Shown here: in pieces, positions 1 to 64,000 of the stretch | How positions within the stretch are numbered: position 1 is the first letter of the stretch | Layout of the letters: the number at the start of each line of letters is the position of its first letter | Assembly: GCA_949358305.1 (NCBI GenBank) | Contig: OX442314.1 | Location: forward strand, 4,030,001 to 4,094,000 | DNA from: Strigamia acuminata | Taxonomy: Eukaryota | Reading direction: 5' to 3' | Length of the DNA stretch: 64,000 nucleotides | Made by a program: the position numbers and the translations under genes | The notes under the pieces: model-generated | Seen by the model: the letters and a program-made list of their open reading frames with translations, nothing else | Told to the model about the DNA's origin: nothing | Database searches by the model: none

Positions 1-323
1 AGTTTTGAGAAATTGTAGACAGTTTTGAGAAATTGTAGACAGTTTTGAGAAATTGTAGACAGTTTTGAGAAATTGTAGACAGTTTTGAGAAATTGTAGAC
101 AGTTTTGAGAAATTGTAGACAGTTTTGAGAAATTGTAGACAGTTTTGAGAAATTGTAGACAGTTTTGAGAAATTGTAGACAGTTTTGAGAAATTGTAGAC
201 AGTTTTGAGAAATTGTAGACAGTTTTGAGAAATTGTAGACAGTTTTGAGAAATTGTAGACAGTTTTGAGAAATTGTAGACAGTTTTGAGAAATTGTAGAC
301 AGTTTTGAGAAATTGTAGACAGT
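1..323. repeat. 20-bp tandem minisatellite (agttttgagaaattgtagac)n, ~16 identical units, intronic
   Basis: Perfect head-to-tail units with no spacers; runs off the window start. Confidence 0.97.
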
Positions 324-437
324 TCGTTTTAAAAAATCTAATTTTTCTTTGGTTCGGGGCCCCAATTTGTTCAAGGGCTCGCACTGCAGCTTATGTGGGT
401 GTGGTCAAATTGTCATTTAGTTGATTAATCTTTCCAG

Positions 438-1236
438 CTTGTTCGATTAAATACCCCGAGAAGTTCTTGCAGACCAAATGATGAAGTTTTAAGATGTGAA
501 GAAAACTGCTATGAAAAGATACTCGAGCAACAACCTTTCAATTGCAGGTAACTTGTAATTCATCCACTAATTACTCTGAATCCCATATTGCAATTTACAA
601 ATCATACATTGTTTGAGTATATTCCTAACAAGCAAACGGAGCAAATTTATTGGTAACAGCAGGTGTATTCAGGTTTCCGTTTCTGTGATTATTGGTGTTT
701 ATAAACAGTAAAAACAGCAAAAACGCGTAGAGCACCATTCGTTTACTTGTTAGTTTAAAAATTAAACAGTTTAATCGTCTGAAGAAGAACTGTTTCAGAA
801 CTGTTTAATTTTTAAAAAAAAGGCTTGCCACAACTTTGAAAATGAATGATAATATTGTCATGGCACACTGTATATTTCCAATTAATATTGTTGTATTACT
901 AGACTTCCATCCATGGATAAGAGTAAATTTCCCCTTTGCCTATCTCAAGACACGGCTAAAACAACTTACGAGACATATTTGAAAACTCTGTTGAAGACAA
1001 ACCCCCGGGAAGACTGTTCCTGCAAAGCATCTTGTCAAGAAACCATCTACAATCCTTCAATTGTCAACAGCTTAGAGCACAACGTATCAGCCTTTGTTTT
1101 GTATATTTTTGAAAATAACATCAGAGAAATAATTGAAGAACAGCAAGATGTTACTATTGTAAAGTTATTGTGTCAGATTGGATCTATTATTGGTATTTTC
1201 ACTGGTTTCTCCTTATTTTCTCTTCTTCAATTTTGA
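438..1236 (+). CDS. DEG/ENaC (pickpocket/ASIC-like) sodium channel subunit, last two exons (438-547, 903-1236)
   Basis: GT-AG splicing gives LVRLNTPRSSC...CEENC...FNCRLPSM...CSCKASCQETIY...LLCQIGSIIGIFTGFSLFSLLQF, i.e. the Cys-rich ectodomain end and a TM2 GxS-type motif. Confidence 0.8.
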
Positions 1237-1774
1237 TTGCCTTTAATTCCATGGGTTTAAAATAATAAAATGTTGCTTACCTTATAACTGGATGCATTCA
1301 ATTTGTACTGTAAATGCACTAATAGAATGTGACGTGTCCTTTACAACGCAGGTCTAAATCAAACTAAATTGAACAAAACGACTACAATAAATGTCTAAAT
1401 TGATCAAAAACACAAAAAAATCATGGGGGAAATTTAAGTTTTAAGAAAAAAACACCTGCATTTTTTAAAGCATCAAGAGTTAGTGGTTAAGCCACTTCTG
1501 CAGTGTTTTACAGTGAAGTTTTACTCCCTTTATTGCACTCTTGCAGATCCTCTTTTATTATCATCCTTCTTACTGTGTGTGACCTCCTGAAAATTACGTA
1601 AACCAATCATCAGGGTGCTCACGTTGTTTCTCCCTATGCAAACAAAGCATTGTAGTTTCAAACGTAGATAGAATGTAACCATCTTTCAGCTGCTGCTTCA
1701 CATCTCAACATTTAACATTTCAAACCATTTTTTCTCAAAACTTTTCAGTAAGAAATAATTTTTTTAAGAACAGT

Positions 1775-2005
1775 TCTAGACTAATTAGATGGTTCTCTAC
1801 AACTTTGTCATTGACTTTTTTGCTCTAACCTGATTGATTTAGAAGTTAGCAATTGAATGACCTTGAAAATGACCTTGAAGGTCAAATTTGATGTCATCAT
1901 TGGATTGCTCTCACCCAACTTCCTATACGATCGCTTCATCAAAGTTGGCCTAGATGCAATTGCTCACAAAATATTTAGGGGGGTTAAGACTTTTGGGACA
2001 CCCTG
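1775..2005. mobile_element. Non-autonomous DNA transposon end (Tc1/mariner-like MITE)
   Basis: Near-identical segment at ~46535-46755; ends in ttttgggacaccctg|TA, which reads CAGGGTGTCCC on the other strand. The left end was not found. Confidence 0.5.
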
Positions 2006-2024
2006 TATATGTATACAGTATATA

Positions 2025-2138
2025 GGGGGTGACACCCAGCCGGGATTGAAAAAAAATGTTGATTTTAACTGTTTTCGGGGTGACACCCAGCCGGGATTGA
2101 AAAAAAATGTTGATTTTAACTCTATTCGGGGGTGACAC
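2025..2138. repeat. ~52-bp tandem repeat (2+ units, ggggtgacacccagccgggattgaaaaaaaatgttg...)
   Basis: Direct repeat visible in the DNA and in the repeated ORF peptides. Confidence 0.85.
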
Positions 2139-2876
2139 CATCGATTTCCACCCCGGGTGTCACCCATGCTAGCTACGTCACTGATTGTCAATTCTAAATG
2201 TTAACTTTTTATATGAGTAATTGCTCTCCTGATTGGTTATATTAAGGGGATACTGGAGTGTCTAAACTCCATCTTATTGGTTGTCATTTTATGACGCGTC
2301 TGCCTTCCGCAGCACCCCCTGTACAATTTGTTTAATAAATTGACTTATGTAAATTTCCACCATAAAACATGGCTGCTTTTTAACCAACAATCACTTTATC
2401 CAACTTTATCATCCAGCTTCAAGAAACACATTATCATACACTACCTTTTTGATCAATTTTAATAACAGGCCAGTGGTAATAACTTACACTACCTTTGTGA
2501 TTGTAATTCAACAAAATACATTCAAACGAAATATTCCTGTCCTGAAGAAATCGGAATGGAAATCAAATTCGCCATCTTGTGAATCAAGCTAAATAATAGT
2601 CACGCTACATTTGACTATTATTTCCGAATAGTGGTAATACACTGTTCAAGAATTAATTACTAATAACCCTAGACAAACAACAAGCCAAGAATAGAAGACT
2701 AGATTGTAATTTACACGTACAATTCAGCATTTCACCGTGTCCGCCATTTACAGACTCAAGACCCCATTTATTATTTAAAGTGTTAAATCATTAAACTTAA
2801 CCATTAAACTTAACCAAATGGTAGTTATTTCACTAACTTATTTTCCAGGTACACAAGTAAACTACGTTTATTTCCA

Positions 2877-3390
2877 TTACAGTCGGGTCACGACGTTCAA
2901 GGCCCCAGGTTCAGGGCCCCTGCTAAAAAATCTTGGAAGTTTTGCATTTATCCTAGATGCGAGAAAATTCACTTCAGGTCTACCAAATTCCTTGCATAAA
3001 CTATCAAACCAATTTTGAGACAAACTCCATTCTCCGTCAATGGATTTAAAATTCCTGGATAAAAAATCAGCATCCACATTCAATTTATTTAAGATATGCA
3101 CAACTGTCAAGATCAAACCATTTCTACAAGTTGCATCCCAAACTTTATTGCATACCTTTCTCATGAAACGATGGAAACCTACTTCCAGTATTTCGGAATA
3201 AAGAAACCACCACTTCACTATCTGACAAAATTTGCACACTGTTTGACTTAAATAAAGGCAAACATAATTCCCAAGCAAAAACAAGAGCCAAAACTTCCTT
3301 CTCATTTATGTGTAAATTGCTCTCCTCCTGTTTCCATTTTCCATTAAATTCATTATCTCCAAACTTACAAGTTAATCCCCCAACAAACAC
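2877..3390 (-). pseudogene. Degenerate DIRS-type (tyrosine-recombinase retrotransposon) RNase H / downstream MT-like fragment
   Basis: Two frames give LHINEKEVLAL...VQILSDSEVVV...HILNKLNVDADFLSR...WSL...FGRPEVNFLASRINAKLPRFFS, the pattern of DIRS pol C-termini; frameshifted. Confidence 0.7.
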
Positions 3391-3695
3391 AAATTCCCCA
3401 GGACTATCGGTGTTCTATCAGACTATCAGACTTAACTAACTTCTTTAGTGCAACTTCATATTTTCTATCATTTTAACTAGGGTTGAATACCAAAAACGCC
3501 GAATAACCGAATACCGAATATTTCAAACCGAACACCATGGCCGAATATTCGGTATTCGGTCGAATAACCGAATATTTAAAAAAATAATTGTTTGTTGAAA
3601 AAAAGCCATTTTTGGCTTAAAAAATTTACTTTTTATCTAATAAATGCAGTTTTTACGTTCTAAAATATTCTTTTTACCCAAAAATGTAATTTTTT

Positions 3696-3852
3696 TAAGT
3701 GTAAAATGAAGTGTATTTTAAGTGTATAATTAAGTGTAAAATGAAGTGTATTTTAAGTGTATAATTAAGTGTAAAATGAAGTGTATTTTAAGTGTATAAT
3801 TAAGTGTAAAATGAAGTGTATTTTAAGTGTATAATTAAGTGTAAAATGAAGT
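3696..3852. repeat. 35-bp tandem repeat (aagtgtaaaatgaagtgtattttaagtgtataatt)
   Basis: ~4.5 units; a shorter paralogous array lies at 49173-49260. Confidence 0.9.
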
Positions 3853-5477
3853 TGAAACACATGCTCAAGTTAAGTTCAATAAAAGCCTTTAAAAAGAAAT
3901 ATAAATCGAATTTATAAAAACAATTAAACATTGAAAGTCGGCATTGCAACAATACACGAATTCATTCTGTCAAATTTCAATCGGCTTCACTCACAATTTA
4001 TTCACATCTACACGTACGAATTTTCTACTTTTGCTTTCTTGCCAATCTTCCTCGCGGTCAGTGAAAATGACCACTTGTCTCCGCTAGTCCAATCGTTACC
4101 TGTCAAACGGAATTTAAATTGATTTAAATTGAATATGAAACAACGAATATATATAAAATAGCTTTCGTGCCTCGGCGGAGATTGCATCGGTCGAGTCACG
4201 ACGTTGGCAATGGCGTTGGCGATAGCGTGGGCATTGGCGATGATGTTGGTGAAAGCGTTGGCGATGGCGTTGATCACTGGGGGCTGCTCGTCGACTGGTT
4301 GAAACTCGATCAGTCCACGCTCGTTCAGCCTGGGCATGGCGGCCCGCGCGTACTCCTGCTGCTGCCTCTGCACGGCCGGGAACGGCGTCTTACTCGGGTC
4401 GTTCTTCAGCTCCATCGCCTGCACTTCCGGGTGCGTCGCTACGTACTCTTGCTTCGCCTTCTTGGCGCCCTCCCGGACCTCCAGCCGATGCAGTTCATCG
4501 TCGTTCGAGAATTGAGGACACCTGCGTTCACATTTATGTCGAAAATTGAATTTTTAGAAAAGTGAATTTTTTTGGCCTAAAAATGGATTTTTGGAAAAGT
4601 GAACTTTTGGGCCTAAAATTGGATTTTTGGAAAATTGAATTTTGACCTAAAATTCAATTTTTTGCAATTTTTTTTAGCCTCAAATTAAATTTTTTTTAGC
4701 TTAAAATTGAATTTGTTGGCCTTAAATAAGACATGCTTAATCAACTCGCCTCCCGTTCTCGAAATGCGCGTAGCTGACGATAGGTTCGCGACACACGTAG
4801 CAGAAGTGTTGGCCGCACGTGCACGTCATCTTGTTGCAGCCTTCCTCCTTGACGATGCGCCTCTTGCACCTCGGACACGCGCGCAGCAGCGCCTCCGTCA
4901 TCCGATCCTCGATGTACGTGCGGAACTGCACCTCGGACTTCTTCTCGAACTCGTCGCAGCGCAGCGGAAGGTGGTTGGTTTCTTTGCAAAGCCTTTATCC
5001 CCAAAGAGAAATTTTAATAAAATAATTTTTTTTTAAATATTTTCTATTTCTTCACCTGCACGTGACTTTGAAACACTCGGGGTTGAGGCACCGGAAGATC
5101 TTCACATTCGCGTCCGGCATGATGGCGCAGAACGAGCAGTGCGGACACGACTCGAGGTCCGCGATGTCCGCGCGCCGGATCTCCTCGTCCTGCATCTTGC
5201 GCATCACGTTGGACAACACGTTGGGCGCTAAAACCTTCCGGAGCGTCGTCAGCGAGAACTCGGCCTCGCAGTACGCGTCCAGGCACGGGAATTGGTATTT
5301 ATCCTGGCCGATGTGCACCTCGGCATGGCGCCGGATGCACGTTCCGCAGAACGAGTGGCCGACCGAGCACTGCAGCATGTCCTCTGTCAGCAGTTCGTCC
5401 TCGCAACAGCAATCGCACGTCATTAGTTCGTCATTTTGTTTCGCCGTTGCGATTTTCCTCGTCCGTTCCGTTTCCTT

Positions 5478-7029
5478 TGTGACGATTCTACTTTTGGCTG
5501 ATTTATTAGCCATTTTAAGAGATAAATCGGTCGGAACAAGACGTTGTTAAGACTAACAACAACCTAACCGAGATAAGCTACGAAATGTGCGCTAAATGAA
5601 TAAAACAACGAAATGATATAAACTTACGGTTTTACTTGCTTGTTTCTACGAATACAAATGGTTCGGGGTTCTGGATACGTGTAAGCGGCGGCTACACTGG
5701 TTGAGGATCCGGGCGATGCACGAAGGGTACGGCTGACTTTGCGGCATCGTCACAAATAACGCTACGGAGACGTATTTGGTCCGCAGCTCGAATATCTAAT
5801 AATACGAAGAGTCCTTCGTATGGAAAGGAATATTCTGTAGAATATTCCAGGTCAAATAAATACAAAGTGATTAGTGGAATACAACAAATGAATTGTTGTA
5901 TAAATATTAATGGGGCGGGGACAGTCACGACAGTCGACAGGACCGTCGCGGGAGTTGTTGAGGCTCCATCCGCCAGCATGCCTTACGACGACAAGATCTC
6001 GTGATCAGGCGCCGAGTATTTGTTTGTACGCTTTACATCGCTATCGGTGGTACCAACCACCGGGTAAACATTCCTATGGATTTACCAATTCCAGGATTAC
6101 CAATACCTGAGTAATTGTTTAACGAAATGTCTTCACGGACAATTCTCACGGGCTACCAACCCGGCGTAGTGTGCCTTTAAATATGCCATTCACCGACCAC
6201 TAAAGTACGGAAGGACCTATGATACGCAATTCGCCCTGGAATAGCATTTGTCCGTGTTTGTTTCGTGCTCGGGTGGGACCTCCCGCACACACGCTCTTGG
6301 CAGAGCGTCTGACCCTCGTCCGAGGAATCGCTCAGATAGATGCGACTATCACCGATCATATAGTTTGACATTTATTTAACGGGTTAGTCAATCCCGTGCA
6401 TGAGCATTATACTATGCCACCGTATGAAATCCTACTGTCCCTTAGAACAGCTGGCTAACACTACGGGGCCATTTCATGTTGTTAACATGTCTACAAGGTT
6501 AGCCTTCCCCGATGGGCCCTACAACAAGCAATAACGAGATAGTAAGTCTACATATCCATTGAGAGCTGAGGAGGCCTGATGTGTCGATAAGAAAGAGAGA
6601 AATCAAACGATAACCAACAATACATACAAACAATATTCAAATCAAGCCAGGGCCTGGTAGAAAACCAGAGCTTATATAGTTCCTGAGAACAATCAGATTG
6701 GCGACAGCCAATCAGGTGCCTGGATCGACGGATTCGTGGATCACTAGTCCGGACCTAATAGAGACCGGGGTTCGGACCTAATATGGAATTGGGTCCAGAA
6801 GGGTCCGATTGGTCCCCTTCAACAAGTAAATATAAAATATAATATTGATTCGGCAGAATCAATATTTAAGTAAATAATACTTTATCATGTTTAATAAATA
6901 ATTTATATTTATTCACGTCATTCCGACAATTAATTATAATTCTCGCAATTCATTCGAAAATGCGCGCTTTTAGTCAAATAGCGCCATCTGGCGGCAAATC
7001 GGAAATTATACGGTTTTATAACCGTCACA
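5478..7029 (-). repeat. 3' LTR of element A
   Basis: Direct repeat of 12574-14125; TATA-like ctatataag on - at ~6671-6680. Confidence 0.95.
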
Positions 7030-7997
7030 CATCCCCCGGTGGCAAACATAAGAGTTTACTAACTCTATATTTGTCATCGGAAAGATTACTTCTTAAGTTT
7101 AAGATGTTCACCCTGATTTTTATTGAATTATTTATAATCCAATACCTGCTCTATTAATTTTAGTCAAAATTAATCACACTAATTTCTTTCAGAAACTCAT
7201 AACACAATTGACTAATTGGCTTTCCTGTACAATACACCTCCTAGTTGCAAGGCAACGGGATGGATTCTTCGGAACATGTCATTCATATTCGTCATCCACT
7301 CGATTTCGATTGAAATCTTACTCTACCGATCTAATTCAAACATGAACATGTTTATTAGAGGATTTGTAACAACTCTTCGAATTTTGACTTAATAAAATCA
7401 AAACATAATTCTTTTGCTGCTTAATATCCCAAGCCTCGACCGAGACTTGAATTTTACTTTAACTGGGGACCTCTTACACAAATAACTAGACTATTGTCTA
7501 ATTACTACAAATATTTATTTGTAGTCGTGTAACCTAACTCGTATTTTATTTTCTTCTAGAAAACAATACCAATTTATTCTACGAGCGTAAAATATATTTG
7601 TTCCGAAATAAAACTTCTTTTATTTATCATCATTTCTAGAATCCTAGAATTTTGTATCCGATTTAAACTATCCCCCGGTGGTGTGATTTATTAATCACTA
7701 CACCGCTTAAAGTATTTATCTAAATACCACACAAGTTTTTATTAAAAACTTTTTATTCTATTGAATAAATTCAACTTTTATCAACCGAAGCTTTATTCAA
7801 AGTTCCGGTGATCGAGATTTATTTAAAACCTTTTGAGTTTGGTGGGATAATATTTTATCCCCCGGATCTAGCATTTTGCTTCAGACAAATTAGAAACGTT
7901 TGTTTCAAGTTTATCCACTTTTATTAAGAATTTCAGTTATGAAACTCGTAAGACTGTTTTGTAATTAATTACTAAATAGTCTTTTATAGGTTCATCT

Positions 7998-9179
7998 TTA
8001 GATTTCACCAAATAAAGCTTCATTGTTACGGATTACCTTATAAATTTTCTTTAAACAATGAGTTGGCACTCTTTGTTTGCGTAACAGATAGGTACTATCT
8101 CTAGTGAGATTGTCAAAAAATAGTGCAACCGCACTTTTGGAGGTTAAATAACCTTGTAAATTCCACATTCTATAGAATCGGTATATGAAGGAATACAGAC
8201 TCTCTGAGTCTCGTTGTTTTGTTAAAATCAACTGTACTGTTCTTTCTAAGTGTGTTGTTACAAATTGTTCGCGGAACAGGTATTCGAATATTTTCCAATT
8301 GAAAATTTTATGTTGATTTTCACAAAACCAATTCTGAGTAAAGTGTAACAAATAGCTTGGAACACATTCGTGAACCATTTTTTGTAGCGGCATATAATTA
8401 ATAGATGCCACCTTCCTGATAAATGCGAGGAGTAGCTCGCTCTCGTCGGCTTTCAGTGAATACTTTTGGAAAGTACTCTGCCCCTTTTGCAACAATGTAT
8501 ACACACTTTTCACCATGTTAATGTATTCATCTGAAGACAATCCAAAGTGAGGTGATCGCGAACGCGATCTAAAATTATTTTGCAAAACACTACGATCGCG
8601 CACATAATTAGCAATTCGTACGTTCTTGTTTGTTACATTAGTAACTACATCTTGAGTATCGTTCAAGGATGATTCGGGTGAAGGTAAATGTCTATGAGCC
8701 CAAACGGGATCAAGATTTGCTTTCTGTCGATACCGACTAATTGGTGTCGAAGGAGTCGAACCTAATCGTGGATCGTTAGATCCATAATTAGCGGAAGAAC
8801 GAGATCTAGATCTAGATCCTTTAAAAGGTAGTTTATTTAACATAACAAAATCCACCATTTCGACGATTGATCGGAATTGGTTTGGATTCAAACCATAATC
8901 AGTACAAAATAAAAGTCCTGTCGGACCTAAATGTGATCCATCCGATGGAAGATTTCCTTCCACAGGAGAATTTAGTTCAGTCTGTACCAAGTTAGGATCT
9001 ATAATTCTGATCGGTTCCGTTGTTTCATTCGAAACACTATTACCGACCACGTGGTTTACTATTTCCTCTACTAATCCAGTTTCGTTAGAAACTGGCACAA
9101 ATCCGGTTAAACTTATTCTACCGGTCAAACAAGTTCTTTCCTTACCGCGTGTGTTCATCGAGTGCTGGTTACTAGTCAT
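7998..9179 (-). CDS. gag: Gag-like protein of element A (N-terminal module + Ser/Arg linker + capsid, no zinc knuckle), ~393 aa
   Basis: FCTDYGLNPNQFRSIVE aligns with B YCRLYNLNRADFKTITE; MVHECVPSYL...NWKIFEYLFREQF...QRDSESLYSFIYRF aligns with B capsid MVKRGIPTYL...DWKTFEKMFLAEF...QGPEEPLYTFLLRF. Confidence 0.8.
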   Translation of the reverse strand: MTSNQHSMNTRGKERTCLTGRISLTGFVPVSNETGLVEEIVNHVVGNSVSNETTEPIRIIDPNLVQTELNSPVEGNLPSDGSHLGPTGLLFCTDYGLNPNQFRSIVEMVDFVMLNKLPFKGSRSRSRSSANYGSNDPRLGSTPSTPISRYRQKANLDPVWAHRHLPSPESSLNDTQDVVTNVTNKNVRIANYVRDRSVLQNNFRSRSRSPHFGLSSDEYINMVKSVYTLLQKGQSTFQKYSLKADESELLLAFIRKVASINYMPLQKMVHECVPSYLLHFTQNWFCENQHKIFNWKIFEYLFREQFVTTHLERTVQLILTKQRDSESLYSFIYRFYRMWNLQGYLTSKSAVALFFDNLTRDSTYLLRKQRVPTHCLKKIYKVIRNNEALFGEI

Positions 9180-12100
9180 AACTAAAATTGAAAAATAAAA
9201 TTTCCGAAGTCTGAGAGATAACGATGAAGTCGTAACGTTCAGGAAGGTTGCAAACGAAGCAGTGGTTACACTATTTCGAATGGAAGTATGGGTACTTCGA
9301 TACACCTCTCTGATTGGTTGATTGTCAAACGTCAGTCTCGCGAGACTCTAATCTCATCTGAGATTGGTAGAAATCACTATTTTCGTGGAACCTAAATCTT
9401 GTCAGATTTCAGGGTTATGACGTAGTCACCAAATAAAATGGATACTTTTCCAAGTATTTTAAAATATCACCAATTTTATTAATAAAAATGGTAACCTTTA
9501 CGGGATTTTTAAAGTATTAAAAACCACAATTTCACAAGTACGTTGAATCGATTGAATCGACGGCTTTGCTGAATTCCGTTCTTTATTTGAATTTATCAAA
9601 TAATAAATTTCAGTTTTAACTAAAACTTACTAACTTGATTTTTACAAAATCTAGTAATTTTTTTACTTTTTATCCCATAAAAGCACGTTGAATCATTTGA
9701 TTCGGTAGCTTTACGGCAAGTAACGAGGAATTTCGAACGCAATTCCGTGAAAAAAGTGAAGGAATGCACATTTTTTAATGTATTTGTCTCTGTTAAGGCG
9801 GTATACAAGGTTTCTTGTATCTCCTCCCCCTCCGTTTCTTCAGAATATTCTTTAGAATCTTCTGAAAAACTGGATTCGAACATTATTTAAATATTCTGAC
9901 ATTATTAGGCATAAATAATTATATGCTTTCTAGTTTATTCAAACTTTCAAACAAGATTAGGTATTTATACCTAACCGATCGTTTTGACGTTGTCTACGAA
10001 TTCTTTCGATGGACGTCATGTCGTTTTTCTACGTGTTCGATTGAAACTACGGTAAATCGATGAATTGGGGGCGGACACGAACGTATCAAAGTCAGCTTAA
10101 TCTTCATCCCCCGGTGGTAAAATTTTAAACTTTACCACGTGGTAAATTTAATATTTCACCGTAAAATCCATTTTTTCAAATGAAAAAAAATTGTAATGGA
10201 AAGTTCCTTATTTACGTTGTAAATATCCTGGAAATTTCATCCTTTATTTCGAGAATGAAGAATAAAGTTTTATTCCTTTTCTACACCAAAATCGTTCGAT
10301 TTTGCAATTCGCAAAATTTACTATTTTCTTTAGAAAATAAGAATTCAAAGAATGCAACGTTCTTTCTTGTAATGTTAATTACAAGATTAATGTAAACATG
10401 ATTAAAATTTGGATAAATTTCAACTGAAATTTTTCCAGTTAATCGTATCATTCGATTTATTTTAATAAACCGAAATAAATATTACTCTTATTTTTAGGTA
10501 AATCCAGATTTATTTAGTCAAATAAACCGAATTCACGATGATTGAATTGTTAGGCAACAATTCAGGAAAGTACGCCTGGAAACCTGGCGGCTTCTCGGTA
10601 AAACTCCGCGATTCTGTTGCTAGGCAACACAGCTGCGAAAATGGCTTCGCCGGAATTGAACATTTGAACGATCTTCAATTCCTTTTAAAATTCGGATTTC
10701 AACATTTTAAAATCAGGGTTTGATTGTACAATACAAATGTAAAGATAATCAGGTATGTGTCTATTTTGTAAATAAACCTTTAACACGAATAAACCTATTC
10801 TTTCAATTTTACCAACTTGTCTTGTTTTTATTTTTCAAAATAAATTTAGGTTAAAATATTAATAAGTTTTTTAACTTAATGTGAAATCCCAAACGGAATT
10901 TTGTGGTTTAGGTTATTTTATGTGAAAACAACCGATAAAACTGGAATTAGAATTCGAATTCCTTCGGGGTTGAATCTTCATTTAAGCCTGACCGCGTGTT
11001 TTATTGTAACTACGACGGCAAATTATCGTTGTCCAGACGGACAAAACAACGTCGAATTCGGATTGGATTCTCCAATTCCCGTGATAGGATTTTTAGGCCT
11101 TACCACATGGTAAAATAATTATTTTATGCCATCGTTCGAATTTTCTACCGAAAATACATTTATAAGTGAATACACTCATCGTTCTTTAGGATTTCAATCA
11201 CAAGAACAAAATTGGATAAATAAACTTCGTACGAAACTTACTTTAAATTCGAACTCGAATTCTTTTTTGGGAAATTAAACTTTCTCGTTTAAGCCTGTCC
11301 GCGCGTATGATCGTAACGGTGACGATTAGACGTTCCGTGAACGGACAAAACAACGATAAGTTCGGATTAGAATTCAAACATTCCGTGGTGAGATTTTTAG
11401 GCCTCGCCACGTGGTAAAATAATCATTTTACTTGACGTTCAATTTTCCGGTGGAAAATCTGGATAAAAGTGAATTATACTTTTCGTTCTTTACGCAAATG
11501 TTTGATTTTCCTGCAGAAAAACACAATGCAAGTGAATTACACTTATCATGAGATTTATTACTTCGAATAAACTGGATTCTCGACATTTTTTAAATCGTTT
11601 AGCAACAATTTGTGAAAGCACGTTAAATCGTTCAATTTGGGTAGCTTTCCCGTAAAACACCGTTGCTAGGCAATCGTAGCAGCAAAAGTCTTTGCTAAGT
11701 TCGAATGGGATTCTATTCGCGAAATTGGTTTTAAAGACTTAAAACCAAAAGGTGATTAACACATTTGTAAATTAGAATGTAAATCAGGTATGTAGAACAA
11801 TTTATCGAAATAAAATATCTTTTATTCCATTGAATCAACTTTTCCTTCGTTTTATTTAATCAAATAAAATTAGGCCTTGAAATATAAAAACATTCTTTAT
11901 TTGAAATCTCAAACAGAATTAAACTTGGTTGTTTTAATCAAAACAACCGGCGAATACTGGAATTCATTTTTGAATTTCCTTCGAGAAATGTTCGAACTTT
12001 ATGTATTAAGCCCAACCACGTGGTTTCTCGGATCGACGACGGCGAAACGACGTTACCCGGGCGGACGTAACAGCGACAAGTTCGGGCAAGATTTTCAAAC

Positions 12101-12573
12101 TTTCGTGGTAGGTTTTTTAGGCCTGACCACGCGGTAAAATTATCATTTTACACAAATATATAATTTTTTCTTCAGAAAAACAAATTAAAGGGAATACAAT
12201 CGTTGTTCTTGTGATTTTAATCACAAAACAACATTCAATACATTTAGTAAAGATATAAATTTCGTTCGAAACTTATTTTACAAGAAATTTTGTCGTAAGA
12301 CTAAATTATCCAAACTCCACTTTTCACGAGCACGATTTCCAAATTCATTCGAATAAGAATTGTAGTCTATCGTCGGTAGAACCGCTTGTGGCGGTCCTAA
12401 TGAAATTCCTAGAAAAGTTTCACGAGGAGAACTGTAAAACAAACATTAATTTTACCGTAAAAAATTTCATTTGAAATTTTAACACCGTAAGCACATTTCC
12501 TAAATTCTCATAAACACACACAACTCAAAATTCACTTGAATTTTTGCAGCCTTATCTCGGTAGAACCTCCACT

Positions 12574-14125
12574 TGTGACGATTCTACTTTTGGCTGATTT
12601 ATTAGCCATTTTAAGAGATAAATCGGTCGGAACAAGACGTTGTTAAGACTAACAACAACCTAACCGAGATAAGCTACGAAATGTGCGCTAAATGAATAAA
12701 ACAACGAAATGATATAAACTTACGGTTTTACTTGCTTGTTTCTACGAATACAAATGGTTCGGGGTTCTGGATACGTGTAAGCGGCGGCTACACTGGTTGA
12801 GGATCCGGGCGATGCACGAAGGGTACGGCTGACTTTGCGGCATCGTCACAAATAACGCTACGGAGACGTATTTGGTCCGCAGCTCGAATATCTAATAATA
12901 CGAAGAGTCCTTCGTATGGAAAGGAATATTCTGTAGAATATTCCAGGTCAAATAAATACAAAGTGATTAGTGGAATACAACAAATGAATTGTTGTATAAA
13001 TATTAATGGGGCGGGGACAGTCACGACAGTCGACAGGACCGTCGCGGGAGTTGTTGAGGCTCCATCCGCCAGCATGCCTTACGACGACAAGATCTCGTGA
13101 TCAGGCGCCGAGTATTTGTTTGTACGCTTTACATCGCTATCGGTGGTACCAACCACCGGGTAAACATTCCTATGGATTTACCAATTCCAGGATTACCAAT
13201 ACCTGAGTAATTGTTTAACGAAATGTCTTCACGGACAATTCTCACGGGCTACCAACCCGGCGTAGTGTGCCTTTAAATATGCCATTCACCGACCACTAAA
13301 GTACGGAAGGACCTATGATACGCAATTCGCCCTGGAATAGCATTTGTCCGTGTTTGTTTCGTGCTCGGGTGGGACCTCCCGCACACACGCTCTTGGCAGA
13401 GCGTCTGACCCTCGTCCGAGGAATCGCTCAGATAGATGCGACTATCACCGATCATATAGTTTGACATTTATTTAACGGGTTAGTCAATCCCGTGCATGAG
13501 CATTATACTATGCCACCGTATGAAATCCTACTGTCCCTTAGAACAGCTGGCTAACACTACGGGGCCATTTCATGTTGTTAACATGTCTACAAGGTTAGCC
13601 TTCCCCGATGGGCCCTACAACAAGCAATAACGAGATAGTAAGTCTACATATCCATTGAGAGCTGAGGAGGCCTGATGTGTCGATAAGAAAGAGAGAAATC
13701 AAACGATAACCAACAATACATACAAACAATATTCAAATCAAGCCAGGGCCTGGTAGAAAACCAGAGCTTATATAGTTCCTGAGAACAATCAGATTGGCGA
13801 CAGCCAATCAGGTGCCTGGATCGACGGATTCGTGGATCACTAGTCCGGACCTAATAGAGACCGGGGTTCGGACCTAATATGGAATTGGGTCCAGAAGGGT
13901 CCGATTGGTCCCCTTCAACAAGTAAATATAAAATATAATATTGATTCGGCAGAATCAATATTTAAGTAAATAATACTTTATCATGTTTAATAAATAATTT
14001 ATATTTATTCACGTCATTCCGACAATTAATTATAATTCTCGCAATTCATTCGAAAATGCGCGCTTTTAGTCAAATAGCGCCATCTGGCGGCAAATCGGAA
14101 ATTATACGGTTTTATAACCGTCACA
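12574..14125 (-). repeat. 5' LTR of element A
   Basis: Followed on - by AG and the tRNA-Gln PBS. Confidence 0.95.
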
Positions 14126-14961
14126 CCTTGTCTGTTTTGAATTCTAAAAAAAAAATATTTAAAAAAAAAATTAATTTTAGTTGTGACGTGACGTGACTTG
14201 ACGGTTTATTACGTTTGATTCTGTCCTCCATTTCGATGAAGAGCTTTTCTTTGTAGAAGAGTTCGTCGACTTTTTTCGGCATGCGTTTGAGGTCGCTCAT
14301 CGTCTTTTTTGTCCGCACGGATTCCTTCCTCTTTTTGGCTGATGGTTCTGCCAAGTTAGTCGAATTGCTGTTTTAGGTTGTGACAAATTAATATGGCTAT
14401 AAATGCCTATTGTGCCATTATGACGGTAATTTTACTGTATTTGCTTGTAAAACTGATAAGAGTCCTGAATAAAGTTATTTATGATGTTTCAGAAGCAAAG
14501 TTGTTATATTAATAAATATTAATTAACATTACTTCGTGATATCAAAGTATCACGGCCAAAAATACAAGATTTCGTCTGCTAAAACAGCATTCGTCAATGC
14601 GGTATGTCGCCACTAGAAGGCGCTATCGCAAATCAGCGGTAAATTCGAAATACGGAATTAAATGAATAACATTCAATATATTAAATAAGTATTTAATATA
14701 TTGGTTTAGATTATTTAACTTGACAATAATATAAAGTTATATTATTGTATTGAAAGATTGGAAGAAAGAATTGGTCACATTCTTGGAAATGTGACCATGC
14801 GGATTAAAGGATTAAAATGTGTAACTTGGGAATGTGTCCCCGGTATCCATTTCCGGTCCTGAGTATCCAGATCCGGTTTTGCTAAAGGATTAGCATAATC
14901 TGAAGTTGCATCCCCGTATCCACTTCCTGCGGTACGAGATTGGTGGAACTTAATCCCACCA

Positions 14962-15000
14962 AGTATAAAACTCCCTGACAACAGGAAGTTAGTCAGTTCT
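14962..15000 (+). promoter_or_regulatory. Putative LTR core promoter (TATA box + Inr)
   Basis: TATAAAA followed ~30 nt later by TCAGTT; an equivalent TATA is present in the A and C LTRs. Confidence 0.55.
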
Positions 15001-15207
15001 TGATTTCTGGTTATTTGGTATGTTCCGCATGTCAAATAACTGTTTCTTACTCAGGGCATGGGCCTACCGGTCCATGCATAGCATGGCTCTGCTGAGCCAT
15101 GCAACCCCCGTCAACTGAAGGCGAAGTTCGGACTGTTAATGTTTCCGTCAAACGGTCTTGCCGAGGAGAAAGCCTCCCGCATAAGTATCCTCGTGGTCGG
15201 ACAATAG

Positions 15208-15408
15208 AATCACGTGTGATACCAAAGTATTTAGTAACCGTTAGTAGCACTGTTACTGAAAGAGATTGACTCCATCACTTGATGGTGCCAAAGCAGTCTG
15301 CATGCAAAACATGCAGTTACCGCCAGTAGCACTATGTGTTTGGGAAAGTTATATCTCTTCGGTGATGGTGCCAAAGCAGTCTACTTATGAGTAGTATCTC
15401 AGGTGATT
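15208..15408 (+). ncRNA. Structured cis-acting RNA element in the LTR transcribed region (two-fold symmetric internal-loop hairpin)
   Basis: Two CAAAGCAGT / TWACCNYNAGTA internal loops with covarying stems relative to element C; copies at ~35598-35798 (+), 25205-25410 (-) and 32709-32914 (-). Confidence 0.65.
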
Positions 15409-16263
15409 AATTCTGTTGTGCAGAACTGCGGGCTATATCCCCCTGAATACCAGTGCCGTCTCTCACCGCACTGTTAGTTAGGGCACGCGCGATACTGTTC
15501 TGCTCAGCAAGGCGAACTTTGACGGCAATTGTGTGTTGCGATGTTTAACCTTTATTATATTTTGTAGTTGATAAATACACCTTAATTGTTTAAACTTGGC
15601 AACAAGTTAACAACCGAAGTAAGTCACGAGACTTATTTCACTGTATGACGAATCAAATTCGTAACAATAAATTGAATACAATTTATTGAGTTAATTTATT
15701 AAACTCACAACATCGCGAATTAAATATAATTCGCAAGCGGAACCTTGGCGAATAAATGACTTCATTTATTCATTACCAATTTCCAACCCTAGTTGTGGCG
15801 GTGCACATGAGTCAACCGCACCTCTCGGATCGAACCAAACAGCATTACACGGACCATTACACGATACGAACCAGGAACGTGAAGGAACCAGTTCCACGAT
15901 TACGAAGCGCCGACGGAAGCCGCGAGGACACAGCCAGCCCGGCTACGCGTAGATGACATCTTTTAACTCGGTCGAGCGGGCATTTTGCCGTTCCCGAACC
16001 CCGGATCACCAATAACCGTAATCATATTATTTTAGGGCTGTTTTACAGCCAATTTCATGTATAGTTTAACTTGTATTTAACTTGCCAAATGTCGGCATTA
16101 GAATTTGTATAACTTTTAGGATTGATTATATTGTTTAGTAACAATAAATGTCACGTTTTGAGAAACTCTGTTGTCTTTATTATCTCGTATTTTAATCACT
16201 TATTCACGCGACTTATACCCGGTACTATCATGCGATAGGAGTTGTGGTCGTCACCGTCACACG

Positions 16264-16281
16264 TGGAGGTTCCACCGAGAT
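16264..16281 (+). promoter_or_regulatory. Primer binding site complementary to the tRNA-Gln 3' end
   Basis: TGGAGGTTCCACCGAGAT is the reverse complement of ATCTCGGTGGAACCTCCA, the metazoan tRNA-Gln 3' end; 2 nt after the LTR. Confidence 0.88.
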
Positions 16282-17071
16282 AGGTTGCAAAGTTTAAATT
16301 TACCGAATTTAAATAAAAGTGAAAATTGAGATAAATAAAGAGTATAACATTTCAAAACATTTTATATGTCTCTGCTTTTGCGAAGTAGGGAATCCTCTTT
16401 AAGAACGTTGGGATTCGTGAGAACTCTAACATTAAAGGGAAAGTTTCGTTGTGTTGAAAAAACACTTAAAATCGAAGTAAAATTAATTTTAATTTTCACG
16501 AAACAAGGCTTGGTAAAATTCCAATGTTAGTTGAATATTTTCGTAAGAAATATCCAATCAGTAACGAGATTGACCAGGCCAAAGTGCGGACGTAGTAGAA
16601 AACTACTAAAATAAAGGATTAGTTTCCATTTTATCATTGGATAAAATAACTTTCCACCGATAAAGTGTCGAGGGATTAAAGGATTATCGATCCTCGATGC
16701 CACGCGGATCCAGACTACAGACGACCATTCGTATCCAGACCAGACCTGCAGACACGTGCTCCAGTAGCCATCTTGACCACGCCGTCCCGTTCAGTCCCGA
16801 TTCGAATTTTCCACGCCGTAAACCAGCTAAAGTTAAGTGTATTTCACCTATTATTTTAATAAATAATTTAAAGCGCCTTCTCACCCGACGCTAGTTTACT
16901 TGTAGTAGGATTCATTTGATTGTTTAAAATTTATCGATAGTTTAACACGTTTAACCACCACGTGGAGTTTAAGCTTAACCTTATCGAAGTGTATTGTTAT
17001 TTTGAAGTGTATTTTTTTTATATAAAGTGTGTTATCGTTCTTTAGTAATAAAGAATTTAAAAACTTTTATC

Positions 17072-18665
17072 ATGTCTGACGAAAACATTCATATGAATGA
17101 ACGAGAAGTTGATGACGGAAACTTGGAAAATAGTTACGTCCGACTCGAAGACCAAACGGATTTAATTCCGGACGATTTGACAGAGTATTGTCGACTCTAT
17201 AATCTAAATCGGGCTGATTTCAAAACAATAACCGAAGCGGTTAATCATGTACGCGTACTTGAGAAAAGAAATCAGAGAATTAGACCCGATGAAGATGAAA
17301 ATTCGGAGAACGAAAGTCGGCATTCGCGGACTTCACACCGAACCCCACGAAAAACGATTCCCACGAATCGTAAGCTGGACTTTCCCTCTCCTAAAAAGAG
17401 GTTGGGATATCAAGCCCGGATAGTGTCGACTCCACAGCTAAACGATAGAATGGTACGCGAACCATCGTTTAGCCGATCTCGTAGTCAACAAAGTTCTGGA
17501 CAAAGAACACCCAACTCTAATAGTCCTTTAAATCTAGCCAAACCAAGGTCTAGATCGACTAGTGTTAATCGAACGATTAACAATAGTAATTCGGGTTTTA
17601 TCCCCCAAACTTCGGGGAATAGACAAAATGTCTCCCAAAACTCTGAACAAATTAGTAATTCAGGATATGCCTGTTTTCGATGGAAAACAGAAGGACGTGG
17701 CTAAATTTTTAGCTACAGCCAAAACAGTCGCTGTCGCTAAAGGTTTGACTCTGGATGAGATGGTAAAACGCGGAATACCAACTTATTTATCTGGTATAGC
17801 CCACGAATGGCATACCGATAACCTCGACAAATTTGTTGACTGGAAAACTTTCGAAAAGATGTTTTTGGCGGAGTTTGACATGATTCCTGTCACTCGAGCC
17901 CGAAAGCTTCGAAATTTAATCCAGGGCCCAGAAGAGCCACTTTATACATTTCTTTTGAGATTTAAACAAGCTCAAGGATCTTATTCAAAAAGAGATGAAG
18001 CCCCCACTCTTCTCGAGAATTTGAATTTAGTTAGTTACAATCGAATAATCGATAGAGGTCTTTATGAAGAATCATTTAATGACATATTTCAATTTGTCCG
18101 GCAGAATAGGGCTCTTTTCGAAGCCCAAAATGCTAGTGTAGACACTATTGCCAATAAAGAGGACGAAACTGCCCCGTCAAATACTCAAAAAGGTAAAGAC
18201 GCCAGGAGTTCGCGCCCACTCATACGATCTACTCAGACGTTGAACGCCGAACCAGAAGTTGTACCTATGGAATCTGACGAGACAGACAATCTTGAAAACG
18301 ATGTTGGATTCAACAACATGGTATGTGCCCTATCGGAGAAAGCAACTGGAAAATGCTTCCATTGCAATCAACCAGGACACTTTAAGAGGGAATGTCCTTT
18401 GTTACAAAAAAGAAAATTTGTTCAGGACAAGCCCCAAGGTACTGGTAATAATACCAATACCAATCCCGCCTCTGATCTTTTTAAACGACAGAGACAAAAT
18501 TGGGTGACCGCTGAATCTTTGGACCAAAAGCTTGAAGACTTCAAAACTACTATGCAAACTAGTATGACAAAATCCATGTCGGACTTATTCACTAAATTTT
18601 TGGATCCAAAAAATGCGACCACTCCGCCTTTGGCGATTGAAGGTCCACCGACTCCAAAAAACTAG
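17072..18665 (+). CDS. gag: Gag of element B, split into two frames (17072-17704 and 17562/17628-18665)
   Basis: Capsid-like PVFDG...W..F...F and CCHC knuckle CFHCNQPGHFKREC; the two parts are one ORF in element A. Confidence 0.85.
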
Positions 18666-18690
18666 TAGAGGGGGTTACCGAAAACCCCCT
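18656..18690 (+). promoter_or_regulatory. -1 programmed ribosomal frameshift signal (gag-pol)
   Basis: A AAA AAC heptamer, 6-nt spacer, stem AGGGGGTT/AACCCCCT; the -1 frame is open into the pol ORF. Confidence 0.85.
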
Positions 18691-21600
18691 AAAAAACCAG
18701 AGTAATACATTATCCTCAGAAATAGAAAATGTTCTAAACGAAACTCTGAACAAATTAGTAATTCAAGATGAGGAAATTAAACGACCTAATCGTAAAACTA
18801 GGAAAAGGAATCCAAAGTATGTATTTAAGGAACCTTATCCCAACACTCCTTTTTCGATGGAAGAGACTGAAAATCCATTTACATCATTCGATGACGACCT
18901 CTTTCCTGCGGATAAGGGGGACGAATCTTGGCGAGAGTCCTTGAATGCAATAATTGAAAGCGCTGTAAATCCTCCTGTTCGAGAGGAAACCACTAGTTCT
19001 AGTGGAGGAGTATGCGAAAGTTTGGAGGCAATGATGGAAAATTTAGATATCTCCTCGAAATTATCTAGACATCATAGACTTCGTAAATATGTCAAAGAAC
19101 ATCAGCTCAAGAGAGCTGAAGTAGTTGAACGCATCAAACGTTTAGGAAACAGTAGCGACGACCCCCGAATGAAAATAACAATAGGTGGACTCACCTATAA
19201 TGCTTTAATGGATTCAGGAGCCACCCAATGTTTTATTGGATTACAATTACTTGACAGTACTTGTGCCTCCCCTGACTTCATTCAAGATTGCCCCCGAAAT
19301 ATGAAAGTGTGTGCCGTCGGCATAACTCATATCCCGCTAGGACAAATAACCCTTTGTGTTCAATGGGCAGATGGAGTAGAATTCACTCCAATGAATTTCA
19401 TCATTTTAGACCGAAATGTGTGTGGCCTAATTTTAGGGCACAATTTTATGCGTCGTACAACAATTAATTTAAATCCAGCACGAGCTGTATTTGACTGTGA
19501 CAACAAACCTGGTTGGACTGCGCCTTACGTGGATAACGAATTTAATGACAGTCTAGCGAGGTTACGCACACTAAGAGACGACGGAACAGTCACTCATACA
19601 CCCGACAATTGGGAAGAATTGTTGGTGAAAGATTGTGATTGTTCCGACGAGGATAAGACCAAATTACTAGAAGTAATTTCTGGAATCAAGCACGTCTTTC
19701 GGGACAAAGTTGGTTGTACGAACCTTGCCAAACATAAAATTACGTTTAAAAAGGACGCGAAATGGAAAAAACAACCGTTTCGCATGTACAATCCAGCAAA
19801 AATTGCGATTATGACCAAACTAGTTGAAGAGCTAGAAGCAGAGAATCTCATTGAGAAATCTACGGGGCCTTACATAAGTCATCCCGTAATAGTTGCCAAA
19901 CCAAATGGCACATATAGGTTATGTATTGATTTCCGATGGTTAAATGCGATCACCGAAATCAATGCAATCCAAATGCCCAGTATTGATTTGCTCATGCACA
20001 ATACTAATCAGGCAAAATACTTCACCTCACTTGACCTTACAAAAGGATATTATCAAGTAGAGATGGAAGAAGAAGATAAGCAGAAAACTGCTTTCTATAC
20101 TCCGAAAGGCAACTATCAATTTGTACGTATGCCATTTGGGTTATGTAACGCGCCTTGTACATTTCAAGCCCTAATGGAACAAGTTATGGGTGACGCGTTA
20201 TATAAACACGCATTAGTCTATTTAGACGATGTAATTATCTTTTCTCAGACTTGGGATCAACATCTCGGTCACATTAAAGATGTATTAGAACGACTAGACA
20301 AAGCAAACTTATCCGTAAATAAAGAAAAGTCTAAGTTCGGCAGAACTACGCTAAAATTTCTGGGACACTTAATCACTCCGAATGGATTAGCCCCGGATCC
20401 TGATAAAATAGCGTCAGTACGAAAATTTCCCACCCCAAAAACATCGAAAGATGTACAAAGGTTTCACGGGTTGGCAAATTTCTTTAGGAAGTTTATTCCT
20501 AACCACGGTGAAATTGCTACTCCACTGACTAGCATAATGCACGAGAAAGCAACCTTTGTCTGGGGACAAGAGCAAATAGACGCTTTCGAAAGAATTAAAG
20601 ACATTTTATGCGACGAAACTCAAGTTTTGTTAATGCCTAACATGCTCGAACCCTTTGTGATTCTAACAGACGCTTCACATTCAGGATTAGGAGCGGTATT
20701 ATGCCAAGATGTGGATTTTCTTGACAAAAACAAGGACAAATGGATTAAAACTCCAAGACCCGTAGCCTACGCTAGTCGCGTACTTCGAGGAGCCGAGCAA
20801 CGTTACACTACTCCCGAATTAGAGTGTCTGGCGGTAGTATGGGCTGTAGAACGTTTCCGCCCTTACATAGAATACACGTCTTTCACCCTGGAGTCAGATG
20901 CAGAAGCCTTAAAATGGCTAATGGGAACGCCAGAACCTTCTGGTCGTTTTGGCCGATGGGCAATTAAACTGCAATGTGGCGCCTTTAAGATTAAGTATCG
21001 CCGTGGTACTCAAAATCAAGTCGCAGACGCATTTTCAAGAGCTCCTTTGAGTATTGAAGACATTCCGAAGGATGATTACATCGAACCCACAGAAATAACT
21101 CAATTCTGGCCCGAATGGGACGGAAATAAAGAAGTTACTCGTAGAGAAGAACCAAAACCCTGTCAGTTCTTAACAAACGTGTCAGTAAAGTTTGATTATT
21201 CCAAAAAATTAAATAATTCTTTGGAAAAGGGGGAGAAAGGTCATGTAGAACCAGAAACTTTATTTAGTGCTTTAACCGAAGTACTAAGTATAGTTCCTCC
21301 TACCAGAGCAGAAATCATCGAAGCTCAGCTCAAAGACTATGAATGTAGAAAAATAATAACTCACCTAAAATTAGATGAAGTTGAGCAAAGAAGGAATAAG
21401 AAAACTAAGCGATGGATGAAAGACATCAAAGGCTACCAACTAGATTTCAAAGAAAATCATGATAATGAAGATGAGAATAGTAATGACTCTGAAATGTTAA
21501 TCTTCTTCAAACCAACATTTGAAGAAGAATTAAATGATTCCGGCAACGGATTTAAAGCGGTGATTCCACCTTCGTTAGTACGACGAGTGTTGTTCGCATG

Positions 21601-23023
21601 CCACGGACATCCGTTAAGTGGACACGCGGGGATGAGTAAAACGCTCGAACGAGCGAAACTCATCTATTATTGGCCTAAAATGAGCAAAGACACGTGCAAT
21701 TATGTTCGTAGTTGTGTTCATTGCCAACAATACAAACCTAGTCAACACCGCAAAAACAGAGCGAGTTATACTCCTCACAATATGGCACAGCCATGGGAAG
21801 TTCTTTGTTTAGACTTCATGGGTCCCAAACCCGCTGGTCAATACCAACATAAATATATTTTAGTAGGAATCGATCAATGTACTAAATGGGTAGAATTAGC
21901 TCCATTAAGCAAAGCTTCAAGTGAAGCAATTATAACAAAGTTAGGTGATATCGTACATAGATGGGGATACCCCAGGAAAATTATCAGTGATAATGGAAAA
22001 CAGTTCGCATCAACCATCTATGAGGGTTTCTGCAAAAGGCATAACATTAAAATGACGCATATAAGTCCTTATCATGCTCAGGCCAACCCCACAGAACGGG
22101 CAAACAGGGATATCAAAATAATGCTTGCAATTTATTCTGATGTGCACTCTCACTGGCCACGTTTTCTGAATGAATTTGCATTTGCATCCAGAACGGCAAA
22201 ATCCGAAGCAACCGGATCGACGCCATTTTTATTAAATACGGGAAGAATAGTAACACTACCTTTCGACCCGCGAATTATTCAACACGCGAATAAATTCGAT
22301 AAAAATAACCCTGAGGAATTCGTGTTTAATTTACTCGGGATTTTACGAAGAGCACACCAAGAGATGCACCGTAGGATCCAACTAAATTACGAGAAACACG
22401 ACAGAATTCACCGTAATAAATTTCATATTTGCAAATATGAAGTAGGTGATTTAGTCTGGAAAAATACACATATTCTTTCCAATCAAGACAAAGGCATTAC
22501 TAAAGGATTTGCTGAAAAACGAGACGGACCGTGGGAAATCACGGCCGTATTAACAGGAGGTGCATACGCCTTACGAAAATTATTAGATGACTCAATTGAA
22601 CCATCGATAAATACGGATGATCTCACCCCGTATATCCCTTCATACCCGATTGAGACATGGACTCTGGGTCAGAAAAAAGGAAAACTGAAAGATCATCCAA
22701 ACCCTGATTGGATGTCGGCAAATTCCGAATTTAACGAATCTAATTCACAAGAATTAGATAATCAAGATATGGAAGAAACCTCTCGTGAAAATCTTGAAAA
22801 AGATATGGAAGAACTTCCTCAAGAAAGTCTTGAACAAGAAGAAAGAATAATTCCTACCTCAAATGAAAATGGAAACGAGATTATCGATCCACGAAGTAAT
22901 AACTCAAATAAACGGAAGCGAACAGCTGACCTTCCGGAGATAATCTCGAGACCGAAAAGAACTTCGAAGCCAAATCCGAAATATACTACGGATTTTGTGC
23001 AGATGATTCAAGAACGTCGTTAA
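18662..23023 (+). CDS. pol: Pol polyprotein (aspartic protease, RT, RNase H, integrase), intact
   Basis: LMDSGAT, LCIDFR/MPFGL/YLDD, TDAS...ELECLAV, HHCC, LDF...SDNG...E, GPW; first ATG at 18857. Confidence 0.97.
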   Translation, partial: LVEGVTENPLKNQSNTLSSEIENVLNETLNKLVIQDEEIKRPNRKTRKRNPKYVFKEPYPNTPFSMEETENPFTSFDDDLFPADKGDESWRESLNAIIESAVNPPVREETTSSSGGVCESLEAMMENLDISSKLSRHHRLRKYVKEHQLKRAEVVERIKRLGNSSDDPRMKITIGGLTYNALMDSGATQCFIGLQLLDSTCASPDFIQDCPRNMKVCAVGITHIPLGQITLCVQWADGVEFTPMNFIILDRNVCGLILGHNFMRRTTINLNPARAVFDCDNKPGWTAPYVDNEFNDSLARLRTLRDDGTVTHTPDNWEELLVKDCDCSDEDKTKLLEVISGIKHVFRDKVGCTNLAKHKITFKKDAKWKKQPFRMYNPAKIAIMTKLVEELEAENLIEKSTGPYISHPVIVAKPNGTYRLCIDFRWLNAITEINAIQMPSIDLLMHNTNQAKYFTSLDLTKGYYQVEMEEEDKQKTAFYTPKGNYQFVRMPFGLCNAPCTFQALMEQVMGDALYKHALVYLDDVIIFSQTWDQHLGHIKDVLERLDKANLSVNKEKSKFGRTTLKFLGHLITPNGLAPDPDKIASVRKFPTPKTSKDVQRFHGLANFFRKFIPNHGEIATPLTSIMHEKATFVWGQEQIDAFERIKDILCDETQVLLMPNMLEPFVILTDASHSGLGAVLCQDVDFLDKNKDKWIKTPRPVAYASRVLRGAEQRYTTPELECLAVVWAVERFRPYIEYTSFTLESDAEALKWLMGTPEPSGRFGRWAIKLQCGAFKIKYRRGTQNQVADAFSRAPLSIEDIPKDDYIEPTEITQFWPEWDGNKEVTRREEPKPCQFLTNVSVKFDYSKKLNNSLEKGEKGHVEPETLFSALTEVLSIVPPTRAEIIEAQLKDYECRKIITHLKLDEVEQRRNKKTKRWMKDIKGYQLDFKENHDNEDENSNDSEMLIFFKPTFEEELNDSGNGFKAVIPPSLVRRVLFACHGHPLSGHAGMSKTLERAKLIYYWPKMSKDTCNYVRSCVHCQQYKPSQHRKNRASYTPHNMAQPWEVLCLDFMGPKPAGQYQHKYILVGIDQCTKWVELAPLSKASSEAIITKLGDIVHRWGYPRKIISDNGKQFASTIYEGFCKRHNIKMTHISPYHAQANPTERANRDIKIMLAIYSDVHSHWPRFLNEFAFASRTAKSEATGSTPFLLNTGRIVTLPFDPRIIQHANKFDKNNPEEFVFNLLGILRRAHQEMHRRIQLNYEKHDRIHRNKFHICKYEVGDLVWKNTHILSNQDKGITKGFAEKRDGPWEITAVLTGGAYALRKLLDDSIEPSINTDDLTPYIPSYPIETWTLGQKKGKLKDHPNPDWMSANSEFNESNSQELDNQDMEETSRENLEKDMEELPQESLEQEERIIPTSNENGNEIIDPRSNNSNKRKRTADLPEIISRPKRTSKPNPKYTTDFVQMIQERR

Positions 23024-23610
23024 AAGATTCTAAATATAAAAAGAATATTCTAAAAGATATTGATTTAAATCAGATATTGAATATTCAAATCGAAAATTCG
23101 CGAAGTCACCTGGTAACTTATGACCCCGGGTGGAGAGTAAAAGATTCGTTCTATATTCAGTCTTCTAACACACACGTGAGAGAAGAAGAACTTCGTCGAA
23201 TTCAACAAAAATCACGAACAATTGCGTCGATATTGTTAGCCATTAAACAAAGAATACAGGTATGATGATTATACATATGAATTAATATATATATCATGAC
23301 ATCTCTTTATATTTAAAGAAATACAAACCAGCGGAATTCGTTTATTAGCGGCGGAGGATTTGAAAGCCACGTGCTCTAAACTCCAAGTTATCGTCGAAGC
23401 GACTATACTTAGAATTCTACAAGCTACGCTTCTAAAGGAAGCAGGACATTTTCGTAAGTTCGATAAAATTATCAATACACGAAAGTGTAAAGTTGTAACG
23501 AATTATAATTATAAAATTCGTAAATTGAGTTACGCGTCTTCTCAATAGAGGGCGCGCGCATACAAAAGTATTGCAAATAAAACTAAAACGTTTTCTATAT
23601 TTGTAGAATT

Positions 23611-26600
23611 ATGGTCAAGAAGATACCAATTAAAAAGCGGCGAATTGTGATTCAGTCGAGCTCTTCGGAGGAAGACGATACACCCACGGTCAACCCGACC
23701 ATCGTAACAATCCCGGGAGCGCCAAATACTCCTATTGTGCTCGACCAAAAAGGATGGGACATATTAACATGGGCCCGAAACAACCCAGAGGCTCTCCCAA
23801 AGGAAATTCGTCCAAAAACGGCTGTACCCAAAACGGCGATGGAGGTTACCCAAGAAACCTTCATTATACCAAAAAAGGACAGTTTCTCCAAAAGCCATCC
23901 TTTACAGCCGGTCCATAAACCAAGTACGAGTCGAATGAACGATTCATCGACCTCTCATGAGAGAAGTCTGGACGAGATTGTCCAATTAGAGGCGAATCGA
24001 AATCCCGAAGGAAATCGCCACCAAGACAGCAAACGCAAACAGCGAGAATACGTTCATTACGACTCGCCGCCACCCACGACTTCGCGCGAAGTAGTGTATA
24101 CCCCTAGATATAATACGGCTAGAGGAAAACGTACGTTTGTGTCCACGAGAGCCCCCAAACTACAGCCGATGACTGTTCAACAAAGAGCAGCTAATAAGCA
24201 AGAAAAGGCACTGCGTCGAAAAGCCGCTTGCGATCGTGACTTAGAATTGGGAATTCCACACGACAATTTGGAGCTCGCGAAGGGCGAAATACCGTGCCCC
24301 TTCTGTTTCGGGGTTGGTTGGATGTCCGGCTCCGGGACAGGGTGCCATTTAGCATCATGCGGGAATTGTCTCGGATCAAAACGACGATTAAAAATCCAAC
24401 CCTGGAACCTGTGACGGTGACGACCACAACTCCCATTTAACAATGGTACCGGGAAGAGATCGCAATAAATAAACAGTGAATACAATACGAGATAAATACA
24501 AGACAGTTTATTGTTGGCAAACAATATGGATGAGCTAAATTATACATAGGACTAATGCCGACATTTGGCAAGTTAAATCAGCTATTAAACTATACAAAGA
24601 ATTGGCCAACTGGCCCTAGAATAATATCACTACGGGTCTGGAATATGGGAGCGGTTTCCCCATCGCTCGACCTGATTATAGATGTCATCTTAAGCCGGAT
24701 GGCTGTGTCCTGGAGTCCGATACGGCTTCGCTGGTTTCCTTGGTTCGCTGTGTGAACTATCGCACGTCGATAAATCGAATGATCTGAGCATTGCGGTTGA
24801 CTTTGTCTGCACCGCCACAACTTTGGGAGGATATTGGTGTAAGTAAATGTATTCATTTACTTATCAATATTCCACTTATGAATTATATTTAATTCATATC
24901 GTTGTGAATTCTTATTTAGATATTTCGGGAATAAGTTGTCGTCAACTTATCGGTTATATTGAGTTCAATATGAGATTAAGTCTTCTGACTTGATTTTGGT
25001 CCAACTGGTTGTCGAGTTTAAGTTTTGCTGTTATAAATAAAATGAAGATTAAGCTTCCCGTCGCAACACACAATTGCCATCGATTAGAATATACGCCTTG
25101 CCATGCAGAACGGTATCAAGCGTCCCCGGCGTCGCAGCACGGTCGTCCATCGAGTGGTTGACGGTACCACGTACACAGGGGTCGATAGCTCGCGGCTCCG
25201 CACAGCAGTTTTATCTCTCGCGGTACTAATAATAGACCGACTGCTTTGGCATCGAATACCATGAGAATCAGCTTGCCAAACACTTGGTGCTACTCGTGGT
25301 TACTGTAAAACAGACTGCTTTGGCACCATCAGGTGAAGGAACCGATTCTCAACAATACCGATGCTACTCGTGGTAACGGAATACGTTCATACCGAAAAAG
25401 ACAACTTGGTCCTGTCCGGAGGATACTGAATTGCACAACGGCGGGTTCTCCTTCGGCGTCGCAACCGTAGACTGTAACATTTATGCAACATAATAATCCC
25501 AGCACTTCGACTTCAATTGCCGGCGGTGGCATGATTCTGTAGAATCATGCAACGGTTCTTTGCGAATAAATCAACAAAGAACCAAAAGGTTTTTTACGTG
25601 AACAACGAATCATATTTCATAAGTAACAATACCAAACAGAAAATAATCAAACAGAGCTGCAGAATGGCCGGTTGTTTGGGTTTATATAACCTGACTGGAT
25701 TAAGGATTAATCCAGTTATCCAATTGGAACATGGGTTCCACGAATCCCTCCAATCCCGTATCACCGGAAGTGGATACGGAGGAACAATGTGCTAATTCTC
25801 ACCACAACCGGAACTGGATACCCAGGACCGGAAATGGATCCACCAATCAGATCTATTGGTTGATCGATTGATCACCAAATGTCCTGTCCCGCAGAAAATG
25901 GAAGTTACATTGTATTTAACATCACAAGACATTAATATATCTTTATATTAATGTTCACAAAGCTTCGTTTCATTCTAGTAAATATAGTTTTATATTTATT
26001 TACATGTTTTATATTCATATCTTGAATTTGCCGCTAAATCGTAATCGCGCCATCTTGTGGCAACATTGCGCATTGACAAATGCGGTTTTAGCAGACGACT
26101 CTTCGTGATTCGGCCGGAATCCTTTGATATCAAGTAGGAATGAGTGTTTATTCTTAATAAACGAACATCTTTGTATTTGAAACATCATAAATAACTTTAT
26201 TCCAGACATTTATCAGTTTTACACAGAATATCTTCGAGATATCATGATAATGGCGCAACAGCGCTTCTTTCTAAGAAAATAGGCATTTATAGCCATTGTA
26301 AACCGTCACACATCCCCCTTAATAACACAATTATATAAAATTTTATAGAGTTTTCGTTATTCTCCTAATTAGCATAAATGCTATTTTCGGACTTGATGTA
26401 TCTTGGAGATACCGTGACTTCCAATTTCGAATTTGAGCTTACATAAACTAACTTGAATTATCTAAGTTCTGATTTTCTGCCGAAATAATCTTTTCTAATA
26501 GCCTAAATTCAAGTCCAGAATTTATTTCCAAGTCTTCTTTTTGAAGAAACTTTCGTCATACATAAAATCATCATTTGTGTTATCACAAAATATTTATTTC

Positions 26601-29600
26601 ATATGCCTAGTCAGATGTATCGCTATAAATATACAATAAATAGCTTTTAGATGATAAGAGTTGACAATTAAGAAATCATAATTGTCCCCCTTAATTGTCA
26701 TGACCGGAGTCACTTGGTATTCTTTGTACAATTGACTAATTTAATTAAACTAGTTGTCTTAATAATGTAGCATTACTTTTCAAAATTTTGTTAATTCTAA
26801 CTTTTATATTTTGTCCCCCTTTTCTTTAGAAGAGAGGTCATGATTTTTAGAAGAGGATTTTCTGTTTACACTATAATCGGGGAATCTTTGTGTATCATAT
26901 CATGTTAATCAACATGATTCTTTGCTAAATATTGAGCTCGCATATTTGCAAATTTCCGAGATCTCTCAGCCTGCTGTACTGATTTTTTTTCGACGTTTTT
27001 TCTTTGGGCAGTTACACACAGTGTACTCACTTGGCAGTGTAAATGACCGTGACGACCCAACTTTTTGTTTTAGGTCATCTCTGGAAAACCATACATGAAT
27101 GGGACCCTCATTGGAAAACCATACGTGGAAAGGACCCATATTTGGAATTGTGAAATCCCGCAACAAACGAGGGGATCTATATTTGACTCTAAGTCGTGGA
27201 ACTGATGATTGGAAACCTGGGTTTTCAGTCAGTTTTTGAACATGTTGGTTTGTACTTGAAGTTTCTTCATCACCAGCTGGACTTGGTGACCGAAAACGCT
27301 TTTTTGAAGTTCTTAATTCCTCTCGTTGAGATGAATTATTCTGGATATTGCAGGGTTGCTTTCCAGACGCAAATTGTTGTATCTCCGTCAGATTGACGAC
27401 TGGGACGGGTTTTAGTCGTTGGTTACGGTATTGATTTCGAAATACGAATTGTTGCGCTTCGTTTATATTTTTAAATTCAGCTGAATTTAACTGGTATTGT
27501 TTACAATACTGTTCGAATTGATACCGGATCTCCCGTGGGTTAGTCAAAAAACTTTCTTTTTTAGGTTTAAAATCATTCTCATTATCGTGTTGGTAATACT
27601 TTTTCAAGGGAAAAGTTTGCTTGACCTTTTTTCGATTTGAAATGGGCGTTAGGTAGAATTGTCTTGGCTGGGGACTCTTCTTGGTAGACAAATCATACGT
27701 CCGCAAACATGAGTTTGTGATCGGCGATCGGGCACGTTGTTGTACGTTATTTGACTGCAAATGTTTGTTTGGAGTCCGAATATCTTTCCTTTGCGTTGAT
27801 ATTGGTGGCCCAAAACTTTTGTTTACGGTTCCCAATTCTTTTGATAGCGGTAGGTTAATCGACAGATTAAGGCTAGCCACATATCGTTGTGCTTCAGCTG
27901 GATTAGCATATCGAACTGAAATTAGCTGATCTCGATTGTAAACGAGTTTTAATTTGTTCTGAACAACCGACTGGTTAGTTAACGAACTCTCTGGACGAGA
28001 ATTATTAGGTTTATAATTCTCTTCCCCCTTATCTACCGAATTAGGTGGTTTAAACTTTTCTAACTTAGATCCCCTACTGGATGTTTGAAACATAGTATGA
28101 GAATCTTGATTCACTAAGTTTCGGCTGTATGTTTGTGGATTCCGTACTGGATCTTGATGTGAAGATTGAGATTGGGTACGGTCTCGCCAGTTCCTAGCTT
28201 TTACATAGTCTGAAGCTTCGATTATATTTTTAAACTTGGTTTTATCCAGTCCATGACGATTACAATACAGAGTAAAATGATCGGGAATCTTTTCTGTTTG
28301 ATCGCCAAGTGGTACAGAACTTAAATTTAAGTTTGTCTGCTTATTATTTCCTTTTGGATCGATCATATTCAATGGTTTTTGAGCCATAAAAAAATTCAAA
28401 ATCTGACGATTTTAATTCTTTAATTTATAAAGAAGACGAATATAATACACTTTTCAACAAGAAACACTTCTAAACTTTACTTTTGACAAAATAAAATTAA
28501 ACTTCGCGTTTGTTTGACACGTGTTAGCTTTTGCAGGTTACACGGCACACAAAATTCGAATCGTGACTGAAATCGGGACGGCGTGGTCAAGATGACTCTG
28601 GAACACGTCTTCTGGTCTGGTCTGGATGCGAATGATCAGTATCTGATCTGGTCCTCCTTTAATAGCAGGGGGCTGGGGATCCCTAGATCTCCCAACTTCT
28701 GATTGGCGGATGTTAGTGTCGGCCAATGGTATAAAGGACGTTACATCTATTTAGTAGTTCTCTACTAAGTCCGTTCCCTTCGAGATTCAATTTTACCGAT
28801 AAAATAAAATTCCTTCGGGAAGACATTCGTAAAATATTGTATTTTTCAAATGAAAATAAAATAAACTTACTTCAATCTTCTTGAACTTTGGGATTTTTAC
28901 CAATCCAAATAATTAAATAACTTTTCTTCAAAAAATATTTTTCTTTGATTATTCCGTTTAGTGTGTAATATCATTACAACCACAGTTTTAATAAAGTTTT
29001 CTCAAACTCTCAATTTTTCTTATTCTTATTCAATTATCGTTCAAATAATCATTCCTTTGTAATTGAAATCTATTTTCGATTCCCAACATTGTGTATTCAT
29101 TTCCAATAGGAAGAATAATTTGACCAAGTCTTTACTTTTTCGGGTTTAAATTCCATTTTTCGAGTGTGAAAAAAATAAATTTTCACCATCCATCTCCCCC
29201 TTTTTTAACAAATTTTTTTAACAAATAAAAATTCGTTAAAATTCTTTAAATTTGTTTTGCGAGAAAAATTATCTAATTCTCTAATCTTCCAAAAGAAAAT
29301 ATTCGAAATTTTACTTTAAACGATAAAGTTATTGGTACAAATGTGTACTTGTTTTTCGGGAGAAAACTATTCGACAATCCTTTAGACTTTTGGGTAAAAA
29401 TTATTCATCAAATCTTTCTTTTTTGATGACAATTGCTTTGATTTTTCGAAAGAAAATATCTAGCTAAATTCCACTTTTCCTGAGCGGACAATTGTTTTCA
29501 CAATTAGTTATTCCTTTGCGATATTTACGAAGGACGTGTCTTTGATTATTCGTTTTAATAATTTTCGTCCCCCTTATCTCTAATAACGAGATGTTTTTGC

Positions 29601-32600
29601 AGAGATCTTTTATCTTTTGAATGAAAGAATATTTAAATCTCAATTGTCGTAAATACCTTCATCTGCTGCAGCATTTCCTCAATTTGAACTTTTCAAATGA
29701 AAAGACAAATCTGGAGAACTTTCACTGTCAAACTTCTATTCCTATCGCGCCAAAATTCGTAATTCACTGGTTTGGAATTCCGTATAACACGTGACACAAT
29801 AACAGTATCGATGTCACAATTAAGCAGTTTACTACTCGGTCCGCGCGAGGACATGTAAATTACTTTTTTCCGATAAAAATAATTTTTCTTTGAAAAATAT
29901 TTGAAATTGATTTTTCACAACTACTTTTGAATGAAATAAAATGAAGTTATTCCAACTTTTCGTTAATTGCTCACACATAACATTCCCTTTACTGTGGGAT
30001 TTGCATCGAAATTCCATTTTTAAAGAACCTTTCTTTTACTTATCGCAAATAAAACATATTCAATCGTTTTTCTGATTAAACTTTAACACGTAAATTACGA
30101 ACGAAATATATGATGACATTCCATTAACCTTTAGGAAAATTGACTAAATTCTTAATTTTTAGAGAAAAATAATGTATCTAGAATCTTTCCTTTTCCGAAT
30201 AAAATCTATGTTCAAAATAGAAGATAAATCTTGTGCAATTCTTAGTTTTTTCGAATGGAAAAATACAACTTTTCATCAGCGGTGATTTATTTGATTTTTC
30301 CGAAAGAAAAATAATTACTTTGAAACTTATTTTCTTCGTTTAAATCAGCTATCTGATTTTAAAGCTTCAATCCAATTAAAAAATATTCGCTCCGTAAATA
30401 TTTCATGTGGCAAAGTTCATAGCCACAAATGGATTTGTTATTCCGGTTTTAAGAAATCATGTGGGAAAATGTCCGATTAGATTACTAAAAATATTCGTTG
30501 TTTTTCAAACAGCTAAATTTCATTTAGAAATTCTCAAAATTTGGGAGACCCAAATATCGTTGGAAACTTAAAACACTGTTAAATTTCCGAAAGGAAAGAT
30601 TGAATGAAATCCTTTTACTTTTCCGAGGGAAAGCGTTTATCGTGATTCGTAACTTTCAATGTAAAAAATACTATTCTACGTGGTCGGCAACTTCATTCGC
30701 CGCCATTTTATATTTTCTTAATTTCCATTGTCCCGAAGGAAAAAATGTACTTTTTGTGAAAATAGTTAATTCCTTCAAATAAAGGTAATATTCATTTCGA
30801 TTTGCAAATCTTTTCTGCGAAATGGAGTGTGTTGTTTTTCTCCAACAACTAAATTATCTTTGGTACCGATGGCAGTGGAAAAATTAGTTCGCGACACTTA
30901 AATAAATCTCTACGAACCTTCTGTAACATTTCTCCGCTGTCTTTTATCTGTTGTCCGCCATAATTTCCAAGCATTCGTTCGCACCTTGCGTTGAAGGTTT
31001 GAGTAGCTTCCCTGCTGCGTTTGATACGGAGATCGACGCGTATTGCTATGGCGCGTGGTCGCTGGCTATCGGTGTCGACGTACAGTTACAAGAAACTTAA
31101 TTTCTTGTAAATATTTCCAAATAGTTGCGGTGTTTTCTTCGTTTTAACTTTTCAGGTGGAAAGATAAATTCGTAAGAAGTCCGCCTTCTAAACTTGTATG
31201 TTTTTAGCTTTTCGAAATAAAACAAACTTCGAAAAAAATATCTGTATTCTTATTTCACTCGAAACTTTTTTTTGATTTCTTATTTAAAATACTTCGTATT
31301 CCTTAAATTGTCGAACGAAAATAGTAAAGAGAGTTCACTAAACGTTTCCATTTCGTCAGTTTAACTTTTCACATGAAAATATAAACTGAAAATCTATTTG
31401 TCTGTTTTAACTAAAATTTTTTTGTTAATATCGGATTCAAGATTCGCTTTTGCAATTCGATCGAATTAATTTGCAACCTATTTCAGTGATCGTGTGATAG
31501 GTCTATAACTTCCGAAATTCCTAGTTAAAGGACTGTTTTGGTGTTTCTCAAGAAAATAAACATGGTTTGAAACTTGTCTGTTTTTTAACTAAATCTTTTA
31601 GTTAAATATTTATCTCAAAATTCACTTTTACAATTCTATCGAATTTAATTGCAACCTAATCTCGGTGGGACCTCCACGTGTGAGATTAGGTGGTAGTCTT
31701 TGAAATCCCTAAAATCTTCAAACGAAAATAATGAAGGAAAATCTACTACGTATTTCTATTTCATCAGTTTAACTTCTTCACATGGAAATATAAACTGAAA
31801 ATTTAATCTGTCTATTTTTAACTTAAATCTTTTAGTTAAATATTTATCTCCAATATTCACTGTTGCAATTCAATCGAATTTAATTGCAACCTAATCTCGG
31901 TGGGACCTCCACGTGTGACGGTGACGACCACAACTCCCATTTAACAATGGTACCGGGAAGAGATCGCAATAAATAAACAGTGAATACAATACGAGATAAA
32001 TACAAGACAGTTTATTGTTGGCAAACAATATGGATGAGCTAAATTATACATAGGACTAATGCCGACATTTGGCAAGTTAAATCAGCTATTAAACTATACA
32101 AAGAATTGGCCAACTGGCCCTAGAATAATATCACTACGGGTCTGGAATATGGGAGCGGTTTCCCCATCGCTCGACCTGATTATAGATGTCATCTTAAGCC
32201 GGATGGCTGTGTCCTGGAGTCCGATACGGCTTCGCTGGTTTCCTTGGTTCGCTGTGTGAACTATCGCACGTCGATAAATCGAATGATCTGAGCATTGCGG
32301 TTGACTTTGTCTGCACCGCCACAACTTTGGGAGGATATTGGTGTAAGTAAATGTATTCATTTACTTATCAATATTCCACTTATGAATTATATTTAATTCA
32401 TATCGTTGTGAATTCTTATTTAGATATTTCGGGAATAAGTTGTCGTCAACTTATCGGTTATATTGAGTTCAATATGAGATTAAGTCTTCTGACTTGATTT
32501 TGGTCCAACTGGTTGTCGAGTTTAAGTTTTGCTGTTATAAATAAAATGAAGATTAAGCTTCCCGTCGCAACACACAATTGCCATCGATTAGAATATACGC

Positions 32601-34630
32601 CTTGCCATGCAGAACGGTATCAAGCGTCCCCGGCGTCGCAGCACGGTCGTCCATCGAGTGGTTGACGGTACCACGTACACAGGGGTCGATAGCTCGCGGC
32701 TCCGCACAGCAGTTTTATCTCTCGCGGTACTAATAATAGACCGACTGCTTTGGCATCGAATACCATGAGAATCAGCTTGCCAAACACTTGGTGCTACTCG
32801 TGGTTACTGTAAAACAGACTGCTTTGGCACCATCAGGTGAAGGAACCGATTCTCAACAATACCGATGCTACTCGTGGTAACGGAATACGTTCATACCGAA
32901 AAAGACAACTTGGTCCTGTCCGGAGGATACTGAATTGCACAACGGCGGGTTCTCCTTCGGCGTCGCAACCGTAGACTGTAACATTTATGCAACATAATAA
33001 TCCCAGCACTTCGACTTCAATTGCCGGCGGTGGCATGATTCTGTAGAATCATGCAACGGTTCTTTGCGAATAAATCAACAAAGAACCAAAAGGTTTTTTA
33101 CGTGAACAACGAATCATATTTCATAAGTAACAATACCAAACAGAAAATAATCAAACAGAGCTGCAGAATGGCCGGTTGTTTGGGTTTATATAACCTGACT
33201 GGATTAAGGATTAATCCAGTTATCCAATTGGAACATGGGTTCCACGAATCCCTCCAATCCCGTATCACCGGAAGTGGATACGGAGGAACAATGTGCTAAT
33301 TCTCACCACAACCGGAACTGGATACCCAGGACCGGAAATGGATCCACCAATCAGATCTATTGGTTGATCGATTGATCACCAAATGTCCTGTCCCGCAGAA
33401 AATGGAAGTTACATTGTATTTAACATCACAAGACATTAATATATCTTTATATTAATGTTCACAAAGCTTCGTTTCATTCTAGTAAATATAGTTTTATATT
33501 TATTTACATGTTTTATATTCATATCTTGAATTTGCCGCTAAATCGTAATCGCGCCATCTTGTGGCAACATTGCGCATTGACAAATGCGGTTTTAGCAGAC
33601 GACTCTTCGTGATTCGGCCGGAATCCTTTGATATCAAGTAGGAATGAGTGTTTATTCTTAATAAACGAACATCTTTGTATTTGAAACATCATAAATAACT
33701 TTATTCCAGACATTTATCAGTTTTACACAGAATATCTTCGAGATATCATGATAATGGCGCAACAGCGCTTCTTTCTAAGAAAATAGGCATTTATAGCCAT
33801 TGTAAACCGTCACAAACCCCAAGTTTGTTTCATTCGTGGTTAAAGGGTTGTTCGATCCAGTACCCCGAAAATGGGCAACCTGCCACCTTTGTAAAGCTTT
33901 ACTATCTAACGATGGCAAAGCTGTATACGAGGATCCCGAATTTATGAATTCGCGAAGAACGCCCCTTGGCCTTCAAATGGGTTTGGAAAAAATGCCAAGT
34001 GTTGTCTGCGTAGATAATGCGACTCAAACGGACGAAGCCGCATTAGTCCCCATGCCAAACGTTGTGGAACACGGAATTTCGAACGAGTTCTTAATTGAAC
34101 CTTACCAAGTTCCTCCGAACACCAAGATAGGACAGTTATTTGTTTGGGAGGTTGAATACTACTACCCCATCGTGGCTCGACTTGCAATTATCATTTCTCG
34201 TCAATTGGTTACGGGCCTACCCGATCAAATAACAGTAGGGTATGTGACCAGGATCATGCAAATGATCTTGAATCCACGTCGCGTTGAGGGCTTCAACATT
34301 TTGGAGCACCTTTGGAATTTGCTCGTGGGAAAAATCGCAGCTGAGATGAAAAATCAAATATGCGAAGGCTGGATTTTGGTTTTGCCCCCGGTGATTGACA
34401 TCTACGAAAATCTCAAGAAAATGATCGATGAAGAAGACGGATCGACTGATCAGCCTGAAGCAGGGGATAAAGCACCCGAGACTCCCATCGCCACGGAAGT
34501 TGTTGCGACCGCTGCATTCTTCATAGATCGGCAACCGGAAGAACCTCTTCCCGCCAAGAAACGTGGCAAAAGCTCCTCTTCGAAGGATAGGCAAAAGCCC
34601 GCCACGGAGACCGAAAAAGGTCAAGAATAA
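23611..34630 (+). CDS. ORF3 of element B (536 aa when rejoined: 23611-24409 + 33819-34630), Cys-rich putative nuclear protein, interrupted by element C
   Basis: Removing C and one AACC TSD restores the frame (...KIQPWN-PKFVSFVVKG...); CPFCFGVG, CGNCLGSK and CHLC motifs; basic KKRR and KKRG clusters. Confidence 0.8.
24410..26310 (-). repeat. 3' LTR of element C
   Basis: Direct repeat of 31914-33814. Confidence 0.95.
26966..28387 (-). CDS. Element C protein (~473 aa): two copies of the Gag N-terminal module in basic low-complexity sequence, no capsid
   Basis: IPDHFTLYCNRHGLDKTKFKNIIEASDYV and FEQYCKQYQLNSAEFKNINEAQQFV both match B IPDDLTEYCRLYNLNRADFKTITEAVNHV; C-terminal PKKKRRKK. Confidence 0.75.
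   Translation of the reverse strand: MAQKPLNMIDPKGNNKQTNLNLSSVPLGDQTEKIPDHFTLYCNRHGLDKTKFKNIIEASDYVKARNWRDRTQSQSSHQDPVRNPQTYSRNLVNQDSHTMFQTSSRGSKLEKFKPPNSVDKGEENYKPNNSRPESSLTNQSVVQNKLKLVYNRDQLISVRYANPAEAQRYVASLNLSINLPLSKELGTVNKSFGPPISTQRKDIRTPNKHLQSNNVQQRARSPITNSCLRTYDLSTKKSPQPRQFYLTPISNRKKVKQTFPLKKYYQHDNENDFKPKKESFLTNPREIRYQFEQYCKQYQLNSAEFKNINEAQQFVFRNQYRNQRLKPVPVVNLTEIQQFASGKQPCNIQNNSSQREELRTSKKRFRSPSPAGDEETSSTNQHVQKLTENPGFQSSVPRLRVKYRSPRLLRDFTIPNMGPFHVWFSNEGPIHVWFSRDDLKQKVGSSRSFTLPSEYTVCNCPKKKRRKKISTAG
31914..33814 (-). repeat. 5' LTR of element C
   Basis: Followed on - by CG and the PBS. Confidence 0.95.
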
Positions 34631-34994
34631 GCGGTATTTCGAATTTAAACAATTAGCAGTTTGTTTGTGTGTTCTGTGATAAAAAGATATAATATGTAAC
34701 CGGAAAATTCTTTAATTAAGATTTTTGTAAGAAGTGCTTTTTCCGTTATACGAAAATGACTTCATGTTTATTGTTTTAATAATAACCAAATTATTTTTAT
34801 AACCGTCTCTAAAAAGAGAAAATAAAAACATTTTTGAGCATCCTAAGGATAAGAACATGTTTATTAAAAACACTCGTGGGCCTTATAAGTATTGGAAATA
34901 AAATATTTATTAATATGGATAAATTTGGCACAAATGATATTCCTAAAGAATAACATAAAATATAAGAGTATATGTTTAGTTATTAAGGGGGATG

Positions 34995-36648
34995 TGTGAC
35001 AAATTAGCAATAGATGGCGCCACTAGTACTAGCGGCAAATTCAACCTCGAGCTTACTATTTCCCATATAAATAGTTCACAAACATATTATTATGTTTGAT
35101 ACGACCAAATGTGATTCACATCGATAATATAAAGGTATATTATCAATACTTAAGAAGATAAAAATAGGCGTTACTGCTTTATCACCGATACATGACGAGG
35201 AACACGGTTTTGAATGTATTTCCGTTCTGTGTATCCATTTCCTGTCCCCGGTATCCAGTTCCGGTTTATGCTAAAAGATTAACATAATCCCAATTTGCAT
35301 CTCCGTATCCACTTCCTGCGATACGAGATTGGTGGAACCTAATCCCACCGAGTATAAAACTCCCTGACAACAGGAAGTTAAGTTAGTTCTTGATTTCTGG
35401 TTATTTGGTATGTTCCGCATGTCAAATAACTGTTTCTTACTCAGGGCATGGGCCTACCGGTCCATGCATAGCATGGCTCTGCTGAGCCATGCAACCCCCG
35501 TCAACTGAAGGCGAAGTTCGGACTGTTAATGTTTCCGTCAAACGGTCTTGCCGAGGAGAAAGCCTCCCGCATAAGTATCCTCGTGGTCGGACAATAGAAT
35601 CACGTGTGATACCAAAGTATTTAGTAACCGTTAGTAGCACTGTTACTGAAAGAGATTGACTCCATCACTTGATGGTGCCAAAGCAGTCTGCATGCAAAAC
35701 ATGCAGTTACCGCCAGTAGCACTATGTGTTTGGGAAAGTTATATCTCTTCAGTGATGGTGCCAAAGCAGTCTACTTATGAGTAGTATCTCAGGTGATTAA
35801 TTCTGTTGTGCAGAACTGCGGGCTATATCCCCCTGAATACCAGTGCCGTCTCTCACCGCACTGTTAGTTAGGGCACGCGCGATACTGTTCTGCTCAGCAA
35901 GGCGAACTTTGACGGCAATTGTGTGTTGCGATGTTTAACCTTTATATTTTGTAGTTGATAAATACACCTTAATTGTTTAAACTTGGCAACAAGTTAACAA
36001 CCGAAGTAAGTCACGAGACTTATTTCACTGTATGACGAATCAAATTCGTAACAATAAATTGAATACAATTTATTGAGTTAATTTATTAAACTCACAACAT
36101 CGCGAATTAAATATAATTCGCAAGCGGAACCTTGGCGAATAAATGACTTCATTTATTCATTACCAATTTCCAACCCTAGTTGTGGCGGTGCACATGAGTC
36201 AACCGCACCTCTCGGATCGAACCAAACAGCATTACACGGACCATTACACGATACGAACCAGGAACGTGAAGGAACCAGTTCCACGATTACGAAGCGCCGA
36301 CGGAAGCCGCGAGGACACAGCCAGCCCGGCTACGCGTAGATGACATCTTTTAACTCGGTCGAGCGGGCATTTTGCCGTTCCCGAACCCCGGATCACCAAT
36401 AACCGTAATCATATTATTTTAGGGCTGTTTTACAGCCAATTTCATGTATAGTTTAACTTGTATTTAACTTGCCAAATGTCGGCATTAGAATTTGTATAAC
36501 TTTTAGGATTGATTATATTGTTTAGTAACAATAAATGTCACGTTTTGAGAAACTCTGTTGTCTTTATTATCTCGTATTTTAATCACTTATTCACGCGACT
36601 TATACCCGGTACTATCATGCGATAGGAGTTGTGGTCGTCACCGTCACA
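34995..36648 (+). repeat. 3' LTR of element B (1654 bp; U3 differs from the 5' LTR)
   Basis: Preceded by the PPT; followed by TSD AGGT. Confidence 0.93.
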
Positions 36649-37970
36649 AGGTTTGTTGTTGTTGTTGTGTTCGGGTGGTTTACCGTCAGTGGGGGGAAGG
36701 TCCCAGGGCGCGTTCAATTCCTTCATGATGGGCGTGAGGTGGAAACGGTGTTTATCCATCAGTCGGGTCAAATCAGTTTTGTGCGCCAGTCGGAATTTGT
36801 TTTGCACGTAAATCTGGACGTGTGATTTGTAAGATGCACTCACGGGTCTGTCGTTGTTTTGGAAATAGTTTTCCGGGTCTGGAAACATCTCCAGAAACTC
36901 CTCGACGCTGAAGTCGCTGAAATTCATTAAAAAATCATGGAAAAAAATTAGGAATAATTATTGAAAAATCAGAAAACATTGTAAAAAAAATATAATGAAA
37001 AATCTTAAACAATCATAAAGAATCATGAAAAATCTTGAAAATCATTAAAAATCTTGAAAATCATGAAAAATCTTGAAAATCATGAAAAATCTTGAAAATC
37101 ATGAAAAAAATCTTGAAAATCATGAAAAATCTTGAAAATCAAGAATAATCATAAAAATCATGATAATCAATCATGGAAAATCATAAAAAAATCTTAAAAA
37201 ATCATGGAAAAAACAATGAAAAATCTTCTTTTTTTTTTTTAAAAAAATCTTTTAAAAAAAATAATTAAAAACCTTAAAAAATCATTAAAAAGCATCAAAA
37301 TACTTGTAAAAACCCTAAAATCTATTTAAAACAAAAAAATAAAAAATAAAAACCTTTCCATAAATTTCCGTTTGGTTTCCGCCTTTTGAGCTTCGGCCAA
37401 CTTGGGATAACTCCCACTCTCCAACCACCCGGAAACCGACGCATTCACGAAATTCACATCGCCCGTATTTGTCTCAATAAAACTCCGCAAATATTCTGGA
37501 TCGGCATCCGGAAACACTTCCAAAATCGACTTCACCGTATCCATCGTAATCGTCTTCACCATGTCCATCGAAATCGACACATCGTTCTCCACTTCGCCCG
37601 AAGTCGACGCGATCGGTCCCGACCCATTAATCCCATTAATCACATCGGTCCGGACGTCGTTCGCCACCGGAAACGGCGCCGGCCCGTCCATTCCAAGCAA
37701 CTCGCCGATCACGACGCGCACTCGGTCCGGATTTTCATGAAACGCCTCCAAATACGCGAGGATCTCCTCCCGGCTCGTATTCGGAACGTATTTCTCCACC
37801 ACGTCCACATCCTTCACCAATTCGTCGTATTTGTCCACTTTCTGCTCACACAGGATCTTCAACGGCGCTTCTTCGGCTTTCTGTGGCTGTTTCGCGCTCA
37901 AACGATCGATCACGACGCTTGTGTTGGCATTTTCATTCTCACTGTCAATTTCAATCAACTCGTACACTTC

Positions 37971-38327
37971 TGTGCCGGTATTTTTCATTGTCGGAAGTGG
38001 TTTAAGACGAGACTGATTGTTTAATATCTACATATATTATTGTACAAATTTTGTAATTAAGCCTAACATGAATTTTTAGCAAATCGAAATATGGACTTAC
38101 GGGAATTCTCACTTCTTCTATTCGCTTCGGAAATTGGACTCGATCATAACAACACGCGTGTTCAAAATGGGACTAATTGGATGACTTGTCCGAACTAGTT
38201 CTCCCTCGAGTTTTCCTGGTTCTCTTGGGACAACGCCATTGACCGGCAGTGGCCACTGTCAGAAGCTCTCGAAAGTTCTTCGGGGTTTTGGCATTATTGG
38301 GTTGTTGTAGCATTTATTACTGCCACA
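37971..38327 (-). mobile_element. Solo LTR at the 5' end of ligase copy 1
   Basis: TGTG...CCACA ends; flanks CTTC/GTTC; absent from copy 5. Confidence 0.75.
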
Positions 38328-39064
38328 GTTCGTTCAGATCCACCACGTCACCCGGATGCGGCTCTCGAGGCGTCTCGGTGATCGGATTCACTTCCTACAC
38401 ACAAATTAAAAGCATTTTAATGACGAATTTAATGTTTTTGGGGCTTAGATTTAGAAAATAAAAGCGCTGGCTTTTGGGATGAGGTTTAAATTGCGCGCGC
38501 TACGAAAGCACCGTTGCATGTTTTATAAAGACGAAATGAAATGCCACCACCATTTTATTTTAATATTTGAGTTTGTTACCAATTTAAACATAAATTTTTT
38601 AAACAAAAAGCTTGTTTTTTCAATCTGAAGACTCATAAAAAAATCATCAAAAAGAATCATCCTCTTGTTCATGTTGTTCATCACCTGGTGGCGATAATTA
38701 AAATGAATACTATTTACACCGGATCCACGGTAAAAAAAAGCCAACATAAAAATCGAATTGATAACAAATATTTGTAAAACAAAACTAAAATAAAAAATAA
38801 GTAAGTTGATTTAAAAAAAATAAAAAATGTCTGTTTTATGTACACATATACAATGATCTAATCACAAAGAATAATGAAAAGTACGAATTTTCTGTTTTTG
38901 CTTTCTTGCCAATCTTCCTCGCGCTGCCGAAAATTACCAGTTGCCTCCGTTATTCATATTGTTACCTGACAAACGAAATTAAATTAAATTAAATTTAATT
39001 AAATTAAATATATAAAATACTTTTACTTTGCGTGACGATCACCTGTTCCCGTGCCTCGGCCGGG

Positions 39065-41764
39065 TCACACGACGTTGGCGATGGCGTTGGCATTGACCAT
39101 CACTGGGAGTTGCTCGTTGACTCGTTGGAACACGATCAGTCCTTGCTCGTTCGGCCTGGGCACGGCGCCCTGCGCGTTCGGCCTGGGCACGGCGATAACG
39201 TTGACCGTCACTGGGGGCTGCTCATTGCCTTGTTGGAACACGATCAGGCCTTGCTCGTTCAGCCTGGGCATGGCGGCCCGCGCGTACTCCTGCTGCCTCC
39301 TCTGCACGGCCGCGAACGGAGTCTTACTCGGGTCGTTCTTCAGTTCCATCGCCTGCACTTCCGGGTGCGTCGCTACGTACTCTTGCTTCGCCTTCTTAGC
39401 GCCCTCCTGCACCTCCAGTCGATGCAGTTCATCGTCGTTCGACATTTGAGGACACCTGCGTTCAAATGCGATTAGTATGTACATTTAAAAATGCATTTTT
39501 TTTTGGCCTAAAATGAATCTTTTTTGGCCTAAAATGAATCTTTTTTGGCCTAAGATGAATTTTTTTTGGCCTAAAATGAATTTCTTGGCCTAAAAAGAAT
39601 TTTTTTGACCGAAAATTAAATTTTTTGGCTTAAAATGAATTTTTTTGACCTAAAATGAATTTTTAATCAACTCGCCTTCCATTCTGGAAATGCTTGTAGT
39701 CGGCGACGGGCTCGCGACACACGTAACAGAACGTCTGACCGCACGTGCACGTCATCATGTTGCACCCTTCCTCCTTGATGATGCGCCTCTTGCACCGCGG
39801 ACACGTGCGCAGCAGCGCCTCCGTCATCCGGTCCTCGATGTGCGTGCGAAACTGCATCTCGGCCTTCTTCTCGTCGCAGCTCAGCGGAATGTGGTTGGCT
39901 TCCTTGCAAAGCCTGCACGTGACTTTGAAACACTCGGGGTTGAGGCAGCTGAAGATCTTGACGTTCGCGTCCGGCATGATGCCGCAGAACGAGCAGTGCG
40001 GGCACGACTCGAGATCCGCGATGCCTGCGCGCCGGATCTCTTCCTCCTGCATCTTGCGCATCAGATTGGACAACACGTTGGGCGCTAAAACCTTCCGGAG
40101 CGTCGTCAGCGGGAACTCGGTCTCGCAGTACGCATCCAGGCACGGGAATTGGTATTTATCCTGGCCGATGCGCACCTCGGCCAGGTGCCGGATGCACGTT
40201 CTGCAGAACAAGTGGCCGTCCGAGCACTGCAGCATGTCCTCTAAGCGCAGTTCGTCCTCGAAACAGCAATCGCACGTCATCAGCTCGTCATTTTGCTTCG
40301 CCGTTGCGATTTTCCTCGTGTGTTCCGTTTCCTTGTCTGTTTTAAATTCTAAAAAATAAATATTGAAAAGAAAAATGAATTTTAGACGTGACGTGACGTG
40401 ACGGTTAATTACGTTTGATTCTGTCTTTCATTTCGATGTAGAGTTTTTCTTTGTAGAAGAGTACGTCGATTTCTTGCGGCATGCGTTCGAGGTCGCTCAT
40501 CGTCTTTTTTTTGCGCACGGTTTTCTTCCTTTTTTTGGTTGGTTTACCGTCGGTGGGGGAAAGGTTCTAGGGCGCGTTCAACTGGTTCATGATGGGCGTG
40601 AGGTGGAAATTGTGTTTGTTCATCAGTCGGGTCAAGTCGGCTTTGTGCGCATGTCGGAATTGATTTTGCACGTAAATCTGGACGTGTGATTTGTAAGATG
40701 CACTCACGGGTCTGTCGTTGTTTTGGAAATAGTTTTCCGGGTCTGGAAACATCTCCAGAAACTCCTCGACGCTGAAGTCGCTGCAATTTATTGGAAAATC
40801 ATGGAAAAAATCAGGAAAAATCAGGAAAAAAATGAAAAAATTCAGGAAAAAAATTATCTTGAAATTATGAAAAATCTTGGAAATCAAGAAAAATCTTGAA
40901 CATCATGAAAAATTTTGGAAATCATGAAAAATCTTGAAAATCATGAAAAATCATGAAAAATCTTGAAAATCATGAAAAATCATGAAAAATCTTGAAAATC
41001 ATGAAAAATTTTGAAAAATTTTGAAAAATCATGGAAAATCGTAAAAAATATATATTTATTTTTTAAAAAAACAATGAAAACCATTGAAAAGCTTTAAAAT
41101 ACTTGCAAAATCGTGACAAAACCCTGAAATCTATATATGGTAAAACAAAAAATAAAAACCTTTCCATAAATTTCCGTTTGGTCGCCGCCTTTTGAGCTTC
41201 GGCCAACTTAGGATAACTCCCACTCTCCAACCACCCGGAAACCGTCGCATTCACGAAATTAACATCGCCCGTGTTCGTCTCGATAAAACTCCGCAAATAT
41301 TCCGGATCCGCGTCCGGAAACACTTCCAAAATCGACTTCACCGAATCCACCGTAACCGACACACCGTTATTCACTTCAACCGAAGTCGACGCGATCGGTC
41401 CCGACCCATCAACCCCAACGATGCGGACGTCATTCGCCACCGGAAACGACGCCGTCCCGTCCATTCCACGCAACTCGCCGATCACGACGCGCACTCGGTC
41501 CGGATTCTCGTGCAACGCCTCCAAATACGCGAGGATCTCCTCCCGGCTCGTATTCGGAACGAATTTCTTCACCACGTCCACATCCTTCACCAATTCGTCG
41601 TATTTGTCCACTTTCTTCTCCCCCGGGATCTTCAACGGCGCTTCTTCGGCTTTCTTTAGCTGTTTGGCGTTCAAACGATCGATCACGATGCTCCTTCTCT
41701 TGGCATTTTCATTCTCAACGTCAATTTCAACCAACTCGCACACTTCTGTGGCGGGATTTGTCAT
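39065..41764 (-). pseudogene. RNF216-like RBR ligase copy 2 with a premature TAG at 40567-40569
   Basis: Same exon set; TGG (W) of the other copies is TAG; the RBR block 39676-40280 is intact. Confidence 0.8.
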
Positions 41765-42077
41765 TCTCGGAAGTGTATTAAAACCGAAACTGATTGTTTT
41801 TTTTATCTACAAATATTATTGTAAAAATTTTGAAATTAAACCTAACATTAGTGTGTTTGCCAATTTAACTTTTGGCAAATCGGAATATGGACTTACGGGA
41901 ATTAACACTTCTTCTATTCGCTTCGGAAAATGGACTCGATCGTAACAACACGCGAGGTCAAAATGGGACTAATTGGATGACTTGTCCGCACTAGTTCTCC
42001 TAGGATAGCGCCAATGACCCGGAGTGGCCACTGTCAGAAGCTTTCGAACTTTCTTCGGCGTCGTTTTGGCATTATTG
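41747..42077 (-). mobile_element. Truncated solo LTR at the 5' end of copy 2
   Basis: Homologous to 56635-56999; broken by a rearranged ligase exon fragment (42078-42178). Confidence 0.7.
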
Positions 42078-43574
42078 AGATCGTCAACGGCGCTTCTTCG
42101 GCTTTCTGTGGCTGTTTGGCGATCAAACGATCGATCACGATGCCCCTTGTGCTGGCATTTTTATTCTCACTGTCAATTTGGAATTTTGACAAAAGGCTTT
42201 TTAGTTTTTACTTACAAGTTAGCAAAATTCAAAATTGCCTGACAGTGATTCGATGCAGCGTCGCTCTGGTGGTAACAAATGTTATTAACTGTACGAGTGA
42301 TATCACGTTGATTACAACCAATAGCGATGTGTTTACCGTCGGCACAGCAACAGTCACGTGCTTGTGTTATTCATTCCATTTCGAGCTTCGTCGTTTGTTT
42401 TCGTCCGTTGTTTTCTCTCGGATTCCATTTTCGGTTGTTATTTTTCACAATTTCCATTACTACTGAACTGGATTAAGGTTGGTTTGGATCGGATGGTTCG
42501 ATTTTCGTGCTAGAATTGAATGAATTGAAAAAATGCAGCATTGAGCTTTGTTCAGTCTGTACACTTGTGGATAGGCTTATCACTTTGGATTCTATTTTAG
42601 GCCTAGTGTTAATTTGAATTGAAGTGAACAACATCATTATAAATAATTTTCAGTTCTAATCCATCTGCCCACCTCGCACAATTTGCTCACACTCTTTTCT
42701 TTTTCCTCTTTCTTTTACATTCTGTGGATTTGTGTTTAGAGGTTAGTCCTAACAAAATGTCTATCCAAATGGGTTTAAGCTTTTATTCTGTAGTTTTCCA
42801 TCCTGTTTGGCTTCTGTGAGGAAATTTCTTTTTCTTCCAAGTTGTACTTTACATCAGGCACATTTCATGACCAAAATGCTGAAGAATGTCAAGTGCGTTT
42901 ACTTGCATTGCCTGCTTCTTTGCCCTTTCTCTTCCTTTTGCTTTTTGCCCTTCACTCATTACTGAAACACTTTTCCTGTACATGAGAATGACCCATGTGA
43001 ATTTGGCATGACACCTTTCTCTTATTTTGGTTGATTGTACTGTTCCAGCTTGAATAATGTTATTGGTGCAACATACAGCTGAGGTGGAAATCTCAAGGTG
43101 GTGTTATCAGAAACAAATCTGTATTTATTAGACAAGGCTCTTCTATTTCCTTTGTAATGCTTTATACAAAAAGTTTACATTTCTGAATCTTAGAGAATAT
43201 TTCTTTGTTTCATTTTCTTTCTTGATAATTTGCTGTGCTCTTTTTCAACTTCTTTATTTCTCAGTCCTTACTCCAGACTCTTTTCTCTGATATGCTTTCA
43301 CTGCATGTTCATGGGTGACTTCTTTGAAGCCTTCCCTGATGGGTCGAAGCTTCTCTGGTGGAATTCCTTTCACTTCCATTTTAGAATGTAAAACATTCTT
43401 TTTAAAAAAAATTCTGGTTCAAAATATGCTCGCAAATAATTGCGAGTGTTAAAATATGCTCTTGCGAGTGTTGCAGAGTGTTGCAACTGTGTTGACCGCA
43501 GTCGACTAAAACCAAAAACTTTTCTCTACTAAGCTCGGCGAAATCCAAATGTAGTCGACTCTATGGACGCATTG

Positions 43575-43700
43575 GTACCAGCCACGAAAATGGTTCTTCT
43601 TTAGTAGGTAAAGCTCTAACTCGCTTGCAACTTGTACAGCTCCGAACATAGGCTTCGATATCGCTATCAATTTTCGGCCACCAATGAGCTATTCTGACAA
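43575..43700 (-). pseudogene. Ty3/gypsy integrase zinc-domain remnant
   Basis: The minus strand reads WWPKIDSDIEAYVRSCTSCKRVRALPTKEEPFSW. Confidence 0.65.
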
Positions 43701-45394
43701 TGGTCGGCTGTCCTAAGTTGGCAAACTACTGGTGAACTAGATACCAGGAAGCAAATGTTAGCTGACATGCTAACAACGCCATTGAGCAGTTCAAGTTTGA
43801 ACAAAAGCATCGAGGGCTTAGACATGCATTAAAATGAAGAGGCAAACATTTAGTTTATAATTACAATTTATTAAATTATTGACGCAGATTACTAAGCCCA
43901 AAACGACTACTATAAAAAATTATAGTATTTAGTATATATATATTGATGAAATTGTCCTTTATGATCACCAATTTACAGACCCATGAGGCCGACTGATGTG
44001 AAACATGATACACATCGCTACAGGAAATATTATCACGAAGGTTAAATTTCAGTCGAATCTCTTCCGTATTTTTGTTGATTAGATTTGTACGAACTGATGG
44101 CCATTTGATTATCAAAAACAACATCTACAAAAACTAATTCTACTAAAATACTTAACTAATTCAATCTTTAAGCTGTGGGAGAAATTCAATAAAAACAAAT
44201 CGAATTTCTCAAAACAAATACAATAATTTATTCGGAGACTTTGAATAAACTTACTTAATAAACTACAAAGATATATTAAATATTAAAGGACTAAAATTAT
44301 ACACGAAATACTAAATATTAAAATAATAAGAAAAGACGGTAAAATAATGACAAATGGCGGCGAGAAACGACTTTGTCTCGTCGCTAGCAAACGGCGCGCG
44401 ATGGCGACGGATCCGAGTCGCGATATACCACAATCTTCCAAATAACTTCTATAAACCTCTTCATCAGCTTAACAAAAGATTTTATTCTTATTCTTCATCT
44501 AATTAAATATAGTTGCAATAACTTTGTCGTTACGTTTGTCGGACGGCCGTACACACGGATGACACAGATGACTAAGCCTACAACGACTGCAACTAAAATG
44601 ATTATTAATGCGCAAGTAAGTGGATGATCGTCAGATGTGTTCTATATATTTATCCTGCAGTTAGGGATGTGAAAGTTAATTGTTGAAAGAAATTATAGTA
44701 ATTATAGCTTTTTGAAGCGTTTACAACTGTTGCGAAATGAAATAAATCAGACAGTAGTACTTTCTGGTCTACATTTATATTGTCCACTAAAGGCATCTTT
44801 GTGCTAAAGGAGAAAAGAAAAAAACTACAGGTGACCCTCAATCTAATAACAAAGATATATATAAGTACCGTAATTAAGTAATTGGTAAAAGAATATATCC
44901 CACTCATGCTTGGTTTCCTTGGCCTTTTTCAATTCTACAAGTGTAATTAAATGTTATTACATACTTTTGATGTTGGTTTGATTTTCAACGTAGTATATTT
45001 CTCGACATAGAACAATTCGTCAATTTTGCTGTATGATAGAAATAAATAAATATAACATGTATGATTTAAATAACGCTTGACATGAATAATATAAAATTAT
45101 AACGAAAATGATTTTTCGGTGACCGTGAGATCACCACATACTTTTCAAGGCTTGTCTAGATTTCCTTTGGATTTCACACTTGAAATTGGGCTTTGTTTCC
45201 AAATATTTTTTTAGATCTCTCTGGTGATACTAGTATGATTCAGAATATTGTCAAAAGTTTTTGCAACTTTCATTATTTTGTCAACGGCAACTGAAAAAAA
45301 AAAGATAGCACTATTACACCAAAAACTGGGTTGGAGTTGTTTGCTGCCTTGGATAATTACTAGATAAAATTATCTACATGCTGGTTAGCGCCAG

Positions 45395-46290
45395 TTACCA
45401 CAAATTTGGTCTCTGCGTTCGACGAAAAATCTTTCGGCATAGAAGGATTCATCTTTGTCTTTCGGCATGGCTTGGGGTCGATTTTTCTCTTTCATTGGCT
45501 GTACGACCACTTTCATTTTCTTGGATGGTGGTCCTGCATTAATCGAATTAATCGATTAAATTTATCGTATATTATTTGCGTTGTAGTGATCCTAATTCTT
45601 AATAGATAATTAGTCGCTAAACATACTAAAAACCCAGAAGTCACTGGTTGCCGCACCGGGACTTATCAATATTCTAACTAAACTAATTCTTACAAACAAT
45701 TGATTTACTCAATGCGAAATTGGGCAAATCAAAGATAATAAACAGATTAAGCTTTCTTAAAAACAAACACTCAATTTATTCTGTATTAGCGAATAAATTA
45801 CTCATAAAAAACACTTTACATTAAATAATAAAATTGACGTTAAAATTATACATAATGACTAGAAATTAGAAGAATGTTAATAGAAAATGAAATACGAAAA
45901 TAAACGAAATCTTCGCTCGCTCGCGACGTTAAATGGTGTCCGTCGCTCGCTCCAAACAAAATGGCGGCGTCGTATTCACTGGACACGACGAACGGGCCTC
46001 GTCCGTAATTCGGATCGTTTTGCCGTCTTTCCAGAAAAGTCCATAGATAATAGATATCCCGGGTCAGCGTCTGGGAGCAGCTTTAGAATCGAGTTCACTT
46101 TTTCCAGCACATTATTTGCTGCAGGAAACAGCGCTGCCTTGTCCATTTCCAGCAGCTCGTCGATTACGAGACGCACACGGTTGGTTATCATGGAACGCTT
46201 CCAGATACGCAAGGATTTCCTCCCGGCTCATGTTCCAAACAAACTTGACCAATACCTCCACGTCTTTCAGCAACTCGTTGTATTTATCCG
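45395..46290 (-). pseudogene. Old degraded RNF216-like paralogue fragments
   Basis: NRVRLVIDELLEMD...SILKLLPDADPGYL (45976-46290) and GPPSKKMK...MPKDKDESFYAERF (45395-45540) match the ligase N-terminal exons. Confidence 0.65.
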
Positions 46291-46769
46291 CTTTCTTTTT
46301 TTTCTCTCAGAAAAAAATCAGCAAAGTGAAATTTTTTATTCTTGTGATAAAATAATTATTGAGGCATTAAAAAAGGCAATGGTTTTTTTGTTTACTTGCA
46401 TAATAATGCACATTTGAATACGTTTATTTAAGTAATTCAGTATTTTTCTAATAGAAATTTAAGTTTTGTCACAATGGCTGGCTTTATTTCAGCTGATTTG
46501 TCTCCTTTTTAAAAAGAAAACATTTAACTTAAGATGACTAAGATAAGTTGGATAGTACTAATTTGATGGTGCTCTACAACTTTGTAATTGACTTTTTTGC
46601 TCTAACCTGATTGGTTTAGAAGTTAGCAAGTGAATGACCTTGAAATTGGCCTTCAAGGTCAAATTTGATGACATCATTGGATTGCTCTCGCCCAACTTCC
46701 TATACCGATCGCTTCATCAAAGTTGGCCTAGATGCAATTGCTCAGGAAATATTTGAGAGGATCAGACTT

Positions 46770-47359
46770 TCGGTAGCGAGCTAAAGCTACGGGACAATTT
46801 CATGTTTGTAACATGTCTATTACCGGAGTTAGTCATCCCGAAAGTGCCTTACAACAACAATAACCTATAATAGTAAATAATACATATTATTTGAGAGTTG
46901 AGGTTGCTCGATGTGTCGATAAAGAAAGAGAGATCAAACGATAATCAATACAATACAAACACAATATTCAAAGCAACCAAGGGGGTTTTCTGGTGGAAAC
47001 CAGAGCTTACTCTGTATATAGTTCTTGAGAACAGAAGGATTAGCGGTAGCCAATCGGATACCAGAATCCATGGATTCCCAGGACACTTTAGATATTAGGG
47101 AGTCTGGACCTAGCAGAGGACTTGGTCTAAAAAAGTTTGATTGGTTCTCTTCAACAGGTGAGTAAAATACGTATTATTGATTCACTAGAATCAATAAAGT
47201 AATAAATAACATTTTATTAAAATCAATAAATATTTTATATTTATTCGTTTAGTTGTAATAAATATTACAACTCTTGATTTCTGTATTTAAATCGCGCGCG
47301 TTAATTAGACAGCGCCATCTAGTGTGAACTTTCGTTTCCACGGTTCTCTAACCGTCACA
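46770..47359 (-). mobile_element. Truncated, diverged LTR of the element A family
   Basis: Colinear with 6450-7029; ends ...aaccgtcaca. Confidence 0.8.
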
Positions 47360-47857
47360 AGTCATATTCAGTGATGAGTCCAGAATTTGCCTTGAATGTG
47401 GAGATGACAATGGAGCATTTGTCTGGAGGCGCATTGATGAGAAGTTCAACAGTGATTGCCTCAAATCTTCTATTAAATTCTTCAATCTTTGATGGTTCGG
47501 AGCTGCATATCTTCAGAAGGCACTGGACATTTGTGTATGATAAATGAGACGGTCAATGCAGCTATATGCATAGATATTTTGGACTATTTTTACTGCCAAC
47601 AATCGAGGATCAATTTGGGGATGAAGAGGTAACTTATCAGGACAACAACGCTCCCTGACACAGTCAAGGATGTGAAACAATACCTTCAAGAAAAATAATG
47701 CAATTTAACACGTATGACTTATAGATGAGTCATTGATTAAATTGGAATGATTTTAAAAATTTTAAATGGACCTAAACAGCACTTTTATTGTTTGATTCCA
47801 AACTTTTTTTCTCAGATTTGTAGGACTCCAAACTAATTTCCGTGTTGATTTTGTAAT
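47360..47857 (+). pseudogene. Tc1-like DDE transposase remnant
   Basis: Reads VIFSDESRIC...VWRR..EKF...MVRSCISSEGTGHL...YQDNNAP*H with stops and frameshifts. Confidence 0.75.
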
Positions 47858-48039
47858 GATTTTTTGTTTCATCACTAGTTGAAGTTCTACTGGTTTTTTT
47901 AAGTGAAAATGTAGATAAAACAATGGCCTTTCAAGCTAATTTATTTGTTTTTCAACAAAGTTTACTCATTATTGTGCTACAGCACTTTATTTCTGCATTT
48001 TCAGTTTAAGGTGGTCATGATTCCAAACTTTTTGCCAGG

Positions 48040-48270
48040 GGTTGTTCTTCCAGTATTTTGGAATAAAGAGACCACCACTTCACTATCTGACAAAATGTGC
48101 ACACTGTTTGACTTAAATAAAGGCAAACATAATTCCCAAGCATAAGCAAGAGCCAAAACTTCCTTCTCATTTACATACGTGTAAATTGCTCTCCTCCTGT
48201 TTCCATTTTCCATTAAATTCATTATCTCCAAACTTACAAGTTAACATCGCAACAAACACAAATTTCCCAG
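48040..48270 (-). pseudogene. Second copy of the DIRS-type RNase H remnant
   Basis: Near-identical to 3180-3400; marks a segmental duplication. Confidence 0.7.
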
Positions 48271-48540
48271 GACTATCAGTCTTCTATCAGACTATCAGAC
48301 TTAACCAACTTCTTTAGTGCAACTTCAAATTTTCTTTCATTTTAACTAGGATTGAATACCAAAAACGCCGAATAACCGAATACCAAATATTTCAAATCGA
48401 ATACCATGGCCGAATATTCGATATTCGGCCGAATAACCGAATATTTAAAAAAAAAATTTGTTTATTGAAAAAAAGCCATTTTTTGCTTAAAAAATTTACT
48501 TTTTATGTAATAAATGCAGTTTTTACGTTCTAAAATAATA

Positions 48541-49143
48541 AGGGGTTTCATTAAATGAGTGATTAGTTGATTACTTTGATTATTGAAATAATCATAATCA
48601 CTCAATTATTGAAGGCCCAACAAAAAATCTGATTATGTGATTATTAGTATGTGTGATTATGTGAAGGTCACATGACTTTCTGTGTTGGTCACATGACTTT
48701 CTGTGCAAATGTGCATAGGCAACCTGAAAAGGTGATGCGAGCAACCGTAACATGTAGATTGTTCCGATGGGCGGAATTGTTTAAACTTAACGTAACCTAG
48801 ATACTAACCAATTGTTTGAAAAAAGTTGCTACAAGTTGCACTTCCTAACTTGTTTTTTGTGTTTATTTTAACCTAAACTGAGCAGACTTTGTTAAATTAT
48901 GACCTTGTGTAGCTGAAGCGGGTGTGGCGCCGCCATGTTGTTTTGAGTTGAGAGAGCACTCATAATCGCCCAAGTCAGCAGAAAATCATGGTTTGGGATG
49001 ATTACTTGATTACTTGATTAGTTGCTTATTTGATGAAATGATTATTCTCAGGATTGGTTGAATCCAATCACATGATACATCAAATAATCAACTAATCAAA
49101 GTAATCAAAGTAATCAAGTAATCACTCATTTAATGAAACCCCT
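48541..49143. mobile_element. MITE with ~25-29 bp terminal inverted repeats
   Basis: aggggtttcattaaatgagtgatta...taatcactcatttaatgaaacccct; absent from the paralogous site at ~3668. Confidence 0.85.
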
Positions 49144-49414
49144 TATTCTTTTTACCCAAAAATGTAATTTTTTAAGTGTAAAATGAAGTGTATTTTAAGT
49201 GTATAATTAAGTGTAAAATGAAGTGTATTTTAAGTGTATAATTAAGTGTAAAATGAAGTTGAAACACATGCTCAAGTTAAGTTCAATAAAAGCCTTTAAA
49301 AAGAAATAAAAATCGAATTGATAAAAACAATTAAACATTGAAAGTCGGCATTGCAACAATACACGAATTCTTTCTGTCAAATTTCAATCGGATTCACGCG
49401 CAATTTATTCACAT

Positions 49415-52400
49415 CTACACATACGAATTTTCTACTTTTGCTTTCTTGCGAATCTTCCTCGCGGTCAGTGAAAATGACCACTTGTCCCCGCTAGTCCAAT
49501 CGTTACCTGTCAAACGGAATTTAAATTGATTTAAATTGAATATGAAACAACGAATATATATAAAATAGCATTCGTGCCTCGGCAGAGGTTGCATCGGTCG
49601 AGTCACGACGTTGGCAATGGCGTTGGCGATAGCGTGGGCATTGGCGATGATGTTGGTGAAGACGTTGGCGATGGGGTTGATCACTGGGGGCTGCTCGTCG
49701 ACTGGTTGGAACACGATCAGACCACGCTCGTTCAACATGGGCATGGCGCCCTGCTCGTTCAGCTGCTGCCTCCTCTGTACGGCCTCGAACGGCGACTTGC
49801 TCGGGTCGTGCTTCAGCTCCATCGCCTGTACTTCCGGGTGCGTGGCTACGTACTCTTGCTTCGCCTTCTTGGCGCCCTGCTGCACCTCCAGCCGATGCAG
49901 TTCATCGTCGTTCGAGAATTGAGGACATCTGCGTACAAATACAATTAGTATGTACATTAATGTCGAAAATTGGATGTTTTTGACCTAAAATTGAATTTTC
50001 TTGGCCTACAATTGAATTTTTTGGTCTTATATTGGATCTTTGGCCTAAAATTGAATTTATTTACCCTAAAATTAGATTTTTGGCCTAAAATAAGATTTTT
50101 GGCCTAAAATAAGATTTTTGGCCTAAAATTAGATTTTTGGCCTAAAATTAGATTTTTGGCCTAAAATTAGATTTTTGGCCTAAAATAAGATTTTTGGCCT
50201 AAAATTGATTTTTTTTAGCCTCAAATTAAATTTTTGTAGCTAAAAGAATGAATTTGTTGGCCTTAAATAAAGTTTTTGAGAGGTGTCCTATATAGACATG
50301 TCTTTTTCGCCTAGGTCATAATGCTTAATCAACTCGCCTTCCGTTCTCAAAATGCGTGTAGCTGACGATAGGTTCGCGACACACGTAGCAAAAGTGTTGG
50401 CCGCACGTGCACGTCATTTTGTTGCAGCCTTCCTCCTTGACGATGCGCCTCTTGCACCTCGGACACGCGCGCAACAGCGCCTCCGTCATCCGGTCCTCAA
50501 TGTACGTGCGGAACTGCACCTCGGACTTCTTCTCGTTCTCGTCGCAGCGCAGCGGAAGGTGGTTGGCTTCCTTGCAAAGCCTTTATCAAACAAAAATTTA
50601 AAAAAAAAAACATCTTTAGAAAAAATTTTATTTCTTTACCTGCAGGTGACTTTGAAACACTCGGGGTTGAGGCAGCGGAAGATCTTCACGTTCGCGTCCG
50701 GTATAATGGCGCAGAACGAGCAGTGCGGACACGACTCGAGGTCCGCGATGTCGGCGCGCCGGATCTCCTCGTCCTGCATCTTGCGCATCACGTTGGACAA
50801 CACGTTGGGCGCTAAAACCTTGCGCAGCGTCGTCAACGGGAACTCGGTCTCGCAGTACGCGTCCAGGCACGGGAATTGGTACTTGTCCTGGCCGATGAAC
50901 ACTTCGACCTGGCGCCGGATGCACGTTCCGCAGAACGAGTGTCCGACCGAGCACCGCAGCATGTCCTCCGCAAGCAGTTCGTCCTCGCAACAGCAATCGC
51001 ACGTCATTAGTTCGTCATTTTGTTTCGCCGTTGCGATTTTCCTCGTGCGTTCAGTTTCCTTGTCTGTTTTGAATTCTAAAAAATTAATATTTAAAAAAAA
51101 ATTAATTTTAGTCGTGACGTGACGTGACGGTTTATTACGTTTGACTCTGTCTTCCATTTCGATGTAGAGCTTTTCTTTGTAGAAGAGTTCGTCGACTTTC
51201 TTCGGCATGCGTTTGAGGTCGCTCATCGTCTTTTTTGTCCGCACGGATTCCTTCCTTTTTTTGGCTGATGGTTCTGCCAAGTTAGTCGAATTGTTGTTTT
51301 AGGTTTGTTGTTGTTTTTGTTTTGTTTGGGTGGTTTACCGCCGGTGGGGGGAACTTCCCAGGGCGCGTTCAACTCGTTCATGATGGGCGTGAGGTGGAAA
51401 CGTTGTTTCTCCATCACTCGGGTCAAATCCGCTTTGTGCGCCAGTCGGAATTGGTTTTGCACGTAAATCTGGACGTGTGATTTGTAAGATGCACTCACGG
51501 GTCTGTCGTTGTTTTGGAAATAGTTCTCCGGGTCTGGAAACATCTCCAGAAACTCCTCGACGCTGAAGTCGCTGAAATTCATTGAAAAATCATGGAAAAA
51601 AATTAGGAAAAATTGTTGAAAAGTCATGGAAAAAATTAGGAAAAATTATTGAAAAATCATGGAAAAAATTAGGAAAAATTGTTGAAAAATCATGGAAAAA
51701 AATTAGGAAAAATTATTGAAAAATCATGGAAAAAAATTAGGAAAAATAATTGAAAAATCATGGAAATAATTAGGAAAAATTATTGAAAAATCATGGAAAT
51801 AATTAGGAAAAATTATTGAAAAATCATGGAAAATAATAAAAATCTTGACAATCATGGAAATCCATAAAAAAAACTTGAAAAATCATGGAAATCTTGAATA
51901 ATCGTACAAAATCTTTTTAAAAAAAACTTTAAAAATCTTTATTTTAAAAAAAAATATTTTTAAAAAATAATTAAAACCCTTAAAAAATCATTAAAAGGCA
52001 TCAAAATACTTGTAAAAACCCTAAAATCTATTTAAAAAAATAAATAAATAAATAAAAACCTTTCCATAAATTTCCGTTTGGTCGCCGCCTTTTGAGCTTC
52101 GGCCAACTTAGGATAACTCCCACTCTCCAACCACCCGGAAACCGTCTCATTCACGAAATTCTCATCTCCCGTGTTTTCCTCGATGAAACTCCGCAAATAT
52201 TCCGGATCCGCGTCCGGAAACACTTCCAAAATCGACTTCACCGTATCCATCGTAATCGACACATCGTTATTCACTACGGCCGACGTCGACGCGATCGATC
52301 CCGACCCATTAATCGCATCTGACCGGAAGTCATTCGCCACCGGAAGCGGCGCCGTCCCGTCCATTCCAAGCAACTCGCCGATCACGACGCGCACCCGGTC

Positions 52401-52664
52401 CGGATTCTCATGAAACGCCTCCAAATACGCGAGGATCTCCTCCCGGCTCGTATTCGGAACGAATTCTTTCACCACGTCCACATCCTTCACCAATTCGTCG
52501 TATTTGTCCACTTTCTGCTCACACAGGATCTTCAACGGCGCTTCTTCGGCTTTCTGTGGCTTCTTCGCGCTCAAACGATCGATCACAATGCCCCTTGTGT
52601 TGGCATTTTCATTCTCACTGTCAATTTTAACCAACTCGTAAACTTCTGTGCCGGTATTTTTCAT
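49415..52664 (-). CDS. RNF216-like RBR E3 ligase copy 3 (apparently intact, multi-exon)
   Basis: All exons are joinable by GT/GC-AG introns; RING1-IBR-RING2 with the GCNKM catalytic Cys motif. Confidence 0.82.
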
Positions 52665-52992
52665 TGTCGGAAATGGTTTAAAGACGAGACTGATTATTTA
52701 ATATCTACATATATTATTGTAAAAATTTTGTAATTAAACCTAACATGAACTTTTGGCAAATCGGAATATGGACTTACGGGAATTATCACTTCTTCTATTC
52801 GCTTCGAAAATTGGACTCGATCATAACAACACGCGTGGTCAAAATGGGACTAATTGCATGACTTGTCCGGGCTGGTTCTCCCGGTTCTCCTGGGACAACG
52901 CCATTGACCGGCAGTGGCCACTGTCAGAAGCTCTCGAAAGTTCTTCGTGGTTTGGGCATTATTGGGTTGTTGTGGCATTTATTACTGCCACA
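52647..52992 (-). mobile_element. Solo LTR at the 5' end of copy 3
   Basis: TGTG...CCACA; flanks CTTC/CTTG. Confidence 0.75.
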
Positions 52993-53712
52993 CTTGGTTC
53001 AGATCCACCACGTCACCTGGATGCGGCTCTCGAGGCGTCTCGGTGATCGGATTCACTTCCTACACACAATTTAAATACGTTTTAATGACGAATTCAATGT
53101 TTTTGCGGCTTAGATTTAGAAAATAAAAGCCCTGGCTGGATTTTGGGATGACGTTTAAATTGCGCGCGCTAGGAAAGCGCCGTTGCGTGTTTTTTAAAGA
53201 CGAAATGAAATGCCGCCACCATTTTATTTTAATATTTGAGTTTGTAACCAATTTAAATTTAAATTTTTTATACAAAAAGCTTGTCTTTTCAATGTGAAAA
53301 CTCATCAAAAGAATCGTTAAAAGAATTATTCTCTTGTTCATACTCTTGTTCTTGTTGTTCATCACCTGGTGGCGATAATTAAAATGAATGCTATTTACAC
53401 CGGATCAACGGTAAAGCCAATATAAAAATCGAATTGATAACAAACATTTGTAAAACAAAAATAAAATAAAAAATAAGTAAATTGATTTAAAAAAAGTAAA
53501 AAATGTCTGTTTTATGTACACATATACAATGACTAATCATAATGAACAATACGAATTTCAAGCTTTTGCTTTCTTGCCAATCTTCCTCGCGCTTGTGAAA
53601 ATTACAAGTTGCCTCCGTTATTCCTATTGTTACCTGACAAACGGAATTAAATTAAATATATAAAAGACTTTTACTTCGCGTGACGATCACCTGTTCTCGT
53701 GCCTCGGCCGGG

Positions 53713-56652
53713 TCACACAACGTTGGCGATGGCGTTGGCGTTGACGATCACTGGGGGTTGCTCGTTGACTCGTTGGAACACGATCAGTCCTTGCGCGTTC
53801 GGCCTGGGCACGGCACCCTGCGCGTTGGGCCTGGCCACGGCGCCCTGCGCGTTCGGCATTGGCACGGCGCCCTGCGCGTTCGGCCTGGCCACGGCGCCCT
53901 GCGCGTTCGGCCTGGGCCCATTGATTTGTTGGAACACGATCAGTCCTTGCTCGTTCAGCCTGGGCATGGCGGCCCGGGCGTACTCCTGCTGCCTCCTCTG
54001 CACGGCCGGGAACGGCGCCTTGCTCGGGTCGTTCTTCAGCTCCATCGCCTGCACTTCCGGGTGCGTCGCTACGTACTCTTGCTTCGCCTTCTTGGCGCCC
54101 TCCTGCACCTCCAGCCGATGCAGTTCATCGTCGTTCGACAATTGAGGACACCTGCGTTCAAATGCGATTAGTATGTACATTTAAAAGTGCATTTTTTTGG
54201 CCTAAAATGAATTTTTTTCGCCTAAAATGAATTTTTTTGGCCTAAAATAAATTTGTTTGACCTAAAATGAATTTCTTTTAGCCTAAAATAAATTTCTTTT
54301 GGCCTAAAATAAATTTCTTTTGGCTTAAAATGAATTTTTTTTGGCCTAAAATAAATTTGTTTGACCTAAAATGAATTTCTTTTGGCCTAAAATTAATTTT
54401 TTTGCCTAAAATTAATTTTTAATCAACTCGCCTTCCATTCTGGAAATGCGCGTAGTTGGCGATGGGCTCGCGACACACGTAGCAGAACGTCTGACCGCAC
54501 GTGCACGTCATCATGTTGCAGCCTTCCTCCTTGACGATGCGCCTCTTGCACCGCGGACACGTGCGCAGCAGCGCCTCCGTCATCCGGTCCTCGATGTGCG
54601 AGCGAAACTGCATCTCGGCCTTCTTCTCCTCGCAGCTCAGCGGAACATGGTTGGCTTCCTTGCAAAGCCTGCACGTGACTTTGAAACACTCGGGGTTGAG
54701 GCAGCAGAAAATCTTCACGTTCGCGTCCGGCATGATGGCGCAGAACGAGCAATGCGGGCACGACTCGAGGTCCGCGATGCCGGCGTGCCGGATCTCCTCC
54801 TCTTGCATCTTGCGCATCAGATTGGACAACACGTTGGGCGCTAAAACCTCGCGCAGCGTCGTCAACGGGAACTCGGTCTCGCAGTACGCGTCCAAGCACG
54901 GGAATTGGTACTTGTCCTGGCCAATGCGCACCTCGGCCAGGTGCCGGATGCACGTTCTGCAGAACAAGTGTCCGTCAGAGCATTGCAGCATGTCCTCTAG
55001 ACGCAGTTCGTCTTCGAAACAGCAGTCGCACGTCATCAGTTCGTCATTTTGTTTCGCCATTGCGAATTTCCTCGTCCGTTCCGTTTCCTTGTCTGTTTTG
55101 AATTCTAAAAAATAAATATCGAAAAAAAAAATTAATTTTAGTCGTGACGTGACGTGACGTGACGTGTCGGTTTATTACGTTTGATTCTGTCCTTCATTTC
55201 GACGAAGAGTTTTTCTTTGTAGAAGAGTAAGTCGATTTCTTTGGGCATGGGTTCGAGGTCGGTCATCGTCTTTTTTTTGCGCACGGTTATCTTTCTTTTT
55301 TTGGATGGATTACCCGTGGACGAATAAGGTTTATTCGTCCAAGGATTACCGTCGGTGGGGGGAAGGTTCCAGGGCGCGTTCAACTGGTTCATGATGGGCG
55401 TGAGGTGGAAATTGTGTTTAATCATCAGTCGGGTCAAATCGGCTTTGTGCGCCAGTGGGAATTGGTTTTGCAGGTAAATCTGGACGTGTAATTTGTAATT
55501 CGCACTCATGGGTCTGTCGTTGTTTTCGAAATAGTTCTCCGCGTCTGGAAACATCTCGAGAAACTCCTCGACGCTGAAGTCGCTGAAATTCATCGGAAAA
55601 TCATGGAAATAATCAGGAAAAATCAGAAAAAAATCGTGAAAAATCAGATGAAAAAATTCTTAATTTCTAAAAAAATATAATGAAAAATCGTGAAAATCAT
55701 GAAAAATCTTGAAAATTTTAAAAATCTTGAAAATTTTAAAAATCTTCAAAATTAAGAAAAATCTTGAAAATCAAGAAAAATCTTGAAAATTAAGAAAAAT
55801 CTTGAAAATCTTGAAAATCAAGAAAAATCTTGAAAACCATGAAAATTCTTGAAAATCATAAAAAATCATGAAAATTCTTGAAAATCATAAAAATCTTGAA
55901 AAATCGTAAAAAAAAAAAAAATTTTTTTTAAAAAAACAATGACAAATCTTGTTTAAAAAAAATTAAGAATAAATGAAAAATCATTAAAAAGCTTGAAAAT
56001 ACTTATAAAATCGTGACAAAACCCTAAAATCTATATAAAACAATAAAAACCTTTCTATTAATTTCCGTGTAGTCGCCGCCTTTTGAGCTTCGGCCAACTT
56101 CGGATATTTCCCACTCTCCAACCACCCGGAAACCGTCACATTCACGAAATTAACATCGCCCGTGTTCGTCTCGATGAAACTCCGCAAATATTCCGGATCC
56201 GCGTCCGGAAACACTTCCAAAATCGACTTCACTGAATCCATCGTAACCGACACACCGCCCGAAGTCGACGCGATCGGTCCCGACTCATTAATCTCATTAA
56301 TCGCACCCGTCCGGACGCCATTCGCTACCGGAAACGGCGCCGGCCCGACCATTCCACGCAACTCGCCGATCACGACGCGCACCCGGTCCGGATTCTCGTG
56401 CAGCGCCTCGAAATACGCGAGGATCTCCTCCCGGCTCGTATTCGGAACGAATTTCTTCACCACGTCCACATCCTTCACCAATTCGTCGTATTTGTCCACT
56501 TTCTTCTCCCCCAGGATCGTCAACGGCGCTTCTTCGGCTTTCTTCAGCTTTTTGGCGTTCAAACGATCGATCACGATGCTCCTTCTCTTGGCATTTTTAT
56601 TCTCAACGTCAATTTCAATCAATTCGTACACTTCTGTGGCGGGATTTGTCAT
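53713..56652 (-). CDS. RNF216-like RBR E3 ligase copy 4 (apparently intact)
   Basis: RBR block 54432-55060 with GCNMM; C-terminal RPNAQGAV repeats. Confidence 0.82.
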
Positions 56653-56999
56653 TCTCGGAAGTGTATTAAATACGAGACTGATTGTTGAATATCTACAAAT
56701 AATATTGCAAAAAATTTGTAATTAAGCCTAACATGAACTTTTGGCAAATCGGAATACGGACTTACGGGAATTAGCACTTCTTCTATTCGCTTCGGAAAAA
56801 GGACTCGATCGTACAACACGCGTGGTCAAAATGTGACCTATTGGCTGACTTGTGCGAACTTGTAGCCTTGGCCACAGTCTATACTGTGGCCTTGGCTTGG
56901 AACAACGCCATTGACCGGCAGTGGCCACTGTCAGAAGCTCTCGAAATATCTTTGGGGTTTTGGTATTATTGGGTTGTTGTGGCATTTATCACTGCCACA
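56635..56999 (-). mobile_element. Solo LTR (365 bp) at the 5' end of copy 4
   Basis: TGTGGC...GCCACA inverted termini; perfect TSD CTTC at 56631-56634 and 57000-57003. Confidence 0.82.
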
Positions 57000-57866
57000 C
57001 TTCGTTCAGATCCACCACGTCATCCGGATGCGGCTCTCGAGGCGTCTCGGTGATCGGATTCACTTCCTACACACAAATTAAATACATTTTAATGTCGAAT
57101 TTAATGTTTTTGAGGCTTAGATTTAGAAAATAAAAGCCGTGGATTTGGGATGAGGTTTAAATTGCGCGCGCAATGAAGCGCCGTTGCATGTTTTGTAAAG
57201 ACAAAATGAAATGCCGCCGCCATTTTATTTTAACATTTGAGCTTGTTACCAATTTAAATTTAAATTTTCTAAACAAAAAGCTTGTCTTTTCAATGTGAAA
57301 ACTCATCAAAAGAATCGTTAAAAGAATCATCCTCTTGTTCGTAGTCTTGTTCTTGTTGTTCATCACCTGGTGGCGATAATTAAAATGAATACTATTTACA
57401 CCGGATCACGGTAAACAGCAGCAGACACGAATGTGACTGATCGCAGCTTTTCAATACATCAAAAAAAAGCAAAAGCACCTGTTTATTCATTATGGTTTTT
57501 CCTCATTTAGCGATAAATTGATAACAAAAATTAAACGTTGATATTCGGCATTGCGAAGACGAATTCAGTCAAATTTCAAACCGGCAATTTATTCGCATTT
57601 GATAAAAAAAAAATGAATTAAAATAAAAAAAAAAAAATTGATTTAGAAAAATAAAAAATGCCCGCTTTATGTACACATATACAATGACTAATCACAAAAA
57701 TAATAAACAATAAATAATGAACAATATGAATTTTAAGCTTTTGCTTTCTTGCCAATCTTCCTCGCTCGTGGTCAGTTGTCTCCGCTAGTCCAATCGTTAC
57801 CTGTCAAACAAAATTTAAATTAATTTAAATTGAATATATAAAAAATAGCTTTACTTTGCGTGACGA

Positions 57867-60800
57867 TCACCAGTTCCAGCGCCTCGGCGCAGGTTGCATC
57901 GGTGGAGTCACGACGTTGACGTTGGCGTAGGCGTTGGCGTTGGCGTAGGCGTTGGCGTTGACGTTGACCGTCACTGGGGGCTGCTCATTGACTTGTTGGA
58001 ACACGATCAGTCCTTGCTCGTTCAGCCTGGGCATGGCGGCCCGCGCGTACTCCTGCTGCCTCCTCTGCACGGCCGCGAACGGCGTCTTACTCGGGTCGTT
58101 CTTCAGCTCCATCGCCTGCACTTCCGGGTGCGTCGCTACGTACTCTTGCTTGGCCTTCTTAGCGCCCTCCTGCACCTCCAGTCGATGCAGTTCATCGTCG
58201 TTCGAGAATTGAGGACACCTGCGTTCGAATGCGATTAGTATGTACATTTATGTCGAAAATTGAATTTTTAAAAAATTGAATTTTTTGCCCTAAAATTAAA
58301 TTTTTTTGGCTTAAAATTGAATTTTTTTGGCTTAAAATTGAATTTTTTGACTAAAATTGAATTCTTTTGGTTTAAAATTGAATTCTTTTAGCCTGAAAAT
58401 TTAAAAAATGAATTTTGGCCTAAAAATTAAAAAAATAAATTTTAGCCGAAAAATTTAAAAAATGAATTTTGGCCTAAAAATTTAAAAAAAGAATTTTGGT
58501 CTAAAAATTAAAAAAATTAATTTTGGCCTAAAAATTAAAAAAATTAATTTTGGCTTAAAAATTTAAAAAATGAATTTTGGCCTAAAAATTTAAAAAAAGA
58601 ATTTTGGCCTAAAAATTTAAAAAATGAATTTTGGCCTAAAAATTTAAAAAATGAATTTTGGCCTAAAAATTTAAAAAATGAATTTTGGCCTAAAAATTTA
58701 AAAAATAAATTTTGTCCTAAAAATTTTAAAAATGAATTTTGGCCTAAAAATTTAAAAAATACATTTTGACCTAAAAATTTAAAAAATGAATCTTTATGGC
58801 ATAAAAATGAATTTTATGGCATAAAAAATGAATTTTATGGCATAAGAAATGAATTTTTTGCCCTAGACATTTGTCTTTTTTGCCTAGGTCATAACGCTTA
58901 ATCAACTCGCCTTCCATTCTCGAAATGCTTGTAGTCGGCGATGGGCTCGCGACAAACATAGCAGAAGTATTGGCCGCACGTGCACGTCATCTTGTTGCAG
59001 CCTTCCTCCTTGACGATGCGCCTCTTGCACCGCGGACACGTGCGCAGCAGTGCCTCCGTCATGCGGTCCTCAATGTGCGTGCGGAACTTCACCTCGTCTT
59101 TCTGCTCGATCTCGTCACAGCGCAACGGGAGGTGGTTGGCTTCCTTGCAAAGCCTGATTAACGATAAAATTTAAATTAAAACCATTTCCCATTTCCTTTC
59201 GTCACAACCTGCACGTGACTTTGAGACACTCGGGGTTGAGGCACCGGAAGATCTTCACGTTCGCGTCCGGCATGATGGCGCAAAACGAGCAATGCGGGCA
59301 CGACTCGAGGTCCGCGATGTCCGCGCGCCGAATTTCTTCCTCCTGCATCTTACGCATCACGTTGGACAACACGTTTGGCGCTAAAACCTCGCGCAGCGTC
59401 GTCAGCGGGAACTCCGTCTCGCAGTACGCGTCCAGGCACGGGAATTGGTATTTATCCTGGCCGATGTGCACCTCGGCCTGGCGCCGGATGCACGTTTTGC
59501 AGAACAAGTGTCCGAACGAGCACTGCAGCATGTCCTCCGCAAGCACTTCGTCCTCGAAACAGCAGTCGCACGTCATCAGCTCGTGTTTTTGCTTCGCCAT
59601 TGCGATTTTCCTCGTCCGTTCCGTTTCCTTGTCTGTTTTGAATTCTAAAAAATAAATATTGAAAAAAAAATTAATTTTAGACGTGACGTGACGTGACGTG
59701 ACGGTTTATTACGTTTGATTCTGTCCTCCATTTCGATGAAGAGCTTTTCTTTGTAGAAGAGTTCGTCGATTTCCTGCGGCATGCGTTTGATTGAGCTTCT
59801 GTTTTTCTTTATACGGAGCGTTTCCCTTCTTTTCTTGATTAGTGGTTCTGCGGGTTTGTGTTATTTTGTGTTTAATTGTTTTTATATTGCGTGATTATTA
59901 ATTTACCGTCGTTGGGAGAGACGTTCCAGAGCGCGTTCAATTCGTTCATGATGGGCGTGAGGTGGAAACGGTGTTTCTCCATCACTTGAGTCAAATCGGC
60001 TTTGTATGCCAGTCGGAACTGGTTTTCCACGAAAATCTGGACGTGTGATTTGTAAGGTGCACTCACGGGTCTGTCGTTGTTTTGGAAATAGTTCTCCGGG
60101 TCGGGAAACATCTCCAGAAACTCCTCGACGCTGAAGTCGCTGAAATTCAAAGAAAAACCATTGACAATTCTTGAAAAATGTTTTTCAAAAATAATGAAAA
60201 AACTTTTTCAAAAATGAAAAATGAAAAATGAAAAATGAAAAATGTTGAAATTCATGAAAAATGTTAAAATTTATGAAAAATCTTTAAAATCATGATAAAT
60301 CTTGAAAAAATCATGAAAAATCTAGAAAAATCATCGAAAATCGTAAAAAAAATTAAAAATACAATTTTTTTTAATAGATTTTAAATCTATTTAAAAAAAA
60401 TAAAAAAATTTTTTTTAAATAAATTTGAAAAATCATTAAAAAGTATGAAAATACTTGTAAAATCATAACAAAACCCTAAAATCTACATAAAACAAAATAA
60501 AAATAAAAAACCTTTCCACAAATTTCCGTTTGGTCGCCGCCTTTTGAGCTTCGGCCAACTTCGGATAACCGCCACTCTCCAACCACCCGGAAACCGTCTC
60601 ATTCACGAAATTCACATCATCCACGTATTTCTCAGTAAAACTCCGCAAAAATTCCGGATCCGCGTCCGGAAACACTTCCAAAATCGCCTTCACCGTATCC
60701 ACCGTAATCGCCACACCGTCATCCACTTCGGCCGAAGTCGACGCGATCGGTCCCGACCCATCAACCCCATCGATCCGGACGTCATTCGCCACCGGAAACG

Positions 60801-61291
60801 GCGCCGTCCCGTCCATTCCGAGCAACTCTCCGACGACGATGCGCACTCGGTCCGGATTCTCATGAAACGCCTCCAAATACGCGAGGATCTCCTCCCGGCT
60901 CGTATTCGGAACGAATTTCTTCACCACGTCCACTTCCTTCACCAATTCGTCGTATTTGTCCACTTTCTCCTCCCCCGGGATCTCCAACGGCGCTTCTTCC
61001 GCTTTCTGCGGCATTTTAGCGATCAAACGATCAATCACGACGTTCCGTCTGTTGGCATTTTCATTCTCCGTTTCAACCAACTCGTAAACTTCGTTGGGAT
61101 CCACCGCGTAGTCCGGATACAGCTGTCGAAGCGTCTCGATGACCGAATTCACTTCCTACACACAAATTGTAATTAGTCTTTAACGTTTTAGAACGTAAAA
61201 AGTGAATTAATACCTTCAATTTACGATTAAATTCCTCCGGAGCGTTATTTTCTTCATGTTGTGGGTTGTTTAAAAATTCTGCTTTTTTCAT
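57867..61291 (-). CDS. RNF216: RNF216/TRIAD3-like RBR E3 ligase copy 5 (ancestral-type structure)
   Basis: Own ATG exon 61291-61214, uninterrupted exon 2 (EVNSVIETLRQLYPDY...), all introns present, complete RBR. The symbol reflects family resemblance, not proven orthology. Confidence 0.8.
58260..58860. repeat. Intronic ~20-29 bp degenerate minisatellite (gaattttggcctaaaa...)
   Basis: Variable-length array inside the GC-AG intron of every ligase copy. Confidence 0.85.
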
Positions 61292-61769
61292 CGTTGTTTT
61301 TATTATTAAATGACGAATTCGATGTTTTTGGCGATCGCTACGTGTTGACGTTCATGACGGCTCAACTAAGTGAAAATAATGGAAAAATAAGACGTGTTCG
61401 GGCATGAATTACTCATAAATACCTGAATGTTTGCTGAGACAGATTTCCAGCTGTGAAATATGACGGTGACAAACGAGACAATCACGCCAAACGTTTGCTG
61501 GAAGAATTGGCAATCGGCTTTTAGGCTTAGATTTTGGAAAATAAAAGCCCTGCCCTGGCTTTAGGGATGAGGTTTAAATTGCGCGCGCAACGAAGCGCCG
61601 TTGCATGTTTTTTAAAGACAAAATGTAATGCCATTATCATTGTTTTATTTCTTAAATTGTAAATTTATTATTATTACTATTATTATTCATGAAATGGTTT
61701 AAATAATTGATTCTAAAATAATATTTGATGATTTTTAACATAATACGGCGCTACTTGGTGCAATCCAAA

Positions 61770-62712
61770 ATGGCGATGTTGTTGTGGTCGAGTACGAGAA
61801 GATCGGTATTGAATGGTATGAAATATCAAATCTGTCGTGATTTTCTGAGTATCGGACAAAGAGGACTGCATATTACAGCTCCGAATTGCGTAAAAGAAAG
61901 TAAATTATAATATGGGTGGAGTTTTTAAAGGTTATAAAACAATTTTTTGTCTCGTTTAATTTCAGTCAGAGAAACCCGCGACGGCAAAACGACGACGATC
62001 GAAGGAGTAATCAAAGAATCGACTAGAAAACCGCATTTAATTCAAGTTGATAATCCCCACAACGCATGTCCGCTGTGCAGACTGGGATTAACAAACATCA
62101 AATACACAGTAATTGATTTTTAACGTGAAAAACGAGTGTTTTTAATTGGTTAAATATTGAATTTGTAGGATGTGCTCATAATAGCCCAATTCGTGCAGTC
62201 GGACGGTGAAATAATGCCACAAGCAGCGACTCAACTGTGCGATTCGAGTTACGTTCAAATGATCCAATTAGTGGACGAAGCGAACAAAGCGGGTAATTTT
62301 AATTTTATGCGGCTTAAATTGAACAAGCATCGATGTTTTGCCGTTTAAATTGTATAAACATTCATTTCTTCAAGTGAAATTGAACCAAAATCCATTTTAT
62401 TCGTATAAATTGAATAAACATCGATGTTTTGCGGTTTAAATTGACTAAACATTGATGTTTTGCCGTTAAAATTGAATAAAATCCATTTTTTTTCGTAAAA
62501 TTAAACAAAAATGCATTTTATTTAAAGGTTTGTTGTGGACTAAACGACCGGCGCCTTGGAACACCGAGTTGATGGGCTGGGAGAAGTGCAACACGTACTT
62601 CGAAAGCGAACGAGAAGTGAAAATGAAGGAGAGGGCGCGCAGAGAGCACGTTTCTTATTACTACGAGAAAGCGCCGAAAACCAAGAGATTCACGCTACAA
62701 GACATCTTGTGA
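61770..62712 (+). CDS. mRpS18A: Mitochondrial ribosomal protein S18a (mL66); exons 61770-61899, 61966-62108, 62169-62292, 62528-62712
   Basis: The spliced product has a transit-like N-terminus, DGKTTTIEG, CPLCR, KYTDVLIIAQFV..DGEIMP...TQLC and AGLL. Confidence 0.87.
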
Positions 62713-62725
62713 TGGAAATTAAATT

Positions 62726-64000
62726 TTATTTTCCCTTTTTCGACTTTAGTTGGTGTAACTGCGTCCTGTTTTTAACCGATTTGACCAGACTTTTTAATTC
62801 GGCGCCTCTGGACGGTTTAATCGCTTGTTCGCGCTCGTTTTTAAACCGTTTGGGTTCGGGTTCGTCTCCGGCCCGGTTTCGTCGCTTTTCCTTTTCGGCG
62901 ATGATCATTTGCATTCCTTCGGTCATTTTAAATTGCGGGTCCGAAGGGTCGATGTGGTATTGATGCGATGTGAAAATCTCCGAAAATCGTTCGTCGTTAA
63001 CGTCAAACTAAGGGAATAAAATATATTTATAAATAAAGATAAATTAAATAAACCGGAAGTAGTATTTTTTGTACTTTAAACGTGTCGGGGGTCAGCTTTT
63101 TTTCCGTTTTTGACTTCTTTTTCCCTTTTTTCACGAGCGATTTCATGTTAAAATGCTGTTTTCCATCGTCGTCTTCCATTAATAATAGATCGAGCTCAGC
63201 CTGTTCAACAAAATTGAGATTAATACAATTTAAAAAATATATATATATTTCTGTCTACCTTGTTTGAATCTTCCAATTCGGGTGATGTTGACCTCTGTTT
63301 TTTACGAAACTTCTTGTCTACAAATTAGAATATATGTAATTAGACCTACGTACAAGATGGTTTGGTGACAAAAAACAGTTTTAAGCAAAAATTTGACCAT
63401 TATAGGCGGAAATTCCATAGTTTCAACAAAAACTAGACCGTTTTAGCGTTTTAGGCCGAAATTTCACCATTTTAACAAAAACTAGACCATTTTAGGCCGA
63501 AATTTCATCATTTTAACAAAAACTAGACCGTTTTAGGTCGAAATTTCATCATTTTAACAAAATCTAGACTGTTTTAGATCGAAATTTCACCATTTTAACA
63601 AAAACTAGACCATTTTAGGCCGAAATTTCACCATTTTAACAAAAACTAGACCATTTTAGGCCGAAATTTCACCAATTTAACAAAAACTAGACCGTTTTAG
63701 GTCAAAATTTCATCATTTTAACAAAATCTAGACTGTTTTAGATCGAAATTTCACCATTTTAACAAAAACTAGACCATTTTAGGCCGAAATTTCACCATTT
63801 TAACAAAAACTAGACCATTTTAGGCCGAAATTTCACCATTTTAACAAAAAGTAGACCGTTTTAGTTCGAAATTTTACCATTTTAACAAAAACTAGACCGT
63901 TTTAGGCCGAAATTTCACCATTTTAACTGCATCATCAACCCACATACCTTTTTTCGATTTACCACTTTTCTCGAATTCCGGTCCTAGATCTTGCGAAAAG
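62726..64000 (-). CDS. ESF1: ESF1 pre-rRNA processing protein, 3' exons (64000-63948, 63317-63259, 63200-63075, 63007-62726)
   Basis: AELDLLLMEDDDGKQHFNMK and the NUC153-type FDVNDERFSEIFTSHQYHIDPSDPQFKMT...LKSLVKSVK. Confidence 0.87.
63420..63927. repeat. 41-bp intronic minisatellite (cattttaacaaaaactagaccattttaggccgaaatttcac)
   Basis: ~12 slightly varied tandem units in an ESF1 intron. Confidence 0.92.

What the first reader, a model, noticed from the sequence alone, without database searches (positions are those of the whole stretch)
5478..36648. Three-tier helper/satellite retroelement system: gag-pol-ORF3 (B), capsid-only (A), Gag-N-module-only (C)
Seen: all three share TGTGAC/GTCACA termini, a tRNA-Gln PBS, a GGGGGATG PPT, 4-bp TSDs, very large LTRs and a ~27-aa Gag N-terminal module. 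A and C have no pol, yet their LTR pairs look identical (recent insertion) and each keeps one long, strongly diverged ORF open behind a ~3.4-3.5 kb non-coding leader. Known: gag-only non-autonomous elements (TR-GAG) and LARDs are described mainly in plants. Inference: A and C are long-lived satellite lineages mobilised by B-like Pol, not fresh deletion products.
Basis: partly seen in the sequence, partly recalled or inferred. Interest (0 to 1): 0.75.

Follow-up and report, generated by a model that had tools for sequence, protein, structure and literature searches.

The report
Two satellite retrotransposons keeping Gag fragments
Two enzyme-less, multi-copy retrotransposons, one nested in and one beside a full-size element in an animal genome, each keep only a piece of the particle (gag) gene; the one that keeps no capsid at all likely borrows the machinery of the full-size element's family, while the other's helper is likely a related family not seen here.

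Summary
The anatomy is confirmed, with corrections. A (5478-14125) and C (24410-33814) have 100% identical LTR pairs, 4-bp TSDs, a tRNA-Gln PBS, a PPT, no pol and one open ORF each. A encodes the Gag N-module, a linker and an Arc-like capsid. C encodes two N-modules and no capsid. B spans 14379-36648, has C inserted in its third gene, mismatched U3 regions and a gag split over two frames. Contigs of public runs from two studies show all three as multi-copy families with no near-identical pol-bearing parent. C:B depth is about 2.4 in one run and 0.27 in the other. C keeps B's integrase end, PBS, PPT and a leader block almost unchanged against 62% LTR identity, so it is a B-lineage satellite. 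A shares no alignable LTR or leader with B and belongs to a larger LTR family, so a single 'three-tier' system is not shown. Gag-only satellites are already known in animals (zebrafish Bik-1/2, chicken ENS-1). A capsid-less, Gag-module-only satellite was not found in my searches. This scan earlier noted a loosely similar fungal satellite. New variant of a known kind.

The parts
5478..14125 (-). Element A, 8648 bp, pol-less LTR retrotransposon; TSD CCTT at 5474-5477 and 14126-14129
5478..7029 (-). A 3' LTR, 1552 bp, identical to the 5' LTR
7030..7042 (-). A polypurine tract region (CCACCGGGGGATG)
7998..9158 (-). A ORF, 386 aa from the second ATG (393 aa from 9179): N-module, RS/SP-rich linker, bilobed capsid; stops at the end of the capsid, no zinc knuckle
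9159..12573 (-). A leader, 3415 nt, AT-rich, with internal imperfect duplications and an extra copy of the PPT motif at about 10105-10117
12554..12571 (-). A primer-binding site, tRNA-Gln type, one mismatch
12574..14125 (-). A 5' LTR
14379..36648 (+). Element B, Ty3/gypsy-type, about 12.9 kb without the nested C; TSD AGGT at 14375-14378 and 36649-36652
14379..16261 (+). B 5' LTR, 1883 bp; outer U3 (first ~460 bp) is C-like and differs from the 3' LTR
16264..16281 (+). B primer-binding site, tRNA-Gln1 type
16723..16836 (+). Leader block shared with C (82%); candidate packaging signal (inferred)
17072..17704 (+). B ORF1a, 210 aa: N-module and basic RS-rich tail
17628..18665 (+). B ORF1b, +1 frame relative to ORF1a, with its own AUG at 17628: capsid and CCHC nucleocapsid
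18656..18690 (+). Predicted -1 frameshift signal: A_AAA_AAC, 6-nt spacer, 8-bp hairpin
18641..23023 (+). B pol, 1460 codons open: protease, RT, RNase H, integrase
23611..24409 (+). B ORF3, N-terminal part, cut by the insertion of C; two CxxC motifs, no membrane segment
24410..33814 (-). Element C, 9405 bp, pol-less and capsid-less, nested in B ORF3; TSD AACC at 24406-24409 and 33815-33818
24410..26310 (-). C 3' LTR, 1901 bp, identical to the 5' LTR, 62% to B 5' LTR
26311..26326 (-). C polypurine tract region; 22 nt across the PPT-LTR junction identical to B
26966..28387 (-). C ORF, 473 aa, net charge +40: two Gag N-modules (about aa 19-63 and 291-327), each followed by a low-complexity tail; the last five codons differ in other copies
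28524..28637 (-). C copy of the leader block shared with B
28388..31913 (-). C leader, 3526 nt: PBS at 31894-31911, a second PBS with LTR-end copy at 31659-31676, about 2.8 kb not found in B, then about 650 nt homologous to B's leader
31914..33814 (-). C 5' LTR
33815..34630 (+). B ORF3, C-terminal part; one CxxC motif, no Pfam match
34987..34994 (+). B polypurine tract
34995..36648 (+). B 3' LTR, 1654 bp

Best explanation
A and C are multi-copy, recently inserted, pol-less LTR retrotransposon families that likely copy themselves with borrowed Pol: C likely uses the B lineage (B or a close sister family), and A likely uses a related autonomous family that is not in this window. Shown for C: its LTR, PBS, PPT, pre-gag leader and ORF all derive from the B lineage, and the signals that RT and integrase read are the best-conserved parts. 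Inferred for C: its RNA is packaged in helper particles, primed by tRNA-Gln, reverse-transcribed and integrated by helper Pol. Also inferred: its basic two-module protein is kept because translating it acts in cis to deliver C RNA to helper Gag assembly sites, as the IAP IDelta1 fusion protein is reported to do. Shown for A: an open module-linker-capsid ORF that ends before the nucleocapsid, family-wide. Inferred for A: this protein co-assembles with helper Gag/Gag-Pol and favours A RNA. The two satellites are parallel parasites of one Ty3/gypsy clade, not a chain in which C depends on A.
For: LTR pairs identical, TSDs intact. No pol remnants, 0 of 120 queries. Single long contigs at high depth with few differences: A 1130-1372 in X2 and 306-376 in X3; B 2007-4257 and 620-1020; C 8982-9972 and 207-247; the lowest listed variant contigs are at 117-162 in X2 and 31 in X3. 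One X3 contig (7855-8632, depth 376) spans A's stop codon, and summed depth over the capsid bins is no higher than over A's 3' UTR bin, so the truncation is family-wide. C depth in X2 is flat (7951-9972 at seven places from 3' UTR to leader), so no abundant parent of 88% identity or more shares only part of C. C versus B: 62% LTR identity, but a 33-nt identical run over the U5 end and PBS, 22 identical nt over the PPT junction and an 82% leader block (score 223 against shuffle maximum 65). ORF openness needs selection: simulated neutral substitution at 0.1 per site leaves 0.3% (C) and 1.1% (A) of ORFs open, and none of 1500 at 0.2. A's domain folds as an Arc/Ty3-type capsid (pLDDT 82.8; best PDB hits Arc and dArc1, E 6e-4). 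B-family pol is under purifying selection (21 of 26 listed differences synonymous). Precedent for the cis effect: PMC6466679, passages.
Against: No whole genome was available, so copies were not counted. Contig depth is only a rough proxy, the kind of X1 and X2 is not on record, and either may be the window's own sample. A parent at one to three copies would not have been seen. A second pol family about 82% identical to B occurs at similar depth (4922 in X2, 666 in X3) and could be C's real helper or parent. No dN/dS was possible: only 3 listed variants in C's ORF (1 synonymous, 2 not) and 1 in A's. Translation of ORFs behind about 4.6-4.8 kb of 5' sequence with 55-58 upstream ATGs is unexplained. 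The leader block shows no unusual RNA structure (z 0.14 and 0.02). The cis role of the proteins is inferred only.
Confidence: 0.62

Rival explanations
1. One reading: B-family Pol mobilises both A and C, as one helper with two tiers of satellite.
For: All three share terminal TGTGAC/GTCACA, a 2-nt LTR-PBS spacer, tRNA-Gln PBS, G5-ATG PPT and 4-bp TSD. A and C share the first 10 nt of U3. A's capsid is closer to B's (E 1e-15) than to any of 24 outside Gags and groups with it at 94/87 support.
Against: A's LTR and leader do not align with B's (score 57 against shuffle maximum 63; no LTR hit). Sequence like A's LTR and pre-gag region is far more abundant than A's capsid region (at 9162, depth 5013 in X3 against 376 for the capsid contig), which points to a separate larger family. 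Nothing links C to A's capsid.
Confidence: 0.2
2. A and/or C are recent deletion or recombination products of their own autonomous parents, which exist at low copy or were lost; the ORFs are open because they were selected in the parent until lately.
For: Low-copy parents are invisible to depth. A sister pol family about 82% identical to B exists. A-type LTR sequence is much more abundant than A's interior. The Bik-1 authors raise the same possibility for their element (PMC12067270, section 5).
Against: Both carry 2.6-2.8 kb more leader than B, with old internal duplications (67-78% identity). C has a duplicated, diverged module (26% identity between copies) that a simple deletion does not give. 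C copies in X3 differ by about 1% from the window and keep the same layout. A's capsid branch is 2.29 against 0.49 for B.
Confidence: 0.13
3. The truncated Gags are kept as restriction or interference factors (like Ty1 p22) or for a host function (like Arc or Bik Gag), and mobility is incidental.
For: A's protein has the Arc layout: N-domain, linker, capsid, no nucleocapsid. Truncated Gag can be a trans-dominant inhibitor (PMC4599808, start of abstract). Gag-only Bik elements have host roles (PMC12067270, passages).
Against: Both are full LTR elements that inserted very recently and are multi-copy; C depth relative to B varies about nine-fold between runs, which fits a selfish burst. An inhibitor of the helper would also suppress the satellite.
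Confidence: 0.05

Closest known systems
TR-GAG elements of plants (PMC4350172; abstract start and passages read)
   Same: LTR-PBS-single gag ORF-PPT-LTR, no pol, multi-copy, no matching autonomous element found, trans-mobilisation proposed.
   Different: TR-GAGs are under 4 kb with LTRs of about 485 bp and a full Gag with zinc knuckle. A is 8.6 kb, Ty3/gypsy-type and lacks the nucleocapsid. C is 9.4 kb and has no capsid at all.
Zebrafish BHIKHARI Bik-1/Bik-2 and chicken ENS-1 (PMC12067270; passages and section 5 read)
   Same: Animal LTR families that encode only Gag, lack pol, are recently active and polymorphic between strains, and have an unidentified helper.
   Different: Those are endogenous retrovirus relatives with a full capsid-bearing Gag. 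Here the lineage is Ty3/gypsy, a candidate helper lineage is in hand for C, and C lacks the capsid.
Mouse IAP IDelta1 and ETn/MusD (PMC6466679; passages read)
   Same: Non-autonomous forms out-transpose their helpers. IDelta1 keeps a truncated Gag-derived ORF that acts in cis. ETn copy number differs two- to three-fold between strains.
   Different: IDelta1 is a simple internal deletion close to its helper, and ETn is non-coding. C is 38% diverged from B in the LTR and keeps a duplicated N-module ORF.
MaLR/ERVL (PMC5538554; passages read; the gag-like internal ORF of MaLR is recalled, from no call)
   Same: Long-lived non-autonomous LTR lineage that relies on an autonomous relative.
   Different: Mammalian, short LTRs, ERVL helper.
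LARDs (definition recalled; named in PMC4350172 passages) and soybean SNARE/SARE LTR swapping (Du et al. 2010; title only, seen in a reference list; paper not held)
   Same: Large size, long LTRs, long non-coding interior. LTR exchange between partners would resemble B's C-like 5' U3.
   Different: LARDs are described as non-coding, whereas A and C keep long open ORFs.
Arc/dArc domesticated Gag (PDB 7r24, 6s7y)
   Same: N-domain, linker, bilobed capsid, no pol; A's protein has a similar size.
   Different: A is a mobile multi-copy LTR element, not a fixed host gene.

Membership tests
Ty3/gypsy LTR retrotransposon (element B) | pol order protease-RT-RNase H-integrase | tested here: met
   protease ~173-276 (weak), RT 419-576, RNase H 641-778, integrase 975-1145
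Ty3/gypsy LTR retrotransposon (element B) | TG...CA LTRs, PBS, PPT, TSD, gag with capsid and CCHC knuckle | tested here: met
Errantivirus-like (env-bearing) gypsy element (element B) | third ORF is a membrane envelope protein | tested here: not met
   highest 19-residue hydropathy 0.81 and 1.27 in the two ORF3 parts, basic N-terminus, no env family in Pfam
Osvaldo/mdg3-type clade of Ty3/gypsy (name and traits recalled) | RT phylogeny with named reference elements | not testable with these tools
   no named reference elements among the hits; capsid hits resemble long CCHC Gags
TR-GAG (element A) | LTRs, PBS, PPT and one Gag-capsid ORF without pol domains | tested here: met
TR-GAG (element A) | at least two copies | tested here: met
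   contig depth about ten times that of the lowest variant contigs in two studies; a depth proxy, not a count
TR-GAG (element A) | length under 4 kb | tested here: not met
   8648 bp
TR-GAG (element C) | ORF with Gag capsid similarity | tested here: not met
   B's and A's capsid give no tblastn hit anywhere in C at E 0.05; no Pfam gag match
LARD (definition recalled) | large interior without coding capacity | tested here: not met
   386-aa and 473-aa ORFs are open
LARD (definition recalled) | conserved structured RNA in the interior | tested here: inconclusive
   shared leader block z 0.14 and 0.02; only two sequences
BHIKHARI/ENS-1 gag-only endogenous retroviruses | gag-only, pol-less, recently inserted LTR family in an animal | tested here: met
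   element A
BHIKHARI/ENS-1 gag-only endogenous retroviruses | retroviral (lokiretrovirus or ERVL-related) ancestry | tested here: not met
   A's capsid groups with B's Ty3/gypsy Gag, best folds Arc/dArc
Domesticated Gag gene (Arc type) | single fixed locus without LTRs | tested here: not met
   identical LTRs, TSD, multi-copy depth
Satellite of element B | satellite RNA packaged and copied by B-family proteins | not testable with these tools
   needs particle RNA/cDNA data; only shared cis signals were tested

The most novel reading that the evidence does not exclude
The B lineage makes its Gag in two pieces by design: a free N-module 'adaptor' protein (ORF1a) and a separately made capsid-nucleocapsid (ORF1b). 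Satellite C has kept and duplicated only the adaptor, using it as a bivalent, cis-acting hijacking protein that loads C RNA into helper particles, so that C can outnumber its helper. This would be a retrotransposon counterpart of the particle-redirecting proteins of phage satellites. A does the same with a fast-evolving capsid that lacks a nucleocapsid.
Probability: 0.2. Interest if true: 0.82.

Novelty: new variant of a known kind. Interest (0 to 1): 0.55.

Why it matters
Why pol-less LTR elements keep a gag ORF is an open question for TR-GAGs and Bik-type elements, and their helpers are mostly unidentified. Here a satellite (C) keeps only the non-capsid N-terminal part of Gag, so it cannot be supplying particles, and it sits beside a traceable helper lineage. 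That separates 'makes its own capsid' from 'acts in cis on its own RNA'. The conserved islands between C and B map the cis signals of this clade. The roughly nine-fold difference in C:B depth between two runs suggests an ongoing satellite burst that can be followed in populations.

Tried and rejected
No whole genome is held. Word-based protein searches found no relative of A's ORF (2341 candidates) and no longer fused relative of B ORF1a (351 candidates); both are weak evidence. PDB sequence search with A: nothing meaningful. A module HMM found no copy in the 235 fetched proteins (best E 0.21). The module model (pLDDT 72, helix-short helix-helix) had best Z 2.8 against 48,161 chains, so no fold can be named. 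LTR-end/PBS patterns gave 0 matches in metagenome and viral contigs, and a Pol alignment gave no locus in metagenomes. No RNA holder was listed, which says nothing on expression. Rfam and ARAGORN found nothing. A contig joint between B 18536 and C 29684 (depth 857, X2 only, 37-nt side) looked like a B/C recombinant, but there is no homology at the site and it is unreplicated; not used. Skips of 99 and 66 nt inside the A and C ORFs are multiples of three, but the letters between are not known; not used. The stable RNA fold at B's ORF1a/1b switch (z -4.2) was picked after the fact; in a sliding control 9 of 147 windows scored below -3 and the two windows covering it ranked 10-11, so it is only a weak hint. 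3' UTRs of A, B and C share nothing above shuffles. ORF3 as env was rejected. Run X6 covered 14 of 30 bins at low depth and was not used. Literature searches showed no arthropod gag-only or Gag-N-module-only LTR family; subscription journals and Repbase entries are outside this library. No supplementary files were opened; TE catalogues in supplements could hold such families.


Full report
1. What is there. A self-comparison of the window and inspection of the junctions give three LTR elements. A lies on the minus strand at 5478-14125 with two identical 1552-bp LTRs and TSD CCTT. C lies on the minus strand at 24410-33814 with two identical 1901-bp LTRs and TSD AACC. B lies on the plus strand at 14379-36648 with TSD AGGT. 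C is inserted inside B's third gene: the two TSD copies lie in the same codon phase, so the two parts belong to one gene of about 540 codons that is broken there. A and B sit 253 bp apart in one copy of a tandem array of RING-IBR ubiquitin-ligase genes (IBR E 3e-8, CUE E 1e-3), and other copies in the window show the empty sites. The PBS of B and C equal the 18-nt sequences given for tRNA-Gln1 and tRNA-Gln3 in PMC1592299 (passages); A has one mismatch. The closest named Pol relative is from the centipede Strigamia maritima (52% over half of the query), so the host is probably an arthropod (inference).

2. B. Pol is open over 1460 codons in the Ty3/gypsy order. It is entered by a predicted -1 frameshift: A_AAA_AAC, 6-nt spacer and an 8-bp hairpin (3 of 200 shuffles fold as well). 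Differences between the window copy and the main contigs of the family are mostly synonymous: 21 of 26 listed in pol, 5 of 9 in ORF1a, 5 of 8 in ORF3 (these are the best-supported rows only, a small part of all differences). So all three genes are under purifying selection in the family. ORF3 is not an envelope gene and has no Pfam match.

B has two oddities. First, its LTRs differ in the outer U3: the first ~460 bp of the 5' LTR resemble C's U3, the next 150 bp differ by about 10%, and the last ~1260 bp differ by one substitution and one 3-nt gap. With the TSD intact, this suggests a recombinant between two co-packaged genomes, or later gene conversion (inference). Second, gag is split: ORF1a (17072-17704) holds the N-module and a basic RS-rich tail, and ORF1b, in the +1 frame with its own AUG at 17628, holds capsid and zinc knuckle. 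The main X2 contig has a stop in the 1b frame at 17574, so the switch lies between about 17577 and 17667. No family-wide length difference was listed there in either lay, although weaker B rows were; only 12 of 201 and 12 of 48 rows were shown. Against a programmed split: A and an outside relative (P0128) have linker and capsid in one frame. A paralogous segment at the start of pol (17638-17666 equals 18741-18769 at 28 of 29 nt) is read in one frame. The window also has a private one-letter difference in an A-run elsewhere (26983). I put a family-wide split at about 70%.

3. A. Its ORF is N-module, RS/SP-rich linker and capsid, and it stops where B's capsid ends (28% identity, E 1e-15). The predicted domain (pLDDT 82.8, 24 sequences) matches Arc and dArc1 capsids best (E 6e-4). 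In a tree of 25 capsids (one of 26 had no BLAST hit and was left out), A groups with B and P0128 at 94/87 on a long branch (2.29 against 0.49); the tool warns that such placement is unsure. A's LTR, leader and 3' UTR do not align with B or C beyond the termini and the PBS-proximal bases. The A-versus-C leader score of 106 against shuffle maximum 87 is a diffuse AT-rich alignment and is not taken as homology. An old A-like LTR fragment (about 70%) lies at 46780-47360. In the runs, sequence like A's LTR and pre-gag region is far deeper than A's capsid region. A is therefore one member of a larger LTR family whose main member has a different interior; that member may be A's helper.

4. C. Its ORF holds two copies of the N-module (38% and 46% local identity to B ORF1a), each followed by a low-complexity basic tail, net charge +40. 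There is no capsid or pol similarity anywhere in C. It reads as a duplicated ORF1a. All contigs of both runs lack one letter at 26983, so the last five codons and the stop shown in the window are not shared by the family. The C LTR is 62% identical to B's, yet the longest identical run (33 nt) covers the U5 end and PBS, the PPT junction is identical over 22 nt, and the last ~650 nt of the leader are homologous to B's leader with an 82% core. About 2.8 kb of extra sequence and a second PBS lie between. This is the pattern expected if selection acts on the cis signals that a B-lineage Pol and Gag read.

5. Copy number and parents. Logan contigs of three runs from two studies hold the elements; A and B were laid on four runs, B and C on two. 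Depth of single long contigs: A 3100-3587 (X1), 1130-1372 (X2), 306-376 (X3). B 2007-4257 (X2), 620-1020 (X3). C 8982-9972 (X2), 207-247 (X3). The lowest variant contigs listed lie at 117-162 (X2) and 31 (X3). If these are single loci, A has about 10 copies, B 20-30, and C about 65 in X2 and about 7 in X3. The baseline is assumed and the tool warns that depth is no copy count. The ratios do not need the baseline: A:B is about 0.3-0.4 in both runs, C:B about 2.4 against 0.27. X1 or X2 may be the window's own sample, and their kind is not on record. A contig spanning A's stop at full A depth, and flat depth along C, argue against abundant near-identical pol-bearing parents. A parent at one to three copies is not excluded. 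A second pol family about 82% identical to B is present at comparable depth and may be C's direct helper.

6. Selection on the ORFs. Under simulated neutral substitution alone, 0.3% of C ORFs and 1.1% of A ORFs stay open at 0.1 changes per site, and none of 1500 at 0.2. C and B differ by 38% in the LTR, so the ORFs have been maintained for most of that time, in the satellite or in a parent. Variation within A and C is too low for dN/dS.

7. Mechanism. Shown: structure, recency, multi-copy state, B-lineage origin of C, capsid fold and family-wide truncation of A. Inferred: transcription from the LTR, packaging in helper particles through the conserved leader block, tRNA-Gln priming, plus-strand priming at the PPT and integration with a 4-bp TSD by helper Pol. 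Also inferred: since C cannot build a particle, its protein most likely acts in cis, bringing its own RNA to helper Gag through a basic RNA-binding tail and the Gag module, as reported for IAP IDelta1 (PMC6466679, passages). How the ORFs are translated behind 55-58 upstream ATGs is open (B has 25); splicing or internal initiation is needed in all three. The added leader brings A and C to 8.6 and 9.4 kb against 12.9 kb for B, which may reflect a size constraint on packaging (speculation).

8. Comparison and verdict. Gag-only pol-less families are known in plants (TR-GAG, PMC4350172) and in animals (Bik-1, Bik-2, ENS-1; PMC12067270), and long-lived non-autonomous lineages include MaLR (PMC5538554) and ETn. 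A works like these, but fails TR-GAG on size and the Bik group on ancestry. C fails TR-GAG (no capsid) and LARD (it codes). Six literature searches showed no capsid-less, Gag-N-module-only LTR satellite. New variant of a known kind, interest 0.55.

Noticed in passing
window 3182-5477, 14126-14378, 36649-42180 and 48047-61650: Tandem array of about five diverged copies (80-90% identical) of an intron-containing RING-IBR ubiquitin-ligase gene with a CUE-like domain; A and B inserted 253 bp apart into one copy.
   Followed up: partly
window 14379-14990 versus 34995-35380: B's two LTRs differ in the outer U3 although the TSD is intact; the 5' U3 is the C-like type. Possible trace of co-packaging of two subfamilies or of gene conversion.
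   Followed up: partly
window 17538-17704: B gag is split over two frames. Candidate +1 re-pairing sites CCC_C at 17603 and UUU_CGA at 17675 (the second motif is recalled from RNA viruses), and an AUG in good context at 17628 followed 14 nt later by a hairpin.
   Followed up: partly
window 17638-17666 and 18741-18769: 29-nt direct repeat (28/29) that encodes TLNKLVIQD at the start of the capsid and near the start of pol; possibly a duplicated protease site or RNA signal.
   Followed up: partly
window 23611-24409 and 33815-34630: B ORF3 is a non-envelope protein of about 540 aa with three CxxC motifs and basic clusters, no Pfam match, and mostly synonymous variation in its family; possibly a nuclear accessory protein.
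   Followed up: partly
window about 10105-10117 and 7670-7681: A carries two extra copies of its PPT motif, one near the middle of the element (position 4009 of 8648), like a central PPT.
   Followed up: partly
window 31298-31918: C has a duplicated LTR-end plus PBS (92% over 110 bp) and further degenerate copies of the PBS-proximal unit.
   Followed up: partly
window 46780-47360: Old truncated LTR about 70% identical to the U3 end of A's LTR.
   Followed up: partly
window 19156-20166 (contigs): A second abundant pol family about 82% identical to B in RT is present in the same organism.
   Followed up: no
window 8770-9929 and 12574-14125: Depth far above A's capsid region: another, more abundant family shares A's LTR and pre-gag sequence.
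   Followed up: no
window 18536 and 29684: One X2 contig (depth 857) joins B gag to the C leader without local homology; unreplicated.
   Followed up: partly
window 1-324 and 63447-63927: Perfect 20-bp tandem array (16 copies) and a 41-bp array (12 copies).
   Followed up: no
window 43615-43760: Degenerate integrase-like remnant (weak tblastn hit to B pol, E 0.01).
   Followed up: no

Follow-up and report, generated by a model that had tools for sequence, protein, structure and literature searches.

Excerpts of the published descriptions present the MPMV/SRV CTE as a two-fold symmetric stem-loop of ~130-175 nt that binds the NXF1:NXT1 dimer (PMC4330390, PMC7551171), carries the NXF1-binding word AAGACA in its loop (PMC4174252) and probably arose through duplication of a cellular element with a single loop (PMC4338338). 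Partial accounts of two further systems place the RxRE in the HTLV LTR, where it binds multimeric Rex (PMC3504254), and report that the MusD transport element (MTE) uses a kissing loop as well as a pseudoknot (PMC3362945). RNA export and RNA selection by Ty3/gypsy elements are poorly mapped except in yeast and Drosophila. Here we describe, in LTRs of a little-known gypsy lineage, what appears to be a real and previously undescribed structured RNA module, which combines a known motif with a known architecture. At the level of the sequence, the motif is doubled, its arms are complementary within each family and its spacing is constant; it is present in elements B and C, and absent from element A. 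A compact, symmetric and covarying module that is common to a helper and its parasite would offer a direct handle for probing and pull-down. A description of such a rod was absent from the open full-text literature as covered by titles and abstract openings, a scope outside which subscription papers, Repbase and Dfam lie.

Elements B, C and A and the flanking repeat

The window (the whole 64-kb stretch of DNA analysed) contains a ~4-kb tandem repeat that houses three LTR elements, termed A, B and C (Table 1). Element B is a Ty3/gypsy element with gag in two frames, pol and a third ORF (ORF3) that is split by the insertion of C; its layout is standard, with a primer-binding site (PBS) that we take to be a tRNA-Gln complement, a polypurine tract, and TATA and poly(A) signals. 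The closest protein to B Pol is P0001 (48%), in addition to proteins labelled Strigamia maritima that match at 52% and 48% over about half of the query. In a tree of 32 rows, from which the two Strigamia rows were omitted for want of an aligned RT stretch, B clusters with P0001 (100/99). Element C, of 9.4 kb, is a non-autonomous relative nested in B on the minus strand and has no pol; its single ORF is akin to the N-terminus of B's Gag, and its LTR end and PBS are common to B. Element A is a further non-autonomous relative with two identical 1549-nt LTRs, whose PBS and Gag homology are shared and which lacks the rod motif. In element orientation, the target duplications are AAGG for A, AGGT for B and GGTT for C. 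Both B and C are multi-copy families in the public DNA runs of one organism. An assignment of the flanking repeat as a histone cluster was rejected, because the repeat carries an IBR/RING ORF.

Several additional features were observed in these elements. The insertions of A and B lie ~250 bp apart within one ~4-kb tandem unit. The U3 parts of B (14379-14994 vs 34995-35384) differ, its R-U5 parts are near-identical and its target duplication is perfect; B is possibly a chimeric element that arose via recombination of two insertions at one tandem-repeat site. The primer-binding region of C is duplicated (~31680-31700, minus strand), and its ORF is preceded by a promoter-like stretch with CCAAT boxes (28650-28720, minus strand). 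The interior of A (~10020-12150, minus strand) has four dispersed repeats of 150-170 nt with predicted hairpins, for which the best Rfam match, RT-17, is sub-threshold (E 0.015), and a PBS-like sequence lies within the LTR of A (~13365-13380, minus strand). A truncated LTR remnant (46780-47350, minus strand) is 71% like the U3 of A; the word AGATGGCG, presumably YY1-like, recurs in this remnant and in the U3 of A, of C and of the B 3' LTR.

All but two of the differences between the B 5' and 3' LTRs lie at or upstream of 14994, 30 nt past the TATA box. The preliminary description had spoken of few differences, which is true downstream of 14994, whereas the U3 parts are strongly different. A divergence that ends at 14994 suggests subfamilies with exchanged U3 and marks the start of R. 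Past the TATA box, the AATAAA listed in Table 1 is alone in having an equivalent close to the end of the LTR in each of B, C and A; the two others of B sit within AU-rich hairpin stems. From these borders we infer an R region of ~1.15 kb with the rod inside, which would give two rods per transcript. A pattern search found no strong splice donor in the B leader, which counts against a role in the export of intron-retaining RNA. The same part of the LTR shows a run of AU-rich hairpins (15640-15830, plus strand; 24790-24990 and 12810-13010, minus strand), for which z is about -5 to -7 in each of B, C and A; after this run comes a small hairpin block (15791-15820) that all three retain.

Table 1. 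Coordinates of the features in the window
Feature	Position	Strand	Comment
Element B 5' LTR	14379..16261	+	Ty3/gypsy; target-site duplication AGGT
TATA box, B 5' LTR	14964..14971	+	putative U3/R border near 14995
Whole predicted rod with basal extension, B 5' LTR	15201..15419	+	
Partial third loop copy in B	15218..15227	+	stem and CAAAG; opposite AGTA-stem 15390-15398
Outer module, 5' strand	15232..15246	+	closing stem, 2-nt bulge, short helix, AGUA
Central arm, 5' strand	15247..15288	+	42 nt; 42 in C
Inner module, CAAAGCAGU strand	15289..15297	+	
Apical hairpin	15298..15316	+	7 bp in B, 4 bp in C; tip non-conserved
Inner module, AGUA strand	15317..15328	+	
Central arm, 3' strand	15329..15371	+	43 nt; 42 in C
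Outer module, CAAAGCAGU strand and closing stem	15372..15383	+	
Putative poly(A) signal AATAAA	16143..16148	+	
B primer-binding site	16264..16281	+	
B gag, two overlapping frames	17006..18665	+	Retrotrans_gag, zinc knuckle
B pol	18641..23023	+	RT, RNase H, integrase
B third ORF (ORF3), C inserted within	23587..34630	+	basic clusters, three CxxC pairs; candidate partner protein
Element B 3' LTR	34995-36648	+	
Rod, B 3' LTR	35591..35809	+	
Element C LTRs	24407-26316 (3'), 31911-33820 (5')	-	1910 nt each, 99.8% identical
Rod, C 3' LTR	25211..25404	-	
Rod, C 5' LTR	32715..32908	-	
Gag N-terminal domain	B 17120-17281; C 28172-28333, 27413-27574; A 8814-8975		helical model
Tandem ~4-kb units	36653-62000		IBR/RING ORF 39663-40427 (-), internal satellites

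The predicted rod and its variation

The B and C sequences quoted in the preliminary description were all recovered at their positions. A window search on both strands yielded exactly eight occurrences of CAAAGCAGT and exactly eight of TWACCNNNAGTA in 64 kb, all confined to the four B/C LTRs, compared to ~0.007 copies of a 9-mer expected per LTR. The two modules of the rod are 67-75% alike, so the symmetry arose by a duplication that predates the split of B and C. They are separated by arms of 42/43 nt in B and 42/42 nt in C, and single-base deletions among the listed variants bring the 3' arm of B to 42 nt; between the closing stems, the rod measures 152 nt in B and 143 nt in C. A partial third copy of the loop lies just outside the modules in B, and this form is absent from C.

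The B segment 15195-15435 folds at -81.4 kcal/mol (z -4.1) and the C rod at -72.8 kcal/mol (z -2.5), with none of 200 shuffles equally stable in either case. An alternative fold of two local hairpins was rejected, as the cross-module rod is better by 18 kcal/mol in B (-81.4 vs -63.6) and by 28 kcal/mol in C (-72.2 vs -44.6). The symmetric hairpin drawn in the preliminary description is borne out, with the qualification that the inner loop of the C copy in the window has a pair probability of just 0.19 because a 7-bp helix competes. Nevertheless, the forced rod of C lies just 0.6 kcal/mol above the minimum; the variants that disrupt the competing helix (25274, 25278 and 25322) are minor. It is very likely that the B and C LTRs encode a two-fold symmetric RNA rod.

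B and C are identical at 781 of 1267 positions (62%) in the rod-bearing part of the LTR. The native arm duplexes reach -40.1 kcal/mol in B and -37.8 kcal/mol in C, each bettered by none of 500 shuffles, whereas swapped B/C arms reach -23.1 and -29.3 kcal/mol. The compensatory stem change proposed between B and C is thus sustained, on a covariation basis of two independent families, and the reported difference between G15361 and A35751 is real and converts U-G to U-A. RNAalifold on the four LTR copies gave 83 pairs, nine of which changed on both sides, seven of these nine in the rod; the inner half of the arm was not recovered. When the 65 stem pairs of B were mapped onto C, 26 were the same, nine changed on one side and eight on both, 18 were broken and four gapped. 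The broken pairs indicate that the middle of the arm has shifted register, so the predicted shape of the central arm is conserved and its register is not. Among the 14 identical blocks of at least 9 nt between B and C, a count that includes the rod, the second longest (21 nt) lies in the rod. Further identical blocks at 15925-15978 and 16058-16101, among them a 28-nt block and, at 15951, an 11-mer that is nearly palindromic, are possible dimerisation or factor sites.

Where family variants changed a stem, pairing was maintained in 18 of 22 cases for C (all 36 rows) and in 14 of 17 for B (28 rod rows among the 40 listed of 79). With loop registers that were fixed after the variants were known, the count of kept pairs alone gave P 0.03 against the null for B, among the rows listed, and a non-significant P 0.19 for C. 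Four of the 51 computed stem pairs of C vary on both sides, whether linked or not (P 0.02). Judged from end distances, one X3 contig (record 21) appears to carry double changes at 15293/15324 (G-C to A-U) and 15282/15335 (A-U to U-A); this same-contig reading comprises two double changes and one mismatch repair.

Loop modules and the probable sarcin-ricin motif

Each loop is predicted to be mostly paired. The closing G-C is followed by a 2-nt bulge, an A-U and a C-G pair, and a C.A mismatch that is U-A in one variant; beyond it come a purine-pyrimidine pair (G-C, A.C or A-U among variants), a variable position, AGUA opposite AAA, a G-C closure and one spare C. A reading of the loops as paired modules around an AGUA/AAA core is therefore preferable to one as open 12x9 loops. 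AGUA/AAA, a feature unmentioned in the preliminary description, is one of four sarcin-ricin strings according to an excerpt of PMC1865062. A search for RGUA facing RAA found AGUA/AAA in all four modules (4/4), provided that the CC step has one C bulged out. A descriptor of the flanking helices matched the loops of B and missed those of C, where the distal helix is mismatched and variants repair mismatches. As modelled, a sarcin-ricin geometry of the loops is likely. Apart from the rod, a candidate canonical GAA/AGUA pairing lies at 15168/15184, where other helices compete.

The loop strands are identical in the window, as described earlier, but the family has variants in them: RNA C>U at 25243 and at 25317, RNA C>A at 25322 and G>A at 15293. 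Three of the 34 letters held to be fixed vary (P 0.18). In the C core (AGUA, AAA), none of 14 sites varies, compared to 33 of 211 overall, a non-significant difference (P 0.085).

Searches for relatives of the module were made in several collections. A covariance model built from the inner module scored nothing above 13 bits beyond the four copies on which it was trained. No Rfam family matched the LTR rods at gathering score, and with E up to 5 there was none on the B rod and one sub-threshold antisense match on the C rod; the Rfam search suggested earlier thus assigned the rod to no family. Pattern scans gave no match in viral, metagenome and prokaryote collections, and a protein-led locus search of viral contigs found no relative. 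Metagenomes yielded 47 distant loci (best segments of 22-42% identity), and neither loop strand occurred in their 159,802 bases.

Candidate roles and comparison with described systems

Our analysis tentatively places first the reading that the rod is the response element for a B-encoded protein, with ORF3 as the candidate, which exports the full-length RNA, and that C retains the rod to exploit B. The doubled motif in the element RNA would fold into the predicted rod, with two oppositely oriented sarcin-ricin-type loops 42-43 nt apart; the rod would dock a dimer of the B-encoded protein, putatively ORF3, which in turn might export or stabilise the full-length RNA in a Rex-like manner, and the non-autonomous C would keep the rod for the use of B's protein. 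The fixed spacing, the two-fold symmetry and the recurrent protein-binding motif point to a dimeric binder, and the fact that B and C have the rod, which the recently mobile A lacks, favours a lineage-specific partner over a general host one. ORF3 has K/R clusters, three CxxC pairs and NES-like patterns, although the K/R clusters and NES-like patterns are of a loose and common kind; a homology search gave no informative homologue, the sole match being a repetitive protein with a best stretch of 35 residues. In a bolder form that we consider rather unlikely, an invertebrate Ty3/gypsy lineage would possess its own Rev/Rex-like system, in which a zinc-binding basic ORF3 dimer sits on a twin sarcin-ricin ruler, R is a kilobase long and the response element has been hijacked by a non-autonomous family. 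If ORF3 is the partner, regulated Rev-like export would reach past complex retroviruses.

Two other readings are close rivals of export by a B-encoded protein. The second in order, which is possible but less probable, takes the rod as a packaging or dimerisation signal for B's Gag that C keeps in order to be packaged by B. Autonomous B and non-autonomous C both have the rod and A does not, C has the LTR end and PBS of B, and the helical N-terminal domain of Gag is present twice in the C ORF; however, this domain is also found in rod-less A, and its model (helices, pLDDT 81) gave no meaningful match to a known fold. A signal within the LTR would, moreover, be expected to mark solo-LTR and subgenomic RNAs too, and the palindromic tip is not conserved. 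A kissing loop at this tip was rejected, since the tip is not the same in B and C and varies more than any other part of the rod; what survives of the protein-binding module proposed earlier is a selected symmetric rod that probably binds protein. A packaging signal would account for the helper specificity of large non-autonomous elements. Third in order, and doubtful, is a true CTE analogue that directly binds the host NXF1:NXT1 dimer. The absence of AAGACA from the B and C LTRs speaks against it, as does A, which lacks the rod despite having the same host, whereas the two-fold symmetry, the two loops and the length of 143-152 nt fit the CTE description, and non-homologous NXF1-dependent elements exist according to an excerpt of PMC4338338.

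The remaining readings are weaker. It is improbable that the rod serves as one domain within an IRES, or within a region that controls translation, in the 2.1-kb leader: C keeps the rod though no long ORF lies within 3.5 kb of its 5' LTR, the C ORF has a promoter-like stretch of its own and no Rfam IRES matched, against which stand the 25 ATGs in the 2077-nt leader, the many conserved structured blocks of R-U5 and the occurrence of loop E motifs in viral IRESs. The likeness of the modules, whose symmetry did come from duplication, would agree with an ancient tandem duplication that was retained by chance or for factor sites in the DNA, with an incidental RNA fold, as would the presence of TGCCAAA in another conserved block. 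Yet the pairing is cross-module and family-matched, and variants keep pairs better on the sense than on the antisense strand (15 vs 11 of 22, and 11 vs 7 of 17 among the listed rows), which renders this explanation very improbable. Least probable of all is a new self-cleaving ribozyme formed by the loops, suggested by their conserved letters within an LTR and by the precedent of retrozymes, non-autonomous elements whose LTRs reportedly contain hammerhead ribozymes. The catalytic role that had been left open gained no ground, as no known ribozyme matched in Rfam with E up to 5; CUGAnGA is absent from the LTR sense strands, the structural motif accounts for the conserved letters and the layout of B is standard.

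Compared to known systems, the rod combines features of several. Like retrozymes, the non-autonomous C has a conserved RNA motif in its LTRs; however, the rod contains no hammerhead, the motif is also present in autonomous B and C is 9.4 kb long. Like the sarcin-ricin/loop E motif, the modules have AGUA opposite AAA, by prediction between helices, but here the motif is predicted to be doubled head-to-head inside a longer conserved module, which adds a bulged C, a C.A mismatch and a 2-nt bulge. As a predicted long stem-loop that putatively lies in the R region of an LTR, the rod resembles the HTLV RxRE, a long stem-loop of the U3/R or R/U5 region for which the excerpts report a multimeric, element-encoded binder; the RxRE is not described as two-fold symmetric in the excerpted text (PMC3504254), and ORF3 has no homology to known export proteins. 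Given its putative export role, the rod would share with the MTE the character of a structured export element of an LTR retrotransposon, whereas the MTE relies on a kissing loop and pseudoknot and belongs to a mouse retrovirus-like element. The likeness to the MPMV/SRV CTE claimed earlier stands for shape and size: the predicted fold, though weaker at the inner loop of C, is two-fold symmetric, duplication-made and has two internal loops, and its 152/143 nt lie within the 130-175-nt range. By contrast, the LTR sense strands of B and C lack the AAGACA word, the predicted loops being of the sarcin-ricin type instead; hence the rod may act in the manner of a CTE without being one. The CTE sits in a betaretrovirus 3' UTR, whereas the rod sits within an invertebrate Ty3/gypsy LTR, and would mean that the CTE architecture was reached convergently with another building block.

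Follow-up and report, generated by a model that had tools for sequence, protein, structure and literature searches.

INTRODUCTION

Third open reading frames (ORFs) of gypsy-type retrotransposons are usually labelled env by position. The 64,000-nt window analysed here, from Strigamia acuminata (contig OX442314.1, positions 4,030,001 to 4,094,000), holds one such frame, ORF3, in an element that we call B, and raises the question of what it encodes if it is not env. ORF3 is non-Env, constrained and has no known relative. It enlarges the short list of accessory genes known from animal retrotransposons. On that list, CERV of Caenorhabditis elegans Cer1 alone is non-membrane and has had its function tested, within the literature surveyed and as far as the available text of those sources goes.

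RESULTS

Element B and its insertion

Element B (14379-36648) is a Ty3/gypsy LTR retrotransposon with a third ORF 3′ of pol. It has TG..CA LTR ends, a primer-binding site, a polypurine tract, a target duplication and a PR-RT-RH-INT pol, and its best PDB match is Ty3 Gag-Pol (E 2e-110).

14375-14378 and 36649-36652: 4-bp target duplication of B
14379-16261, + strand: 5′ LTR, 1,883 bp
16263-16282, + strand: primer-binding site
17073-18665, + strand: gag, as two frames that overlap (17073-17704 and 17538-18665)
18641-23023, + strand: pol, 1,460 codons, in PR-RT-RH-INT order
34978-36648, + strand: polypurine tract and 3′ LTR (LTR 34995-36648, 1,654 bp)

The primer-binding site, which we take to be tRNA-Gln-like, is near-identical in B and in elements A and C. 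Retrotrans_gag and zf-CCHC domains are found in the second gag frame, and the gag/pol overlap contains a slippery-site-like run and a hairpin. In an RT tree made by a quick method from 45 rows, with 76 of 120 matches left out, B is a long, isolated branch to which no clade was assigned.

Element C is nested in B. With its identical LTRs and 4-bp target duplication, it is a young insertion into this copy.

24410-33814, − strand: element C, a pol-less LTR element of 9,405 bp that splits ORF3
24410-26310 and 31914-33814, − strand: LTRs of C, 1,901 bp each, 0 mismatches
24406-24409 and 33815-33818: 4-bp target-site duplication of C
26966-28411: the one ORF in C, 481 codons, related to the N-terminal part of B gag

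ORF3 as a gene

The original prediction held that two ORFs 9.4 kb apart rejoin in frame when C is removed, giving a 536-aa non-Env protein in the env position. One stop-free frame indeed lies on each side of C, 23587-24414 (ATG at 23611) and 33806-34630; the chance of such a run, per frame at local base composition, is 2e-6 and 4e-7. The pieces share phase across C and its 4-bp duplication, so that 266 + 270 codons make 536.

23611-24409, + strand: ORF3 5′ piece, 266 codons, with the basic N-terminus, the motif at residues 12-23, a polar low-complexity region and the first six candidate zinc ligands
24295-24369, + strand: those six ligands (C229, C232, C245, H246, C250, C253)
33815-34630, + strand: ORF3 3′ piece, 270 codons, with the last Cys pair, a hydrophobic domain, an acidic tail and a class-2 NLS-like motif
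33881-33892, + strand: last Cys pair (C288, C291)
about 34124-34441, + strand: hydrophobic domain (low-confidence model)
34550-34570, + strand: class-2 NLS-like motif (PAKKRGK) at the C-terminus

The 5′ piece is covered by three DNA runs from two studies, at a depth of the same order as pol. Six of its eight differences are synonymous (among 40 listed of 486) where a fraction of 0.23-0.33 is expected by chance (P 0.003-0.019), in a small and pre-filtered sample in which one run may be the source of the window itself; for pol of B the count is 22 of 24 (also among 40 listed of 486). None of 12 indels listed (of 43) falls inside ORF3. Six contig pieces, 7-18% diverged, align to it with 0 gaps among the matches listed, and no contig among those matches bridges the C insertion point. 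Because of the synonymous excess in the 5′ piece, the gap-free diverged contigs and the same-phase stop-free pieces, ORF3 looks real, and we hold it very probable that it is a functional gene; coding constraint is supported, as judged from the 5′ piece.

Predicted zinc module

All the motifs named in the original prediction (KKIPIKKRR, PAKKRGK, CPFCFGVG, CH, CGNCLGSK and CHLC) were located in the translation. The last four supply eight candidate ligands, seven Cys and one His, on both sides of the C insertion. They are enough for two zinc ions, and together form a predicted two-zinc module whose family is not assignable. Neither the eight-ligand order nor the pair of CxxCxGx[GK] repeats arose in 20,000 shuffles, both being patterns chosen after the fact. 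The likeness to CxxCxGxG zinc fingers that had been proposed is partial: two repeats exist (residues 229-236 and 250-257), but not the four repeats and two nested sites of a DnaJ-type finger, and there are two extra ligand pairs (C245/H246 and C288/C291). DnaJ_CXXCXGXG has no Pfam match in ORF3, and Anti-TRAP has a weak one (E 0.16).

Termini and predicted structure

KKIPIKKRR forms residues 3-11. Shuffles often contain K(K/R)x(K/R), the pattern of the N-terminus (2142/5000), and less often the class-2 NLS pattern of the C-terminus (48/5000). NES-like patterns occur at chance level, and a pattern scan of ORF3 found no arginine-rich motif. The hydrophobic domain of the 3′ piece is probably helical, judging from its model. 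Single-sequence AlphaFold2 models of the two pieces reached pLDDT 37 and 50, with a strand/helix conflict in one segment, and Foldseek, the check that had been suggested for ORF3, gave no match to them at E 0.001.

Homologue searches

With the two pieces as separate queries, no relative of ORF3 was found in any database searched, and the clear match to a known Env or host gene that would speak against the original prediction did not appear there. Comparison of the 3′ piece with longer proteins retained 0 of 2210 candidates, and that of residues 150-266 retained 0 of 18 at E 10. The ESM Atlas gave no usable match for either piece; none of five queries matched in NCBIfam; PDB sequences gave none for the 3′ piece, and for the Cys region nothing beyond seryl-tRNA synthetase rows at chance level (E 0.69). 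A scan of viral contigs by integrase region yielded no relative. Nor did any of 79 metagenome loci with a related RT (31-40% identity), 29 of which extend at least 1.5 kb beyond the integrase; the 14 scanned of 15 downstream ORFs listed at such loci show no Env or zinc-finger family, except for a zinc knuckle in one gag ORF. In the freely accessible literature surveyed, no gypsy ORF3 from an animal is described that shows such an arrangement of Cys or bears RING or SIM.

Rejected candidates. The single phmmer match, P0123 (E 1e-5), is the sum of six repeats of one 15/57 match. Capture of ORF3 from a flanking host RBR gene was also discarded (RING1 −0.9 bits; 460 of 1000 shuffles equally good).

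Candidate splice acceptor and transcription

A pyrimidine tract and an AG just 5′ of the ORF3 start had been taken to suggest a spliced subgenomic mRNA. The sequence is present, and is a plausible acceptor.

23582-23606, + strand: candidate branch point, pyrimidine tract and AG acceptor, the AG 4 nt before the ORF3 ATG

Only three of 195 YAG sites in 16300-24400, including 23606, pass a filter, set post hoc, for tract, branch point and AG-free interval. From the best LTR donor of B (15619), a transcript started at the TATA/Inr-like site would have 14 ATGs in a 624-nt leader. To our knowledge, insect errantiviruses splice env and have no known Rev-like protein. A TATA-like box at 23510, upstream of ORF3, allows an internal promoter in place of splicing, by analogy with some Tor elements, for which one is described in the available part of the source (PMC4402516).

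LTR stem-loop

The LTR element that the original prediction invoked as a possible ligand of ORF3 exists: it is a stem-loop made of two copies of one motif pair, kept in B and also in the pol-less C, which has no ORF3.

15231-15387, + strand: stem-loop in the 5′ LTR of B, candidate cis element
35621-35777, + strand: copy in the 3′ LTR of B
32737-32884, − strand: copy in element C

Its stability has a z of −4.45 in B, where none of 200 shuffles was equally stable; in C it is −1.95 for the sense strand and −4.2 for the antisense, and the opposite strand folds about equally well. The motif copies are near-identical in B and C, and the remaining LTR is ~65% alike. The arms still pair in both B and C although their sequence has changed; of 70 consensus pairs, 19 are broken in C and 8 are changed on both sides. 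Rfam found nothing in the window. Alternatively, the stem-loop could act in packaging, or through Gag or a host factor.

DISCUSSION

Proposed role

We read ORF3 as a conserved non-Env accessory gene of B whose product may be a nuclear, zinc-binding, CERV-like helper of the element's unspliced RNA, a reading that as a whole we advance tentatively, at somewhat under an even chance. That the product is a nuclear regulator of some kind seems likely; that it acts on B's own RNA is a possibility to which we lean a little less than to its opposite. ORF3 would be translated from a spliced subgenomic mRNA through the acceptor at 23606, and its product would be imported into the nucleus through the basic ends. 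The seven Cys and one His would fold a two-zinc module, and the protein would recognise the two-fold LTR stem-loop, present in RNA at least via the 3′ LTR. It would then aid synthesis or export of unspliced B RNA, as CERV does for Cer1, and C, lacking pol but retaining the stem-loop, could receive it in trans.

A fuller version, which we find quite improbable, has a two-zinc nuclear dimer of new fold bind the symmetric stem-loop, export or de-silence the RNA and be borrowed by an abundant pol-less satellite, a Rex/RxRE-like circuit plus parasite outside retroviruses. If ORF3 does bind the stem-loop common to C, the two would be a compact protein-RNA pair for studying unspliced-RNA export or silencing evasion, and a route to how non-autonomous elements exploit such help.

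Alternative readings

ORF3 might instead be an anti-silencing factor: its zinc module would be a divergent cross-brace of RING-like type, its N-terminus would carry a SUMO-binding-like motif, and host silencing proteins would be ubiquitinated or displaced. The ligand order, C-C-C-H-C-C-C-C, is that of C3HC4, the first loop has 12 residues (9-14 in 99 of 108 viral RINGs), and in residues 12-23 a Ser/acidic run comes after three aliphatics (0/5000 shuffles, the pattern chosen after the fact), an arrangement that we take to be reminiscent of the PML phospho-SIM. Canonical RING-HC spacing fails, however: ligands 3 and 4 (C245/H246) have a gap of 0 versus 1-3 residues, the second loop has 34 residues versus 5-31 in viral RINGs, a His stands after ligand 7 where 92 of 108 viral RINGs have Pro, and the helix position lacks Trp. 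A profile of the 108 viral RING-HC domains, which is biased by its collecting motif, gives the module, read through an X, −0.1 bits, equalled by 422 of 1000 Cys/His-fixed shuffles. No RING family in Pfam matches ORF3, and the strict SIM pattern misses residues 12-23 and matches elsewhere in ORF3 at chance level. On spacing, score and shuffles we reject RING membership, and anti-silencing by this route is unlikely.

The zinc module, the NLS-like ends and the acidic tail would also suit a protein that binds DNA or chromatin and activates the LTR promoter in trans, or one that acts as an adaptor for integration sites or chromatin; the duplicated LTR motif would then work as DNA. The sequence of that motif has been kept between B and C, either strand of it folds, and the best matches of ORF3, though weak (Lar, E 0.0046; ZNF512_C2HC, 0.021; zf-BED, 0.065; a Q-like PHROG, 0.072), are zinc ribbons of nucleic-acid-related proteins. 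We nevertheless judge this role rather improbable: all these matches lie under curated cut-offs, the BED match is without the downstream His pair, and pairing kept despite sequence change is easier to reconcile with a structured strand than with an ordinary double-stranded site.

It is doubtful that ORF3 is a captured piece of a host or foreign gene carried as a passenger, or that its product has a cytoplasmic, non-regulatory role, for example in the particle. A separate origin is hinted at by GC3, which is 0.48 in both ORF3 pieces versus 0.34-0.36 in pol and in the capsid frame of gag, with the N-terminal gag frame also at 0.48. The synonymous excess and the gap-free diverged copies oppose a neutral passenger, and the homologue searches found no donor gene.

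An Env, or another membrane fusogen, that has diverged strongly might be suggested by the place of ORF3 between pol and the 3′ LTR, its probable splice acceptor, a length like that of Env, two N-glycosylation sequons and one RxKR site. This reading is highly improbable and largely refuted, since the N-terminus is basic, there is neither a signal peptide or N-terminal TM segment nor a C-terminal TM anchor, just as first predicted (19-residue hydropathy peaks at 0.81 for the 5′ piece and at 1.27 for the 3′ piece, membrane segments being judged by hydropathy only), and no Env or fusion glycoprotein family matches in Pfam, PHROGs, NCBIfam, the PDB or 1.84 billion representatives. Errantivirus Env ectodomains are bounded by a signal peptide or TM segment and followed by a TM anchor, in the available text of their description (PMC13524379).

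Comparison with known systems

ORF3 belongs to a known but little-studied kind of accessory gene. Its closest analogue, compared by description, is CERV of Cer1, a spliced nuclear protein of 517 aa with a candidate NLS and a Cys finger, required for genomic RNA export; the accessible part of that report gives it H, M and G domains and N-terminal exons in common with gag, and no homologues outside nematodes (PMC10309623). Set against that description, both proteins are ~520-540 aa, non-Env and lineage-restricted, with a candidate NLS and a Cys-rich, zinc-finger-like region. The spliced mRNA is shown for CERV and predicted for ORF3. Unlike CERV, ORF3 has its own ATG just past the acceptor, lies entirely 3′ of pol and has eight candidate ligands. 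Database searches by sequence, and by fold with the models of pLDDT 37 and 50, gave no link to CERV, Rev or Rex.

Rex/RxRE of HTLV-1 and Rec/RcRE of HERV-K each pair a spliced nuclear regulator with a long stem-loop within the LTR; Rex and Rec, which come from true retroviruses, are small and rich in arginine. An LTR stem-loop and a candidate nuclear regulator are the likeness to B, whereas ORF3 has no arginine-rich motif match. Rec is called Rev-like in the part of the source available (PMC13269885).

Other accessory ORFs are compared here from partial texts. LTR retrotransposons of bdelloid rotifers, like B animal retrovirus-like elements with a family-specific non-Env third ORF in the env position, encode recognisable enzymes (GDSL esterase, DEDDy exonuclease) or TM proteins there (PMC5408684), whereas ORF3 of B has no catalytic or TM signature or database match. 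The sORF1 and sORF2 of the Drosophila MDG1 group (bioRxiv 10.1101/2025.03.14.642691) are likewise accessory ORFs in gypsy-type elements that lack Env. The product of sORF1 is nuclear and of unknown function. Unlike ORF3, both are short (about 110 and 70 aa), upstream of gag and unspliced, and sORF2 is a transmembrane protein. Plant LTR retrotransposons have extra ORFs between pol and the 3′ LTR, such as GENE23 of Grande, which are orphan third ORFs like ORF3, some of them nuclear and proposed to be regulatory; those that are nuclear run antisense from a promoter of their own, whereas ORF3 of B is sense (PMC7264820).

Element B and its third gene

The Ty3/gypsy element B carries a third gene after pol, ORF3, that is interrupted by a younger pol-less LTR element, C; another pol-less element, A, lies upstream of B.

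LTR elements of the window and their main features (coordinates; strand; description)
14379-36648; +; LTR retrotransposon B, bounded by TG..CA and flanked by a 4-bp target duplication, with a primer-binding site (PBS) and, preceding the 3′ LTR, a polypurine tract
from 16263; +; PBS of B
two overlapping frames; +; gag of B
single frame of 1,460 codons; +; pol of B, with domain order PR-RT-RH-INT
24410-33814; -; nested element C, with two 1,901-bp LTRs (0 mismatches) and a 4-bp target duplication
5479-14125; -; element A, a young pol-less LTR element with identical 1.55-kb LTRs and the same kind of PBS

Among solved structures the best relative is Ty3 Gag-Pol. The RT-RH region shares at most 45-46% identity with any database protein and forms a long isolated branch in an RT tree (quick method), so the lineage of B is barely sampled. 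The RT neighbours make an animal host likely. B's gag is split over two frames overlapping at 17538-17704, and a ∼28-nt stretch encoding TLNKLVIQD is present twice, early in the capsid frame (∼17640) and near the pol start (∼18740). The LTRs of B begin with segments (464 bp, 14379-14842, and 236 bp, 34995-35230) that are wholly different except for the terminal 11 bp, and are 98.5% alike in the remainder; the segment in the 5′ LTR is ∼70% like C's LTR. These mismatched segments suggest that B is a recombinant or template-switched copy.

The ORF3 frame begins 587 nt after pol, with its ATG at 23611, and runs into C; a second frame, beyond C, ends at the stop at 34630. The original prediction that the two rejoin in frame once C is removed was borne out: they share phase and total 536 codons, and the chance of frames this long is 2e-6 and 4e-7, per frame, for the two pieces. 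The motifs and acceptor-like site that it named are likewise present where it placed them; of 195 YAG sites in 16300-24400, the AG at 23606 is among the 3 left by a simple acceptor filter, one chosen with this site already known. The lack of any mismatch between its LTRs makes C very young. Its sole long ORF (26966-28411, minus strand, 481 codons) carries the N-terminal gag segment twice, without the capsid domain.

Evidence that ORF3 is a gene

Three public runs from the same organism (two studies, none recorded as RNA) contain the stretch. Their contigs cover the 5′ piece of ORF3 at depths comparable in order of magnitude to those over pol; contig depth is not a copy number, and one run may be the window's source sample. 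Forty of 486 differences were listed: pol has 24, and the spacer and ORF3 have 8 each. Those in pol are synonymous in 22 of 24 cases; in the ORF3 5′ piece 6 of 8 are, where neutrality predicts a fraction of 0.23-0.33 (P 0.003-0.019, from a small and pre-filtered sample), and both replacements lie in the polar region at the N-terminus. The 5′ piece aligns to six listed contig pieces, at 7-18% divergence, free of gaps, the feature scored; by comparison, a piece of similar divergence from C's LTR carries 9 gaps. Of the 43 indels 12 were listed, none of them in ORF3. No piece among those listed spans C's insertion point. ORF3 looks like a real gene.

In the same runs contig depth over C's LTR is several-fold that over ORF3, which suggests that C is an abundant satellite family.

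Possible roles of ORF3

We tentatively favour, by analogy, a CERV-like role for ORF3 in the export or accumulation of the element's RNA. A spliced message would give the ORF3 protein, putatively a nuclear zinc protein that would promote export or accumulation of B's unspliced RNA, possibly by way of the LTR stem-loop; C would borrow the protein from B. As described in excerpts of PMC10309623, CERV of Cer1 is a spliced 517-aa product with a candidate NLS and a Cys finger, has no homologues beyond nematodes and is needed for Cer1 RNA export. Cer1 is a precedent for a nuclear accessory ORF, like the Drosophila MDG1 elements, which have such ORFs (excerpts of bioRxiv 10.1101/2025.03.14.642691), and non-Env third ORFs were already known in LTR elements of rotifers and plants (excerpts of PMC5408684 and PMC7264820). 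Excerpts of PMC13269885 and PMC6338049 offer no closer parallel, and no description of this protein type was found in the literature searched.

The insertion point of C sits within the Cys cluster of ORF3. With X read at the break, the candidate ligands are C229, C232, C245, H246, C250, C253, C288 and C291, in RING-HC order; eight Cys/His ligands would suffice for two zinc ions. That order would suit an anti-silencing ligase-like factor, which we consider unlikely; RING membership of the module failed on spacing and profile. H246 immediately follows the third Cys, the second loop has 34 residues versus 5-31 in 108 viral RING-HC domains, and the score against the profile of those domains, itself biased by the motif used for collecting them, is -0.1 bits, equalled by 422 of 1000 shuffles keeping Cys/His. 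The resemblance first noted to CxxCxGxG (DnaJ-like) zinc fingers stands in part: two CxxCxGx repeats are present, and the DnaJ type needs four. The weak best matches of the cluster are single-site zinc ribbons (Lar, E 0.0046; ZNF512_C2HC, 0.021; zf-BED, 0.065; Anti-TRAP, 0.16). Whichever reading holds, C229/C232/C250/C253 are predicted to form one zinc site, and we infer a second from the remaining four ligands.

The C-terminal PAKKRGK fits a class-2 NLS pattern, which 48 of 5000 shuffled sequences also contain; shuffling often yields the N-terminal KKRR pattern. An activator at the DNA or chromatin level is about as improbable to us as the ligase-like factor. A passenger or cytoplasmic protein is somewhat less probable still. 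Residues 12-23 are reminiscent of a phospho-SIM without matching the strict pattern; NES-like patterns are no more frequent than chance, and the protein has no match to an arginine-rich motif.

ORF3 is non-Env. Hydropathy revealed no signal peptide or membrane segment (maxima 0.81 and 1.27 for the pieces), and neither Env nor any other family rose above cut-off in Pfam, PHROGs or NCBIfam. Errantivirus Env ectodomains have a signal peptide or TM on one side and a TM anchor on the other (excerpts of PMC13524379); a diverged Env is very improbable. Homologue searches of sequence databases found no relatives, a single phmmer match (among 1.84 billion representatives) being rejected as a repeat artefact, and no structure matched the pieces, whose single-sequence folds were of low confidence. 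ORF3 has a GC3 of 0.48; the values for pol and the capsid frame are 0.34-0.36.

Signals in the LTRs

A 157-nt stem-loop in B's LTRs (z -4.45; 0 of 200 shuffles as stable) bears two copies of one motif pair. Over this part C's LTR is ∼65% like B's, keeps the motif copies nearly unchanged and folds into a similar long stem; of the 70 pairs compared across these two independent sequences, 19 are broken and 8 have changed on both sides. The opposite strand is similarly stable, and the evidence for a conserved structure is modest. Neither pol nor a trace of ORF3 was found in C, so a putative stem-loop binder would be supplied to it in trans, by B-like elements or the host.

B's LTR has at 15619 a donor-like GTAAGT, absent from C; splicing from it is doubtful because of 14 upstream ATGs. 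A CTCF-like motif lies within the 5′ portion of each LTR of B (14610, 35011) despite their differing segments and at position 251 of C's LTR; it is possibly an insulator. A TATA-like box at 23510 is compatible with an internal promoter for ORF3, such as some Tor elements have (excerpts of PMC4402516).

Neighbouring elements

Window positions 4260-5477 and 36649-61200 (minus strand) hold an RNF216-like gene for an RBR-type E3 ligase, tandemly arrayed in ∼4-kb units, with IBR above the Pfam cut-off, a weak CUE and five RING1-bearing copies. A and B are inserted ∼250 bp apart, both in the first copy. A has one 449-codon ORF, a single frame that holds the N-terminal part of gag as well as the capsid part, and its LTR is without the stem-loop motif that B and C share. 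Downstream of the integrase of a distant gypsy relative, at a metagenome locus with an RT related to B's, are two deoxynucleoside-kinase ORFs (L027:9158-10971; distance 2.3-4 kb), which may be part of that element.

What the first reader, a model, noticed from the sequence alone, without database searches (positions are those of the whole stretch)
56631..57003. Solo LTR provides the start codon, spliced 5'UTR and probable promoter of the duplicated RBR ligases
Seen: copy 5 has an uninterrupted exon (...cccaacGAAGtttacgag...). Copies 1-4 carry a ~350-365 bp TGTGGC...GCCACA insert at exactly that GAAG, with a 4-bp TSD (perfect in copy 4). In gene orientation the insert holds a CCAAT, a GTAAGT...TTTGTAG intron and, 18 nt from its end, an ATG in frame with the ligase (MTNPAT/MKNTGT-EVYEL). 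No AATAAA is seen near its 3' end (aatacac in copy 4). Copies 1, 3 and 4 have also deleted the ancestral ATG exon (61214-61291) and ~200 bp upstream of it. Inference: LTR exaptation freed the duplicates from the promoter region shared with mRpS18A and preceded the array expansion.
Basis: partly seen in the sequence, partly recalled or inferred. Interest (0 to 1): 0.8.

Follow-up and report, generated by a model that had tools for sequence, protein, structure and literature searches.

The report
Retrotransposon end starts duplicated ubiquitin ligases
A short retrotransposon end jumped into a duplicated ubiquitin-ligase gene of a probable centipede, broke its old reading frame and likely gave it a new start codon before the gene was copied further; whether it is also the promoter is untested.

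Summary
Real, and mostly as described. Five tandem RNF216/TRIAD3-like RBR ligase genes (best hit centipede Strigamia) lie head-to-head with a mitochondrial S18 gene. Copies 1-4 carry one ~350-bp insert at a GAAG that is empty in copy 5. Its TGTGGC…GCCACA ends and 4-bp target duplication match the three intact LTR elements in the window. The insert stops the old frame within four codons; its ATG, 18 nt from the end, opens full ORFs in copies 3 and 4 (721, 705 aa). Coding sequence among copies 1-4 shows purifying selection (dN/dS 0.27-0.53), while the exon piece upstream of the insert has lost coding constraint. Corrections: copy 2's insert is 5'-truncated and the gene has a stop; copy 1 is split by two young retrotransposons; copies 1, 3 and 4 keep ~110-130 bp of the region shared with the S18 gene. 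No RNA data and no parent element were obtained, so promoter, splicing and orientation stay inferred. New: a very young LTR in copy 1 again puts its own ATG in frame with the RING1 domain. A known kind of LTR co-option, in an unusual form and host.

The parts
56635..56999 (-). LTR-type insert, copy 4 (365 bp, TGTGGC...GCCACA)
56631..56634 (-). downstream 4-bp target-site duplicate GAAG, coding (copy 4)
57000..57003 (-). upstream 4-bp target-site duplicate GAAG (copy 4)
56650..56652 (-). insert ATG, 18 nt from the insert end, in frame with the ligase (MTNPAT)
56693..56765 (-). predicted 73-nt intron inside the insert (GTAAGT...TTTGTAG), 30% GC against 48% upstream
   Evidence: splicing not shown
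53713..56652 (-). copy 4 RBR ligase gene, intact 705-aa ORF (exons 56652-56051, 55582-55179, 55104-54432, 54151-53713)
57004..57066 (-). orphaned 5' piece of old exon 2, copy 4; 10 of 22 codons changed against copy 5
57088..57215 (-). retained host upstream DNA, copy 4 (copy of 61519-61632 at 88% plus a 25-bp island of 61306-61330)
52647..52992 (-). insert, copy 3 (346 bp; ATG 52664; intron 52777-52705)
49415..52664 (-). copy 3 RBR ligase gene, intact 721-aa ORF
41747..42078 (-). insert, copy 2, 5'-truncated (ATG 41764; intron 41896-41807)
39065..41764 (-). copy 2 RBR gene with a premature TAG at 40569-40567
37971..38327 (-). insert, copy 1 (357 bp; ATG 37988; intron 38100-38028)
4008..37988 (-). 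copy 1 RBR gene, exons free of stops and frameshifts but split by LTR elements A (exon) and B (intron)
57867..61291 (-). copy 5, insert-free RNF216-like gene, 706 aa; ATG exon 61291-61214; empty target site 61092-61089
5478..14125 (-). young LTR element A in an exon of copy 1 (1552-bp LTRs, identical; duplicate AAGG); its ATG at 5513 is in frame with RING1
14379..36648 (+). Gypsy-type element B in an intron of copy 1 (gag, RT-RNase H-integrase), with element C (24410-33814, identical 1901-bp LTRs) nested in it
61292..61770 (.). intergenic region shared head-to-head by copy 5 and the ribosomal S18 gene

Best explanation
A ~360-bp retrotransposon LTR inserted into exon 2 of a freshly duplicated RNF216-like ubiquitin-ligase gene, stopped the old reading frame, and likely supplies the new start codon through an ATG 18 nt from its end. 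Shown by sequence: one insertion at one site, old frame broken, old ATG exon deleted in copies 1, 3 and 4, full ORFs from the insert ATG, later expansion to two lineages (1/3 and 2/4), purifying selection among the copies. Inferred: the ATG worked at once, so the gene never went through a dead phase and the old first exon was lost afterwards; the product swaps 48 N-terminal residues for 7 (six from the insert plus the duplicated-site Glu) and would lose the first of three predicted three-helix bundles. Transcription most likely starts inside the LTR (about 55%), possibly helped by the retained host block; a start in the retained host DNA is about 35%.
For: End signature shared with 3 of 3 intact LTR elements in the window, each with a 4-bp duplicate. 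First stop at codon 26 of the old exon-2 frame in copies 1, 3, 4. Intact 721- and 705-aa ORFs with all splice sites. dN/dS in the 6 pairs among copies 1-4 is 0.27-0.53, every bootstrap upper limit at most 0.73; RBR part 0.11-0.36. Changes at 0-fold against 4-fold non-CpG sites 121/918 against 30/119, p=0.0013; transversions 74/1109 against 29/212, p=0.0011. A neutral 630-codon ORF stays stop-free in 6%, 3.8%, 0.8% and 0% of 600 runs at 0.04, 0.05, 0.08 and 0.10 substitutions per site. Upstream of the insert 10-12 of 22 codons differ in amino acid from copy 5, downstream 15-19 of 91-92 (p=0.0004-0.027 in copies 1, 3, 4). The last insert exon has 1-3-nt indels before the ATG and none after. LTRs A and C also carry an open ATG 36 and 27 nt from their ends, and A has put it in frame with RING1 of copy 1. 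A leader starting upstream of the insert would hold 3-5 upstream ATGs.
Against: No RNA or protein evidence from this species: no sequencing reads could be examined, and no near-identical protein came up. No parent element or second locus: none in the window by blastn; the 5 metagenome hits are 19-24-bp chance matches; 0 in viral contigs. Selection on the stretch from the insert to the next Met (residue 101) is not significant alone (16/135 against 3/17, p=0.45), nor for copies 3 and 4 alone (84/909 against 15/112, p=0.17). An in-frame ATG is easy to get by chance, as the unselected element A shows. No TATA box, CCAAT absent in copy 3, no part of the insert clearly better conserved than the rest. 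Orientation is unresolved: interior alignments lean sense, but the copy-4 gene-5' end matches the reverse U5 end of B and C (0 of 150 shuffles). The exon remnant differs at only 2-3 of 67 sites among copies 1, 3, 4, and copy 2, which lost the host block, is the one with a stop.
Confidence: 0.7

Rival explanations
1. The insert gives the start codon, but transcription starts in the retained host block upstream (a remnant of the promoter shared with the S18 gene); the LTR is only 5'UTR.
For: 110-130 bp of the shared region kept at 84-88%. Exon remnant 3-4.5% divergent among copies against synonymous 16-22% (Poisson p 0.001-0.006). Copy 2 lost this block and has a stop. No TATA in the insert. S. 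maritima methylates 76% of annotated TEs and high upstream methylation goes with low expression (PMC7343188, passages).
Against: Against the ~8% divergence of other non-coding DNA the remnant is not unusual (p=0.22). The 190 bp nearest the old ATG, with 3 Inr-like words, was deleted. The leader would be 322-341 nt from the remnant onwards with 3-5 upstream ATGs.
Confidence: 0.3
2. The insert is not an LTR but a small non-autonomous DNA transposon (Ginger-like MITE), or a captured piece of another gene's 5' end.
For: No internal domain, primer site or second copy was found. Ginger elements also have TGTNR ends and 4-bp duplicates (PMC2836005, passages). The S. maritima paralogue T1J9K2 has MTNPTTDLYE, the only 5-of-6 match among 3168 Met positions in 165 relatives.
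Against: Terminal inverted repeat is 6 bp (10-12 matches in the first 30), like LTRs A-C, not the 40-270 bp of Ginger; the target GAAG is neither CCGG/CCGT nor RTATAY. In T1J9K2 the motif sits one domain further on, and T1J9J9 has PTT at the same place, which points to host origin and coincidence.
Confidence: 0.12
3. Copies 1-4 are decaying pseudogenes; the ATG and intron motifs are by-products of LTR sequence.
For: Two of four copies are broken; further degenerate fragments at 42079-42179 and 46114-46297; element A shows an in-frame ATG with no time for selection; copies 3 and 4 alone do not reach significance in the site-class test.
Against: Purifying selection among copies 1-4; one stop and no frameshift over four lineages against at most 6% stop-free survival per lineage; both breaks in copy 1 are recent (LTR pair of A identical).
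Confidence: 0.08

Closest known systems
Rodent ERVL/MaLR solo LTRs as gene-remodelling platforms (D6Ertd527e, Dicer1-O; PMC5538554, PMC9733328)
   Same: A solo LTR gives the 5' end and an AUG to a host ORF; the Dicer1 case yields an N-terminally truncated protein (passages and section 4 read; abstract).
   Different: Those LTRs carry a splice donor but no acceptor and splice into host exons. Here the LTR sits inside a coding exon, holds a whole predicted intron, and reads across its own end and the target duplicate without splicing. It replaces the only start codon and founds a gene array. Promoter activity is proven there, untested here.
Animal Metaviridae (Gypsy) LTRs, incl. elements A, B, C of this window
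   Same: TG...CA with a ~7-bp inverted repeat (PMC3601003, passages), 4-bp duplicate, hexamer one transition from TGTGAC...GTCACA; A and C have an open terminal ATG, A a GTAAGT about 150 nt from its end.
   Different: 365 bp against 1552-1901 bp; no AATAAA near the 3' end and no TATA; no blastn similarity, only weak alignment scores.
RNF216/TRIAD3-like RBR E3 ligases (S. maritima T1J958)
   Same: 70% identity over the RBR region, 58-63% over the whole protein; IBR domain; cysteine pattern intact.
   Different: Five-copy tandem array; four copies start with an LTR-derived hexapeptide and would lack the first predicted helix bundle.
TRIMs such as animal Helenus (PMC10886601)
   Same: Small size, 4-bp duplicates, solo LTRs occur (passages).
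   Different: No pair of LTRs, primer site or polypurine tract inside the insert by eye; no Rfam match in 56550-57300.

Membership tests
solo LTR (Gypsy-type) | TG...CA ends with a short inverted repeat | tested here: met
   6-bp perfect repeat in copy 4; one mismatch in copies 1, 3
solo LTR (Gypsy-type) | 4-6-bp target-site duplication with an empty site in a homologue | tested here: met
   GAAG twice in copy 4, once in copy 5
solo LTR (Gypsy-type) | homology to the LTR of a full-length element, or dispersed copies | tested here: inconclusive
   no genome held; none in the window by blastn; weak scores against LTR B; collection scans empty or chance
solo LTR (Gypsy-type) | AATAAA polyadenylation signal towards the 3' end | tested here: not met
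   no AATAAA near the gene-sense 3' end; ATTAAA at the predicted exon start in copies 1 and 3 only; none near the antisense 3' end. Could have decayed or been selected against.
LTR co-opted as promoter/first exon | transcripts start inside the LTR | not tested
   no sequencing reads were examined
LTR co-opted as promoter/first exon | LTR-derived AUG in frame with a selected host ORF | tested here: met
   use in translation is inferred
LTR co-opted as promoter/first exon | splicing of the LTR-derived leader | tested here: inconclusive
   sites kept in 4 of 4 copies, host-like length and AT content; no junction reads
Ginger DNA transposon / MITE | terminal inverted repeats of 40-270 bp | tested here: not met
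   6 bp
Ginger DNA transposon / MITE | target CCGG/CCGT (Ginger1) or RTATAY (Ginger2) | tested here: not met
   target is GAAG
TRIM | two LTRs around a primer site and polypurine tract | tested here: not met
   one self-hit only in blastn; no such parts seen in the printed inserts
RNF216/TRIAD3-like RBR ligase | RING1-IBR-RING2 with best hits in the RNF216 family | tested here: met
   IBR above Pfam cut-off; named hits RNF216/TRIAD3
UBA/CUE domain (first bundle, cut by the insert) | three-helix bundle matching solved UBA/CUE folds | tested here: inconclusive
   bundle 2-47 predicted with pLDDT about 90; UBA/CUE rows match bundle 2 at Z up to 5.5, rmsd 1.8, 43 aligned, a middling score; atlas lead CUE 36% of members at 0.77

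The most novel reading that the evidence does not exclude
This centipede LTR lineage carries a ready-made gene start (promoter, a complete leader intron and an ATG open to the LTR end), so a sense insertion into an exon creates a truncated working gene one time in three. It happened once to found a selected subfamily of RBR ligases lacking the first ubiquitin-binding-like bundle, and it has just happened again in copy 1, where element A would drive a bare RING1-IBR-RING2 ligase.
Probability: 0.25. Interest if true: 0.75.

Novelty: new variant of a known kind. Interest (0 to 1): 0.55.

Why it matters
LTR-supplied promoters and start codons are documented mainly in mammals; my seven searches (listings only) showed no myriapod case and nothing on centipede RNF216. 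Here an exon insertion that should kill a gene appears to have rescued itself, and the window holds the empty ancestral copy, four dated descendants, an internal control for lost constraint and a second, very young event of the same shape. It is a compact test bed for how a duplicate leaves a head-to-head promoter shared with a housekeeping gene and changes its N-terminus in one step.

Tried and rejected
Whole insert spliced out as an introner-type intron: worked out by hand from the junctions; none of the four GT/AG pairs at the ends restores the frame. CpG decay as a proxy for an unmethylated promoter: the insert shows none (0 of 15 CpGs in 1/3, 4 of 18 in 3/4), but TE controls show little too, so uninformative. 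CpG-inflated dS: CpG transitions are not raised in the coding sequence. Relatives of the insert: one 19-mer in metagenome contigs gave 5 chance loci, two motifs in viral contigs gave 0. Homology to LTRs A-C: 48 local and 36 end-anchored tests on non-independent copies, best z about 4, pointing both ways. Protein from this species in databases: none. Foldseek on the N-terminal model: no match at E<=0.001. First against later helix bundles by BLASTP: no similarity. Rfam: nothing. Earlier scan findings: none. The neighbour was confirmed as an S18-family gene; the subtype S18A was not tested.
Full report
Setting. No genome is held for this window, so everything rests on the 64 kb itself and on public protein sets. 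The repeated gene is an RBR E3 ligase: IBR above the Pfam cut-off, best hit Strigamia maritima T1J958 at 70% over the RBR region and 58-63% over whole proteins, named hits RNF216/TRIAD3. The host is therefore probably a centipede (inference). Copy 5 lies head-to-head with a ribosomal S18-family gene.

The observation. Copy 5 has an unbroken exon with the site CCCAAC-GAAG-TTTACG. Copy 4 has 365 bp (56635-56999) between two GAAG, with ends TGTGGC and GCCACA. Copies 1 and 3 have the same insert at the same site with one change in the upstream duplicate and GGCACA at the 3' end; copy 2 has lost about 27 nt of the 5' end and everything upstream. All four keep GTAAGT...TGTAG and an ATG 18 nt from the end. 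The CCAAT is GCAAT in copy 3 and no copy has a TATA box. Copies 1, 3 and 4 lack the old ATG exon through two deletions but keep 110-130 bp of the intergenic DNA shared with the S18 gene at 84-88% identity.

What the insert is. The window holds three LTR elements with both ends intact: A (5478-14125), B (14379-36648, with gag and RT-RNase H-integrase) and C (24410-33814). All have TGTGAC...GTCACA ends and 4-bp duplicates. Of 336 end-motif pairs in the window, 5 have an exact 4-bp flank repeat: A, B, C, the copy-4 insert, and one cross pair between copies 2 and 4. That is the main evidence for an LTR. Ginger transposons share TGTNR ends and 4-bp duplicates but have 40-270-bp inverted repeats and other targets (PMC2836005, passages); LTR inverted repeats extend about 7 bp (PMC3601003, passages), as here. 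Direct homology is not shown: no blastn hit outside the four copies. Local alignments to LTR B score above shuffles in gene-sense orientation at both ends (0-14 of 400 shuffles as good, against 15-357 antisense; 48 tests, copies not independent), but end-anchored tests match the gene-5' end both to U3 starts (z 1.6-4.0) and to the reverse U5 end of B and C (z 1.2-4.3). Sense orientation is likely, not settled. Scans of outside collections gave only chance matches.

Are the copies genes? Gene models from the insert ATG give open frames of 721 aa (copy 3) and 705 aa (copy 4) with all splice sites; copy 2 has one TAG; the exons of copy 1 are clean but A sits in an exon and B in an intron. The old frame stops at the fourth codon inside the insert, so the start is the insert ATG or Met101. 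Among copies 1-4, all 6 pairwise dN/dS values are 0.27-0.53 (upper limits at most 0.73), 0.11-0.36 in the RBR part. Counting only changes that arose within copies 1-4, 0-fold sites change half as often as 4-fold sites (121/918 against 30/119, p=0.0013; transversions 74/1109 against 29/212, p=0.0011). Columns with gaps and sites where no copy shared the copy-5 base were left out. A neutral ORF of this length survives without a stop in at most 6% of 600 runs (indels not modelled). Against: the test is not significant for copies 3 and 4 alone (p=0.17) or for the stretch up to Met101 alone (p=0.45). For the insert ATG over Met101: that stretch has no stop or frameshift in 4 of 4 copies and differs from copy 5 at 15-19 of 91-92 codons, while the orphaned exon piece just upstream differs at 10-12 of 22, several to proline (p=0.0004-0.027). 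Constraint thus switches on at the insert.

History. The coding tree is (5,((2,4),(1,3))), bootstrap 100 on both pairs, and 13|24 is the commonest split in 9 of 11 bins; downstream flanks of copies 1 and 3 also match. One insertion therefore came before a split into two lineages and a doubling of the pair. Insertion first and loss of the old exon second is the simpler order, since the downstream frame never decayed (inference). Non-tree patterns in copy 2's insert suggest unequal crossing-over or conversion.

Intron and promoter. The predicted intron is 73 nt (90 in copy 2 through an internal insertion), 25-30% GC against 46-48% upstream, within the 55-74 nt of the short host introns. The same motif pair occurs in 57 of 2422 overlapping control stretches. 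It is probably real but unseen. For a start inside the LTR: the DNA nearest the old ATG is deleted, and a leader from upstream would hold 3-5 upstream ATGs. For a start in host DNA: the retained block, the low divergence of the exon remnant (2-3 of 67; p 0.001-0.006 against synonymous sites but 0.22 against other non-coding DNA), the stop in the one copy that lost the block, and heavy TE methylation in S. maritima (PMC7343188, passages). No part of the insert stands out as conserved (12-28% variable columns outside the hypervariable middle). No reads were examined, so this stays open; I put 55% on the LTR and 35% on the host block.

A second event. LTRs A and C have an ATG open to the LTR end, 36 and 27 nt from it; B does not. 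Element A, whose LTRs are identical over 1552 bp, has landed in an exon of copy 1 with that ATG in frame: MANKSAKSRIVT-KETERTRK into RING1. It also has a GTAAGT about 150 nt from its end. This cuts both ways: an in-frame ATG needs no selection, but the lineage seems pre-fitted to give genes a new start.

Effect on the protein. A model of copy-5 exon 2 (mean pLDDT 82) has three helix bundles, 2-47, 67-111 and 146-194. The insertion falls at residue 22/23, so the duplicates would lose the first helix of bundle 1. Bundles 2 and 3 have weak UBA/CUE matches (Z up to 5.5; Pfam CUE E=0.0025, below cut-off); for bundle 1 there is only a lead. Loss of a ubiquitin-binding module is a guess.

Comparison. 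It works like rodent ERVL/MaLR co-option, where solo LTRs give promoter, 5' exon and AUG (PMC5538554, passages and section 4; PMC9733328, abstract); TE-derived promoters are also common in zebrafish (PMC9341505, abstract and introduction). It differs in lying inside a coding exon, holding a whole predicted intron (ERVL LTRs have no acceptor), reading out through the LTR end, and founding an array. Listings of seven searches showed no myriapod case; the library lacks most subscription papers, and no supplements were read. Earlier scan notes returned nothing.

Verdict. Observation largely right; start-codon donation about 70%; promoter open; a new variant of a known kind, interest 0.55.

Noticed in passing
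window 5478-7029 / 5513: Very young LTR element A (identical LTRs) inserted in an exon of copy 1 puts its own ATG in frame with RING1-IBR-RING2: a second event of the same shape.
   Followed up: partly
window 58910, 54431, 50337, 39675, 4749 (minus strand): All five copies have a GC-AG intron (donor GCGAGT) just after RING2.
   Followed up: partly
window 54669 and 39913; 55350 and 40548: Copies 2 and 4 have lost one intron precisely and another imprecisely but in frame, both at short microhomologies.
   Followed up: partly
window 14379-36648: Gypsy-type element B with nested element C; A, B and C share a primer site beginning TGGAGGT (tRNA-Gln-like, recalled) and long 1.5-1.9-kb LTRs; A and C show only a gag-like ORF and no pol.
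   Followed up: partly
window 42079-42179 and 46114-46297: Two further degenerate fragments of the ligase exon 2, so the array once had more copies.
   Followed up: no
P0004 (S. maritima T1J9K2) residues 76-85: MTNPTTDLYE resembles the insert-derived MTNPATEVYE; probably coincidence because T1J9J9 shares PTT at the same place.
   Followed up: partly
LTRs A, B, C (positions 36-53, 230-250, 248-265): Each has a CCACNAGRTGGCGC-like word resembling a CTCF site (motif recalled, not tested; sequences).
   Followed up: no
window 55620-55930, 58260-58830, 63324-63968 and others: Long introns are filled with copy-specific AT-rich minisatellites of 9-41 bp.
   Followed up: no
window 886-1236: Exon of a degenerin/pickpocket-type channel gene (Pfam ASC).
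   Followed up: no
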